A stretch of DNA of 64,000 bases from Rhynchopus sp. YZ270_cl-10 (GCA_964035575.1 OZ037839.1:682001-746000), one strand, 5' to 3'; shown: positions 1 through 64,000, counted from the first letter of the stretch. The notes: generated by a model from the letters alone, not told the origin. Numbers and translations: made by a program.

Positions 1-1793
1 GTCTGCCAGTTGTATCCGTGACGCCAGCTTCGGTCGTCGTCCCAGGAGCGCCAGATCATTTCTTCGGTGATACTGCTTTTGGCGAACCCGGTGCTTCCTT
101 GATAAATGTTGACAGTGAGGGGGCATCCGTCGACGCCTTCCTTTGACATAGCGAAGGTAGTAGGGTTTGGTGTACGAAGCACTCCAGATTCTTGGATCCG
201 AACCTTTTCGAGACATACAGGGCGGCCAAAGTCGAGGAGAATGTTGCACACATCGCCGGTCCCCGTTAGACACTCCCAATCTGTGGAAGCATCGCCGTCT
301 CTTGCCGTGCCAAGAGTTGTGTCGACGGTGGTGGACCCCAAAGAACTGACCTGAACAGGGTTTAACTCCTTCCAGCCGACGTTGCGGTGGATTTGGAAGT
401 CGCTCAGTACCGGCATGACCTGAACCTGTGGTATCGTTCCGGTCAGTCCGTTTGCACCGATGTGGAAGGTGACAACGTTGTAGAGCGCATTCACAAAGCC
501 CTGCGCGAGAGATCCGGTCAGAATGTTGTTTGAGACCTTCAGTGTGACAAGACCGGGTGCTACCGTTTTATCTGGGATTGTACCGGAAAAGTCGTTGTCA
601 CTCAGAGAATACTCTTCGATAACGCGGAAGTTGTCGAGACAAGGTAGCGTTCCGGTCAGCCGGTTCTCCCATCCCTGGAGGCGCTCTAATAAGGGATACG
701 CAGTCTGATGGCACGGCAGCGTTCCGGTCATAAGGTTGCGGTAGAAGGTGAGATCGGTTAAAGCGTTCAATGGTGTCGGGTTGGGGGCCAACGCTTCCAT
801 GCCTTGAAGAAAGTTGTCTTCAACGAAGATGCTCTCCAACGTCGGCTGCACCAACGGAGAAAACGGCGGCACCTGCCCGACCAACCGATTATGCGACAAA
901 TCAAAATACCGCAGCCTCGTCATTGTATTCAGAGGAGGCACCGTGCCGAACACCTCCCTTTGCTCATCTATCTGCAAATGCTCTGCGACCGTCATATCCG
1001 TAAAATCTGGGATCGTCCCTGTCAGCAAATTGTTACTATGGATCTTCAGAGTAACCAGCTTTGTAAACTGCCCTGTTGGACCTGTAGAAAACGTTGGGAT
1101 CGACCCGGTCAGTTTATCGTTATTCCAGAGCACAAAGGTTTTTATGTTGGTTAGCATCAGAAGTGACGGAATGCTTCCCTGCACATTAGTGGATTGGAGA
1201 TGATATTCTTCGAGAGTGGTCAGTGTATCGAATGGAGGGAAGGCTGCGTTTGAGAAGGGCCCGTAGAAGTAGAGGTTGCGGTACGTCTCTGGGTGTTTCG
1301 TCCAGTAGTCCGGGAGGTCCCCGGTGTGGCTGTTTCCAAGACGCAGCTCGTAGAGGTTGGGTGTGTTCTCTAGTTCGTTGGGAAAGGTTCCGGAGATGGA
1401 GTTTCCTTGGAGGCGGAGGACCTCCAGGTCGGGTAAGTCTTTGAGAACGCCGTTAGGGAATGTGCCCCAGAGGTTGTTGTTGTCAAGGTCGATTGTGACG
1501 ACTTCGCAAAAGGGGCAAAGACGGCACTGCACGCCAGCCCAGCCGCCGTTTTCGCATGGATCGCCGGTCATCCACCCGCTGTAGCTGTTCCAAGTGCATT
1601 TGCAGTTAACCGGATTTGCTGCCTTACAGCATTGCACAACATTCTTCGGCCAAGTTGCGGTATAGATTTTACCTAATGCAGCGATTGCAGCGGGGTCGGT
1701 GACGCAGTTGCAGAAGGGGAGGAGGAGGAGGAGGAGGAGAAGAAGGGGGGTGGAGAGAAGGGTTCGTTGGCGTGGTGGGCGAGTGCGGAACAT
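1..1793 (-). CDS. Secreted/surface leucine-rich-repeat protein (plant RLP-type LRRs), 3' end beyond window start
   Basis: Manual translation from ATG at 1793: MFRTRPPRQRTLLSTP, a poly-Leu hydrophobic stretch, a Cys-rich cap (W.TGDPC..GWAGVQC), then repeats such as IDLDNNNLWGTFP, LRLQGNSISGTFP, FDLSHNRLVGQVP and LTFYRNLMTGTLP. Probably absent from the ORF track because it runs off the window without a stop. Confidence 0.85.
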   Translation of the reverse strand, partial: MFRTRPPRQRTLLSTPLLLLLLLLLPFCNCVTDPAAIAALGKIYTATWPKNVVQCCKAANPVNCKCTWNSYSGWMTGDPCENGGWAGVQCRLCPFCEVVTIDLDNNNLWGTFPNGVLKDLPDLEVLRLQGNSISGTFPNELENTPNLYELRLGNSHTGDLPDYWTKHPETYRNLYFYGPFSNAAFPPFDTLTTLEEYHLQSTNVQGSIPSLLMLTNIKTFVLWNNDKLTGSIPTFSTGPTGQFTKLVTLKIHSNNLLTGTIPDFTDMTVAEHLQIDEQREVFGTVPPLNTMTRLRYFDLSHNRLVGQVPPFSPLVQPTLESIFVEDNFLQGMEALAPNPTPLNALTDLTFYRNLMTGTLPCHQTAYPLLERLQGWENRLTGTLPCLDNFRVIEEYSLSDNDFSGTIPDKTVAPGLVTLKVSNNILTGSLAQGFVNALYNVVTFHIGANGLTGTIPQVQVMPVLSDFQIHRNVGWKELNPVQVSSLGSTTVDTTLGTARDGDASTDWECLTGTGDVCNILLDFGRPVCLEKVRIQESGVLRTPNPTTFAMSKEGVDGCPLTVNIYQGSTGFAKSSITEEMIWRSWDDDRSWRHGYNWQ

Positions 1794-2754
1794 TGTTAGA
1801 GGAAGGGGAAAAGAGGGGATGTGGGGGGGAGGGGGGAGGGGAAATTGAGTTCTGTTGAAAGTGTGAAGTACAAAGAAAATTGAAAAAAAAATTGTGGGGT
1901 GGGGTAGAGGGAAGGATATGTCATTTCTCCAGAGACATTTCGTGGTTTTGATTCTGTGGGTAGTCGAGTATGAGCGTGAATGGTATGCAGATGTGTGGCG
2001 ATTGCATAGGAAGAGGAAGACTTCGAGTTGGCGAGTACAGGAGAAACACCTTGGTGAAGACGAAGGTGTTCTCGCCGCTGGATCTGCTCCTGCACAGTAT
2101 GGAGACACAGGGGCCGTATCTGAATTAATTAAACAGACCGACTCTGGATAGATCACCAAAACGAATAAGTGGGCGAACAGCTTGCGCTGGATTTCAAAGA
2201 GGTCGCGGGGGAGTTGATCCCTGCATTCAAACAAAAACCCCCAGTTGCTGTTTGACCTAGAGTATTTTAAAGTCTCTCCGAAAACGAAGAAGAAAGAAGA
2301 AGCTTCGGCAAAACGAACGGGTCGACTGAGGTAACCGCAGAAGAGGCAACGGTAGACTCTAAGTCCGAGACCGCTGAGGGGCAACACAGATTAGGGAAAT
2401 GGGGTCTTGATCATGAAGAAACTTATCAGAGATGTGGGGCTTTTATTTATGATGTCGAAGGAGAAGCGATCTAAAAAACAAAAAAGCGTGGGGGGGACCT
2501 GGCCCCCCGGTCACCTGCGGGGTTATTTTAGTTTTATTGATCAAATAGAAGTGAAATTCTATTATTTCAGGCACGTTGTCACATAAAAAAACGTTGGAAA
2601 AAAGAAAAGTAAAAAGAAAATAGTTTCGGCCCCTGCCCCTAGCCTACAAAAAAAAACCTACATGGGGGCCTCGTCAATAGGTATACCAATAGGGTCACCT
2701 GGGGGGGATTGTGCCTGTGCAATCAGTGAATCGCTGAATGAGCTCTTCTTACAC

Positions 2755-3010
2755 TTACTTCTGCATGTCTGCCACATCATTCAGTGTGTTGGAGCCCGTT
2801 CTGTTCGTCACATCTATTCTGGAGGCATCGGCATCAACAGGTTGTTGCTCTGCTCCTGCATGCTGACGTGACTCTCCCATGTACTCCCATGTCGCACGCA
2901 TTGAGAGAAGTGTGTTGCGCAAGAGTTCCTTTTCTGCTGAATCTGTGCAATCAGTGAATCGCTGAATCAGTTCGTTCTGCACTTCCTCCTGCATGCTGAC
3001 AACTTCACGA
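2755..3010 (-). pseudogene. Frameshifted last 76-aa repeat of ankyrin/repeat module 1
   Basis: The frame of 3005..5305 stops at AAEVAIS*. The shifted frame continues REVVSMQEEVQ...LNDVADMQK*, matching the end of the paralog at 33787 (LHDVADLQK*). Confidence 0.7.
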
Positions 3011-5305
3011 AATGGCAACTTCAGCAGCAACAAGTGCAAGCTCCGGTGCGGAAAGGGACGTCGCCATGTGTTCCCAAGCAGCACGAATTGGTTCAAGTTT
3101 CTCGCGCAAGCGCTTCTTTGCTGCTGAATCCATTTGACTCAGTTCGCTGAGTGCTGCTGTGTTTGTCACATCTGCCTGGATGTCGGCAACGTCGGCATCA
3201 ACGACGCCACCTGCCTGATCCACTTCCTGCTCCACGCCTACCATAAGATAACGCACAGTCTCCGTGCCTCCCTCTTCCGCAGCAGTAATCAGACATGTCA
3301 CCTTCTGTATTTTGTGTTCTTTTCTGTCCCCTGCAGCAGCTTCAAAGTGCTGTGATAGCTCCTCGATATGTTCTGTGACACGCAGTTCCGCACCAGCTTC
3401 CACCAACAGATTCACAATGTCGCGGTCCACTCCCATGCACGCACAGACAAGAGGCGAAGGTCCTCTGTCGTCCCATTTCTCGATGCGTGCACCTGAATCA
3501 ATGAGCTCCTGCACCTTAGCTGCATATGATTTGGGGTAACGCGCTGCTGCATCGAAACGGATATTGCCATTGCCCTGTATATGCAGCCGTGCACCCGCTT
3601 CTAGCAACATCCTCACGATATGGACCTCACCCGCCCGACAAGCCATCATCAGAGGCGAACAGACCAACTCGCTCTTTGCTTCCACGTCTGCACCTGCATC
3701 AATGAGCAAGTGCATCACAGCTGCATGTGTGCTCCATACATGTAGGTCTGTACGTGGATCCGACTCAGCCTCATCATCAGTGAGTACCTCCACCACAGAC
3801 TCAGTGTCATTGTTCTCCACTGCGTGGTGCAACGCAGTCCAGTGCTTAGCATCAACGAGGTCCACACGCACCTCTGGCATGCACAGTAGGCTTTTCACAA
3901 TCGTCGTGAATCCACCAGCAGACGCAATCATGAGACATGTCTCGCCATCTGGGTCTCTTGCACCCACATCCGCACCTGCTCGAATCAGTACCTTCACAAC
4001 ATCATTCGCGTCTGACATACAACCCGACAACAGAGGCGAGCGCCCCAAGGAATCCTTTTTCTCGATGTCTGCCCCTGCATCAATGAGCACCTGCACCGTA
4101 TCTGCCTGGTTAAAGTGGTTTAGACCCACATCAGGCAGGTTTCCAGCAACTGCCTTGTGCAACGCAGTGCGTGCGTACTTCCCACCTACCTGATCCACAT
4201 CCACCTGCCCCAAGCTCACCAGATAGCGCACAGTCTCCGTGTGTCCCTTACGCGAAGCAACGATAAGACATGTTTCGGCGTCGGTGCGTGCTAGACGCAG
4301 GTCCGCACCAGCTTGAATCAACATTTTCACAATATCGAGGCACCCTGCAAAGCACGCAAGGAGAAGAGGCGTATGTCCATCAGAGTCCTTTTCCTCGATG
4401 TCTGCACCTGCATCAATGAGCACCTGCACCACATCTGCACGTCCTTCCTCCACTGCCTCGTGCAACGTAGAGTTGCTGTGGCTGCAATCAGTGAATCGCT
4501 GAATCAGTTCTTTCTGCACTTCCTCCTGCATGCTGACAACTCCACGAAGTGTGTTGGAGCTTGTTCTGTTTCTCACATCAGTTCTGTAAACATCTGCATC
4601 AACAGGTTGCTGCTCTGCTCCTGCATGCTGACGTGACTCTGCCATGTGTTCCCATGTCGCACGCATTGAGAGAAGTGTGTTGCGCAAGAGTTCCTTTTCT
4701 GCTGAATCTGTGCAATCAGTGAATCGCTGAATCAGTTCGTTCTGCACTTCCTCCTGCATGCTGACAACACCACGCAGTGTGTTGGAACCTGTTCTCTTTG
4801 TCACATCTGTTCTGGAAACATCAGCATCAACAGGTTGCTGCTCTGCTCCTGCACGCTGACGTGACTCTGCCTTGTGTTCCCATGTCGCACGCATTGAGAG
4901 AAGTCTGTTGCGCAAGAGTTCCTTTTCTGCTGAATCTGTGCAATCAGTGAATCGCTGAATCAGCTCTTTCTGCACTTCCTCCTGCATGCTGACAACTTGA
5001 CGAAGTGTGACAGCATCATCATCAACAAGTGCAAGCTCCGGTGCGGCAAGGGACGTCCCCATGTGTTCCCAAGCAGCACGAATTGGTTCAAGTTTCTCGC
5101 GCAGGTGCTTCTTTGCTGCTGAATCCATTTGACTCAGTTCGCTGAGTGCTGCTGTGTTTGTCACATCTGCCTGGATGTTGCGACATGTCTTGCCATCTCG
5201 GTCTCTTGCACCCACATCCGCACACCCCACAGACTCCTCGAAATGCTTGCTCTCCAGCTCGCTGGAAAGCTTTCGTGCGTAGAAGTCCCTGTAGCCTTGG
5301 GGAAG
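3005..5305 (-). CDS. Exon 2 of the TYW gene: TYW5-like C-terminus fused in frame to 76-aa repeats and ankyrin repeats (module 1)
   Basis: Acceptor TTTCTACAG at 5306 is followed by LPQGYRDFYARKL, typical of the TYW5 C-terminal helix (LPEEYRDFYARR). No stop intervenes before ADVGARDRDG..., the repeats and the ANK array. Confidence 0.75.
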   Translation of the reverse strand, partial: LPQGYRDFYARKLSSELESKHFEESVGCADVGARDRDGKTCRNIQADVTNTAALSELSQMDSAAKKHLREKLEPIRAAWEHMGTSLAAPELALVDDDAVTLRQVVSMQEEVQKELIQRFTDCTDSAEKELLRNRLLSMRATWEHKAESRQRAGAEQQPVDADVSRTDVTKRTGSNTLRGVVSMQEEVQNELIQRFTDCTDSAEKELLRNTLLSMRATWEHMAESRQHAGAEQQPVDADVYRTDVRNRTSSNTLRGVVSMQEEVQKELIQRFTDCSHSNSTLHEAVEEGRADVVQVLIDAGADIEEKDSDGHTPLLLACFAGCLDIVKMLIQAGADLRLARTDAETCLIVASRKGHTETVRYLVSLGQVDVDQVGGKYARTALHKAVAGNLPDVGLNHFNQADTVQVLIDAGADIEKKDSLGRSPLLSGCMSDANDVVKVLIRAGADVGARDPDGETCLMIASAGGFTTIVKSLLCMPEVRVDLVDAKHWTALHHAVENNDTESVVEVLTDDEAESDPRTDLHVWSTHAAVMHLLIDAGADVEAKSELVCSPLMMACRAGEVHIVRMLLEAGARLHIQGNGNIRFDAAARYPKSYAAKVQELIDSGARIEKWDDRGPSPLVCACMGVDRDIVNLLVEAGAELRVTEHIEELSQHFEAAAGDRKEHKIQKVTCLITAAEEGGTETVRYLMVGVEQEVDQAGGVVDADVADIQADVTNTAALSELSQMDSAAKKRLREKLEPIRAAWEHMATSLSAPELALVAAEVAIS

Positions 5306-5435
5306 CTGTAGAAATAAGGGTTTTTGGGGATCGATTTCTAGAAAAGCTGATGAAGTTTCGTTGTTTCGTATGTGATAAAATTGGGGGTGTTCACACCCCA
5401 TTGCTTGGGGGTGAAAAAAAGGGGGGGAAATATAC

Positions 5436-8400
5436 GTTTTCAAGCATCGCGTGGACCTTGGCCATTGTCTTCTGCGCCTCCCCTGCGTGGATGAGGTCCT
5501 TGTTGCCGTAGATATCGTTCTTCTCGTACACCTCCTTGGGAAGATGCTTCCACATGATGTTCACTGAGATGGACGCATCCTGCGCCCACGTGGTGTGGAA
5601 CCACAGTGCAGGGATGAAGAGTGAGTCGCCAGGCTGCAGCAGCACATGCCTCCCCTTTGCTAACGCCTTGTTCACGAGGGGGTAGGCCTTGAGGTCACAC
5701 GACGTCACATCGCCTGCCAACGACGAGCTTCCATCAATGTACAAATTCTGAACCTCCTCCGGCGGGAACAAAATAACGTGCTTCACCCCAGACACCTGAA
5801 ACAGCATTCCATCTGTGATGTCATAGTGACACCAAGTGATCACATCCTTCGAGGAAACCCGCAGGGCGCTAGAGAACAACCCTTCGTCATCAAGCGTTCG
5901 CTGTAAAAATCCTGGTGCCTTAAAGTCGTCTGCCACTTCAGGCATGGTGTCCCAGAAGTTTGCAGGGTCTTTCCTCATGTTTTTCCCGACGGAACGGAAG
6001 AAAAGGTATTCTGAGTGGTTTTCGCTGAGGATTGTGCCCTTCAGGAGCTCGGAAAACGTCATGGCCTTGAAGCTGTAGTTTCTGGGGTGGAAGGTGAGTT
6101 CGGGTTGCTTGCAGACCCCGACGCTGACCTGCTTCTCGCCTATCTTCTCCTTTAGGTAGTCTGGTGTCCACTTCGCGAAACACTCTCCGAAGTCGCATTT
6201 CATGACGACTGGCTGCCGTTTTTTGTATATGTTTGCCCACTGCGCAAAGGTCGGATGGTTCACACGAACAACCGCATCACACTGCTTCCCAACGGAAGAG
6301 AACCCCTTCCCCGAAGCGCTCGAAGAGTCGAGATACGCAATTCTGGGCTTATTCAAGAAGGTCCCGTACGTCGAGCACTGTGCACCCCCACCCATGATCA
6401 GGAAGGTGCGCGGTTGGAATGGCACAATCAAATGTCTCGTGAGAAGCATCGAGTTGCCCCCACCGCCTTCTGTCACCGGGACGTCGGTGACAACCTGTTT
6501 GAAGCTGACTTTGTCGCCAATGAGGTCGAAAATGATGAGATATGCATCAGAGTCACCAACACCTCCGGTACGTTCCTGCAGAGAGGACCCCCCGACAACA
6601 AGAAGCGCGTCATCTGCTGGTGCTGTCGCATGGCTCATTCTTGGTGGAGGTGCCCAGCCTGTTCCGGAATGCTCGACTGCTCTCCATGATAGGATCGCCA
6701 CCTGGAACACCCAGACGTCGGAGAGCAGTGCAGTCTCCCCTTGGCCACCGTGCAGCACAATGTCACCAGAATTCATTTTTGTTAATGTTGCGGAGTGGCG
6801 GGGCTGCGGCGACGCCTTTCCTTCCCAGGTCAACTCCCGCCAGGATTTGGTTTCAACAGAATACACCCAGGTGTCCGCCAGGAACCCTTCCGCCATTCCT
6901 CCAAACAAAAGCGCCTCGCTCTCCCCCAAGGATGCCATACAATGCCGTTGACGAGGTCCCGGGCAGACAGATGGGGCAGCCTCAACCTCAGCATCACCCT
7001 CAGCCTCTGTGTTCTCCTCACTCGACCACACCAAGCTGTTCACATGAAGAAGATAAATCTGTTTACTACAGAGCTCCCCCTTCAGAGTCACCCCTCCATG
7101 CAACAGCATGTAGTCCCCTGCCATAGCTGCGGCATGGTAGTGCCGTTCTACAGGCACGTTCCCGGAGGGGGTCTCATAATTTCTCAGCACCTTCGGAAGG
7201 GAAAGGTCGATAATGGTGAGCCCCCCTTCCCCATACACATAGGCGGCGTATAGTCTACTGTGAGCACCTTTTGAGAGGATGGTTGGTTGGCAGGTTACCA
7301 CTGTGTGGCTCATTCCCAAGCAAAAATCGCCGAGTTTGCGGAGGAAATGCATTCTTGAGACTTGTTGTGAAGAAAGTGGAGCCGATTTTTCGGTAAGAGT
7401 TGCCGCAGTAGTAGTAAGAGTGGTGTTTGCGGAGGAGTAGGAGAAGAGCACTGCGTGGAGGAGTGATTCTGTTAGGTCCTCCCAGTCGCCTATTGGCTGG
7501 ATTGCGGTGATCCGTTCCATTTCTTCTTTATCAGCAAGAAGGTCTTGGAGGAGGGAGTACGGTGATGCAGAAACTACGCCGGTGGAGGCGAGCTGCTCCC
7601 TCAAGCGTTCTCCAACCTTCGCGACAGAAGGGAAGTTGTGTACTGAAAGAAGCGGTCTTCCTGCCTGCTCTGCAACCGCAGTCACAATACCACCGTATGT
7701 GTCCTGAGGATAAACATCGTCCCACCCAATCACATCTACCGGAGACCCCTCCGCAATCACCTTAATCCTCTCCAACAACACTGCACCACGCTCCACAGAC
7801 ATCGCAGACAACACCGAATCCAAAACAAACAGATATCTGCAGGGAAGCTCTCCGTCACTCCCTGCAAGCTGTTCAAGAGCCTCGGGGAGGTCTGCCAGAC
7901 TCTCGGCCTGCATGGTACTATACACCGATTCTGGGATTCCTGAGTACATCTGCGCACGCTTCTCTACGACCGACGCTTCATCAATGTCAACGAAGGAGAC
8001 ACCAGGGGGGGTTGCTGCAGCCTCTTCCCTTTCCTCATGCTCCTCTGCTTCGGGTTCCTTTTCCATGGAGGAGTCTTCTTGAGCGGGGAGGGGTGGGTCG
8101 CTTGCATCGGGTGTGTCAGTGTCGATGTCAGAATGGTCACCTTCTGTCTCTGGGTTGGAGGTGTGCTGTGCGTCCTCGATGGGGGAAGTGTTGGTGGTTG
8201 CTGTGGTGTTGAGTGTAGGGTCTGCTTCGGGGTCGTTCTGTTCAGGTTCAATGGAGATAGCAACTTCGGTTGCTTCGGTTGGAGGTGCATGTTGCGCAGC
8301 AAGGCTAAGGAGCATAGAGTCAAACCCACACCCAACACACGCCACAACAGCTTTTCCTGGCACATCCCGCGCCATCCATTCTTCAATCCCTTTGACAATC

Positions 8401-9020
8401 CGTTGTGCCTTCATAAAATGAAGAAGCTGCGAATGAGAGGGTTTGTAACTACTCAAATTCGGTGCCGCAGTGTCCACCCGCCCCTTTGAGGCACGGCGTG
8501 TCTTCATTGTGTCATCTAAGGCAGGGTCGGATCCGTGGTGGCTTCCTTCTTCTGCGTTGATAGTTCCGTTCATTGAGTGGTGGGCAATGAATTGGTCAGC
8601 GTAGACTGTAGGTAACACCTTCTCTTTGGAACGGAGGTACCCTTTTGCACAGCCCTCTGAGAACGCTAGGGCACGGTCGTATAATACAGAGTGGTGCGCG
8701 TTGTTGCTGGGGGCAGGGGCAGGTTTGTCTACCCCAGCTCCAGGACCTCTTCTGTTGACTACACCAGGAAGGGATCGTTTGCCTGTAGTAGGGGTGCATT
8801 TCTGTGGCATAGGGGATGCCTGACGGACACGAGAGTTTTTCGGTACAGCAAGCCTCGCAATGGTGCTTTGTGTTGCCTTTGGTGGGGCTGCCCCGGAGGC
8901 AATTGTAGGAGCATTCACAGCAGATCCCGCACCTGCCTTCGCTGCAGGCACAGCAGCAGATGGGGTCGTGGCCATCGGTGTCTTGGCCACGGGGAACTTG
9001 TACCCCCTTGTGGGAATCAT
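5436..9020 (-). CDS. TYW4: tRNA wybutosine-synthesis protein: LCM methyltransferase + kelch (TYW4/PPM2) + JmjC hydroxylase (TYW5), exon 1
   Basis: SAM motif VGCGFDS; kelch repeats (RHYHAA, LLHGG, RQRHCM, LLFGG, RHSAT, RMSHA); JmjC with WCHYD, LQPGDSLFIPALWFH and DIYGNKDL. Phase-0 intron 5435..5306 (GTATAT...CTACAG). First ATG at 9020 follows a pyrimidine tract and CAG. Confidence 0.85.
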
Positions 9021-9995
9021 GCCGCCACCCTTACCTACCCTAAAGAAGTAGCCAAGCACTGAAGGGTGATGGTGGGGAGGAGGAGGAGGAGGAGGAGGGG
9101 GGAGGAGAGAGGGAAGAGGGAAGGAAAATAGAAACTTATAGACTCATCACACGAGAACCCCCATCCTTTTTTTACAAAGGATTCAACCTTACCCCTTCCG
9201 AAAATACAAAACCAATTCAAAGCGCTACCCGGGAAGGCAAATGGATGCTCGCAGCACTGGACATCCTTGCATCGTGGCGGGTAGAGGAGACATGTAGTGA
9301 GGATACCATTGCGGGGGTGGTGGTGAGGATGATGGAGGTAGGGCTGGTTCCGTACTGCACAGGAACCTGCGTTGCTTCCTCGGTCTGTGTCGCTGCATAC
9401 TCCTGCCTGACACGAAGGTGCACACCTGCAACGACAGTCGGTCCGTCTGGCACTACCTCTACAGAGACCCGTCGCACCACTAGCAGGGACGGGCGACAGC
9501 GGTGTGTAGTGCTCACCCTGAGGCTCTGGTCGTTGCTGCTGTCCCATGTCCATGCATAGCTTCTCACGTGGATGGTTGCAACGAAGTTCTCGTTCTGTGA
9601 TGTGAGTAAGTTTGGATGTGCAACACGTCACCCATTCCCACCCAACAATACCACATGCATTGGTCTCGCTGTGCACAAGAAAGGACGCATTGCATGAGGT
9701 CTTCATTACCGACAAAAACCATACCTGAGACAACGGCCTGCAGCAACGCTTGAGCACACCCCACATCTCTTGGATCTGTTCTGTGCTGTGTGCAGTGTTC
9801 TCCACATTAGTCGTTGCTGCGACCAGGAGACAGCAGAGCATCACTACTGAGGGGGGGAACTCACAGAGTACGAGACATTGCGGTAGATAAGGTCCAAGGC
9901 TGCGGGAACAAACTCCCCGTACACTGCACCTGCGAGCACCTCCGCAGAGCACGGTACTAGCTCGTAGAAGCGCCGCTTAGCCAGAACAATTGCAC

Positions 9996-12818
9996 TCAGC
10001 AGATTCCACATTGCGACGACGTGGGTGTCGAAATCACCACAGGTTGCTGCTCTGCTCCTGCATGCTGACGTGACTCTGCCATGTGATCCCATGTCGCACG
10101 CATTGAGAGAAGTTTGTTGCGCAAGAGTTCCTTTTCTGCTGAATCTGTGCAATCAGTGAATCGCTGAATCAGTTCGTTCTGCACTTCCTCCTGCATGCTG
10201 ACAACCCCACGCAGTGTGTTGGAGCCTGTTCTGTTTGTCACATCTGTTCTGGAAACATCGGCATCAACAGGTTGTCGTTCTGCTCCTGCATGTTGACGTG
10301 ACTCTGCCATGTGTTCCCATGTCGCACGCATTGAGAGAAGTTTGTTGCGCAAGAGTTCCTTCTCTGTTGAATCTGTGCAATCAGTGAATCGCTGAATCAG
10401 TTCTTTCTGCACTTCCTCCTGCATGCTGACAACTTGGCGAAGTGTGTTGGAGACTCTTCTGTTTGTCACATCTGTTCTGGAAACATCGGCATCAACAGGT
10501 TGTTGCTCTGCTCCTGCATGCTGACGTGACTCTGCCATGTGTTCCCATGTCGCACGCATTGAGAGAAGTTTGTTGCGCAAGAGTTCCTTCTCTGTTGAAT
10601 CTGTGCAATCAGTGAATCGCTGAATCAGTTCTTTCTGCACTTCCTCCTGCATGCTGACAACTTGGCGAAGTGTGTTGGAGGCTCTTCTGTTTGTCACATC
10701 TGTTCTGGAAACATCGGCATCAACAGGTTGTTGCTCTGCTCCTGCATGCTGACGTGACTCTGCCATGTGTTCCCATGTCGCACGCATTGAGAGAAGTTTG
10801 TTGCGCAAGAGTTCCTTCTCTGTTGAATCTGTGCAATCAGTGAATCGCTGAATCAGTTCTTTCTGCACTTCCTCCTGCATGCTGACAACTTGGCGAAGTG
10901 TGTTGGAGACTCTTCTGTTTGTCACATCTGTTCTGGAAACATCGGCATCAACAGGTTGTTGCTCTGCTCCTGCATGCTGACGTGACTCTGCCATGTGTTC
11001 CCATGTCGCACGCATTGAGAGAAGTTTGTTGCGCAAGAGTTCCTTTTCTGCTGAATCTGTGCAATCAGTGAATCGCTGAATCAGTTCTTTCTGCACTTCC
11101 TCCTGCATGCTGACAACTTGACCAAGTGTGACAACTTCAGCAGCAACAAGTGGAAGCTCCGGTGTCATGTGTTCCCAAGCAACACGAATTGGTTCAAGTT
11201 TCTCGCGCAAGCGCTTCTTTGCTGCTGAGTCCATTTGACTCAGTTCGCTGAGTGTTGCTGTGTTTGTCACATCTGCCTGGATGTCGGCAACGTCGGCATC
11301 AACGACGCCACCTGCCTGATCCACTTCCTGCCCCACGCCTACCATAAGATAACGCACAGTCTCCGTGCCTCCCTCTTCCGCAGCAGTAATCAGACATGTC
11401 ACCTTCTGTGTTTTATGATTTTTTCTGGTCCCTGCAGTAGCTTCAAAGTGCTGTGATAGCTCCTCGATATGTTCTGTGACACGCAGTTCCGCACCAGCTT
11501 GCACCAACAGATTCACAATGTCGCGGTTCTTTCCCATGAATTTACAGACAAGAGGCGAAGGTCCTCTGTCGTCCCATTTCTCGATGCGTGCACCTGAATC
11601 AATGAGCTCCTGCACCTTAGCTGCATATGATTTGGGGTAACGCGCTGCTGCATCGAAACGGATATTGCCACTGCCCTGTATATGCAGCCGTGCACCCGCT
11701 TCAAGCAACATCCTCACGATATGGACCTCACCCGCCCGACAAGCCATCATCAGAGGCGAACAGATCAACTCGCTCTTTGCTTCCACGTCTGCACCTGCAT
11801 CAATGAGCATCTGTATCACATCTGCATGGTTTAGCTGACGGATGCTTCCCAGTGTGTGGTGCAACGCAGTCCAGTGCTCAGCATCAACGAGGTCCACACC
11901 CACCTCTGGCATGCACAGAAGGCTCTCCACAATCGTCGTGAATCCTTCAGCAGACGCAATCATGAGACATGTCAGCCCATCTCGGTCTCTTGCACCCACA
12001 TCCGCACCTGCTCGAACAAGTACCTTCACAACATCATTCGCGTCTGAGAAGCAACCGAGCAACAGAGGCGAATACCGCATGCCATTCTTTTTGTCGATGT
12101 CTGCACCTGCATCAATGAGCACCTGCACCACATCTGCATATGCTTCCTCTGCTGACCTGTGCAAGGCAGTGTTTGCGTCCGGACCACCTACCTGATTCAC
12201 ATCCACCTGCCCCAAGCTCACAAGATAGCGCACAGTATCCGTGTGTCCCCCACATGAAGCAGCGAGAAGACATGTGTCGCCGTTGTCGTTTGTGACACGC
12301 AGTTTCGCACCAGCTTGCACCAACACCTTCACAGTGTCGAGGCACCCTCTCGAGCACGCATGGAGAAGAGGCGTACGTCCTTCAGAGTCCTTTTTGTCGA
12401 TGTCTGCCCCTGCATCAATGAGCACCTGCACCGCGTCAACATGGTTTTGGCGCACTGCCTTGTGCAACGCAGTGGACTTGTGACACCCACCTAGCTGATT
12501 CACATCCACCTGCCCCAAGCCCACAAGATAGCGCACAGTCTCCGTGTGTCCCTCGCGCGAAGCAACGCTAAGACATGTGTTGCCGTCGTTGTCTTTGACA
12601 CGCAGTTTCGCACCAGCTTGCACCAACACCTTCACAATATCGAGGCACCCTTCCTTGCACGCAAGGAGAAGAGGCGTATGTCCTTCAGAGTCCTCTTCCT
12701 CGATGTCTGCCCCTGCATCAATGAGCACCTGTACCAGATCTGGATGCTTTAGATCCACTGCCTCGTGCAACGTAGTGTTGCTGTGGTTGTCTGCGCCTTG
12801 CACATGTTTGTTGCCCAT
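9996..12818 (-). CDS. Ankyrin-repeat protein with about five tandem 76-aa repeats (module 2)
   Basis: 940-aa ORF with a long ANK array (TPLLLAC, TALHKAV, DAGADI) followed by 228-bp tandem units. Confidence 0.85.
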   Translation of the reverse strand: MGNKHVQGADNHSNTTLHEAVDLKHPDLVQVLIDAGADIEEEDSEGHTPLLLACKEGCLDIVKVLVQAGAKLRVKDNDGNTCLSVASREGHTETVRYLVGLGQVDVNQLGGCHKSTALHKAVRQNHVDAVQVLIDAGADIDKKDSEGRTPLLHACSRGCLDTVKVLVQAGAKLRVTNDNGDTCLLAASCGGHTDTVRYLVSLGQVDVNQVGGPDANTALHRSAEEAYADVVQVLIDAGADIDKKNGMRYSPLLLGCFSDANDVVKVLVRAGADVGARDRDGLTCLMIASAEGFTTIVESLLCMPEVGVDLVDAEHWTALHHTLGSIRQLNHADVIQMLIDAGADVEAKSELICSPLMMACRAGEVHIVRMLLEAGARLHIQGSGNIRFDAAARYPKSYAAKVQELIDSGARIEKWDDRGPSPLVCKFMGKNRDIVNLLVQAGAELRVTEHIEELSQHFEATAGTRKNHKTQKVTCLITAAEEGGTETVRYLMVGVGQEVDQAGGVVDADVADIQADVTNTATLSELSQMDSAAKKRLREKLEPIRVAWEHMTPELPLVAAEVVTLGQVVSMQEEVQKELIQRFTDCTDSAEKELLRNKLLSMRATWEHMAESRQHAGAEQQPVDADVSRTDVTNRRVSNTLRQVVSMQEEVQKELIQRFTDCTDSTEKELLRNKLLSMRATWEHMAESRQHAGAEQQPVDADVSRTDVTNRRASNTLRQVVSMQEEVQKELIQRFTDCTDSTEKELLRNKLLSMRATWEHMAESRQHAGAEQQPVDADVSRTDVTNRRVSNTLRQVVSMQEEVQKELIQRFTDCTDSTEKELLRNKLLSMRATWEHMAESRQHAGAERQPVDADVSRTDVTNRTGSNTLRGVVSMQEEVQNELIQRFTDCTDSAEKELLRNKLLSMRATWDHMAESRQHAGAEQQPVVISTPTSSQCGIC

Positions 12819-13647
12819 GTGTGTCGTTGCTGTGTCTTATGTTGTGTGTCTGTCAGTGGTGGAGTGACGTTACTCTTTGTGAAGAGGTGTGTGGATAGAG
12901 GAGAGGATAAGCACCCGGCATCACGCAGTATAGCTTCACTGTGCAACTGCAGTGAAGGACGCCTCCAAATGAGATGTGCGTTCTTCGGGTTATTTCATGA
13001 GTCTTTAGGTAAATGTTGGGTAAAATTCATATCGGCACCGAAACTTTAGGGAACCATAAGGAGGGAACCGGGAAACTGGTTCCCTGTTCCCCTAAGATTC
13101 TCCTCCTGTGAGGTGAAAGGTGAAAGGACTTGGACCCTCGACAGTTTTAGAACCAGCTCCTGTTCCTCAGGCGCGCGACAAATAGTGAATGTTGTTTTTT
13201 TGTTGTGTAGACAATCGCCGAGTAATCCCACCAGGTAGGAGAATTTGGGTCTGTACTCAATATTGGCCGAAGCCTTTGTACTACGGAAGGTATAGACGTC
13301 GTTCGTCCTGAACCCTTAAGAGCAACTTTTAGGATGAAAAGAACCTTCAAAGGGGTAGTCCGCATCAAGGTGTTGTACACCAATGCACGGCTACATGCTA
13401 AGAAGGGGGTGTTGGAGGTTACAGTTAATAAACTGCCCTCTTTTCAAAAGTGGAAAGGTAGAGGTGGGTATACAGCAGATTTCTATTTTTTTGCAATAAC
13501 CCTCTGTGACACATTTTACGCCCCCATCCCCCTCTCCTGAAAGATTTGTCAGTATGGAAAAACAAACAAAACTATCAAAGAACACTTTCCCTTTATATTT
13601 TCCAATTTTTTTATTTGCCAAAAGAATGCAGAAAAAAAATAGTAGAG

Positions 13648-13752
13648 TTGAAATACAAAGCCCTCTCGTAGCAGTGTACTTTTGGTACAAATGACCGGCT
13701 GTACCGGGGGGTCAACCATGCAGTCCTACATCCATTTTGTGGTTTACATCTG
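13648..13752. repeat. Dispersed ~110-250 bp repeat family (also ~17040, 17480, 26965, 29778, 51451, 55689, partial 59543)
   Basis: Recurring TTGAAATACAAAGCCCTCTCGTG..CAGTGTACCTTGGTACAAATGACCGG..CCATGCAGTCCTACATCCATTT..ACATCTGA, always in the same orientation. Confidence 0.8.
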
Positions 13753-13856
13753 AAAAAAAAATGTGCCTTTTGGTTCCAGCAGCCTTGGGGGTGATTTAAA
13801 ATCATCAGATTGGGGGCACTTTTTTTTCTGCCACTGATAAGATAGCAGAGTCCCCA

Positions 13857-16577
13857 CACGGCGGGGTCCAGCCTCTGAGCTGGAGTCAAAAGCGGGAGTC
13901 TCAACTAGCGGGTGTGGCACACCCGCTTTTCGGGTGTGGGACACCCGAAAAGCGGGTGTCCCACACCCGAAAAGCGGGTGTGCCACACCCGAAAATACAC
14001 GGGTTTGCCCAGGTACCCAGGTACCCAGGTACCCAGGTACCCAGGTACCCAGGTACCCAGGTACCCAGGTACCCAGGTACCCAGGTACCCAGGTACCCAG
14101 GTACCCAGGTACCCAGGTACCCAGGTCCAGGTACCCAGGAACAGGAAAAAAGTCGTGAAAGAGCAACCACAGCTCCACATGACAAACACAAAAGTGTCCA
14201 GTCACGTGGGGCATTCATGCACTGAGGAGATAATGATCCAACAATTTACAAGAAAGATTACTTAACCTACTGCTGGAAATTGCCAGGTCGTAGTAACACA
14301 CAAAGTGTGCCTCCGTTCGGGAAGACCGGATATTCTAGAGACCAAAAAGGCCTCAAGAATATCTTCCGGTAGTCAAGGTAGAACCGAGTGAACGGCCCAA
14401 GACCCCCGTGGAGAAGTTAAATGTTGTAATGCTATCAAGTAGAAACTGCGAACACTGTCTTACCCTCCTCAATGCATGGTGGTTGATGTCTTCCACAACA
14501 AATTTCCTGTACCCAGGTACCAGGTTCCCAGACCCACGCAGTACCACGTCGCAGTACTACGCAAAATTTACCACCAGACCCTGTCTTCGTGCACCTGAAG
14601 TACAACGCCGCAGACAGGCCAAACATGCGTTGGACTCAGAGGAATGCCCGCTGTGCAGGTATCAAACATGAGAACCAACTCCCAGCAACAAGGGGCGCCT
14701 TTTGGCGGGCGTTGTTGAGGGTGTTTGGGGTGCAAAGTTTTCCACAATTTTGATGCGCGGGTACAGAAGTGTTGTCTTGTTCTTTCATCTCTAGGAAATG
14801 TAAATGTCAATCGCGTTTAACTACCACGAGGGCTTGTTCAGTGAACCCACGAGGGGTCGAAGGGGGTTGGTTATCCCATATCTATCAAAGGTTGTGTCGA
14901 CCAGGCGAATCCACTATGTTACGCTGTACGTTGTTAAATCCGAAGAAATAACGCTTTAGCAGCCGCAGGAAGTTTGTTAAAAAGAGTGCCTCACGCTACA
15001 CAAACCACCACCCGCGATTGACTTAGATGTTATAACAAAGAGAATTCAGAACAAAACAACACCCTGCCCCATACACACTAAATTGTCATGCTTCAAGAGC
15101 ATGCCTGGGCCAAAATTACTTGACAAAAAAGGCAACAAGACCACCCACAAGGAGTGTGAAATGTGCACTGGATTTCTGGGGGAACGCAATATTTTCTTGT
15201 GCCTCGTCCTCCGTAAGCAGAGGACAGACTTTCCGGAAGGTTTCCAAAGTCGAATTTCTTGCACTAGCTATGCTCTCTGGGTTAATGGCTATAGCAGTGA
15301 CTGACAAAGTGTTCCCACCCCCCTTCCACTCCCAGATCTTCGTCCGCCAACTCAGAATTGATGCAGCTGAACGCGTGTGAGTTGTTGAATGTCGAGACAC
15401 GGCGAAGCTTCACATCGCAATCGATGATGCAGTTCAGATTTCACGATCCTGTGATGAGTGGAAATGTGGGGTGTGATTAAGTTGTGGTCGCTTGGATAAT
15501 AACTATTTATTGCCGTGAAGTAAGGTAGCCTTTTATTCACCCCCAAAAAAAGTTCACTGTTTTTGGCCGGTGCTCGGGGACTACTACTTTGTAAATCGGA
15601 ATAAAAGAAGTTAATTTGGTGTGGCTGACCCGAAAGTTTGGACCCTTTGGGGCCATTCTTGAGCCATCCAAACTGCAAAATCAGCCACACCATAATTGAT
15701 GACTTTAGGAAAAATGGTTACCCTGGATTTGAGGATGTAAAAAGACAGGGACGCGAAAGGTAATGTAAAACCCCATATGTTTAGTGAATATTGTATTTTT
15801 TGTGTGGGGAGATGAAACCATACCTTGTCTGCACAGTCACCATTGTTGCACGTCTCTGAGGGACAGAAGCTTCTGAAAGCTTCCGATATGAATTTTACCC
15901 AAAGAAAAAAGCAAGAAAAAGATATTACTTTTGGTGTCGCTACTAGTAATACGACAGGTGAATAAGTATGACAGGTGGAAAGCCATGTCAGTGTCGCAGG
16001 ATGCTGTGAGGGTGTCGAACAAAAATGAACAACCTCACCCCAGTGATGCAAGGTGGGTTTGAGTGCTTTTTGAGGGTTTTTATGCAAAAAACGCAAAAAT
16101 CGGGTGTGTTGACCCTCTGGGGTATACAAATACAAGTCTATGAACAATCACCAAAACAGTGGTAGACAAGGCGCTTTTTGACCCCCCCAAAAAAAAAAAT
16201 CCCCAAAATCGGCGTGTAGGTCATAAAATGGCCCAAAAAGTACAAAGAAAACTTCCAAATGACTTTTTCGAGAAAAATTGTCACAAGTCAAAATTTCTGT
16301 GGAAAAAACCTCAAAAACGCGTTTTAGACCCCTAGAAAGGCTCAAAACTGCTCAATTCTGGCTGGAATTGCAAAATTGGGCACTTTTAGGGCATGACCAA
16401 AAAAATTTTCGAGAGTCTAGTTAGTACAGAGGCGCACCTTAGAAGGTTTTTGACACCCGCTTTTCGGGTGTCCCACACCCGCTTTTCGGGTGTGGGACAC
16501 CCGAAAAGCGGGTGTGGGTCACACCCGCTAGTTGAGGCTCCCGTTTGACTCCAGCTCAGAGGATGGACCCCACCGTG
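13857..16577. mobile_element. Non-autonomous TIR DNA transposon (CAC...GTG ends, 2-bp TSD; CACTA/CMC-like)
   Basis: TIRs CACGGCGGGGTCCAGCCTCTGAGCTGGAGTCAAA / TTTGACTCCAGCTCAGAGGATGGACCCCACCGTG; subterminal CACACCCG/CGGGTGTG repeats; CA on both flanks; no intact internal ORF. Confidence 0.75.
14008..14139. repeat. (CCCAGGTA)n 8-bp tandem repeat, about 16 copies
   Basis: Read directly from the sequence; it explains the spurious WVPGYLGT ORFs. Confidence 0.95.
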
Positions 16578-17163
16578 CAACGACTAGCTTGGCACCCCCT
16601 CCCCCTTTGCGGGGCTCATGTCTCTACCGTATCGTCAACGCGTCCTCTCCTGTACTGTTCTGCACACATAGAGGCTCTTCCACGACAGACACGCTGAGCA
16701 GTATTTGAGGAGAACCGTGCGCACATTGACCCCACTCACCAAACAGCTCGCAAACCCTCAATGCAGTCTCAATGAGAGAACGCAGCAATTCTGTCGGCAC
16801 AGCATAGATATGTGTAGACGGGCAAGCTCAGGGTTGCAGTTGTGCAGATCTGTCATGGAATGTCCGCGAGGCTGCTTGATATATGCAAAATAAAACAAAC
16901 AAAACAAAGAAGAAAGCAGAAAAGAAGAAAAGAAGAAAAAATCTGAAAGATATAAAAAAAAATAGTAACATTATCGCGTTCAACATCTGAAAACAAATCA
17001 AGGGGCCACCTCACCTACTGGCCTCAATAATAAAGCTTTGACTTGAAATACAACCGCCCCTCTCGTGAACAGTTGTACCTTTGGTGTACCGGGGGGTGGA
17101 CACCCAACCATGCAAACAACACCTTTGCAATAAAGGCAAAGGGAAAAAGGTGATAGGCACCTT

Positions 17164-17346
17164 CACGACGGTGAAGTAAATGACATGACATGTGCTTTAC
17201 ATGTAACTTTTTTTACATGTAAAGTGACATGTGCCATAGGTAAAATGACCTGCGAGTACATGTCACTTTACACTGCTTCACACTGCTTTTCACGTGTCAT
17301 TTTACATGTAAAAGGCACATGTCATGTCATTTACTTCACTGTCGTG
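17164..17346. mobile_element. MITE, CACGAC.GTGAAGTAAA TIR, 2-bp TSD (TT)
   Basis: CACGACGGTGAAGTAAATGACATGACATGTGC ... GCACATGTCATGTCATTTACTTCACTGTCGTG, with TT on both flanks. Confidence 0.8.
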
Positions 17347-18106
17347 TTGAAAAAAAACCCCCCTCCCTCACCTCCCCTCCCCCAGCCTAGCCACTTGTAA
17401 AAGTGACTGGGGGGTTTTTTTTGCAGTATACTGAGATTCATGAAAGCTTTTGCTCCACCCCCACCCCCGGAAAAAAAATTGACTTGAAATACAAAGCCCT
17501 TCTTGTCACAACCTGGGTGGACCCCGACCATGCAGTCCTACATCCATTTTGTGGTTTACATCTGACATCTGATATGCCCTACCGGAAAAGAAAGTTACTT
17601 GAAAAACAACCGCTCGTGACAGTGTACCAAGAAAAGAGAAGGAAATATCCCATGTGAACCCGGACCAAGTGTACGTATTCTAAACAATGAAATTGCACAT
17701 AAGATAGGGCAAGAATACTGCCCATGACATAAACTGATTTCAAACCACACCCCCACACCCGAGACGTCCATCACGCTGCAGCACTGTGCAGCAGGTACCC
17801 CACCCCTTCATTGTGTACGACTCCTTCTCCTTCCCTCATCATTGACTGTTGTGTTGTGAGGTTTTTTTGAATGCTAAACAGAGTTTATGGGGAAGCAATA
17901 GTAACGCTGACAGGGTAAAAGGAGGGGAAAAAGGTGGTCCACTCGTTGAGTGCTTGGGAATACATTGTGTACAGGCGGGGTGATTCGCACTTCTTGCACA
18001 CTTTTTGCGGCCATTCAGCCACACCACATTATTGTTACTGGGGATGCGCCCAATGAAAATCACTTTGTATAGAAGAGCTCAATAATGTAGGTTTTGTTAT
18101 TTCTTT

Positions 18107-19924
18107 TCATTTACATACTCCTAGGGCGAGCCGCAAGGCGTCCAACCCGTGGCCTTCTGGGATGTGCTGTGTGGTGCTGTCGTTCTCGTTGAAGTCGTCG
18201 AACTCATCGTCTTCGTCTTCGTCTTCGTCTTCACACTTTTCGGATGGTTCCTTTACAACCCCTGATGCATTTTCGATCCCCACCCTGCTATCGTGCAGGG
18301 AGGACAACGCATTCGATGTTGCTGTGCTTGTTCTCTTGGCACGGTGGACCCTTGCAAAACGTTGTATAGTGCACGCAGCGGCCACGCGTGGATCGTTTTC
18401 GGTTGCCTCAGCCGCCGTCTTTGTGCTGATGTATCTTTCGTATGCAGCACGCTTCTTTGTGAATGAAATTTTTGCAATCATTTTGCGCGCATTTCTTTGG
18501 ATAATCATTGCCTTTTGGACCCGAATCTCGGTGACGGACACCGTTGAAATAATATACGCACGGTATGCCTTGCGCCTGCTCTGCACAACCTTCCTTGCAG
18601 CATAGCACCTGAAACACCGCTGCATAGTACACACCGCTTCCTCAGCGCCTCCTCCTACCTTCTCTCTGTTCACTCTGCTCTCCACCAGAACATTGCACTG
18701 TGATGTCCTTCTGGTGTACTCACGCTTTGCCAGTATATTCCGCGCAAATCGTTGCAAAGTGCACACCGCCTGCGTTTCTCCGGTTTTAACAGTTTTATGT
18801 CCGTTCCGTCCCCCCGCTTTTACTCCAGAAGGCTTTGTGGGGACATGCTTTTCCTCTCCGAGCAGTCTACTCAGCTGTACCTTCACCTCTGCGGTGTATT
18901 CTGCTGCTGACAAACGAGGGGTGGGACCGGTCCGTTCTGCCTCTGTTTTGTACACGGGGAGGCTCCTTTCGTCGGAGATAATACGCAACTCCGCCTGCCT
19001 AAACGCAAGCGAAATGTCCTTCCTCGCCTCCGCCTGCTCCGATACCACCACCCGACGTGCATGGTCCTCGTTTATCCCCATGGGAACAACATTCTTTGCT
19101 GGCAGCGCCTCCTCGGGTGGTGGCGCGAACTCTTTCACAACAGGGTCATGCAAAGGCACCGACCCTGGCGGGGAAGGTGTATACACCCCTCTCTCCGGAA
19201 GGTTTGCGTAACTGTGCGACACCGGCGCCGTCGCACTAAACGGCCTCTGCATAGGAAGAACACTGGGAACACTGGTCATATCCCCTTCAATTCTCCCTCC
19301 GACGGTGCGGCGATCTAATGCTGGTGTGCCTGCACGTTGAAATAGGGCACCTCCATAACGGTGCGGCTGTACTGCTGGACAGCCTTTGGTGCGTGCAGAG
19401 ATGATGCGGCCGCGGAGGTCAGCTTCGTTGTCTCGAATGTCACTGCGGAGAGTAGATTCGGCTACCGCGTTGTAAAGGATATTGGTGGTATGTGACGTTG
19501 CGGTGGTGTTCAATTTTGCGTGAATTTGAGTAAATCCTGCCGCAATTCTGGTGGATTGTTCTTGAGTGTTGATCAAAACCCGAGCAAAGGATTCGTCCGC
19601 GCTGATCGCAAGAAAACGACGCCTGCGGAACTCCGCGCCAGCATGATATTCCCTCTCCACCTGCTCCTCCGCAGCGAAGTTTCTGGTCTGTCTTCCGGCC
19701 CGTTTTGCTTGCTCTCTAGCCCCGCGGCACTGCTCCAATCTACGCCACACAGCCTCGCCTACGGCAGCCAGCTCCCCTAAGGCGCCTCGCTCACCCTGCG
19801 CAACAGAAATGCGGCCGTACTCCTCCTCCTTCTCCACACCCCGAAGGGCCTCCCCCAGGCATATCCCTGCACCCCAAGGGAACAGATGTGAGGCAGGCAC
19901 CTCGCCAACAGACCCGCACGCCAT
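18107..19924 (-). CDS. IQ-motif (calmodulin-binding) coiled-coil protein
   Basis: 605-aa ORF with four IQ-like motifs (CTLQRFARNILAKR, CTMQRCFRCYAARK, IIQRNARKMIAK, CTIQRFARVHRAKR) and an acidic tail. Confidence 0.75.
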   Translation of the reverse strand: MACGSVGEVPASHLFPWGAGICLGEALRGVEKEEEYGRISVAQGERGALGELAAVGEAVWRRLEQCRGAREQAKRAGRQTRNFAAEEQVEREYHAGAEFRRRRFLAISADESFARVLINTQEQSTRIAAGFTQIHAKLNTTATSHTTNILYNAVAESTLRSDIRDNEADLRGRIISARTKGCPAVQPHRYGGALFQRAGTPALDRRTVGGRIEGDMTSVPSVLPMQRPFSATAPVSHSYANLPERGVYTPSPPGSVPLHDPVVKEFAPPPEEALPAKNVVPMGINEDHARRVVVSEQAEARKDISLAFRQAELRIISDERSLPVYKTEAERTGPTPRLSAAEYTAEVKVQLSRLLGEEKHVPTKPSGVKAGGRNGHKTVKTGETQAVCTLQRFARNILAKREYTRRTSQCNVLVESRVNREKVGGGAEEAVCTMQRCFRCYAARKVVQSRRKAYRAYIISTVSVTEIRVQKAMIIQRNARKMIAKISFTKKRAAYERYISTKTAAEATENDPRVAAACTIQRFARVHRAKRTSTATSNALSSLHDSRVGIENASGVVKEPSEKCEDEDEDEDDEFDDFNENDSTTQHIPEGHGLDALRLALGVCK

Positions 19925-20000
19925 ATTTAAAACAAAAAAAAATCACCCCCAGAAATAAGGAGGCCTGTCAAAGGAATGATGGGGGGGGGGGGGGGGGGGT

Positions 20001-22362
20001 TAGGGGCGTCAGCCTAGGGGGTTTTTCTGTCACAAAACCATTTTTTTGAGTTTTAGGTTAGGGCTTAGTTATTATTTTTTTTTGGTACGCGTCCGGGACC
20101 CCCCTCAAATTTTGAGCGCGCGCGGGCAAAAAAAAATAAAATACCAAAAAAAAATAACTTGTTTTGGCTGCAAAATCAATGTTGTGCCCAAAAAAAAAAA
20201 TTTCGAAAAAAAAATATTCGGAAAAAAAAATTGTTGAAATTTTCCAACTTTTTTTTTTATACTTTTCTATGCACACCACACCGGCATATTTTTTTTTATT
20301 TTTTATTTTTTATCATGGATGTACAAAGTACTTTTTTCCAGAAAGTAAAAAAAAGTAGAAAAATCCCAGTACTTGATACTTCAAGTACTTGACCCGTTTT
20401 TTTTTTTTTTTTTACTTGATTACTTTTTTTTTTGCATCAAGTACTTGATTCGGCAAAAAAATGGAAAAGTACTTGAATAAATTCAAGTACTTTTCCATTT
20501 TTTTTACTTTTTTTGCCAATTCAAGTACTTGATGCAACAAAAAAAGTAATCAAGTACAAAAAAAGTGAAAGTACTTGAAGGAAAAAAAGTACTTGAAGCA
20601 AGAAAAAAATATTTTTTTCTTTTTTTTTTAAATCGATCAAGTACTTGAAGTACACCAAAAAAAGTGAAAAAAAGTAATAAAGTACTTTGTACATCGATGC
20701 TTTATTTTTGGATTTCCAAAAATTTGAGCGCGCGCGGACGCGTACCAAAAAAAAAAAATAACTAAGCCCTTAAGAAACCCACTAAAATAGTCGTATTTGG
20801 CCCCAAAACCACCTCCCGATCACAAAAATATGTCAATAAAACCACAGACGACCTTAACAGAGGCTTTGTTACCAAAAAAAATCGGTGTTTTTATGAAAAA
20901 ACACCCTAAAACCGCGTAACGCTCGCGTAACGCTATTTACCGATTTTCGGACCCTTTTTGAAATATGGCTCTAAGTTCCACCAAGTCCCTCTAAACACCC
21001 CAAAACCGCCTGGGTACCCCTCGGGATAGGTTCTGGGGTGAAAATATGTGGCTTTGGGGGCTTTTCTGGCCCCCAGAGGCGTCTCAGAGCTATTTGACAC
21101 ACCCGAAGGTTCCATTTTTTATCAAAAAATGCTTGCTTTTTTACCTTGTCATGAGCATTAACACCCCCAATGAGACCCCCAGAACGTCTCTAAAGTCCAA
21201 AAATCACCCCGGAATTGATTCCCGGACCTCATCATAGGTGGAGTACCATGTTTTTGGGGTCAAAAATGCGTTGTGGTCCATTGCTGTTCCCCCTGACAAT
21301 GAGCGATAGAGTAGCGATAGAATAGAAATATGACCACCTCCAGGAAACCAAAATTTTCAAGACAAACCAAAAAAAATGTGTACTAAGGTGTATAAACACT
21401 CTACACCGCCTGGGTACCCCTCAGGATAGGTTCTGGGGTGAAAATATGTGGTTTTGGGGGCTTTTCCGGCCCCCAAAGACGTCTCAGAGATATTTTTCAC
21501 ACCCAAAAACTGCAGTTTAGCTCCCCCTTATACCCCTGTAGGATAAAACTGCAGTTTTTGAGTGTGAAAAATATCTCTGAGACGTCTTTGGGGGCCGGAA
21601 AAGCCCCCAAAACCACATATTTTCACCCCAGAACCTATCCTGAGGGGTACCCAGGCGGTGTAGGGTGTTTATACACCTTAGTACACATTTTTTTTGGTTT
21701 GTCTTGAAAATTTTGGTTTCCTGGAGGTGGTCATATTTCTATTCTATCGCTACTCTATCGCTCATTGTCAGGGGGAACAGCAATGGACCACAACGCATTT
21801 TTGACCCCAAAAACATGGTACTCCACCTATGATGAGGTCCGGGAATCAATTCCGGGGTGATTTTTGGACTTTAGAGACGTTCTGGGGGTCTCATTGGGGG
21901 TGTTAATGCTCATGACAAGGTAAAAAAGCAAGCATTTTTTGATAAAAAATGGAACCTTCGGGTGTGTCAAATAGCTCTGAGACGCCTCTGGGGGCCAGAA
22001 AAGCCCCCAAAGCCACATATTTTCACCCCAGAACCTATCCCGAGGGGTACCCAGGCGGTTTTGGGGTGTTTAGAGGGACTTGGTGGAACTTAGAGCCATA
22101 TTTCAAAAAGGGTCCGAAAATCGGTAAATAGCGTTACGCGAGCGTTACGCGGTTTTAGGGTGTTTTTTCATAAAAACACCGATTTTTTTTGGTAACAAAG
22201 CCTCTGTTAAGGTCGTCTGTGGTTTTATTGACATATTTTTGTGATCGGGAGGTGGTTTTGGGGCCAAATACGACTATTTTAGTGGGTTTCTTAACCTAAA
22301 ACTCAAAAAAATGGTTTTGTGACAAGGTTTCTTAAGGATTTCCTTAAGGGCTGACGCCCCTA
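20001..22362. mobile_element. Foldback element: nearly perfect ~0.8-kb inverted arms, centre ~21530
   Basis: 20771-21513 is the reverse complement of ~21550-22293; termini TAGGGGCGTCAGCC / GGCTGACGCCCCTA. Confidence 0.85.
20061..20769. mobile_element. PIF/Harbinger (Tourist-like) MITE nested in the left arm of the foldback
   Basis: TIR GGGCTTAGTTATT...GGTACGCGTCC / GGACGCGTACC...AATAACTAAGCCC; TTA TSD, confirmed by the empty site TTTTAGGTTAAGAAACCC in the opposite arm; many internal AAGTACTT motifs. Confidence 0.85.
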
Positions 22363-24871
22363 GGCATACCTAGAAAGCGAATATGATATTCGGCCTATAT
22401 TCGGATCCGAATATGCGTATTCGCCCTATATTCGGATCCGAATATAGGCGAATATAGGCCGAATATGACCCGAATACACGTATCACCAACAGGAATGTAT
22501 CATATTTTTGAAATAGACCCCACCACGTTCCGCAATTGGCTCGGAAAATCCAAAAATGGGGGGGAAGGGGAAAAAAAGAGAAAAAAAAGTCCAAAAAAAA
22601 AGAAGAAAGAAAGTCACTTTTGTATTTCGAAGCCCCGCGGGCTTTCCATGAATTTTCGCCGAAAATTATCGCGTTTAGGTTTGCACAATATATGACGTGC
22701 TTCGGTGAATTCTTTTCGGTGCACCCCTACACTATCAACAGGAATTTATCAGTTTAAACGCTAAAAAAAATATCATCAATGGGCCCAAAAAGCAGAAAGA
22801 GGAAGGTCGACGAGACGACCATTGTCTCGAGCAACACGGACGCGAGCGATTCCTCTTCCACCAGGGCACAAACAAAGAAAAGAGTGAAAAAATCAGCGAA
22901 GAAGGCAACGAATAAGCCTTCTACAAAGACTGCAAGCAAGCCACCAGCCAAGAAAGGCGGCGCGATAGAGAAGACCCCGGCGGAGAAGCGCAAAGAGACC
23001 ATAGAGTCTCGGAAGAAGCTGAAGGAGGTGTCGGCGGAGGCGAAGGCGGGATCGTCGGTAACCGCGCAGGGTCGTTTAACCGCGCTGGAGAAGTACGACC
23101 GATCAATTGCAGAGTGTTATGAAGTATGTATCGCTAAAAATGTATTAAAAAACCGGTCAGTATAGAACAAAATGAGGGGCCACACTGCTACGGCGGCGCT
23201 AAAGTGACTAGGGTGAATACAAAGTAATAAAAAATAAAAAAAATGTAGCAAATAACAAAAAAATCTCAGGTAATGGAGGTTGATGAGCTCCCCTTCGAGG
23301 AAAAGGCAGCAGCGAAGAAAACAGGGCGAAAGGGAGACGACACAGTTCTTTTTTGTGTACATTGCCGTGGAGTGGTGCAACACGGTGAAAGTAGTACCGC
23401 CAAGGTACACGTCCAAAGCGACCGCCACAAAAATAATGAGCGTAGGGAGAAGAAGAAGAAGAAGAAGGCTGCAGCTCCAGTTGGTGACACGAAGGAGAAG
23501 CGGCAGCAGGTGTTGACGCCGGTGATGGGGTTGGCGGCGTTTGTCACAACATGGGCATTGGCTGTGCTGGTCTGCGGACTCACAGAACGCCAAGCCGACA
23601 TTATGTCGCTGCCAGTGCGTCCCCTCTTCGGAGAGGACTTCCCAACCGGGAAAACGGTCCTGGGCCGCTCCACGAAGTTCGTGAAGGAGATCGAGGGTGT
23701 GCTACTGAAGTTGGTTGAAGGGAAACCAATCCCTCTCGGGATAGATGGATCGGGTATGCTAATAAACAAATGACCACTATCCCAAAATTTTTATTGCAGG
23801 ACAGAGACACCTGGGTTTTTCGACATTGTGCATTGTAGCGTTCGTTGCAGGCCAAGCCCTCCTCATTCATATGGACGTAAAAGATACTGGAGAAGTCCAC
23901 TGTGGTCGAGATGTGAAGGATGCTATCAACACAGCTCGAAAAAAATTTAATATCGCGCATTCTCCCGTGGTTGCTGATTATGGATCGATAAATGTGGTAG
24001 GGTTGACCTGTTCGAGTTCTGGAGTCCAAGAGGCAGTGGAGGGTTACGCTTCCCGAATTTAGCGCCACACGTCCATGGATGGCTTTCAACCCCGATCAGC
24101 GTAACCTCAGTTGATGGATTATTTTCTTCCTTAAGTGCAATGAAAAATAAACGCTCCTCGAATTTATCTAAGGAAAAGTTTATTGAGAAGCTGATGCTGC
24201 GGAAGAACGGCAAGCTCCTTGGATTGCTTCAGGACAAGAAGGGGCTCCTCGGCGAGGCGGTGGAGCAGTCGGAATCGTCAGATTCCGACTGTGAGCCTCT
24301 CGCCGAGGAGCTCGAGATGATACCAGTGTTCTAAATGCTGGTATCATCTCGAGCTGCTTTTTCATGAGCAAACAAAAAAAAAAAACAAAAAAAAACCCCT
24401 CTTTGTTTGCACTACTCCTACTACTACTTCAATCTTAAGTCCACACCCACGTGGCGGACGCTTTGGCATGCGTCTGTAAGGACAGCCTTGATACTTTCTG
24501 TATTGCCTCTTTTCCATCAACAGTGCTTTTTGTGCTTTCAACTTCTCTTGTTTTTGCAAAGACACCGATCATCAAAAGACCCCCACACCCACCCCCCAAT
24601 ACACGCGTTTCGCTACCTCATGTCCCCACCCACCCCCATCCAAACTCACTCACACCCTTTCTGCAGTCTAGATTCTGTGTATTCGGATCCGAATATAGGG
24701 CGAATATGATATTCGGCCTATATTCGGATCCGAATATAGGCCGAATATGCATATTCGGCCTATATTCGGATCCGAATACGATATTCGGATCCGAATATAG
24801 GCCGAATATGGCCCAAGAATTTTGGATCCGAATATAGGCCGAATATCATATTCGCTTTCTAGGTATGCCTA
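22361..24871. mobile_element. hAT-family DNA transposon (deletion derivative)
   Basis: TIR TAGGCATACCTAGAAAGCGAATATGATATTCGGCCTATATTCGGATCC at both ends; subterminal TATTCGGATCCGAATA palindromes; transposase remnant inside. Confidence 0.85.
22779..24334 (+). pseudogene. Spliced hAT transposase (CGGBP1-like BED finger), internally deleted and frameshifted
   Basis: Exons 22779-23123, 23270-23753 and 23800 onward (GT-AG, frames consistent). Motifs: LFCVHC...KVHVQSDRH, LGIDGS, VVADYGS. At ~24003 it jumps to the hAT dimerisation domain DLFEFW..RFPNLA..WLSTPISVTSVDGLFS in another frame. Confidence 0.8.
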
Positions 24872-25806
24872 GGGGGGGGGGGGGGGGGGGGTTGTTTTGG
24901 AATCTGAGTGGGATTTTTTGTATCGACAATCACCTACCGAGGTAGGATCTGTACATAATGTCGCCCGAAGGCTTTGTACTTAATCGGTATGAGTCCATCC
25001 TCCTTTTTTTTCTTTTTCCGGATAGGATTGGCAAGTGGAGGTACCATTTGGTCTACACCGTAAGGTGCCTTTCATCTGCAACTGCATCCCTCTCAGCCCA
25101 ATAAGCGTTAACTCATTGGGTGGAATCTGAGTGGAATTTTTCGGACAGGTATTAGCAATGGAGTTACCATTGTTATCCTACTGGACGCCGTAAGGCACCT
25201 TTCCCGCGTGGATTGTAGCTGATTTAATGAGCCGTCTGCAGATCCACCGGGGAGTGAAAAGTAGGGGGGTTGTGCAGATTTCCTCTATTCCCTTAGGCTG
25301 GGCAAAGTGGAGACTACTGGAAGCGCTGAGAAGGAACCTTATTTTGGGTTACAGATGGAGTGTGCAGCAAGACGTAGGGAAATGAGTATGACAAAAAAAG
25401 AGGGTGGTTCGAAAAAAGCTTTTCTTTTTTTTTTGGGAAAGGAAGGGGGTAAATTCCTAGGGAATATTGCCAAGGGAGAAGGGGTGTGTGGAGGTTTCGT
25501 GTTATCTGTAAAATATTTTTTTTTGTTAAAAACTGGGTTTGGCTCTTTTGCCAAGACCAAAAATTTAGAAAAAAAGAAAAAAAGGATATAGTCCACACAG
25601 AAGGGCTAGTTTAAAAAAAGGGGGGGAGGTCGCCTCGTCCTCACTGTGTTGTTAGTCAGCTTCAACACTTTCGTAAAAAGAAGAAGCGGTGTTGTGTAAC
25701 AAACACCCGTCCAGATTTCGGTAGAAACTGACTGTCCGGGTGTAGTGGAGCAGGAGGGGGGGCAAGGGGGCAAGGGGTAAGGGGGTAAAGGGGTAAAGGG
25801 GAGCTG

Positions 25807-25921
25807 CACGACAGTGAAGTAAACGACGTGGCTTGTGGATTTACTTCTGGTTATACTGTTGTAAGCCAACGGTGAAATCACAAAGAAAACCATAAGTCAA
25901 GTCATTTACTTCACCGTCGTG
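25807..25921. mobile_element. MITE of the same family as 17164, 2-bp TSD (TG)
   Basis: CACGACAGTGAAGTAAA ... TTTACTTCACCGTCGTG, with TG on both flanks. Confidence 0.75.
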
Positions 25922-26268
25922 TGAGGTGGTATAAAAAAAAGAGGGGGAAAATGGAATTTGTAAGATGAATGTGCCTCTCGTGCACATATATCTATGAGAG
26001 GGGAAATGGTTGGTTTTCTCTCTGTTTTGCTCTTTGTTTTTGAAGAAGAAAAGGCATTTTTTTGTTTGCTGTTAAAATGCAAAATATTAAAGAAGCAAAA
26101 TCGCTCTTAACCCCTTTTTGTGAGTATCTAGACTTGCTATCTTTTAGGCTAACACTCTTTTGTGAGAAAGAATTTTAGCAAAATGGGAAAAATGGGAAAA
26201 ACTAACCAAAAAAGGGATAGGGGGGTTTTTGATAAATAAATATTTTTTTTTTTTTTTTTTTTTTTTTT

Positions 26269-26634
26269 ACTGGTTTTCTTCCTTGCTTTCGTATTTTTTG
26301 TTTTCTTTATCTATGTGGATCCCCCCCAGTGAACCGTTAGGGACCCCGCTCTGCCGTGGCAGTCGTGGTTAGCGTTGTCATGTTTGTCTGTAGCACACAA
26401 GTAAGAAGAGAGACTCTAGGTCTCATTGGCGTCTGTTTCTCAAAAGTTTGGTTGTTGTTCTACTCTTGTGGGTTGCCGTTAAACGGAAGCGCCTCCCCAT
26501 TTACCACGAAAATCGGGGGGAACATACAGGCTGCACAGATCTCCCCCCACTATGTGGCAGTCGAGCCTTGTTACGTGGCTCCCTGGCCTGACTGCGAACT
26601 CCGCGCAACCTCACACGAGGTTAACCACGGAGTC
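26269..26634 (-). repeat. 366-nt structured unit with poly(A) tail, copy 1
   Basis: Nearly identical to 27909-28274 and 28429-28794; followed by an A-run on the minus strand. Confidence 0.85.
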
Positions 26635-27220
26635 AAAAGGAAAATTTTTTTTTTTGAATAGATAAAAGCAATAAATTACTTTTTATTTAAAACAAAAGGC
26701 ACTCCGTATCCAAAACAAAAGGGAGAAGGGGAGGGAATGTTAGGGGAAGGGGGCAACAAGTGGGGAAAAAGGTGAAAAATGTGCAACGCTCTTCTCAGCC
26801 GACCGGATGCCTCTTCTAGAAGAAAATAATTGAAGTTGACAATCAGTGTGGGTATCTCTGGGCTGCACGATAAAAAAGAAAGTGAAATTATTAATGCAGG
26901 CACCTCCCGCTGACCCACTGTACGATGCCAGCTGGATGAAAGCACAAAAAAAAAAGAAGGTAATACGAAGCCCTCTCGTGACAGTGTACTTCCAGAATAA
27001 GCGCCTTAAATTAGATTTTGAAAGATGAATGAATGTGTCTCACAATTTTAAAAAAAAAAGAAAATGGAATTTAGTGCAAACACGTCTGTGGACGCAGGCA
27101 CCGGGGGGAAAAGAAAAAGAAAAAGGTTGGTAAGCCTCCCGTGCTTAGCCACCGTCAAATAAGTGCAAGGGGTCGGAGTGGGGGAATGAACCTGATAGGA
27201 CCGAATGTAGAAATTATACA

Positions 27221-27546
27221 CCGTAATCGTAAAAAAGCTGGGACGTAAAAATATCCCAAGTTTCAGATTTTTCCCAGTTTTATTACGTCCCAGAATTGTT
27301 GGAGCGGTTTCCCCGTACTAGTCAATTTTTTGGGGTGTGGGTGGTGCGGCTGGTTGGCGGGGGATCACAACCGGCCCAAGTATACTTTATTTGCTTGTTG
27401 GCCATATTTGGGTTTGCACTGAAGTGCATGGGGAGGGAGGGAGGACACTTCCCCACACAGACAATTCTGGGACGTAACAATGCCCCAGAAGTTTGAAAAA
27501 TCCAAAATGTCCCAGTTTTTGTTACCCAGAATATTTACGATTACGG
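27221..27546. mobile_element. MITE with CCGTAATCGTAAA TIR (Tc1/pogo-like ends)
   Basis: CCGTAATCGTAAA ... TTTACGATTACGG with internal CTGGGACGTAA/TCCCAG repeats; TA on the right flank only. Confidence 0.6.
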
Positions 27547-27720
27547 TATTTTTTTGTAACCTTCTTTTTCCTTGTTTTTTTTTTTTGCTGTTCTCTTTTT
27601 TGAAACCCGGTTTTTTAATTTTTTTTTTGCACACGCCCACTAATATTTTCCCGTGTATTATTTATTTCTCTTTTTTTTTCCTTTGCTTCTTCCTCTCTCT
27701 ATCTATGTTGCTCCTCTGTT

Positions 27721-28388
27721 CTATAGAATCACACAGCACCCGCTGTCCGTCTCCTTCTTCTTCGAGGCTGCCCTCTCTTCCTTCTCCGCCTTCTCGTCGG
27801 CTACGTGGTACCTGTTGTGTTTAAAAAACCGATTTTATGTCAACTGACCTGACATCAGGTGGTGAAAAACAATACAGCTGTATTTTTTTTTTTTTTTTTT
27901 TTTTTTTTACTGGTTTTCTTCCTTGCTTTCGTATTTTTTGTTTTCTGTATCTATGTGGATCCCCCCCAGTGAACCGTTTGGGACCCCGCTCTGCCGTGGC
28001 AGTCGTGGTTAGCGTTGTCATGTTTGTCTGTAGCACACAAGTAAGAAGAGAGACTCTAGGTCTCATTGGCGTCTGTTTCTCAAAAGTTTGGTTGTTGTTC
28101 TACTCTTGTGGGTTGCCGTTAAACGGAAGCGCCTCCCCATTTACCACGAAAATCGGGGGGAACATACAGGCTGCACAGATCTCCCCCCACTATGTGGCAG
28201 TCGAGCCTTGTTACGTGGCTCCCTGGCCTGACTGCGAACTCCGCGCAACCTCACACGAGGTTAACCACGGAGTCAAAAGGAAAAAGAAAATATGATAAAA
28301 TAAAAAATTTATAAAGTGCACCCAAGCCCCCCGGGGCCTGGGCACTTTATAAATTAAAAGGAAAAGCAATGATTTGTTTTTTTTTGTT

Positions 28389-28422
<34 letters not shown>

Positions 28423-29628
28423 TTTTTTACTGGTTTTCTTCCTTGCTTTCGTATTTTTTGTTTTCTTTATCTATGTGGATCCCCCCCAGTGAACCGTTAG
28501 GGACCCCGCTCTGCCGTGGCAGTCGTGGTTAGCGTTGTCATGTTTGTCTGTAGCACACAAGTAAGAAGAGAGACTCAAGGTCTCATTGGCGTCTGTTTCT
28601 CAAAAGTTTGGTTGTTGTTCTACTCTTGTGGGTTGCCGTTAAACGGAAGCGCCTCCCCATTTACCACGAAAATCGGGGGGAACATACAGGCTGCACAGAT
28701 CTCCCCCCACTATGTGGCAGTCGAGCCTTGTTACGTGGCTCCCTGGCCTGACTGCGAACTCCGCGCAACCTCACACGAGGTTAACCACGGAGTCAAAAAG
28801 AAAAAGAAAATATGATAAAATAAAAAATTTATAAAGTGCACCCAAGCCCCCCGGGGCCTGGGCACCTTATAAATTAAAAGGAAAAAAAATGATATGTTTT
28901 TTTTTTTTTTTTTTTTTTTTGCTTTTTTTTGATAAATTGTTGCAGTAGTGTAGTTGCCTCGGTTGTGTTGCCACAGTTTGTGCAATCTCCGCTGTATTTT
29001 TATTCAGTTGGTGTAGCCGCCATTTCGGTCTCAACTACCTCTCGCTCCCCCCACCCAGCCCTAAAACATACCAATAATTTATCGCAAGCAGCACTTCGAC
29101 TCTCTTCAGGTCGCCTGTTGCGCAGACGTCTGCGTATTCAAATACCTTCTTCACCTCCTCGTCTGTTACTGTGGTGCCTTCGTTCAGCTCTGTCAACAAT
29201 GCTTTGGTCTGGTTGTGCGAGAGAGATCCGGACTTGTCTGTGTCGTACTTATCAAGCACCTCGTCGATGGAGGCCTTGTCTTGCAGATAGGAGTTCCAGA
29301 TGGTAATGGCTCCGACCAACTCCTCGCGGTCGATCCGCTTGTTACGGCTCTTGTCTGCGACCTGCATGACAAAGGCTATCTCTTCCTCAGTGGGTTTCGT
29401 CCCAGGTGGGGTGCTATAGTCAAGATCCGTCAATAGTAATACGACCTGGGCCTCGTCCAGCGAGCCGGATTTATCCTTGTCGTATTTCTCCATGATCCCG
29501 CTCACGATCTGTTCTGCCCGCTTGCGTTCCTGTCGTGCCCGTGCGGCTGCAGCGGAGCGCTTCTTCCCTTGTGCATTGATACTATTCCTCCTTGCAGAGG
29601 CGATCGCACCAAAGCGACCCGCAAACAT
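27721..29628 (-). CDS. EF-hand Ca2+-binding protein with C-terminal CaaX (2 exons)
   Basis: EF loops DKDKSGSLDEAQ, DKSRNKRIDREE, DTDKSGSLSHNQ, DVCATGDLKRVE. A phase-2 intron 29071..27812 (GTATGT...CAACAG) joins NYW to YHVADEKAEKEERAASKKKETDSGCCVIL*. Confidence 0.85.
27909..28794 (-). repeat. Copies 2 and 3 of the 366-nt unit, tandem (520-bp period), inside the EF-hand intron
   Basis: Direct sequence comparison shows 1-3 substitutions between copies. Confidence 0.85.
28931..28991 (-). repeat. ~60-nt poly(A)-tailed short repeat (also 31046, 54212, 61118)
   Basis: Plus strand T-run followed by GATAAATTGTTGCAGTAGTGTAGTTGCCTCGGTTGTGTTGCCACAGTT.TGCAAT in four places. Confidence 0.8.
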
Positions 29629-30680
29629 AGTCACCTTTGTGTTTGTGTCTTCCTAATGAGGGGTGGGAAATGCTGTGTTTTGGGGAAATTTATACAAAAA
29701 AATGGTGTGGCCGACGACCCCAAATTAGCAGATAGTAGCACAAAAATAGCACCCCCTTTCAGCCACACCAAAAAAGGTGACTTGAAATACAAAGCCCTCA
29801 AACAGTGTACCTTGGTTTGACCGGCTGTACCGTGGGGGTGGGCCACCCATGCAGTGGTTACATCTGATATGTGCTTCTCCCGCTTCCACTCATAGGTCAG
29901 ATGAATGAAAGGATCGTTGCAAACACAGAAACGCGAATCCTGATGTAGTGTCCGGTTGGGGTCCTCTGCCTTTGTGGGAGAGGCTAATGAGGAGCACAAA
30001 CCCTGAGTCGCTAATTTGGGCGGGGGGGAGGAAAATGGATTGTCGTAGCTGGGGAGAAAGGAAGTCATATTGTTTTGTTTCTTTTTGTGTTTTTTTTAAA
30101 ATAAAAAAAGAGGATCTCTGTTCCCGTCGAGGTTTTTTTATATGCCTGTAGACGATATCACATCAGTACTCTTTTTTTCGTCCGCATTTAATTTTTTTTT
30201 TTTAAAGGAATACCACCACAAAAAAAAAAAAGCCCCCAGAAAGAGAAATTGAAAGTGCAAAACACCATATCGTACATCGACGCAGGGGCACTGGTTCTCC
30301 ATAAATCAAAACAAACTGTAGTTGTTGATGCAGGCACCTCTGACTGACCCACGTACGATGCCAGCCATCCGGATGAAAGCACAATCTCTCAGTATCCCAT
30401 TTTCTTTTCGTCGTTTCAACAATCACCTGTCCGAGGACGGGTTCTGTACACTTTTTGCTGTGTCGACAATCACCTGCTAGTGCAGGATCTTTTTTCTTCT
30501 TTTTTTTCATTTTCACCCCAATCCTTTCATTACCCAACCCCCTTCTCCCAAACCCCCAAAATACTGTGCTTAAGTAACACAGAGCGGCAAAAAAAAGCTC
30601 ATTTTCCCCCCACAACCATCCATTTTTCCGAAGTTGAAATTCTCTGAGGAATGTCTCTCCTGATAAACAAAATGAAAAAT

Positions 30681-32769
30681 TTATCTCCGGAACTGCGGGT
30701 GTGGCGGGAAATGAGGTGCGGGGAAACCAGGCATCATCGGTGGCATGCCTGGTGGGCCTCCCATCGGCGCCCCCATGCCTGGTGGCGGCAGCACACCAGG
30801 CGGCATGTGTGGTACCATGCCCGGGGGCCCGGCCATGCCTGGTGGTGGTGGGGGCATGCCTGGTGGCGGTGGCATTCCAGGTGGGAAGACCATGCCGGGT
30901 GGTGGGAGCATGCCAGGCATCGGAAGGATACCCGGTGGGGGGAGAACCCCAGGGGGCATCCCAGGGAAGCCCATGGGTGCTGCTGGGAGCGGTGCTTCGT
31001 TGTACGGCGTTGCTGTGGAGAAGGGAAGTTCATGTTGTTTTTTTTGATAAATTGTTGCAGTAGTGTAGTTGCCTCCGTTGTGTTGACACAGTTGGTGCAA
31101 TATCCACTTTTGATAATTTTGTTGGATTAGTGTGAAAGGCATTGCGCTTACAGTACCCCAAATAAATTGGTGTACAAATAAGGCGGATTTATGGTGTGTT
31201 CTGCCCTGGATGATGTCACATCAATTGTTCGCTTGTATTGTATAATTCGGTCATACCTGCAGGCTTTGCCTTCAATACTACTATCGATGAAACACTATCG
31301 CCTCTAAGCAGCAACTGTGTGGTGAGTGGTGGGGTCAAAAAAATGAAGAATCTAGTTTTTTTTCCTTGAAAAAGATTTTACCATTCCTTTTTAGGTCTTG
31401 GAAGCTCCAAGAAAAATGGAAGTCGGCGGAGTCACTAAAAAAAAAGAAGGTTGCTTCTGGCAAAAAGGGAGAGATGCCATCGCCCTATCCTCAATTGAAA
31501 TAGTATTGCTTCCTATACTGTCCCCCTTTTTTGTGGGGGGAGGCCGTTTTGACCCATACCAGCCCAAGCTCTCGTTCCTCCTGTTTAGGTGATGGGTCTG
31601 CTTTCGTCTTCTTTCCTGGTCGGTATTCAACTGCGTCTGCGATGACAATATTCAAAAACCGGTCGTAAGAAAGAAAGGTTCCTTTTATCGAGCGACCATC
31701 CTGTGGAAAGGGGTGAGTTAGCAAATTGAGACGTCAAAAGATAAACAAATTGCATATACAGTGCGACAAAACCGGTGGGGTAAATACTACGGTGTCAATA
31801 ACTATCTTCGCCCACACAGGAAAAACGGGAAACGAAATAGGGGGAGAGTTTGTTAGTTGTACGCTTCCACCTCAATAAACAGTCAAAAGATAAACAAATT
31901 CCATATACAGTGCGACGAAACATCGGTGGGATAAAAAAAAAACTAGAGGCAAATTTTTGGAATTTCAAAACCCTAAGAAGGGTTTTTACCCCCCCTCCGA
32001 TGTTGTCTTACTGTACTTTTCATTTCAGAGAAAAACACACAAAAACAGGACATTCAATGGGCACGATAGGTCTGAAATAAAACTTGTAAGATGCGTGTAC
32101 CTCTCGTGCACACACAATATTTTACCTCTTATGGTTCCAGCTTGGAGACGGGTTATTGAAGATGTGTTGTCTCTTCGTCACAAAGACAGTTCTTCGGGGA
32201 TGATGTCGTTACCCAATTTGCTGAAATTGTTGCAAGTGTAGATATAGGATATTTTGCCTCTCTCGAGAATATGTGTTGGTGCAAAAGTTGTAATAATATG
32301 GACCAAATCTCCCAAAGAACTCCTGGAATAGGCTGTTTGAAAAGCAAAGAGTGTGGGTCATCCGAAGAGGCTAACCATGACGGAATGTGTCGTGTAGCGA
32401 TGGGGAGGGAGGCGGACTCCCTCCCAAAAAACCTTCGCGGCAAAAATGGAGCGAAAGAAGGCTGCGAGGCGTTGGAAGTGAAGTTGGTGTCGAAATCTGA
32501 GGTTGGGAGCTGAGGCAGGCGGAGGTGAGGAAAATAAAAACCCCGTTTCGTCTCTTTAGTACGCTATTCACTGCAATAAACAAAAAAGTCTCAGTCGTTT
32601 GAATCATTTCCCACAAAGTATTTGTCCTAATATAATTCTTGCGCAGAATATTGCCCTGGAATGTGCTGTGCTGTGTTGTGTTGTTGTGACATACTAATAT
32701 AGTGAGTTTGATCACGCTCCCTAAATACCCGACCAGCTTCGACCGTTTCCCTTTCGTCTGTGTTGCCAT
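30681..32769 (-). CDS. SNRPB: Small nuclear ribonucleoprotein Sm B/B' (4 exons)
   Basis: Exons 32769-32695, 31700-31560, 31314-31257 and 31012-30681 give MATQTKGKRSKLVGYLGSVIKLTIL-DGRSIKGTFLSYDRFLNIVIADAVEYR...EERELGL-LLLRGDSVSSIVV... (Sm1/Sm2) plus a PPPGM-rich tail. All introns are GT-AG and in phase. Confidence 0.92.
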
Positions 32770-33786
32770 TTGTTGTGTGGCTGCAATGTGTTGCCCCCAC
32801 CCACCCTTCTGTCGAGAAAATTTGGAAAAAAAAGGGAGGAATTTTTTATAAGATGGGGCAGTAAGCACCGAACAGAGCGGAGAGAATAAGCTTTGTCTCG
32901 CCGCCCCACAAAGAGGAGGGTGAGAAAAGCAAAATGTCACGTATTCACCTTTTGTAGGATGCAGGATGCAATGTGTCTCAAAAATGAAATACGCGTTCTT
33001 CGATTTATTTCATTTAATTTCAATGACTCTTTACAATCAGTAGCAAACTGCAAAACGAGTAAATAGAGAAAGGGGTGGGATGTAGTTAAAAATAAATTGA
33101 AGCAGAAATTTCTGGTATTTTCAGGCACTATACTATACAAAAACGTTGGAAAAAAGAAAGGTAAAAAAGAAACAGCAGTTTCGACCCCTGCCCCTATACT
33201 ATAAAATACCTACACGGGTCCTCCTCAATAGACTGTAGGTAAAAACAAAAGAAAAGTTTATAAGATGATCCTAAGCCTCTCGTGCTTAGTCACCACAAAA
33301 AGGAAACATGCGTAAAAATGATTACAATGTAAGTTAGTGTCTCAAAGTCTCTGACCGGACATCATCCTGTGGATATGGGGAGGCTCGACAACCACATTGT
33401 CCCACTCGTAATCGTCGTCGTCGGAGTGCGCAACGAACGCAGAATCCGACGAGACGATATCGTTGTTGACGACCAACACAACGCGCTACCCGGGAAGGTA
33501 TGGATTCTCGCAGCACTGGACATCTTCGCATCGTGGTAGGTAGAGGAGACATGTCGTGAGGATACCATTGCGGGTGTGGTGATGATGATGGTGGTGAGCC
33601 GCATTACATGGGTGCAGCGGGGAATGTTCTCCGGCACCATCCCCGGGTAGCGCACCACTGGTGCTGGACCCATGCATGTGGCCCGGGAAGGCAAAGTCTA
33701 GCGACACGGTACCTCCGCTAGTGCAGGCAGGCCAGTAGGGCTGTGTCTGTGCAATCACTGAATCGCCGAATGAGCTCTTCTTGCAC

Positions 33787-36700
33787 TTACTTCTGCAGGT
33801 CTGCCACATCATGCAGTGTGTTGCCTCTTGTATTTGTCACATCTGTTCTGGAAACATCGGCATCAACAGGTTGCTGCTCTGCTTCTGCACGCTGACGTGA
33901 CTCTGCCATGTGTTCCCATGTCGCACGCATTGAGAGAAGTTTGTTGCGCAAGAGTTCCTTCTCTGCTGAATCTGTGCAATCAGTGAATCGCTGAATCAGT
34001 TCGTTCTGCACTTCCTCCTGTATGCTGACAACCCCACGCAGTGTGTTGGAACCTGTTCTGTTTGTAACATCACTTCTGGAAACATCAACATCAACAGGTT
34101 GTTGCTCTGCTTCTGCACGCTGACGTGACTCTGCCATGTGTTCCCATGTCGCACGCATTGAGAGAAGTGTGTTGCGCAAGAGTTCCTTCTCTGCTGAATC
34201 TGTGCAATCAGTGAATCGCTGAATCAGTTGCTTCTGCACTTCCTCCTGCATGCTGACAACCCCACGCAGTGTGTTGGAGCCTCTTCTGTTTGTCACATCA
34301 GTTCTGGAAACATCGGCATCAACAGGTTGCTGCTCTGCTCCTGCATGCTGACGTGACTCTGCCATGTGTTCCCATGTCGCACGCATTGAGAGAAGTGTGT
34401 TGCGCAAGAGTTCCTTCTCTGCTGAATCTGTGCAATCAGTGAATCGCTGAATCAGTTCGTTCTGCACTTCCTCCTGCATGCTGACAACTTGACGAAGTGT
34501 GACAGCATCATCATCAACAAGTGGAGGCTCCGGTGCGGAAAGGGACGTCGCCATGTGTTCCCAAGCAGCACGAATTGGTTCAAGTTTCTCGCGCAAGCGC
34601 TTCTTTGCTGCTGAATCCATTTGACTCAGTTCGCTGAGTGCTGCTGTGTTTGTCACATCTGCCTGGATGTCGGCAACGTCGACATCAACGACGCCACCTG
34701 CCTGATCCACTTCCTGCCCCACGCCTACCATAAGATAACGCACAGTCTCCGTGCCTCCCTCTTCCGCAGCAGTAATCAGACATGTCACCTTCTGTGTTTT
34801 ATGATTTTTTCTGTCCCCTGCAGTAGCTTCAAAGTGCTGTGATAGCTCCTCGATATGTTCTGTGACACGCAGTTCCGCACCAGCTTGCACCAACAGATTC
34901 ACAATGTCGCGGTCCACTCCCATGCACGCGCACACCAGAGGCGAAGGTCCTCCGTCGTGCCATTTCTCGATGCGTGCACCTGAATCAATGAGCTCCTGCA
35001 CCTTAGCTGCATATGATTTGGGGTAACGCGCTGCTGCATCGAAACGGATATTGCCATTGCCCTGTATATGCAGCCGTGCACCCGCTTCTAGCAACATCCT
35101 CACGATATGGACCTCACCCGCCCGACAAGCCATCATCAGAGGCGAACAGATCAACTCGCTCTTTGCTTCCACGTCTGCACCTGCATAAGTGAGTACCTGC
35201 ACCACATCTGCATGTGCTGCCGCCACTGCGTGGTGCAACGCAGTCCAGTGCTCAGCATCAACGAGGTCCACACCCACCTCTGCCATGCACAGAAGGCTTT
35301 TCACAATCGTCGTGAATCCACCAGCAGACGCAATCATGAGACATGTCATGCCATCTCGGTCTCTTGCACCCACATCCGCACCTGCTCGAACAAGTACCTT
35401 CACAGCATCATTCGCGTCTACGTCTGACGTACAACCCGACAGCAGCGGCGAGCGCCCCAAGGCATCCTTTTTCTCGATGTCTGCCCCTGCATCAATGAGC
35501 ACCTGTACCATATTTGCATGGTTGTAGTATATTGCTTCCTGCAACGCTGTTTCTCCGTGCTGCCTACCTTCCTGATTCACATCCACCCCCAAGCCCACAA
35601 GATAGCGCACAGTCTCCGTGTGTCCCCCACCCGAAGCAGTGGTAAGACATGTGTCGCCGTTGGTGTCTGTGACACCGAGGTCCGCACCAGCTTGCACCAA
35701 CACCTTAACACTGTCGAGGCTACCTGAAAAGCACGCAAAGAAAAGAGGCGTACATCCATCAGAGTCCTTTTTCTCGATGTCTGCACCTGCATCAATGAGC
35801 ACCTGCGCCGTATCTGCCTGGTTTGGATCCACTGCCTTGTGCAACGCAGTGCGTGCGTACAGCCCACCTACCTCATCCACATCCACCTGACCCAAGCCCA
35901 CGAGATAGCGCACAGTCTCCGTGTGTCCCTCATGCGAAGCAATGATAAGACATGTATCGGCGTTGGTGCGTGCGAGACGCAGGTCCGCACCAGCTTGAAT
36001 CAACATTTTCACGATGTCGAGGCACCCTGCAAAGCACGCAAGGAGAAGAGGCGTATGTCCATCAGAGTCCTTTTTCTCGATGTCTGCACCTGCATCAATG
36101 AGCACCTGCACCACATCTGCACGTCCTTCCTCCACTGCCTCATGTAACGTAGTGTTGCTGTGGCTGCAGTCAGTGAATCGCTGAATAATTTCTTTCTGCC
36201 CTTCCTCCTGCATGCTGACAACTCCACGCAGTGTGTTGGAACCTGTTCTGTTTGTCACACCTGTTCTGGAAACATCAACATCAACAGGTTGCTGCTCTGC
36301 TCCTGCATGCTGACGTGACTCTGCCATGTGTTCCCATGTCGCACGCATTGAGAGAAGTTTGTTGTGCAAGAGTTCCTTTTCTGCTGAATCTGTGCAATCA
36401 GTGAATCGCTGAATCAGTTCGTTCTGCACTTCCTCCTGCATGCTCACAACTCCACGCAGTGTGTTGGAGTCTCTTGTGCTTGTCACATCTGTTCTGGAAA
36501 CATCGGCATCAACAGGTTGTTGCTCTGCTCCTGCATGCTGACGTGACTCTGCCATGTGTTCCCATGTCGCACGCATTGAGAGAAGTTTGTTGCGCAAGAG
36601 TTCCTTTTCTGCTGAATCTGTGCAATCAGTGAATCGCTGAATCAGTTCCTTCTGCACTTCCTCCTGCATGTTGACAACTCCACGCAGTGTTGGATCCTGT

Positions 36701-39700
36701 TCTTGCGCATCTTCAGGGTCTTGGAAGGAGCCTGAGAGTCCGTCGTCGGATGTCCAGGTATTTTCCTTGTCGTCGACATCTACTCCCATAGACCACAGCA
36801 TTTTGCGGAGCTCGTCTGCTCGGGGGAAGGCCTTTGCACGTTGTGATTTGCGACGTGCTTCACAAAGGAGTTGGATCTCCTGAATACGCTGCTCCGTCTG
36901 CGTCTGACACTTCCACGTCGAATGCCCAATCTCACGAATCGCCAGACGCAAGAACCCTGTGTCGTGATGCGAAGGATCGCAGGTCCCATCACTGCGCTTC
37001 TCGCACCGTTCAATCCACAGCTCCTGCCAGCTAGGGCTGTTGCGCTGCAGGTCTTTGACCTCGTTGACGAGGGCAGTGTGGTTCTCTGCTGTGATGGCGA
37101 GGAAGGGGCGTGTGGGTGCTGTGTGGTCTGCGGTGGTGACCAGCTCGCTCAGGGCTCGGCGGATGAAGTGTGAGTCCTTTAGAGCAGGGTTTGTCACATC
37201 TGTTCTGGAAACATCGGCATCAACAGGTTGCTGCTCTGCTCCTGCAGGCTGACGTGACTCTGCCATGTGTTCCCATGTCGCACGCATTGAGAGAAGTTTG
37301 TTGTGCAAGAGTTCCTTTTCTGTTGAATCTGTGCAATCAGTGAATCGCTGAATCAGTTCGTTCTGCACTTCCTCCTGCATGCTGACAACTTGACGAAGTG
37401 TGACAGCATCATCATCAACAAGTGGAGGCTCCGGTGCGGAAAGGGACGTCGCCATGTGTTCCCAAGCAGCACGAATTGGTTCAAGTTTCTCGCGCAAGCG
37501 CTTCTTTGCTGCTGAATCCATTTGACTCAGTTCGCTGAGTGCTGCTGTGTTTGTCACATCTGCCTGGATGTCGGCAACGTCGGCATCAACGACGCCACCT
37601 GCCTGATCCACTTCCTGCTCCACGCCTACCATAAGATAACGCACAGTCTCCGTGCCTCCCTCTTCCGCAGCAGTAATCAGACATGTCACCTTCTGTGTTT
37701 TATGTTCTTTTCTGTCCCCTGCAGCAGCTTCAAAGTGCTGTGATAGCTCCTCGATATGTTCTGTGACACGCAGTTCCGCACCAGCTTCCACCAACAGATT
37801 CACAATGTCGCGGTCCACTCCCATGCACGCACAGACAAGAGGCGAAGGTCCTCTGTCGTCCCATTTCTCGATGCGTGCACCTGAATCAATGAGCTCCTGC
37901 ACCTTAGCTGCATATGATTTGGGGTAACGCGCTGCTGCATCGAAACGGATATTGCCATTGCCCTGTATATGCAGCCGTGCACCCGCTTCTAGCAACATCC
38001 TCACGATATGGACCTCACCCGCCCGACAAGCCATCATCAGAGGCGAACAGACCAACTCGCTCTTTGCTTCCACGTCTGCACCTGCATCAACGAGCATCTG
38101 TATCACGGTCGCATGTTGCTTGTCCACTGCATGGTGCTTGAACAATTCATAGCTGGCCACTGCGTGGTGCAACACAGTCCAGTGCTCAGCATCAACGAGG
38201 TCCAAACCAACCTCTGCCATGCACAGAAGGCTTTTCACAATCTCCGTGCATCCACCAGCAGACGCAACCATGAGACATGTCTTGCCATCTCGGTCTCTTG
38301 CACCCACATCCGCACCTGCTCGAACCAGTACCTTCACAACATGGTTCGCGTATGACTTGCAACAGCCCAACAGCAGAGGCGAGTACCCCATGGAATCCTT
38401 TTTCTCGATGTCTGCCCCTGCATCAATGAGCACCTGCACCACATCTGCACGTGCGCCCGCCACTGCCACGTGCAACGCTGTGTTGCCACACCTGTGCGTA
38501 CGAACCTGATCCACATCCACCTGCCCCAAGTCCACAAGATAGCGCACAATCTCCGTGTGTCCCGCACGCGAAGCAGTGATAAGGCACGTATCGCCGTAGC
38601 GGTCTCGAACACGCGGTTTCGCACCGGCTTTCACCAACACCCTCACAGCATCGAGGCTCCCTACCATGCACGCACGGAGAAGAGGCGTACGTCCATCAGA
38701 GTCCTCTTCCTCGATGTCTGCCCCTGCATCAATCAGCACCTGTACCACATCTGCATGGTTTTGACTCACTGCCTCGTACAATGCTGTGTTGCCTCTCTGG
38801 TCCCCACGTACCTCGTCCACATCCACCTGCTCCAAGCCCACAAGATAGCGCACAGTCTCCGTGTGTCCCTTACGTGAAGCAGTGATAAGACATGTGTCAC
38901 CGTTGCGGCCTGTAACACGCAGTTCCGCACCAGCTTGCACCAACACCTTCACAGTGTCGAGGTGCCCTTCCAAGCATGCACGGAGAAGAGGCGTACGTCC
39001 TTTCGAGTCCTTTTCCTCGATGTCTGCCCCTGCATCAATGAGCTCCGGAACCACATCTGCACGTCCTTCCTCCTCTGCCTCGTGCAACGCTGTGTTGCCT
39101 CTCTGGTCCCCATCTACCTCATCCACATCCACCTCCTCCAAGCCCACAAGAGAGCGCACAGTCTTCGTGTATCCCTCACGTGCAGCAGCGGTAAGACCTA
39201 TGTCGCCGTCACAGTCTGTGCTGATCTCCACACCGGGCACCTGCGCCCATTCAGGGTGGAAGCGGGTGATATCGAAGTTCACCAGACGCCGTGCCTCCTC
39301 CTCTGACACGCAGTGCTGTACGAAGCTTCCGTCGAATGTTGGCCATGGTTCGTCTTCTTCTCCGTCGCTCCAGCGGAATTCACCCCAATATGGAGCGCGG
39401 AAGCATTCTCGAGCAGAGGGGCGAGCGTTTGGATCCCAGGAAAGCATTTCACGGAGAAGCGAGATCGCCTCAGGAGAGGCCTTGGGGTAGCGTGCGGAGA
39501 GGTCTGCTGGTGCGCGGGGCTTCTGTGCACGGAGGAAGAGCTTGGCCTGGGCATTGGTGATCCATGCGTCGTTTTCACCTGGGGTGTGTCCGGTGATGTC
39601 TAGAATCAGGTTGATATGATCTCTCGCCCCTGCCGTCGTGGTGGATGAAATGGTAGAGGGAAACAAAACCTGGCGCTTCCCCGACTCCGTCGACAGCAAC

Positions 39701-40873
39701 TCTGCAAACACGCACCCCAACGACCAGATGTCAATCACCATCCCGTACTGCTCCTTCATCATAACCTCTGGTGCACGGTACCATCGGGTGACCACATAGT
39801 CTGAATGGCTCCCACCCTCTTCCCGCGCCAAACCAAAATCGGCCAAACGCACTGACCCATCACCATCGACCAATATATTAGCAGGCTTCAAATCTCTGTG
39901 CATCACATTTGCTGAATGCATTGCGAAGAGGCCGTTCATCTGAGAAGAAACATAGGGGGGATGGCTTGGGGAGGACTGTGTATATCACTACATCCACCAC
40001 TAAGGCGAAACATACCATAGCGTACATGATGCAGAGGATGTTGGCGCTGGTGAAATACCCTGGGCACCTCGCGAACAGTGTGTTGAGGTCTGTCTTCACG
40101 AACTTCGAGACAAGGCATATAGCGTCATAGTCGCTGCGTGGTGGCATGATGATCTCCTTCAGGAAGAGAAGGTTCTCATGCTGGTTGAAGTGCACCATCA
40201 GACGGATCTCGCGGAGAAGCTGTTACGAGAGGAGGATGGATGAGATGAGGACTGTTTGAAGAAAGGATCCTAATACAATAAAATGGGAATGTGGATGGAA
40301 TTGGGGCCAAAGAGGCCTGCAAGGCGGGAAGTCGTGGCGCGCAAGTAGACGGTCAACTGGAAGATCGCGTGAGGGGGTCACACAGTGCGTCAGCCTCACG
40401 ACAGTAGCAAGACACAGCGGGAGGGAGGAAAAAAAAGCGCTCCACAACTCCTCCTGCCTCTCTGTGATCTTCCCCGAGGGCGGACGGTGCAGCGGGTAAA
40501 ATATTAACGTACATGGACTGGTGCAGAGCACAGACATCGGATGGGTGGTGCTGTCTATAGGGCTTGGGTTGCTCGGGAAACTGATGGGTGCTCCATCTAC
40601 TTCATCGCGACAGAAGCTTTCCCTCAAAAAAAAAAAAAAATGCCATACCTTGACCCAGTACCCAACACCCCTTGCATTGCGATCCCTCCACTCTATGCGC
40701 TTTATCGCCACCTCCTCCCCATCTTCTCTATCCGTCGCCTTGCACACGTGTCCATTGCTCGCGCTCCCTACCGGCACCAGCCCCTGAAAACGCTCGGGCA
40801 CCCAAAACTGCACCCCTTGACATGACTCAACACGATAACTCCCCTTTACCGTCACTCCATCACCACCTGCCAT
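33787..40873 (-). CDS. Chimeric MAP kinase - ankyrin - 76-aa-repeat protein (module 3, ~2190 aa, 3 exons)
   Basis: Exons 40873-40649, 40219-40016 and 39939-33787. Kinase motifs VAIKRI, LLREIRLM, HRDLKPANIL, DFGLAR, SDYVVTRWYRAPE; then two ANK arrays, repeats and a foreign insert at ~36691-37188. Confidence 0.85.
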
Positions 40874-41473
40874 TTTTTTTCCCCTTCCTCTTTCGACTCA
40901 AATAGCAAATTTGTGTTAGCGTGGGTCCCTTTTCTTGTGTACCACACACTCTGAGGGTGGGTGGGGTGGGTGGCGGTGGTATATGTAACTAGCGGCCGCG
41001 GGCCGGGCCTCTGGGCCGGGCCTCTGGGCCGAGAACAAATCACTTCAGAAATCCTATTGGAAATGCTCGGGATGAGTCCAATGAAAATCACGTCGGTAGC
41101 AAAGTTCAAAAATGTAGGTTTTATTATTTTGGGGTCAACCGACCCCAATCTTTCAAATAAACCGAATAAAGATGGCTTTTGGACAAAATATCTTTCACCA
41201 AGTCGCCAGGGGGGGGGTTTTTTTTTGAAGTTTTTTTACACCTATAAAGTGTAGATTCTATGTACGTTTCACTCTCTTTAGCATCACAGTCACAAACAGG
41301 AACAACACCACAAAAAAAAATGCCCATTTTTCACATTGGACTACCTTGGAAGCTATCTTGCAAAAGCGCAAGTCAGATTTATTCGAGTGCATGCATCGCG
41401 TATGAAGAGCGTTGCATACATTCAGCCTTATATCTAACGCAAACCCCTTGGCCCTTTAGCACCCTTAAGCCCC

Positions 41474-42200
41474 TTAAGCGAACCCTCCAGGGTGGGATCT
41501 ACCAGAAATCAACTGGTCGTCGGAGCAGGGCGGAACGAACGCAGGATCCGACGAGACGATATCGTAGTGTACGACCAACTCTAGGAGCAGTGTGTTGGAG
41601 ACTGTTCTGTGCCTACCTGATTCACATCCACCCCCAAGCCCACAAGATAGCGCACAGTCTCCGTGTGTCCCCCACCCGAAGCAGTGATAAGACATGTGGC
41701 GCCGTTGGTGTCTGTGACACTGAGGTCCGCACCAGCTTGCACCAACACCTTAACACTGTCGAGGCTCCCTGCAAAGCACGCAAAGAAAAGAGGCGTATGT
41801 CCAGCAGAGTCCTTTTTTTCGATGTCTGCCCCTGCATCAATGAGCACCTGCGCCGTATCTGCCTGGTTTAGATCCACTGCCGCGTGCAACGCAGTGCGTG
41901 CGTACACCTACCTCATCCACATCCACCTGCCCACCCTCACGCACCTTCTGCTTTCTCGTCTTTCATTTCAGTGTCGTCGTCCTCATCCTCACGCATGTCG
42001 GCCATGAGCTTCACCCATGCCTCCTTGAAATGAGGATCTGCAGTGCCTGGTGTCTGTGCTGCCTGCTCAGCTTCGTCGATGAACTCAATCACGTCTGTGG
42101 GTTTGTGTTGAGAAGGGACAGAGGGAAGATGATCAGTGGGGTACATACCTTTCTGTACAGGCTCTTCGTTTGGGTGGCTTGTGGAAGATGCAGATCTGTG
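41474..42200 (-). pseudogene. Truncated ankyrin-family remnant joined out of frame to an unrelated acidic exon
   Basis: One 3-ANK block nearly identical to ~35575-35890, preceded by a segment encoding ...EAWVKLMADMREDEDDD in another frame and followed by family 3' flank sequence. Confidence 0.65.
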
Positions 42201-42334
42201 TGAAGGGAAATTGGAAGATTTAAAAATAATTTTTAAAAACAAAATCATTGCGGGCAATTGATTGCAAACTTTCAAAATCTTAACGTACACTCTCTGTTGA
42301 TTCTAAAACGGGGGAGGGTAAAAAAGGCGTGAAA

Positions 42335-43189
42335 CACGTATGGCAAATGATAATATATTATGCGCTATTATGAGATCTCATAATACATGTGATATTATGC
42401 GCTATTATGTGCTATTATGTGCTATTATGTGCTATTATGCGCTATTATGCGCCAATTATGCGGCGTTATGCGCTCATTATGTGCCGTACCCCCCACCCCC
42501 CCACCCAAAAAAAGTCGCTCAGAAGTGGTCAAAAGTGCCCAAAACCGGGCGGAATTCGATTTTTGGGGTACAAATGGGCCTATGGTGTGGTTTTTATTGA
42601 CTTCAGGGGGGTTTCTTTGATTTATTACCTACTTCACGTTTTTTGACGGCTTAAGATACCTTGGGTGGGAAAACCTTTGGTACCAGGTGCTTGACACTTT
42701 TTGAAACATGGTTCTAAGTTCCACCAAGTCCCTCTAAACACCCCGAAACCGCCTGGGTACCCCTCGGGATAGGTTCTGGGGTGAAAATATGTGGCTTTGG
42801 GGGCTTTTCTGGCCCCTGGCTCACACTGAGGCGTGATGGATGTGTGAGTTGCTCTATCTACGAGGGGTGGGCAGGTACAAGTTGTATGTACATTTTTGAA
42901 AAAAGCAGATACGGGGCTTCTTGAGGCTCAAAACTGCTCAAAACCGGGCGCAGATGGATTTTTGGACATCTGAGGGTGGTATTTTCTGGTTTGGGGCATT
43001 GGGGTAGGGCACATAATGAGCACATAATGAGCACATAATAGCGCATAATCATTATGCGCTATTATGTGCTATTATGTGCTATTATGCGCTATTATGCATT
43101 ATGCGATTATTATGAGCGCGCATAATAGCGCATAATGATCTCATAATTTATTATGAGATCTCATAATAAATTATCATTTGCCATACGTG
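42335..43189. mobile_element. TIR element with 6-bp TSD (GTGAAA) and 10-bp subterminal repeats
   Basis: CACGTATGGCAAATGATAAT ... ATTATCATTTGCCATACGTG; (CTATTATGYG)n; carries ~110 bp shared with the 20001 foldback. Confidence 0.8.
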
Positions 43190-43273
43190 GTGAAAGGTAA
43201 ATTGGGGAAGAGGTTGAAAAGTTGGAACGCTTCCTCACCCCAGATCACACCATATGTCACAAGTGTCATGTCA

Positions 43274-44463
43274 CAGGGTTTCCGCCAAGGGGGACCGGGG
43301 GGGACCCCCCCAATATTTTTCCCAGAAAAATCCGGATTTTTACAGGGGTTTGGGGGGGACCATGGCCCCCCCCAAGAAAAATGGGGTTTTGGAGGTTGTA
43401 GATGATCCCCCGTGGTCATGCGACCCCACCGTGCAGAGCATTTGGCTCGCTGTGCCAGAAGAAGTGGAAGAAAAAGGGGGTGGTGCACAGTCTGCAGACT
43501 AAGGATTGGGGGGTCGGGTAAGTAATTAATTAAATGGCTAGTCTGCACGGGGTTTCGTAACCAACAATACAGGCGAAAACGCCGTTATTTGCATTTTTGA
43601 GCCAATCCCAGTCAGTGGTGGGGTCAATCTGGAAAAATGGACAAAATTTTAATGACTTAAATTTTGGACAATATGAGCCCGGTCACTAATAGCTGGGGCC
43701 GATTTTCGGCCAAAAATTTCCTCAAAATCCGGGTTTGTAATATTGACTTCACCTTCGGTTACCCTACAGCGGGGGGTGAAGGAAGGTTGTGGAAAAGGGT
43801 CCTTATTTGCATTTTTGGGATCCGCCCGTGCAGTGGTGGGGTCAATCTCGAAAATTGGACAATTTTTTGACCACTTAAATTTTGAAAAATATGAGCCCGG
43901 TCACTAATACGTGGGGCCATTTTTCAAAAATATCGGGGTGGTATGGTAAGTAATTAAATGAAAAAATTAGTCTGCAGTCTGGTGGTGCAATCTTTTTAAA
44001 AAAGGGTAAAAGTAGCGTACCGTGCGCCTGCGGCGCTGTGTTGCTAGCTATGTGATATTGATATACTTCCATCGATACTTCCGTGCATTGCCCCTTTTTC
44101 TAAGGAGGCTTCGGTGCAAGGGACGGGTAGTTATTACATGTTCCCACTGCGGCACTGTAATGACTGTAGCACCATACAATAGAAAAAGCAACACCATCAC
44201 CCTCCACTCTCACAGGACCCCTTACCTTGTTAAGCTTCCACCCCCGACCTCCAAACAAACCACCTCTACCAGACACACAGCTGTGAAGCTTGACATGGCT
44301 GCTATCAAACCTGGTGCACCCTTCGCCTCTCCACTCTGTGGCCTGCAGGGAGGCGCGCGCGAAGCGCGCGACGACCGCTTTTGCGGGGAGAAAAATTTTT
44401 TTGGGGGGTCTTTTTGATGGTCCCCCCCAATTCCTGAAACCCCAAATCCTGGCGGAAACCCTG
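43274..44463. mobile_element. TIR element CAGGGTTTCCGCCA with 5-bp TSD (TGTCA)
   Basis: CAGGGTTTCCGCCA ... TGGCGGAAACCCTG with TGTCA on both sides. It contains a ~215-bp duplicated repeat that is also seen inverted at ~63615-63734. Confidence 0.75.
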
Positions 44464-44553
44464 TGTCACCGAAAAAAAAAAAAAAAGGACGGATATCCTC
44501 GCTCCTTTTCCCATTTCCCTAGCATACCCAGAGGCGGAACCCTCAGCGTTCTT

Positions 44554-47500
44554 CTACACATCAGGGATAGTCTGCGAGGCCGGTGGCGGGCGGCCCTTTC
44601 TCTTCTTCATCACGAGCGGACCGACGGGCTGGTTCTGCCGCACGGTCTTGACCTCCACGACTGCGGACACGGGTTCGGGCTTGGGCTCGTGGCTGGGGAT
44701 CACGACGTCTTTGAGCCAAGGCATTTTTGCACCTTCGAGTGCACTGGGGCGGTAGGTGGGCTCGTTGCACATAAGGTCACGCACGCACTCGAGTGCCTCG
44801 ATGGGGACGGTGCCTTGCGCGGTGCTGGGGAACACAACACCGTCGGACATCTTGTGCTTCAGGTCCTGCAGCCTGCGTGTGCGCTCCTCCTGTGTGCGCC
44901 GCATGGGCTGGCGTGTCTGGTACGGCAGCTTCCCGGTCAACATCGCGTACGAGATGACACCGGCCGCGTAGACGTCTACCTTGTGCAGCTTGCTGCGTGA
45001 CGACAGGTAGGAGCGGTTGCCCTCCAGAATGCCGCACACACTCTCAAGCGCGAGGTACAGGTCTGCCCCGCACGGCGTGCAAGCAACCATCGGAGAAGAG
45101 CAGATGGACCCACCCGCATGCAAGTCGTGTGGCTGCGGCATGTTCGGTGCAGGGCTCTGCGGCAGCAGGTCCAGCCCCTGCATCGCGCCTCGTGGGCCAT
45201 GGTACTTCGCAAGGCCAAAGTTGATAACCTTAATGTGGTAGTCGGACCGGTCAATCAGAATGTTCTCCGGCCTGATGTCGCGATGCACAACAAAGTTGCC
45301 ATGAACGAAGTCGAGCGCAAGGAGAAGCTGCTTGAGGATGACCGCCGCCACGTCTGGCTGCAGCTTGCGGTTCTCGCGGATGAAGTGGTAGAGCTCGCCG
45401 CCCTGGCAGAGCTCCATGACCATGTAGATGGTATCGTTTGTGTGCACCACTTCGTACAGGCGGATAATGTTCTCGTGTTTCAGGTGCTTCAGCACTGCGA
45501 GCTCTACGAAGACGTGCTTGAGGGACTTTTGCGACGTGCATACGCGACGCTTCTCTATGGCCTTGATCGCAAGGGGGCCTGCAGGGACGTGCCCCAGGTG
45601 TTTCAGGTCCTTCTTCTCGTACCGCCGCACGATCCCGCACGACCCGCGCCCGAGCAGGCCAGGGTCCTGATCACCATCGACCGCAATCAGGTTGTACTCC
45701 TCCTCGATGTCGCCTAGCTTCCGCGCGTAGGGCTTGCCGGTCCCATCATGCTTCCCGAGACGCGTGTCAATATCTTTGATATCTGCCTCCAAGCAAACAG
45801 TCTCCGTGTGTCCCTGATGCGCAGCAATGATAAGACACCTTCTGGAAACATCAACAGGTTGCTGCTCTGCTCCTGCATGTTGACGTGACTCTGCCATGTG
45901 TTCCCATGTCGCACGCATTGAGAGAAGTTTGTTGCGCAAGAGTTCCTTTTCTGCTGAATCTGTGCAATCAGTGAATCGCTGAATCAGTTCTTTCTGCACT
46001 TCCTCCTGCATGCTGACAACATCGCGCAGTGTGTTGGAAGCAGTTCTGTTTGTCAAATCTGTTCTGGAAACATCGGCATCAACAAGTTGCTGCTCTGCTT
46101 CTGCATGCTGACGTGACTCTGCCATGTGTTCCCATGTCGCACGCATTGAGAGAAGTGTGTTGCGCAAGAGTTCCTTTTCTGCTGGGTCTGTGCAATCAGT
46201 GAATCGCTGAATCAGTTCCTTCTGCACTTCCTCCTGCATGCTGACAACTCCACGAAGTGTGTTGGAACCTCTTGTGTTTGTCACATCTGTTCTGGAAACA
46301 TCGACATCAACAGGTTGCTGGTCTGCTCCTGCATGCTGACGTGACTCTGCCATGTGTTCCCATGTCGCACGCATTGAGAGAAGTGTGTTGCGCAAGAGTT
46401 CCTTTTCTGCTGGGTCTGTGCAATCAGTGAATCTCTGAATCAGCTCTTTCTGCACTTCCTCCTGCATGCTGACAACTCCACGAAGTGTGTAGGAGTCTCT
46501 TGTGTTTGTCACATCTGTTCTGGAAACATCGGCATCAACAGGTTGCTGCTCTGCTCCTGCATGCTGACGTGACTCTGCCATGTGTTCCCATGTCGCACGC
46601 ATTGAGAGAAGTGTGTTGCGCAAGAGTTCCTTCTCTGCTGAATCTGTGCAATCAGTGAATCGCTGAATCAGTTCTTTCTGCACTTCCTCCTGCATGCTGA
46701 CAACCCCACGCAGTGTGTTGGAGACTGTTCTGTTTGTAACGGAAACATCGGCATCAACAGGTTGTTGCTCTGCTCCTGCAGGCTGACGTGACTCTGCCAT
46801 GTGTTCCGCATCACCGTCCCAGTTCAACACAGGGGTGAAGGTGTCGTCACCCTGCGTCACCTCCAACTTCACATTCGACAGATGCTTTGTGTTCAAGGTA
46901 AAGTCCCAGGCACGGTGGTTCAGCACCAAATCCATTACACATTCCGCACGGAAGGTCTTCGTAGCAACGTCAGGGTCAATGCGGAGGCGGGTGTTTAAAG
47001 GGCACATCACCTGCGATGCGTCTGACGCCGTTCTTGGGTCCGTGGCCCAAGAGAAGTCACCGTTTTCGATGTTGTTCCCTTCTTGGTGCACTTCCTCCTG
47101 CATGTCTGCCAATTCACGCAGTGTGTTAGAACCTATTCTGTTTGTCACATCAGTTCTGGAAACACCAACATCAACAGGTTGCTGCTCTGCTCCTGCATGC
47201 TGACGTGACTCTGCCATGTGTTCCCATGTCGCACGCATTGAGAGAAGTTTGTCTGTGGATGGCCGTCCTTCAAACTTTTCAAGGTTCTTATCACATTCGG
47301 AGAACCCCACAGTCTGCTTCAACTCGGCAAATGAGAGAAGCTTTTCATGCGGATGGACGTCGGTCTTGAGCATCTCCAAGGCTTCTTTCATTGCACGGGC
47401 AGCTGCTGAGAGGAGAGTCACAGAGTACATCGCGATGTTGAAACCCATCTCCTCAAACCTCGACGGAGGCAGAAGTGGGGTTGACCCGGACTCGATGAGG

Positions 47501-50500
47501 TTTATCATTTTGTACCCCTTGACTTCAGCACATACCCTCGCCATTTCTACCTCGGTACCAGGCGCCTCGATGAAACAGATTTCTGCACCCAATTCATAGA
47601 AAAGGTTGGCACGGATGATCGCCTCATCAATACCATGGGTGCTACAGCTGTCCGTGCTTGCCACTATGACGAGGTCTTGCCCTCTGTCACGCAATGCGTC
47701 ACGCGCCTCACAAACATCACGCATCCGCTGAACTGCCTTATCACGTGAGATAACTGCCTTCCCTTTAACATGGATGCTACGTTTTGACGCGATTCGGTCA
47801 TCAACCATGATTCCTGCAAACCCTGCCTGCGCATATCCGGCAACCGTACGTTGTGCGGACAGCGCATTCCCAAACCCGGTGTTCGCATCGCCGATGACAG
47901 GGATGTTCACAGCAGCGCACGTACTGCGTCCTTGGTCAAGCATCTCGCCATAAGATATGAGTCCTGTGTCGGGAACACAGAGGCGAGCTGCGGAGACGCT
48001 GAAGCTACTCATCTGCGCTACCTCAAACCCAGCGTTCTCAATCAAACGCGCGCTGAACGCATCAAAGCAGCACGGCATCCGGTTCAACTTCCCAGACGCG
48101 AGCAGCGCACGCAGCTTATCCGCCGGGGTGCATGTGTTCATTGCAGGGACTTCCTTTCGAGACATTGTACAATCAGTGAATCGCTGAATCAGCTCTTTCT
48201 GCACTTCCTCCTGCATGCTGACAACTTGACGAAGTGTGTTGGAGCCTGTTCTGTTTGTCACATCTGTTCTGGAAACATCAACATCAACAGGTTGCTGGTC
48301 TGCTCCTGCAGGCTGACGTGACTCTGCCATGTGTTCCCATGTCGCACGCATTGAGAGAAGTTTGTTGCGCAAGAGTTCCTTTTCTGCTGAATCTGTGCAA
48401 TCAGTGAATCGCTGAATCAGTTCGTTCTGCACTTCCTCCTGCATGCTGACAACTCCACGCAGTGTGTTGGTGACAACTTGACGCAGTGTGTTGGAGTTAG
48501 TCGTATTCGTCACATCAATTCTGGAAACATCAACATCAACAGGTTGCTGCTCTGCTCCTGCATGCTGACGTGACTCTGCCATGTGTTCCCATGTCGCACG
48601 CATTGAGAGAAGTGTGTTGCGCAAGAGTTCCTTCTCTGCTGAATCTGTGCAATCAGTGAATCGCTGAATTAGTTCGTTCTGCACTTCCTCCTGCATGCTG
48701 ACAACTCCACGCAGTGTGTTGGAGCCTGTTCTGTTTGTCAAATCTGTTCTGGAAACATCGGCATCAACAGGTTGCTGCTCTGCTCCTGGATGCTGACGTG
48801 ACTCTGCCATGTGTTCCCATGTCGCACGTATTGAGAGAAGTTTGTTGCGCAAGAGTTCCTTTTCTGCTGAATCTGTGCAATCAGTGAATCGCTGAATCAG
48901 CTCTTTCTGCACTTCCTCCTGCATGCTGACAACTTGACGAAGTGTGTTGGAGCCTGTTCTGTTTGTCACATCTGTTCTGGAAACATCAACATCAACAGGT
49001 TGCTGGTCTGCTCCTGCAGGCTGACGTGACTCTGCCATGTGTTCCCATGTCGCACGCATTGAGAGAAGTTTGTTGCGCAAGAGTTCCTTTTCTGCTGAAT
49101 CTGTGCAATCAGTGAATCGCTGAATCAGTTCGTTCTGCACTTCCTCCTGCATGCTGACAACTCCACGCAGTGTGTTGGTGACAACTTGACGCAGTGTGTT
49201 GGAGTTAGTCGTATTCGTCACATCAATTCTGGAAACATCAACATCAACAGGTTGCTGCTCTGCTCCTGCATGCTGACGTGACTCTGCCATGTGTTCCCAT
49301 GTCGCACGTATTGAGAGAAGTTTGTTGCGCAAGAGTTCCTTTTCTGCTGAATCTGTGCAATCAGTGAATCGCTGAATCAGTTCTTTCTGCACTTCCTCCT
49401 GCATGCTGACAACTTGACGAAGTGTGTTGGATCCTGTTCTGTTTGTCACATCTGTTCTGGAAACATCAACATCAACAGGTTGCTGCTCTGCTCCTGCATG
49501 CTGACGTGACTCTGCCATGTGTTCCCATGTCGCACGCATTGAGAGAAGTGTGTTGCGCAAGAGTTCCTTCTCTGCTGAATCTGTGCAATCAGTGAATCGC
49601 TGAATTAGTTCGTTCTGCACTTCCTCCTGCATGCTGACAACTTGACGAAGTGTGACTTCAGCAGCAACAAGTGGAAGCTCCGGTGCGGAAAGGGACGTCG
49701 CCATGTGTTCCCAAGCAGCACGAATTGGTTCAAGTTTCTCGCGCAAGCGCTTCTTTGCTGCTGAATCCATTTGACTCAGTTCGCTGAGTGCTGCTGTGTT
49801 TGTCACATCTGCCTGGATGTCGGCAACGTCGGCATCAACGACGCCACCTGCCTGATCCACTTCCTGCTCCACGCCTACCATAAGATAACGCACAGTCTCC
49901 GTGCCTCCCTCTTCCGCAGCAGAAATCAGACATGTCACCTTTTGTATTTTGTGTTTTTGTCTGGTCCCTGCAACAGCTTCAAAGTGCTGTGATAGCTCCT
50001 CGATATGTTCTGTGACACGCAGTTCCGCACCAGCTTCCACCAACAGATTCACAATGTCGCGGTTCTCTCCCATGCACGCACAGACAAGAGGCGAAGGTCC
50101 TCTGTCGTCCCATTTCTCGATGCGTGCACCTGAATCAATGAGCTCCTGCACCTTAGCTGCATATGATTTGGGGTAACGCGCTGCTGCATCGAAACGGATA
50201 TTGCCATTGCCCTGTATATGCAGCCGTGCACCCGCTTCTAGCAACATCCTCACCATCAGGACCTGACCCGCCCGACAAGCCATCATCAGAGGCGAACAGA
50301 CCAACTCGCTCTTTGCTTCCACGTCTGCACCTGCATCAACGAGCAAGTGCATCACAGCTGCATGTGTGCTCCATACATCTGTACGTGGATCCGACTCAGC
50401 CTCATCATCAGTGAGTACCTCCACCACAGACTCAGTGTCATTGTTGTCCACTACGTGGTGCAACGCAGTCCAGTGCTCAGCATCAACGAGGTCCACACCC

Positions 50501-51105
50501 ACCTCTGGCATGCACAGAAGGCTTTTCACAATCGTCGTAAATCCACCAGCAGACGCAATCATGAGACATGTCTCGCCATCTCGGTCTCTTGCATCCACAT
50601 CCGCACCTGCTCGAACCAGTACCTTCACAGCATCATTCGCGTATGAGTTGCAACTAAACAGCAGAGGCGAGAGCCCCATGGCATCCTTTTTCTCAATGTC
50701 TGCCCCTGCATCAATGAGCACCTGCACCACATCTGCATGGTTTTTACCAAGTGCCGCGCACAACGCAGTTGTTTCGTACTGCCCACCTACCTGATCCACA
50801 TCCACCTGCCCCAAGTCCACAAGATAGCGCACAGTCTCCGTATGTCCCCCACGCGAAGTAGCGATAAGACACGTGTCGTCGTTCTTGTCTGTAACACGCA
50901 CTTCCGCACCAGCTTGCACCAACACCTTCACAATGTCGAGGCACCCTTCCATGCACGCAAGGAGAAGAGGCGTACGTCCATCAGAGTCCTTTTCCTCAAT
51001 GTCTGCCCCTGCATCAATGAGCACCTGCACCACATCTGCACGTCCTGTCTCCACTGCCTCGTGCAACGTAGTGTTGCTGTGGCTGCCTGTGTGTGGCCCA
51101 GACAT
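44554..51105 (-). CDS. Chimeric ankyrin - 76-aa repeats - ICL/PEP-mutase domain - aminopeptidase-like fragment - Ser/Thr (pseudo)kinase protein (module 4)
   Basis: Single open frame of more than 2100 aa. Likely ATG at 51105, by analogy with module 2. PEP-mutase/ICL-like domain ~48165-47251; CAMK-like kinase ~45790-44554. Confidence 0.85.
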   Translation of the reverse strand: MSGPHTGSHSNTTLHEAVETGRADVVQVLIDAGADIEEKDSDGRTPLLLACMEGCLDIVKVLVQAGAEVRVTDKNDDTCLIATSRGGHTETVRYLVDLGQVDVDQVGGQYETTALCAALGKNHADVVQVLIDAGADIEKKDAMGLSPLLFSCNSYANDAVKVLVRAGADVDARDRDGETCLMIASAGGFTTIVKSLLCMPEVGVDLVDAEHWTALHHVVDNNDTESVVEVLTDDEAESDPRTDVWSTHAAVMHLLVDAGADVEAKSELVCSPLMMACRAGQVLMVRMLLEAGARLHIQGNGNIRFDAAARYPKSYAAKVQELIDSGARIEKWDDRGPSPLVCACMGENRDIVNLLVEAGAELRVTEHIEELSQHFEAVAGTRQKHKIQKVTCLISAAEEGGTETVRYLMVGVEQEVDQAGGVVDADVADIQADVTNTAALSELSQMDSAAKKRLREKLEPIRAAWEHMATSLSAPELPLVAAEVTLRQVVSMQEEVQNELIQRFTDCTDSAEKELLRNTLLSMRATWEHMAESRQHAGAEQQPVDVDVSRTDVTNRTGSNTLRQVVSMQEEVQKELIQRFTDCTDSAEKELLRNKLLSIRATWEHMAESRQHAGAEQQPVDVDVSRIDVTNTTNSNTLRQVVTNTLRGVVSMQEEVQNELIQRFTDCTDSAEKELLRNKLLSMRATWEHMAESRQPAGADQQPVDVDVSRTDVTNRTGSNTLRQVVSMQEEVQKELIQRFTDCTDSAEKELLRNKLLSIRATWEHMAESRQHPGAEQQPVDADVSRTDLTNRTGSNTLRGVVSMQEEVQNELIQRFTDCTDSAEKELLRNTLLSMRATWEHMAESRQHAGAEQQPVDVDVSRIDVTNTTNSNTLRQVVTNTLRGVVSMQEEVQNELIQRFTDCTDSAEKELLRNKLLSMRATWEHMAESRQPAGADQQPVDVDVSRTDVTNRTGSNTLRQVVSMQEEVQKELIQRFTDCTMSRKEVPAMNTCTPADKLRALLASGKLNRMPCCFDAFSARLIENAGFEVAQMSSFSVSAARLCVPDTGLISYGEMLDQGRSTCAAVNIPVIGDANTGFGNALSAQRTVAGYAQAGFAGIMVDDRIASKRSIHVKGKAVISRDKAVQRMRDVCEARDALRDRGQDLVIVASTDSCSTHGIDEAIIRANLFYELGAEICFIEAPGTEVEMARVCAEVKGYKMINLIESGSTPLLPPSRFEEMGFNIAMYSVTLLSAAARAMKEALEMLKTDVHPHEKLLSFAELKQTVGFSECDKNLEKFEGRPSTDKLLSMRATWEHMAESRQHAGAEQQPVDVGVSRTDVTNRIGSNTLRELADMQEEVHQEGNNIENGDFSWATDPRTASDASQVMCPLNTRLRIDPDVATKTFRAECVMDLVLNHRAWDFTLNTKHLSNVKLEVTQGDDTFTPVLNWDGDAEHMAESRQPAGAEQQPVDADVSVTNRTVSNTLRGVVSMQEEVQKELIQRFTDCTDSAEKELLRNTLLSMRATWEHMAESRQHAGAEQQPVDADVSRTDVTNTRDSYTLRGVVSMQEEVQKELIQRFTDCTDPAEKELLRNTLLSMRATWEHMAESRQHAGADQQPVDVDVSRTDVTNTRGSNTLRGVVSMQEEVQKELIQRFTDCTDPAEKELLRNTLLSMRATWEHMAESRQHAEAEQQLVDADVSRTDLTNRTASNTLRDVVSMQEEVQKELIQRFTDCTDSAEKELLRNKLLSMRATWEHMAESRQHAGAEQQPVDVSRRCLIIAAHQGHTETVCLEADIKDIDTRLGKHDGTGKPYARKLGDIEEEYNLIAVDGDQDPGLLGRGSCGIVRRYEKKDLKHLGHVPAGPLAIKAIEKRRVCTSQKSLKHVFVELAVLKHLKHENIIRLYEVVHTNDTIYMVMELCQGGELYHFIRENRKLQPDVAAVILKQLLLALDFVHGNFVVHRDIRPENILIDRSDYHIKVINFGLAKYHGPRGAMQGLDLLPQSPAPNMPQPHDLHAGGSICSSPMVACTPCGADLYLALESVCGILEGNRSYLSSRSKLHKVDVYAAGVISYAMLTGKLPYQTRQPMRRTQEERTRRLQDLKHKMSDGVVFPSTAQGTVPIEALECVRDLMCNEPTYRPSALEGAKMPWLKDVVIPSHEPKPEPVSAVVEVKTVRQNQPVGPLVMKKRKGRPPPASQTIPDV

Positions 51106-52154
51106 TACTTGTGTGTCGTTGCTGTGTCTTATGTTGTGTGTCTGTGAGTGGTGGAGTAACGTTACTCTTTGTGAAGAGGTGTGTGGACAGAGGAGGGGAC
51201 AAGCACCCGGCATCACGCAGTATGGCTTCACTGTGCAACTGCAGTGAAGGACGCCTCCAAATGAGATATGCGTTCTTCGGGATATTTCATGAGTCTTTAC
51301 CCAGGATGGGTGCCATCAGTAAACAGTGAACAGTAAGCGAATAAATAGAGAAAGGGTGGGGGTATTTCATTTTGTTTAATAGTTGACTCTAGATATGAAC
51401 GGGGGTGGGGTGTGCATGGGTAGGGAGGTTGAGGGAAATGAAAAGAAATGTGACTTGAAATACAATTCCCTCTCGTGAACAGTGTACCTTGGTACAAATG
51501 ACCGGTGCACCGTGGGGTGGACCCCAACAAGCAGTCCTACATCCATTTCGTGGTTTACCTCTGACATCTGATATGCTCTACTCCCGCTTCCTCTCGTCAG
51601 TCAGATGAATGAAAGGATCATTCGAGACGTATCGTTGATTAAGTCTGCGTGATGCAGGTCTGGGAAGAAACGTTTATAAAGATGACCCCAAGCCTCTCAT
51701 GCTTGGTCACCTTGAACAAAAGGAGGTGCTACGTGGCACCATGCAAACAGTTTACCCTGTGAGAACGCTAAACCCTGACCAGTGATGTATATAGGTATCT
51801 GTATGTGGGACCAAATCCCACAAAAAACCGGGAAAAAAAAACTATAGAATTTCGGGATTTTTTGCAATTTTTGCCTTACACAGGGCTCTAAGGGTCCCGA
51901 AGGGACTCCAGAGCAACGCGACCCCACCATGAAGAGCACGGTCGTCAAGAATCCTAAAAAACGAGTCGGTATTCCGCAAAAAGGGGTTCTTTGAGTGACT
52001 CGTGGTTAGATTTTTACACCGTACCATGAATTTTTTTCGCCTGCGGCGACATTTTATCTTATTTTTTTTTGCTCCGCAAAAAAAAATACAATCCGCCTAC
52101 AATGTAGGTAATCGTAAAAAAAAAAAAAAAAAAAAAAAATACAGCTCCCAATGT

Positions 52155-53051
52155 CATACTTGGACCGCCCGAAATATATTTCGGGCATTTCGGGCGATTT
52201 CGGGCGAATTAAGGGCGGATTTCGGGCGATTTTGTGCGCCCGAATTCGCCCGAAAACGCCCGAAGTCGCCCGAAATGCAGATTTCGGGCGAATTCGGGCG
52301 CTTTTTCCTTAGTGAAAACCGATTAGGTAGGGTTCTACTCATTTTCGCAAAAAACTTTTTATATTTGGAAATATTTGATGTCAAATCTGTCAAAATAAGC
52401 AATAATCGAAAACTTTTGTACACCTGAGTGCACTTTGGAGGCCCATGAGAATCACCACCAAATCACGGGTTTTCTGACTATCATTTGCTTATTCCCACCC
52501 AAAACACACTATGAACCGGGTTTTCACTATTTTTTCGTATTGCAGGGTGAATTTTTGTGAATTTTCGGGTCACAGGGTGGTTCTGACCCATTCTGGGGGG
52601 TGTTTCGGGCCTGTAGTTGCTCAGGAGATGCCCAAAAACGTGAAAAATCGCCTTTTTACGTTTTTAGTAGTATTTTAGTGTAAATTGTTAGGGAAATCGG
52701 TTTTATACGTGGCTGCTAACAGAGCTGCACTCATATAAGTTGGGTTCTACTAGGAATTTTTGCTCAATTTTTTTTTCTTTGAACAAATTTTGTGCCAATC
52801 TTTCAAATAAAGCGTTAGATTTTTACACTGGTGGCATGCTTCCCAGCACACATAAGATACTGGTTGTGCGCCCGAATTCGCCCGAATCTGCCCGAAATCG
52901 CCCGAATTCGCCCGAAATGTGCCCAAATTCGCCCGAAATGCGCCCGAATTCGCCCGAATTACGTATAAATTCCCTTTAAAACGCCCGAAATATATTTCGG
53001 GCACATTTCGCCCGAATTCGCCCGAAATATATTTCGGGCGGTCCAAGTATG
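52155..53051. mobile_element. TIR element with 6-bp TSD (CAATGT) and CGCCCGAA subterminal repeats
   Basis: CATACTTGGACCGCCCGAAATATATTTCGGGC ... GCCCGAAATATATTTCGGGCGGTCCAAGTATG with CAATGT on both flanks. Confidence 0.85.
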
Positions 53052-54700
53052 CAATGTCTTCCTTTGTCAGCAGTGCTGAATTTTTGGGCGAAAAAACAAG
53101 CTGACCCCGATCTTGAAATCTGGATTCCTGGATAGGACACTAGTTTTCCACACACAAAAACAATGACTGCCTCACACAAAACCACCGTTTTGGTGGGTGC
53201 TGGCTATATAAAACCCTGCACACAACCACGCGAAAAACCAAAAAAAGGGGGTTTCCCACATATTTCCCCCTTTACTGTACCCCCACCACCCCTATATACA
53301 TTACTGACCCTGACCCCTAAAAAAAAAACAACAACGGGGCGTGCTGTGGATATGGGGAGGCTCGATAGCCCTTTGTGGAAGCAGACTCGATGTGTTCCAT
53401 CACGTAGTCGTCACAGGCTCCCACACATCGTTGTCGTCGGAGCAGTGCGGAAGGAACACAGAATGCACAGACGAAAACTCACACTCGATCACACCAGACG
53501 CATCAGCGCCCATCAAAGCACCAGGATGCTACGGTGGTTTCGATCAAGCCCCCGAGAATCGGGCGCGAAAGTTGGAAGGTGCAAAACCCCCATCACCAAA
53601 AAACCAAAGAAAACTTGACAGATGACTATGCTTATCGCGCACACATCTCCATGCAATAGTATCCTTTGTGATCTCTTTATACAAAAAGAGAGGAGAATTT
53701 TCAAAGGGAGTGCGCTTTTGCTTTTTTTTGTCCAAGACCCGACCCAATCGTTGACTTTGCAAAATATTTTTTGTTGGGTAACCATTTCAGGAGGAAAAAG
53801 GCATAAAAAAGGAAGATCTAGCACCCCTCTCCAAGTCTACGGAGAAGGAAGGGGGTGGGGTGGGGATTGAAAATGTTTTTTTTGTTGTTTGTTTTGAAAG
53901 TGCTTTGCACAGAAGGTTTTGATGCGTAGAACACTGAGTTTTTGGTTTCTGTTTATTTTTGTAAACTTGGTTGTTTTAGTGTAGGCACCCGAAGATGAAC
54001 TCTACTATACTACACGTGTCTAAGTGATGCCGGAGTTACTCCATGCAATGCTCATGGCGGTCGTCGTCGTCCAGTCTCGGTTGGGCGGCGGCGGCAATGG
54101 CTTCCTAGCTGCAGTTTTCTTTTGGTGTTCTTTTTTTGTTTGAAAACTTGGTTGCATTAGTGTAGAGACCCGAGGCTGAACTCCACAATACCAGACACAT
54201 TTCTTTTTTTTGATAAATGGTTGGAGTAGTGTAGTTGCCTCGGTTGTGTTGCGACAGTTGTGCAATCCCTCCACTGCCGTGTTTTTTTTTTCTTCTCGAA
54301 AACGTTCCAAACTACCCACCTGTGGTGGCTAGTTAGACTGCTTTCAATGTGCCTTATGATACATTCCTTTCTTCAGGGGTAATAGGGTGTCTTTGTTATC
54401 CTGTACAGCGCCGAAGGACGCTCTTATTCATGAAAAACCTAACGAAAATAAGGGGGTGGGGAAATAGCTATCTAAAAAAAGAAAAATAATAAAGAAAAGT
54501 TTCGAACAAGCATCAGGCTTGCTACCTTAATGGTCAACAATGAAAACAAAATGCTCGCATTGGCCTCTTGTGTTAGATCCTGTCAGTCGAAGCAGTATTT
54601 CGCAGTCAGCGAGGAGTATTCCTGTTGGTGTTGTGAAGTAGTTGTCGCATTTGTGACATTTCGATCGTACAAATGAAAGAAAAAAAGGTTTGTGAGATGA

Positions 54701-55498
54701 TCATTTTCTGGATTGGTTATTATCTTCCACCTGATTTTTACCCCGTATAGGCGCGTAAAGGCCCGTACAGGCCAAACCCCACCCCCTATTAGTTACCAAA
54801 CACACACAGACACACACCTTCATCTTTGCGGACATATCAGAGGATTCCTTATCAAACACCGAGGTGAGCTTGTCGTGCTTCGTCTTGAGCTTCAGGAAGC
54901 GCTCCCGCACCTCGTCAAGGTCGATGATGTCGAAGAGCTGCGGTGGGGCCTCCTGGTCCTCCTCCTCCTCCTCGTCCTCCATCTCCTGCCCGCCCTCACA
55001 TCGAATCCCCACATCCGCGCCTCCCTTCGCCACGGCCTTCCCCTTCCCCTTTGTCCCCTTTGTCCCTTTAGATTCTTCGTCATCCGAATCGTCGACGTTA
55101 AATGTAAAAGACAGCACCGTGTCCTCTTCCTCGACAGCGGGTTTGGCTTCGGCGGGCTTGGCAGGGTGTTCTGCGGTTTTATCAATACGACGCTTCTTCC
55201 GTTGTTGTGCAGGGGCTGGTGTGGGGATAGGGTCTGCAGCAGGCGGTGGGGGTTTGCTCTGTTTGGATTTTTTCTTCGGTGAAGGCAACGAAGCAGGCGC
55301 AGGGGAAACTGGCGGAACCGTGGCCGGGGTCGGTGGGTTGATCCCTTCGCAGCTAGTGGCGTGGGAGGCGGCGGTCTTTTTGGTAAAGTCCTTTCCACAG
55401 CCAAGACATTTCCGGCCCCCAGGGCATTTACACAGCCAAATTCGCCGTGCAGTGTCGATCTCACCGCATTTAACACATTTCATTCGTGCGACAAGCAT
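54701..55498 (-). CDS. Zinc-finger protein (LYAR-like C2HC N-terminus, Lys/acidic low-complexity body); 3' exons unresolved
   Basis: CVKCG...KCLGCGKDF...HATSC; NLS-like RKKRR; probable donor AAG|GTGTGT at 54817. Confidence 0.55.
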   Translation of the reverse strand: MLVARMKCVKCGEIDTARRIWLCKCPGGRKCLGCGKDFTKKTAASHATSCEGINPPTPATVPPVSPAPASLPSPKKKSKQSKPPPPAADPIPTPAPAQQRKKRRIDKTAEHPAKPAEAKPAVEEEDTVLSFTFNVDDSDDEESKGTKGTKGKGKAVAKGGADVGIRCEGGQEMEDEEEEEDQEAPPQLFDIIDLDEVRERFLKLKTKHDKLTSVFDKESSDMSAKMKVCVCVCLVTNRGWGLACTGLYAPIRGKNQVEDNNQSRK

Positions 55499-55912
55499 TT
55501 TCTTCTTTTTTCCCTGTTTGGTAAAATTGGTAAAATGGTGTCATAGATGGGTGGGGAGTGCAAATATATAGACCGGTAGTTGAAGGGGGGGAGAGGGAGT
55601 AAAAATTTCTTCCAAATCCTGTGTGTAAAATTACTGAATACAGTTTTTAAGCAAACCAAAAAGCAGAGAAAAAAAAGAGAAAAAAAATTGACTTGAAATA
55701 CAAAAAAAGCCCTCTCGTGAACAGTGCACCTTGGTACAAATGACCGATACACCATGGGTGGACCCCCCCAACCATGCAGCCCTACATTCATTCATTTTCG
55801 TATAAATCTGAAAAAAAAAACACCAATGAATATCGAACCGGTTTCTGCAGAACGCAGGCACACCAAAGAAAACAAGCAATTATTAAAAGAGCAAAATAAC
55901 AAAAAAGCCAAA

Positions 55913-58900
55913 TCAATCATCCCCTCCATCATCTCTCTCCTTCGGCCTAGCCCCAGGATACGTCTCCGCATTGGGGTTGCGATACACATTCGAATCCGCC
56001 TTTCGCCTCCGTGCGATGCTCTCCCGCCTTCGCAACGACGCTTCTAGACGCACTCTGTAGCACGCTGTACCTCGGGATACCGACCCTTTGTGCTGCGCTG
56101 CCCAGGTACGAGTGTGCGGACGCTTGATATCCTTTGAGAAGGCCTCCCTTTTGGCCTCCTTCTCCCCTTCCTTCGATTTTTTCCGCTCTTTTGAATCTTT
56201 TCTCGGTTGAGGCATTGCGGGGGATGTAGGAAATGTGTATGCTCGGGGCGACCCACCACCACCACCACCCCTCCGCACAGAAGGGTGCACTCCCGTCGTG
56301 CCCGCCTCCGGTACCGTATCAGCGTCAGCATCAGCATCGGGAAGGTCGACCACATTCCATTGGAAAATGCAAAGGTCGTTCCCCCCGCAGCTGAACAGCC
56401 GCGTCCCGTCGCTACTCCACGACACCCCGGTGACGTGAGAGGAATGTCCATAAAACTGTCGTTTCTGCGGACGATACTTCAGCTTCCCCCTGGTATCATA
56501 GCCGGACCCTATACAAGGGTAGTTATAGAGTTCTATGGCATAGTTGTCGTTCCCTACTGCCAGCATCGTCATGTCAGGTGACCGTGCGCATGCATTGACA
56601 TCCGTTCCGTCCATAAATTTTGAGAATATACCTTGCACCCCCCACCCTAAGGGGCAAGAGTGTGTTGCCCACTCTACGTCCGCCAGCGACCTGCTGTGTG
56701 TTACCTGAGAGATCCGCCAGCCTACCTTGCAGGTTAGATCGTAGAAGAGCAGCTCGTAGCTTTTGTTGACACATTGGAGCAGGGTCGAGTCGGCGCTCCA
56801 ATCTGCATGGCGTATAGGTGAGGACGCACCTGCGCAGGTTCCGTGGTATGTTACTTCTGTACCAGAGAATTTGTAGATATCCAAAAAATTGAAGGATCCG
56901 ACCGCTAAAAAACGTTCATCTGGCGAGAATTTGACGACCTCAACACGGGCAGTACGGAAACGCGATGTGAGCAATGACGCGGACGCTACTGGGTACACCC
57001 TCCGCAACGACCCAGTTAAATACACCGCAAAACAACCATTTTTAAACCCCACGGCCAGATACGCCCCCGACGCCGAATAAGAGCACTTCCAGGCAGGCAC
57101 TGCGAGCTCCTTCCGCTTCAACAACAACTTCAAATCAGCATCCCACACACGCAATGTCTTATCCTCTGTACACGACGCGAACTGTGGTTTGCTTGGATGC
57201 CGTTCCATCCCCCACAACTCGCCATACCCCTCCGGGGCAGGCCGAACCTCACGTAAATGTGCCCGCAAATCTCCGTGATGCCCTGTAATTTCTTGCCGAA
57301 TGAAACCGACTTTATCATCAAAAAACACTTCAAACACTCCACTAATCCCCCCTACCATAGCAATGCCAGAGCTTCTGCTGAGGCTTACACAGCGAATAGA
57401 ATTCGAAGGGGACGATGCAGCGATGGTACTGAGATCCATAGAATTCATATTTACTGTCCACACCGGCGCCTTTGGTTTTGGATACGGAAGCACACAGGGT
57501 GAGGAGGAGAGCAACGGTTTCCACTCTGTCGGCGATATGTCTGGATAGAGGTCGAAGTACATGAGATCACCGTGTTGCCCTCCGGTGATAAGATAGCGTG
57601 CGGCGTGAATATCGAGGCAGATGCAGCCTGTATAGCGGTTTGGCGCGACGGAGCGTTTTTTTGTAGAAATATTTGTTGATTGCGCCTTTTGTGTCGTACT
57701 ACGGTGGTGGTTTAGTAATGCAATGCGTGCTGCAGCGGCAGGACGGAGGACACTATCCCAATCGTATTTAATCAACTGAAAGGCATCAGAACTGAGCAGG
57801 CCTCCATCCTTCGCGGTAACTTCGTTGATATGCTTTTTTGTAAACCGCTCCAGCCGGCGATACACCGGGTCCACCTTTTTTTCTATCTTGGAAACTCTTC
57901 TCGGGGAGGCAGGGATGCGCTCCGTTATCAAATCGATCCATACATCTTCGGTCATCGCCTTCAGCTCTGTGACACTGTCCAGCGCGCCACCAAAACACTG
58001 CATGTAGGAGTCTAGCGTGCCCACCTCCACCTTGCCTTGCAGAATCTGGTGTAACCTTTGTGCCTCGGAAAACTGTTCGGAAGCATTCTGTACAAAACCG
58101 TTTGGGTCCTCGTCCAGTGTCTTTCCCTCGGTGAGTAGCGCCAAAAAATCGTGCATTTCAGTAACCAGCCCGGTCTCGAGTAGTGCCTTCTGTGCTGTCA
58201 TGCAGTCATTTATATAGTCAATCATTGCCCTTCGTTCTTTTAGGATAGGTTTAGTAAGAGCTGGTTGTGCGCTAAAGACGTGGTCGAGGACTATGTTTTT
58301 GAGAAGAAATTCTGTTGTTTTTACCCCTTTTTTGCTTTCCGGACGCATGACTTTAAAAAGGTAAACACACCCAGACGACCCCGCTGCTACGATGTGCTGC
58401 AAAGAGAACGTCACCATTGAAAAAGAGATGTTCGCGAGCGCCGACAACCGGGTGTCCATTTTGTGTCCAGGAACACTGTGTGGAAGGAGCTTTGCTTTAT
58501 GACGGTGGAGCTGTTTTGCTACGATCGACCAGACATAGATATGTTTGTGACCTACTGTCACAAAGTGATGGTTCGGGTTGAGAACAGAAAACCCACATTC
58601 CTCATTGTTTAACGCATTATCACTGAAGCTGCGGGTCAACCAGGCAAGGTTGTAAATACTATTTCTGCCTGGGGTGGCTAAGGTACAGAGCACGGTAGCG
58701 TGCTTCCAGTCATAGATTGCTACGGTGTGGTTCTCATCATCGCCGATAGCTGCAAGGTGTATTCCGTTCGGGGAAAATGCGCAGCTGGTCACAGCATATT
58801 CTAGAACGCCGGTTAATGAGGTTAAATGCGTGCATTGGCGTTCTTGGAATGAAATCTTCCATACACAGAGAATGCCAAATTTGCTTCCAATTCCTCCTGT

Positions 58901-59440
58901 CGCTGCGACACAGCGGTCGCGGTCTACCGCCATTGATACAATGTCTTCTTTGTGCATTTTGTAATAGAACTGCATATTCGTTGCCACCTCGTGAACAATC
59001 CCCACTGATGCCGAAAAATACACAAAATACCTTCCCCCATCTGCCTCAACCAATGCACCGTTATTCCGCACATTTGTCCGATACCCATATACATGCTCCA
59101 GGCATATCTCTTTATTAGGCATCGCATTGGCATTTTTTATCCCCATTTCTGTGACCCCATTCGGAACCGACCCTTGAATGCTGCCAAGCCACGGCTTCAC
59201 ACAGGTGAACTGTTTGCCTTGGTCAACCCCATCTCCTGTTATATACGCATCCTCTGGGAGTCTCTGTGAGGTGGGGTCGCCTTCTTCTTCCTCTAAGTGA
59301 GAAAGAGGGGAGGAGGAGGGGGAGGAGGGGGAGGCTGGAGAAGATGAGGGGTGTCTGGGATATGTAGAGGTGGTGTGTGGTCCGTGTTGGGGGCTGGTGC
59401 TGCTCTCGGGAGGCCCCCAGCAGAGTGGTTCTCGGAGCAT
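55913..59440 (-). CDS. Echinoderm microtubule-associated protein-like (HELP + WD40)
   Basis: KPWLG, LEHVYGYR (HELP), GELWGM..HP, WATHSCPLGWGVQGI, DGTDVNAC, GHSSHVT; ATG at 59440. Confidence 0.9.
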   Translation of the reverse strand: MLREPLCWGPPESSTSPQHGPHTTSTYPRHPSSSPASPSSPSSSPLSHLEEEEGDPTSQRLPEDAYITGDGVDQGKQFTCVKPWLGSIQGSVPNGVTEMGIKNANAMPNKEICLEHVYGYRTNVRNNGALVEADGGRYFVYFSASVGIVHEVATNMQFYYKMHKEDIVSMAVDRDRCVAATGGIGSKFGILCVWKISFQERQCTHLTSLTGVLEYAVTSCAFSPNGIHLAAIGDDENHTVAIYDWKHATVLCTLATPGRNSIYNLAWLTRSFSDNALNNEECGFSVLNPNHHFVTVGHKHIYVWSIVAKQLHRHKAKLLPHSVPGHKMDTRLSALANISFSMVTFSLQHIVAAGSSGCVYLFKVMRPESKKGVKTTEFLLKNIVLDHVFSAQPALTKPILKERRAMIDYINDCMTAQKALLETGLVTEMHDFLALLTEGKTLDEDPNGFVQNASEQFSEAQRLHQILQGKVEVGTLDSYMQCFGGALDSVTELKAMTEDVWIDLITERIPASPRRVSKIEKKVDPVYRRLERFTKKHINEVTAKDGGLLSSDAFQLIKYDWDSVLRPAAAARIALLNHHRSTTQKAQSTNISTKKRSVAPNRYTGCICLDIHAARYLITGGQHGDLMYFDLYPDISPTEWKPLLSSSPCVLPYPKPKAPVWTVNMNSMDLSTIAASSPSNSIRCVSLSRSSGIAMVGGISGVFEVFFDDKVGFIRQEITGHHGDLRAHLREVRPAPEGYGELWGMERHPSKPQFASCTEDKTLRVWDADLKLLLKRKELAVPAWKCSYSASGAYLAVGFKNGCFAVYLTGSLRRVYPVASASLLTSRFRTARVEVVKFSPDERFLAVGSFNFLDIYKFSGTEVTYHGTCAGASSPIRHADWSADSTLLQCVNKSYELLFYDLTCKVGWRISQVTHSRSLADVEWATHSCPLGWGVQGIFSKFMDGTDVNACARSPDMTMLAVGNDNYAIELYNYPCIGSGYDTRGKLKYRPQKRQFYGHSSHVTGVSWSSDGTRLFSCGGNDLCIFQWNVVDLPDADADADTVPEAGTTGVHPSVRRGGGGGGSPRAYTFPTSPAMPQPRKDSKERKKSKEGEKEAKREAFSKDIKRPHTRTWAAQHKGSVSRGTACYRVRLEASLRRRESIARRRKADSNVYRNPNAETYPGARPKERDDGGDD

Positions 59441-59640
59441 GGTTTGTTGGGTATGGGGAGGGGGAGGGAGGAGGGAGGGGGTATTTGTGTAGTGTTTGGG
59501 TTGATCCCTGAAGGAGTGTGGATAATGAGGGGGGTAATTGAGTGATGAAAGGATCATTGGAAACACAGGGTCATGTAGGGTCCGACCCCCAAAAGAGTTG
59601 TTGAAACCTTTAAAAAAAAACGCAAAATAGAAATATGGCA

Positions 59641-60918
59641 CGGTCCATAAACCACCCCCCCCCCCAAAAGGTAACCTGGGGTCCTTATTTTTATTTCATC
59701 TGGGTTCTACTGGGACTTTCTCCCCGATTTTTTTTTTAATGAACTCAGAGTTAAGTTTCTGGGTTCAATAAAAAAAACGACGAGCAAAAAGTCCAATTGG
59801 AAATATGATGGATACCCCCCGAGAGCAAAATAAACCAACGGTAAAAATTGGTACCCTTGGTTTCCTATAGGTTCCTATAGGAAACCTACATTTTCCCATA
59901 ATTTCCCACACAACTTACTTGACAACAGGATGAAAACAAATACAAAAATGGCAAAAGTGAGTAAAACCGTGCAAGGGGCACTGGACTTTGCTAGGGCTCT
60001 GGGGGAAACGCAGTTCTCAGGGGAGAGACTCGCAAGGAGGTTCTTGCCTACGCGAAGGCACGCAGTTGTTACCGTAGGGGTTTCCGGGAAGACGTGTGGT
60101 TCAAAGCTTTATGGAAAGCGAGAGGAATATCCCTCATCCTTCACAGGAAGAACACCACCCGTGAGGGACGCGCGGTCCAACTGTATTTCTGCAGTAACCT
60201 GGATGAGTGTGTGGGTGTGCCATCAGAAGGTACGTTTTGTACAAGCCTTCCGCGTGTTTGGAGGCACGGACAACGACGCCGGTGCCATTCTCCTTGCTGT
60301 AAGGGGTAAATACGCGTTGTTCACCCCTCCGTACCTTCTGATGGCACCCACACACTCATCCAGGTTACTGCAGAAATACAGTTGGACCGCGCGTCCCTCA
60401 CGGGTGGTGTTCTTCCTGTGAAGGATGAGGGATATTCCTCTCGCTTTCCATAAAGCTTTGAACCACACGTCTTCCCGGAAACCCCTACGGTAACAACTGC
60501 GTGCCTTCGCGTAGGCAAGAACCTCCTTGCGAGTCTCTCCCCTGAGAACTGCGTTTCCCCCAGAGCCCTAGCAAAGTCCAGTGCCCCTTGCACGGTTTTA
60601 CTCACTTTTGCCATTTTTGTATTTGTTTTCATCCTGTTGTCAAGTAAGTTGTGTGGGAAATTATGGGAAAATGTAGGTTTCCTATAGGAACCTATAGGAA
60701 ACCAAGGGTACCAATTTTTACCGTTGGTTTATTTTGCTCTCGGGGGGTATCCATCATATTTCCAATTGGACTTTTTGCTCGTCGTTTTTTTTATTGAACC
60801 CAGAAACTTAACTCTGAGTTCATTAAAAAAAAAATCGGGGAGAAAGTCCCAGTAGAACCCAGATGAAATAAAAATAAGGACCCCAGGTTACCTTTTGGGG
60901 GGGGTGGTTTATGGACTG
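59641..60918. mobile_element. Foldback/palindromic element: ~590-bp inverted arms with a ~95-bp spacer
   Basis: 59643-60234 is the reverse complement of 60330-60916; mirrored ORFs at 59930(+) and 60632(-); no TSD found. Confidence 0.8.
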
Positions 60919-61596
60919 ACCCATATAGAAAACAAATTACACCACCCACACTTTTTTTTTTGTGTTCTGCCTGTTCGCTGCTACCCCCTTTTTAAATTAG
61001 GGTAGCACGCCACCCAAGCCAGAAGCCCGCCTCCCCATTCCTGGATTAGGTCATTCCTTTTTGTTAAAGCACGCACCGTTCATTAGACTCCACTTTTTTT
61101 TTTGCTTTTTTTTTTTTGATAAATTGTTGGAGTAGTGTAGTTGCCTCGGTTGTGTTGCCACAGTTGTGCAATCTCCACTGTCCTTTTTTGTGTTGTTGTT
61201 ATTGTTGTTGACACAATACCCACCCAAAAAAAGGGCAGGTTCTGTACTTAAAATGTCACTCTTTTTTAAAAGGCTCGGATAACTACTTACAGACGTCTTT
61301 CGACAGACCTTTTTTTCTCTTTTTTTTTCTTTTTCCTCCTTGGGGAGTACATTCCTCGCTTCGTAGCCTCCACGAGAAAAGCCAGATAGCCGATACTATC
61401 TGTCCCCATTTTTGTGTTGTTGCTGTTGTTGTTGTTGTTATTTTGAAACTTGGTTGTATTATGCACATTACACATTAGAAAAAGACTAAAATCTTATTTT
61501 CAATCGAAAGATGGAGTTTATCCACCAGCGTTGTCTCCTCTTTTTGTAAATACGAAAAGAATCTTTTGTTTTTTTGTTTATTTTGCAAATAATTTA

Positions 61597-62085
61597 CTGG
61601 GGGGGGGCCGAATAGTGGACCCCCCCTGAATAGTAGACCCCCCTTGAATAGTAGACCCCCCCTGGGAATTCTGGGTTTTTTTAAATTTTTTTTCCTTTGA
61701 ATAGTGGACCCCCCCTGAGAAATTCTGGGGGAAAATTTTTTTTTCCGCTGAATAGTGGACCCCCCCCAGGTTTTCGTTTTTTTTGACTTTTTGCGGAAGT
61801 CGCGGAAAAATTTTAGAGGGGATCAACTACAAATTTCAAATTTGGTGTGTTCCGGGGTATCGGAAAATACAAATTTTCACCAATCTTCACCAATCTTCAC
61901 AAGTTTTCACAAGTTTTCACAAATTTTCACAACATAATTTTTGGCCATTTTTTTGTGAAGAATTGTGAAGAATTGTGAAGAGTTGTGAAGAGTTGTGAAT
62001 TGAAATGAAAATTTGGATGAAAAAAACACAGATGTTGTGAAGATTTGTGAAGAGTTGTGAACAGTTGTGAAGAGTTGTGAATTGG
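61597..62085. repeat. Subterminal-type short repeats (GAATAGTRGACCCCCC; TTCACAAGTT / TTGTGAAGAG inverted arrays)
   Basis: Read directly from the sequence; probably a decayed TIR element. Confidence 0.6.
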
Positions 62086-62652
62086 AGGGAAAAAAAGGGG
62101 GGTGTTTTTTTCCAGGGTTTTTTGCAGGACTGGTCAGGTAAAGTGTGCTGTGCAGAGGGCTAGCTAGCCTGGGTCAAGCTGGCCGTACCACCCCACCCCC
62201 TGTGCGGAGGAGGACGACGGAAGTCCGCGGCGTGTTCGTTTGTTGCCTTTTTTTTTTTCAACATGTTCGCAACTCTCAAGAAAGTAGCGTACCGTGCGCC
62301 TGCGACGCAGCTAAAAATTACGAGCGGTAGCCCACAGCTCTACCCGAAATGTTGCGTACTGTGGCTTCGCTAGAAAAGTTTTGTACCAGTGGCACTACCA
62401 CTTTTTCCCCTGTTTTTTGTACCGTTTTACTCAAAACACAGCTGGGCACAACTAGCACCATACTCACCTAAACTATGCCTATATTAGGCACAATTTCAGC
62501 ACACTTTCAGCACAAGTACACACACGTACACGTTGGGGCCATATTCTGAGCAAGAATTACCCCCACTAGTTATCAAACACACGTACACACAATCAACCAC
62601 AATTACACCTAAGTTGCTCTGGGGAAAAAAATGGTACACCACCCGACAGGAC

Positions 62653-63107
62653 TACTGTACTGTACTGTACTGTACTGTACTGTACTGTACTGTACTGTAC
62701 TGTACTGTACTGTACTGTACTGTACTGTACTGTACTGTACTGTACTGTACTGTACTGTACTGTACTGTACTGTACTGTACTGTACTGTACTGTACTGTAC
62801 TGTACTGTACTGTACTGTACTGTACTGTACTGTACTGTACTGTACTGTACTGTACTGTACTGTACTGTACTGTACTGTACTGTACTGTACTGTACTGTAC
62901 TGTACTGTACTGTACTGTACTGTACTGTACTGTACTGTACTGTACTGTACTGTACTGTACTGTACTGTACTGTACTGTACTGTACTGTACTGTACTGTAC
63001 TGTACTGTACTGTACTGTACTGTACTGTACTGTACTGTACTGTACTGTACTGTACTGTACTGTACTGTACTGTACTGTACTGTACTGTACTGTACTGTAC
63101 TGTACTG
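62653..63107. repeat. (TACTG)n microsatellite, about 91 perfect units
   Basis: Read directly from the sequence; it explains the YCTVL/STVQY ORFs. Confidence 0.97.
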
Positions 63108-63734
63108 CCGAATGCTCTAATTAGAGTCTGATTAGAGCGCAATGCATATTTAACCGGTGTTTAAAAACAAGGAGCCAGACAGTTCACCTTCGGGCATAAG
63201 GCGTGCCCCGGCATATCGTTTTGATCCCGTTAACTACGGTGCCACAGTTGGCCCAGCTGGTCACTTTATTCCCAGGAAGTAAAAAAACCGTGAATGAGGG
63301 AGCGATAAATAAGGGTAACTGAAGGGGGAAATTGAATTTTGATGAGCCCAAAAACATGGTTTTCTGGTCCCGTTGTCAAAATCTCTGCCCACACCCACTC
63401 CCCGAGAGAACCAACAATTCTCTAGCTGACTTCTTTGATAATCCCCACCAAAAAGGCGGATAAGACGAAAGGAGACGAAGTAACCGCCAAGGACTCACCA
63501 GTGCGTCGATCCATCATGTGTGAGAGATGCAAAACAACCACCGCCATAATGGAATTAACCTGTAGGTTAACCTCACACAGGACAGTCTCGTCGCCCACAA
63601 AGGTCAATAATACACTCCGGATTTTGGGGACAATTTTTGACCGAAAATGGGCCGCCTATTAGTGACCGGGCTCATATTTTCCGAAATTTAAGAGGTCATA
63701 AAATTGTCCAATTTTCAACGTCGGCCCCACCACT

Positions 63735-64000
63735 CATACTTGGACCGCCCGAAATATATTTCGGGCATTTCGGGTGATTTCGGGCGGATTAGGGGCGGAT
63801 TTCGGGCGATTTTGTGCGCCCGAATTTGCCCGAAAACGCCCGAAATGCAGATTTCGGGCGGATTCGGGCCCTTTTTCCTTAGTGAAAACCGACTAGGTAG
63901 GGTTCTATTCATTTTTGCAAAAAACTTTTTATATTTGGACATATTTGATGTCAAATCTGTCAAAATAAGCAAGAATCGAAAACTTTTGTACACCTGAGTG
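63735..64000. mobile_element. Second copy (left part) of the 52155 TIR element
   Basis: Nearly identical to 52155-52430; runs off the window end. Confidence 0.85.

Follow-up and report, generated by a model that had tools for sequence, protein, structure and literature searches.

In plants, the NLR proteins with integrated domains (NLR-IDs) of the MIC1 clade fuse one scaffold clade to many unrelated domains, the cargo keeps its introns, parental copies survive and a clade-specific motif adjoins the fusion site; for the grass members, ectopic repair has been proposed as the route (PMC5819176). The ankyrin (ANK) ORFs of Bodo saltans virus are tandem and recently duplicated, carry fragments of catalytic genes of their own genome, and have been proposed, there too as a hypothesis, to act as decoys (PMC5871332). 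Fungal HIC sensors of the HET-E/HNWD type have repeats that are almost identical except at a few hypervariable positions under positive selection, and these repeats are gained, lost and exchanged (PMC13449251). Repeat shuffling together with diversifying selection is also found in the brown-algal LRR-ROCO proteins, a candidate immune family outside plants and animals (PMC11378527).

Here we describe a family of ANK proteins from Rhynchopus sp. YZ270_cl-10 encoded in a 64,000-nucleotide stretch of DNA, the whole of which was analysed and is referred to as the window. The family works like NLR-IDs, HIC sensors and the Bodo saltans virus ANK fusions and is a member of none of them, because it has no NTPase and is not viral. 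With the MIC1 clade it shares the fusion of one scaffold to diverse domains and intron-bearing cargo with surviving parents, and its 76-aa repeat is the counterpart of the motif at the MIC1 fusion site; however, NB-ARC and LRR are absent, the sensor-like part is ANK, several cargos per gene occupy N-terminal, internal and C-terminal sites, and a bait function is putative (PMC5819176). Tandem duplication and catalytic fragments recall Bodo saltans virus, whereas here the genome is cellular and intron-bearing, cargos are often whole domains, the 76-aa repeat is the main landing site and selection at the binding face was measured (PMC5871332). The repeats resemble those of HIC sensors in similarity and variability, but NACHT/NB-ARC and cell-death domains are lacking and foreign domain capture is added (PMC13449251); unlike in LRR-ROCO proteins, there is no ROC-COR GTPase and the repeats are not separate exons (PMC11378527).

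We propose, with a probability of roughly 0.55, that this is a lineage-restricted tandem family in which ANK faces are positively selected and the repeats capture genes in frame, likely by ectopic repair, the products likely being variable binders whose cargo is probably mostly tolerated passengers and in a minority possibly baits. The best reading is that the repeats of an NTPase-less ANK binder family are a hotspot of rearrangement and gene capture, and for it we take the anatomy, the selection pattern, the intron-bearing cargo, the sister copies, the degenerate catalytic motifs and the frame bias as demonstrated.

The window is eukaryotic, with GT-AG introns and cellular neighbour genes, and these features, together with the absence of any relative of the repeat from the viral contigs searched, speak against a giant-virus origin. 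Every ORF with a convincing Pfam match (LRR, TYW4/5-type, IQ, EF-hand, EML and the ANK modules) lies on the minus strand, a unidirectional, intron-bearing layout like that of the Diplonema papillatum genome (PMC10161547). With genes laid out on a single strand, any deletion that joins neighbours gives a sense-sense fusion. Elsewhere in the window lie two perfect palindromes, one at 20770-21518 / 21546-22294 (749-nt arms, 100%, 27-nt loop) and a second at 59654-60217 / 60345-60908 (564-nt arms, 100%, 127-nt loop) just upstream of the EML gene, as well as a perfect (TACTG)x91 array (62653-63107) and a (CCCAGGTA)x17 array (14008-14139).

Units of the family follow one order: a shared 5' flank is succeeded by triple-ANK units of 101 aa, of which there are one to several, then by a conserved ANK cap with linker, and finally by a run of 76-aa repeats. 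The triple-ANK arrays have a 303/306-bp period with unit matches of 82-83%, and the 228-bp arrays encoding the 76-aa repeat reach 91-97% matches in four of five arrays, that at 48166-49654 being interrupted by 252-bp units; the window holds 28 repeat anchors, and the repeat units are individually distinct. The original prediction of four ANK plus 228-bp-repeat modules and a remnant, with shared ANK core and repeat DNA, was borne out, the remnant being frameshifted; module DNA common to the copies is 85-96% identical, and the open frames at 9996-12818, 33787-39984 and 44554-51105 were confirmed. AlphaFold, run on three repeats with no alignment, predicted a two-helix hairpin for each, with low-confidence linkers and no confident packing between repeats (pTM 0.31), and the modelled repeat had no Foldseek match at E 0.001. 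Weak Pfam, NCBIfam and PADLOC matches of the repeat to XRCC4_CC, DUF5770, TetR_C_19, UDP-glucose dehydrogenase, PDC-M20A and JAB were rejected as noise summed over many copies, and an Rfam search returned no match.

No Pfam match to NB-ARC or NACHT was found in four window ORFs or ten outside members, nor was the tripartite effector-NTPase-repeat architecture seen in this set; a Walker A motif occurs in one of 20 proteins, within the cargo of the outside member P0013, and no NTPase domain was found in the scaffold. A signalling or executioner domain was likewise not found.

Module 1 has a TYW4/5-type gene as its N-terminal partner (LCMT-Kelch-JmjC, a combination that we take to be TYW4/5 by name). 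Its exon 1 lies at 5436..9020 on the minus strand, as does everything described below unless noted, with Pfam matches to Kelch and Cupin_8, and its last exon (5305-5224) opens the stretch 2756..5305, which continues with an ANK scrap, linker, 76-aa repeats and an ANK block. The in-frame capture of this gene, claimed for the module 1 ORF itself, is not found there and holds only once a phase-0 GT-AG intron of 130 nt (5435-5306) is spliced, which brings the gene into the module 1 frame and leaves 1961 aa open. At the end of the module, a 2-bp frameshift near 3012 leads to a stop at 3005, and the repeat tail reaches its natural stop at 2756. The TYW4/5 motifs look intact, and this cargo may be the resident gene itself. 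Directly downstream of module 1, an LRR protein with an apparent signal peptide (3-1793, minus strand) runs off the window.

Module 2 (9996..12818) comprises an ANK block, the conserved ANK cap with linker and five 76-aa repeats. At its 3' end lies a seventh insert, missing from the original list, which is foreign, out of frame from 10040 and interrupted by apparent GT-AG introns (9550..10040, lower border approximate); it had no match in Pfam or NCBIfam.

Module 3 consists of two tandem ANK-linker-repeat units ending at a natural stop (33787..39234), to which the C-terminus of a complete MAPK gene is fused (39235..40873). The MAPK identity stood, and the gene runs from its own ATG to its natural C-terminal end, but its frame joins that of the module only after splicing of two introns (40648-40220 and 40015-39940), giving 2193 aa. 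The cargo keeps Lys, HRD and DFG, has a degenerate Gly loop and carries Ser in place of the TxY Thr; among the codon differences listed, one is synonymous and four are nonsynonymous. Within a repeat unit of module 3 sits a clean 485-bp insert (36704..37188), and a 2-bp deletion 13 nt downstream brings the frame back. The insert had been called a CysRS-like fragment, of which a CysS_C anticodon-binding-like domain was found (Pfam E 0.004, NCBIfam E 5e-6, Atlas 0.79) and nothing beyond that domain.

The scaffold of module 4 (45796..51105: ANK block, linker, 76-aa repeats) encloses two internal cargos and ends in a third. The first is a whole ICL/PEP-mutase-family coding sequence from its ATG (47257..48165), the family being confirmed by a domain match and by comparison with solved enzymes, against which Gly, Asp, Glu, the Cys and Gly of KxCGH and the Arg of ARTD are changed. 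The Gly is presumably that of the oxyanion hole, and we take Asp and Glu to be metal-binding. About six of 16 active-site motif residues, a set chosen from recall, have changed while the fold remains alignable (P 0.002 against the background rate and 0.04 against a neutral one), with 16 synonymous and 12 nonsynonymous codon differences among those listed. Its open frame is not significant on its own (P 0.12-0.35), and the same applies to other cargos taken singly. The second internal cargo, 91 aa with predicted beta strands (46808..47079), had been labelled M1-aminopeptidase-like, a label that found no support in Pfam, NCBIfam, PDB sequence or Foldseek; its model is beta and of low confidence (pLDDT 48.5, no Foldseek match). 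Against its multi-copy sister, about 95% identical, the codons listed differ synonymously at four places and nonsynonymously at one, which suggests that it is coding in that frame.

The third cargo is a kinase (44554..45795) with degenerate catalytic-loop, DFG and APE motifs; Pfam Pkinase upheld the kinase part of the earlier CAMK-like assignment, CAMK being a putative subfamily label, and a comparison with PDB at E 1e-35 gave no match. The catalytic-loop Lys is changed to Arg, the DFG Asp to Asn and the APE Pro to Leu, with five synonymous and ten nonsynonymous codon differences among those listed, whereas other copies of the kinase keep the catalytic-loop Lys and have a sense codon where the cargo has its stop at 44556. 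The ICL/PEP-mutase and CAMK-like cargos have lost catalytic residues that the sister copies keep where visible. The kinase cargo appears to extend beyond its stop through an intron and more exons (putative, 41937..42195, based on splice motifs, with no Pfam match) to an untranslated ANK remnant with a 5-bp deletion (41612..41941), out of frame behind the putative last exon. Lying in the putative downstream intron, a highly repetitive 2.2-kb insert (42274..44479, unstranded; joint 42273 to 44480) with 10-bp sub-repeats is missing from another copy of the kinase gene in four of four runs, and four letters fit either side; it is likely a non-autonomous mobile element.

Whether parental copies of the cargo exist had been raised with the original prediction, and sister copies were found for the PEP-mutase, kinase and M1-like cargos, in DNA runs X1, X2 and X4 from two studies. 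Contigs of five of 11 sequencing runs were compared, with X6, where depth over the repeat is close to zero, and X7, which has a single contig there, set aside for low coverage. For the PEP-mutase cargo, window-identical contigs occur alongside a sister contig that is 6-9% diverged (about 91-94% identical) at similar depth in X1, X2 and X4; the window-identical and sister contigs show 0 versus 16 differences at 47596-47830 in all three runs and 0 versus 9 at 47427-47568 in X1 and X4. Among the positions listed, Gly and Asp, both lost from the cargo, are retained in the sister, which is also the sole copy among the contigs listed at about 47993-48090 in X1, X2 and X4. It departs from the window sequence beyond 48172 and 47257, aligning 7 nt beyond the ATG into the junction, which is consistent with microhomology. 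Sisters of the kinase and M1-like cargos are covered about 2 to 14 times as deeply as single-copy-like contigs, by a factor that varies with the run, and depth is not equivalent to copy number; cargo depth in general differs between runs, and the contigs do not resolve alleles. One X4 contig leaves the M1-like cargo and continues for 17 nt in repeat DNA, and no short-read contig among those listed spans a junction with 31 letters on each flank. Capture took place at the DNA level, with introns for TYW4/5 and MAPK and with a retained sister copy for the PEP-mutase, kinase and M1-like cargos. Retrocopy capture of TYW4/5 and MAPK is ruled out by their introns, but it may account for the three internal inserts, which are intronless.

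Beyond the window, searches with linker-repeat regions (14, 3 and 2 proteins) and the 50% library (11) matched the 76-aa repeat to 20 distinct proteins only, four of them from the window; the 19 from the linker-repeat queries are singletons on at least seven contigs, presumably of a common assembly. Domain capture is real and family-wide: foreign segments of at least 90 aa occur in 11 of the 16 outside members and are absent from the other five, and nearly all of this cargo differs, a 32-aa piece being common to P0004 and P0009 only. The outside members are gene-caller ORFs, which hide out-of-frame inserts and some of whose tails may come from reading through introns. P0008 carries a kinase above the Pfam cut-off; below it are Argonaute N and L1 in P0016 and a P-loop GTPase in P0013, the latter with a PADLOC LeoBC match (E 1e-7) and no match in PDB. 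Without domain matches, we take the tail of P0009 to be cyclase-like and a piece of P0010 to be kinase-like. In P0016, a Gly-Lys-rich leader and the Argonaute N-terminal region are fused 3' of the repeats and the ORF ends as if at an intron; a fusion to full-length Argonaute is possible. Several members (window 12818, P0002, P0007, P0015) begin Met-Gly-Asn, a possible N-myristoylation signal, and others Met-Ser-Gly.

The ANK units at 35303-35903 and 38308-38908 have a depth a few hundred times that of single-copy-like contigs in three runs, from which the ANK family probably extends well beyond the 20 proteins found. The metagenome and viral contigs searched with the repeat held no relative, an Atlas search with it gave no usable match, and the literature searched, mostly without subscription papers and with the supplements of PMC5871332 and PMC10161547 outside its coverage, contained no account of this family.

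The original prediction read six in-frame captures as evidence against purely random rearrangement. Nine of 11 cargo-module junctions are indeed in frame (P=0.0014 at one third, in a window picked for such a pattern), but most had to be so merely for the scaffold to be translated: internal inserts must be sense and in frame because the downstream repeats would otherwise be untranslated, and N-terminal partners must be in frame because they supply the start codon. The eight internal and N-terminal junctions therefore reflect selection for scaffold translation, not for cargo function. Only C-terminal ends test the latter, since the scaffold gains nothing from their frame; classed by eye, one of two in the window and seven of 15 family-wide are in frame (P=0.20 at one third, 0.007 at one sixth).

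This result bears most directly on the proposal of true integrated-decoy receptors, in which the dead enzymes would be selected effector baits and the ANK and hairpin scaffold would hold or report an effector without an NTPase switch. Such NTPase-independent decoy immunity in a free-living protist, with ANK sensors on a hairpin-repeat landing pad that sample host genes, inactivate them and display several per protein, is a tentative reading that we consider rather unlikely; the displayed cargo would be candidate bait for viral or endosymbiont effectors. A number of cargos comprise entire domains with their natural ends at the joint, the PEP-mutase has lost active-site residues with its fold still alignable, and the outside cargo includes the Argonaute N-terminus and the P-loop GTPase with the LeoBC match; intron-bearing cargo with surviving sister copies also parallels NLR-IDs (PMC5819176). 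However, the C-terminal fusions are not in frame above one third, which leaves the decoy role originally suggested a putative one, hardly any cargo is common to different members, and it includes housekeeping enzymes without a known effector link. The missing signalling or executioner domain adds to this, and active-site loss also fits relaxed selection or detoxification (removal of harmful activity).

To measure selection on the scaffold itself, binding-face positions of the ANK repeat were set in advance (2, 3, 5, 13, 14 and 33), and we take them to correspond to the positions that DARPin libraries randomise. In a set of 27 ungapped triple-ANK units, those with indels having been dropped by pattern, entropy is 2.06 bits at the binding face versus 0.58 elsewhere (P 2e-7), and 1.94 versus 0.55 in the 19 non-window units alone. 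A codon model of the eight window ANK units gives omega 4.6 for the binding face versus 0.79 (P 7e-12), a contrast that holds with the face's own synonymous rate (P 4e-5). A tree-free count of single-step changes at the face finds 33 nonsynonymous and two synonymous (Poisson P 4e-5; none of 100000 random sets of columns reached this excess), and in the closest pair of units four of seven differences fall at the binding face, which makes up 14 of 85 positions. The triple-ANK units thus combine high similarity with hypervariable surface positions under positive selection, and on these codon and entropy patterns their binding face is under diversifying selection, although gene conversion among units can inflate omega. 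The suggestion of a variable recognition scaffold without NB-ARC/NACHT gains direct support in this respect. Framework omega (0.79) indicates weak constraint. Scaffold frames stay open, whereas module DNA that is not translated carries indels of 5, 2 and 1 bp; pairwise DNA indel counts in the hypervariable ANK parts were fragmented and were excluded as a statistic.

A largely silent repeat array, in which ORFs stay open only through youth and homogenisation of copies and the fusions are functionless, is improbable in our assessment. It would account for a dN/dS of 1.1 in the conserved ANK-linker core (five copies, no significant amino-acid constraint), for the 76-aa repeat (22 units), where pairwise dN/dS is 0.47 and the variant ratio of 0.62 (P 0.18) makes constraint not significant, and for the frameshift, premature stop and remnant; Diplonema papillatum offers a precedent of repeat arrays with untranscribed ORFs (PMC10161547). 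It does not explain an omega that exceeds 1 at specific sites while the synonymous rate is not raised, the 0 stops in 183 scaffold variants where 6.2 were expected (P 0.002), or the in-frame junctions with a compensating deletion.

Flanking DNA bears on a selfish gene-capturing transposon of Pack-MULE or Helitron type, which we regard as very unlikely. The shared 5' flank at 51106..51299 is 96% identical to 12819-13007 (modules 2 vs 4), part of it recurs 3' of module 3, and the spacer 3' of module 3 recurs 5' of module 4, as expected for a tandem array unit. A decayed His-rich 3' tail (33414..33594) is common to 9211-9335 and resembles the translated tails of P0004 and P0010. Dispersal over at least seven contigs, cargo depth that differs between runs and capture at the DNA level would suit a transposon; yet the units stand head-to-tail with common spacers, no inverted arms occur at module borders, the 25 longest of 92 inverted pairs included, and no transposase, helicase or reverse transcriptase was found in the 25 window ORFs scanned. 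The claim of a selfish unit therefore gained no support, there being no terminal repeats and no transposase in the DNA covered, and a passive carrier would not show binding-face selection. Assembly chimeras at the repeats are the least probable explanation, for while the lack of full junction bridging and a gap in the coverage by window-identical contigs at the 5' end of the PEP-mutase would fit misjoins, these would not yield in-frame fusions with active-site-biased changes, and the window-identical cargo contigs beside diverged sisters at similar depth, the 17-nt link from M1-like cargo to repeat DNA and the distinct repeat units all argue against them.

For the tandem family of variable binders that we favour, we envisage that the 303-bp and 228-bp repeats would drive unequal crossing-over, producing tandem units and changes in repeat and copy number. 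Breaks in the array might sometimes be mended on a foreign template that offers short microhomology, or closed by a deletion reaching into a neighbour on the same strand, and selection would retain products whose scaffold stays translated, while captured enzymes would keep their fold and lose catalysis. The ANK face may follow fast-changing ligands, most plausibly of viruses or endosymbionts, and an immune role of the family is suggested by analogy.

The recognition of viruses and intracellular bacteria by single-celled eukaryotes is a largely open field. In this family, two traits typical of arms-race receptors occur together, a hypervariable binding face and host domains captured repeatedly, while the NTPase by which NLRs are defined is absent. 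Should the cargos be baits, a list of them would name the host proteins attacked by parasites, and decoy integration would have evolved anew on a scaffold unrelated to that of NLRs. Should they be passengers, the family would give an unusually clear view of the birth of chimeric genes and pseudoenzymes, and with donors only 2-9% diverged, each step of that birth would be datable and testable.
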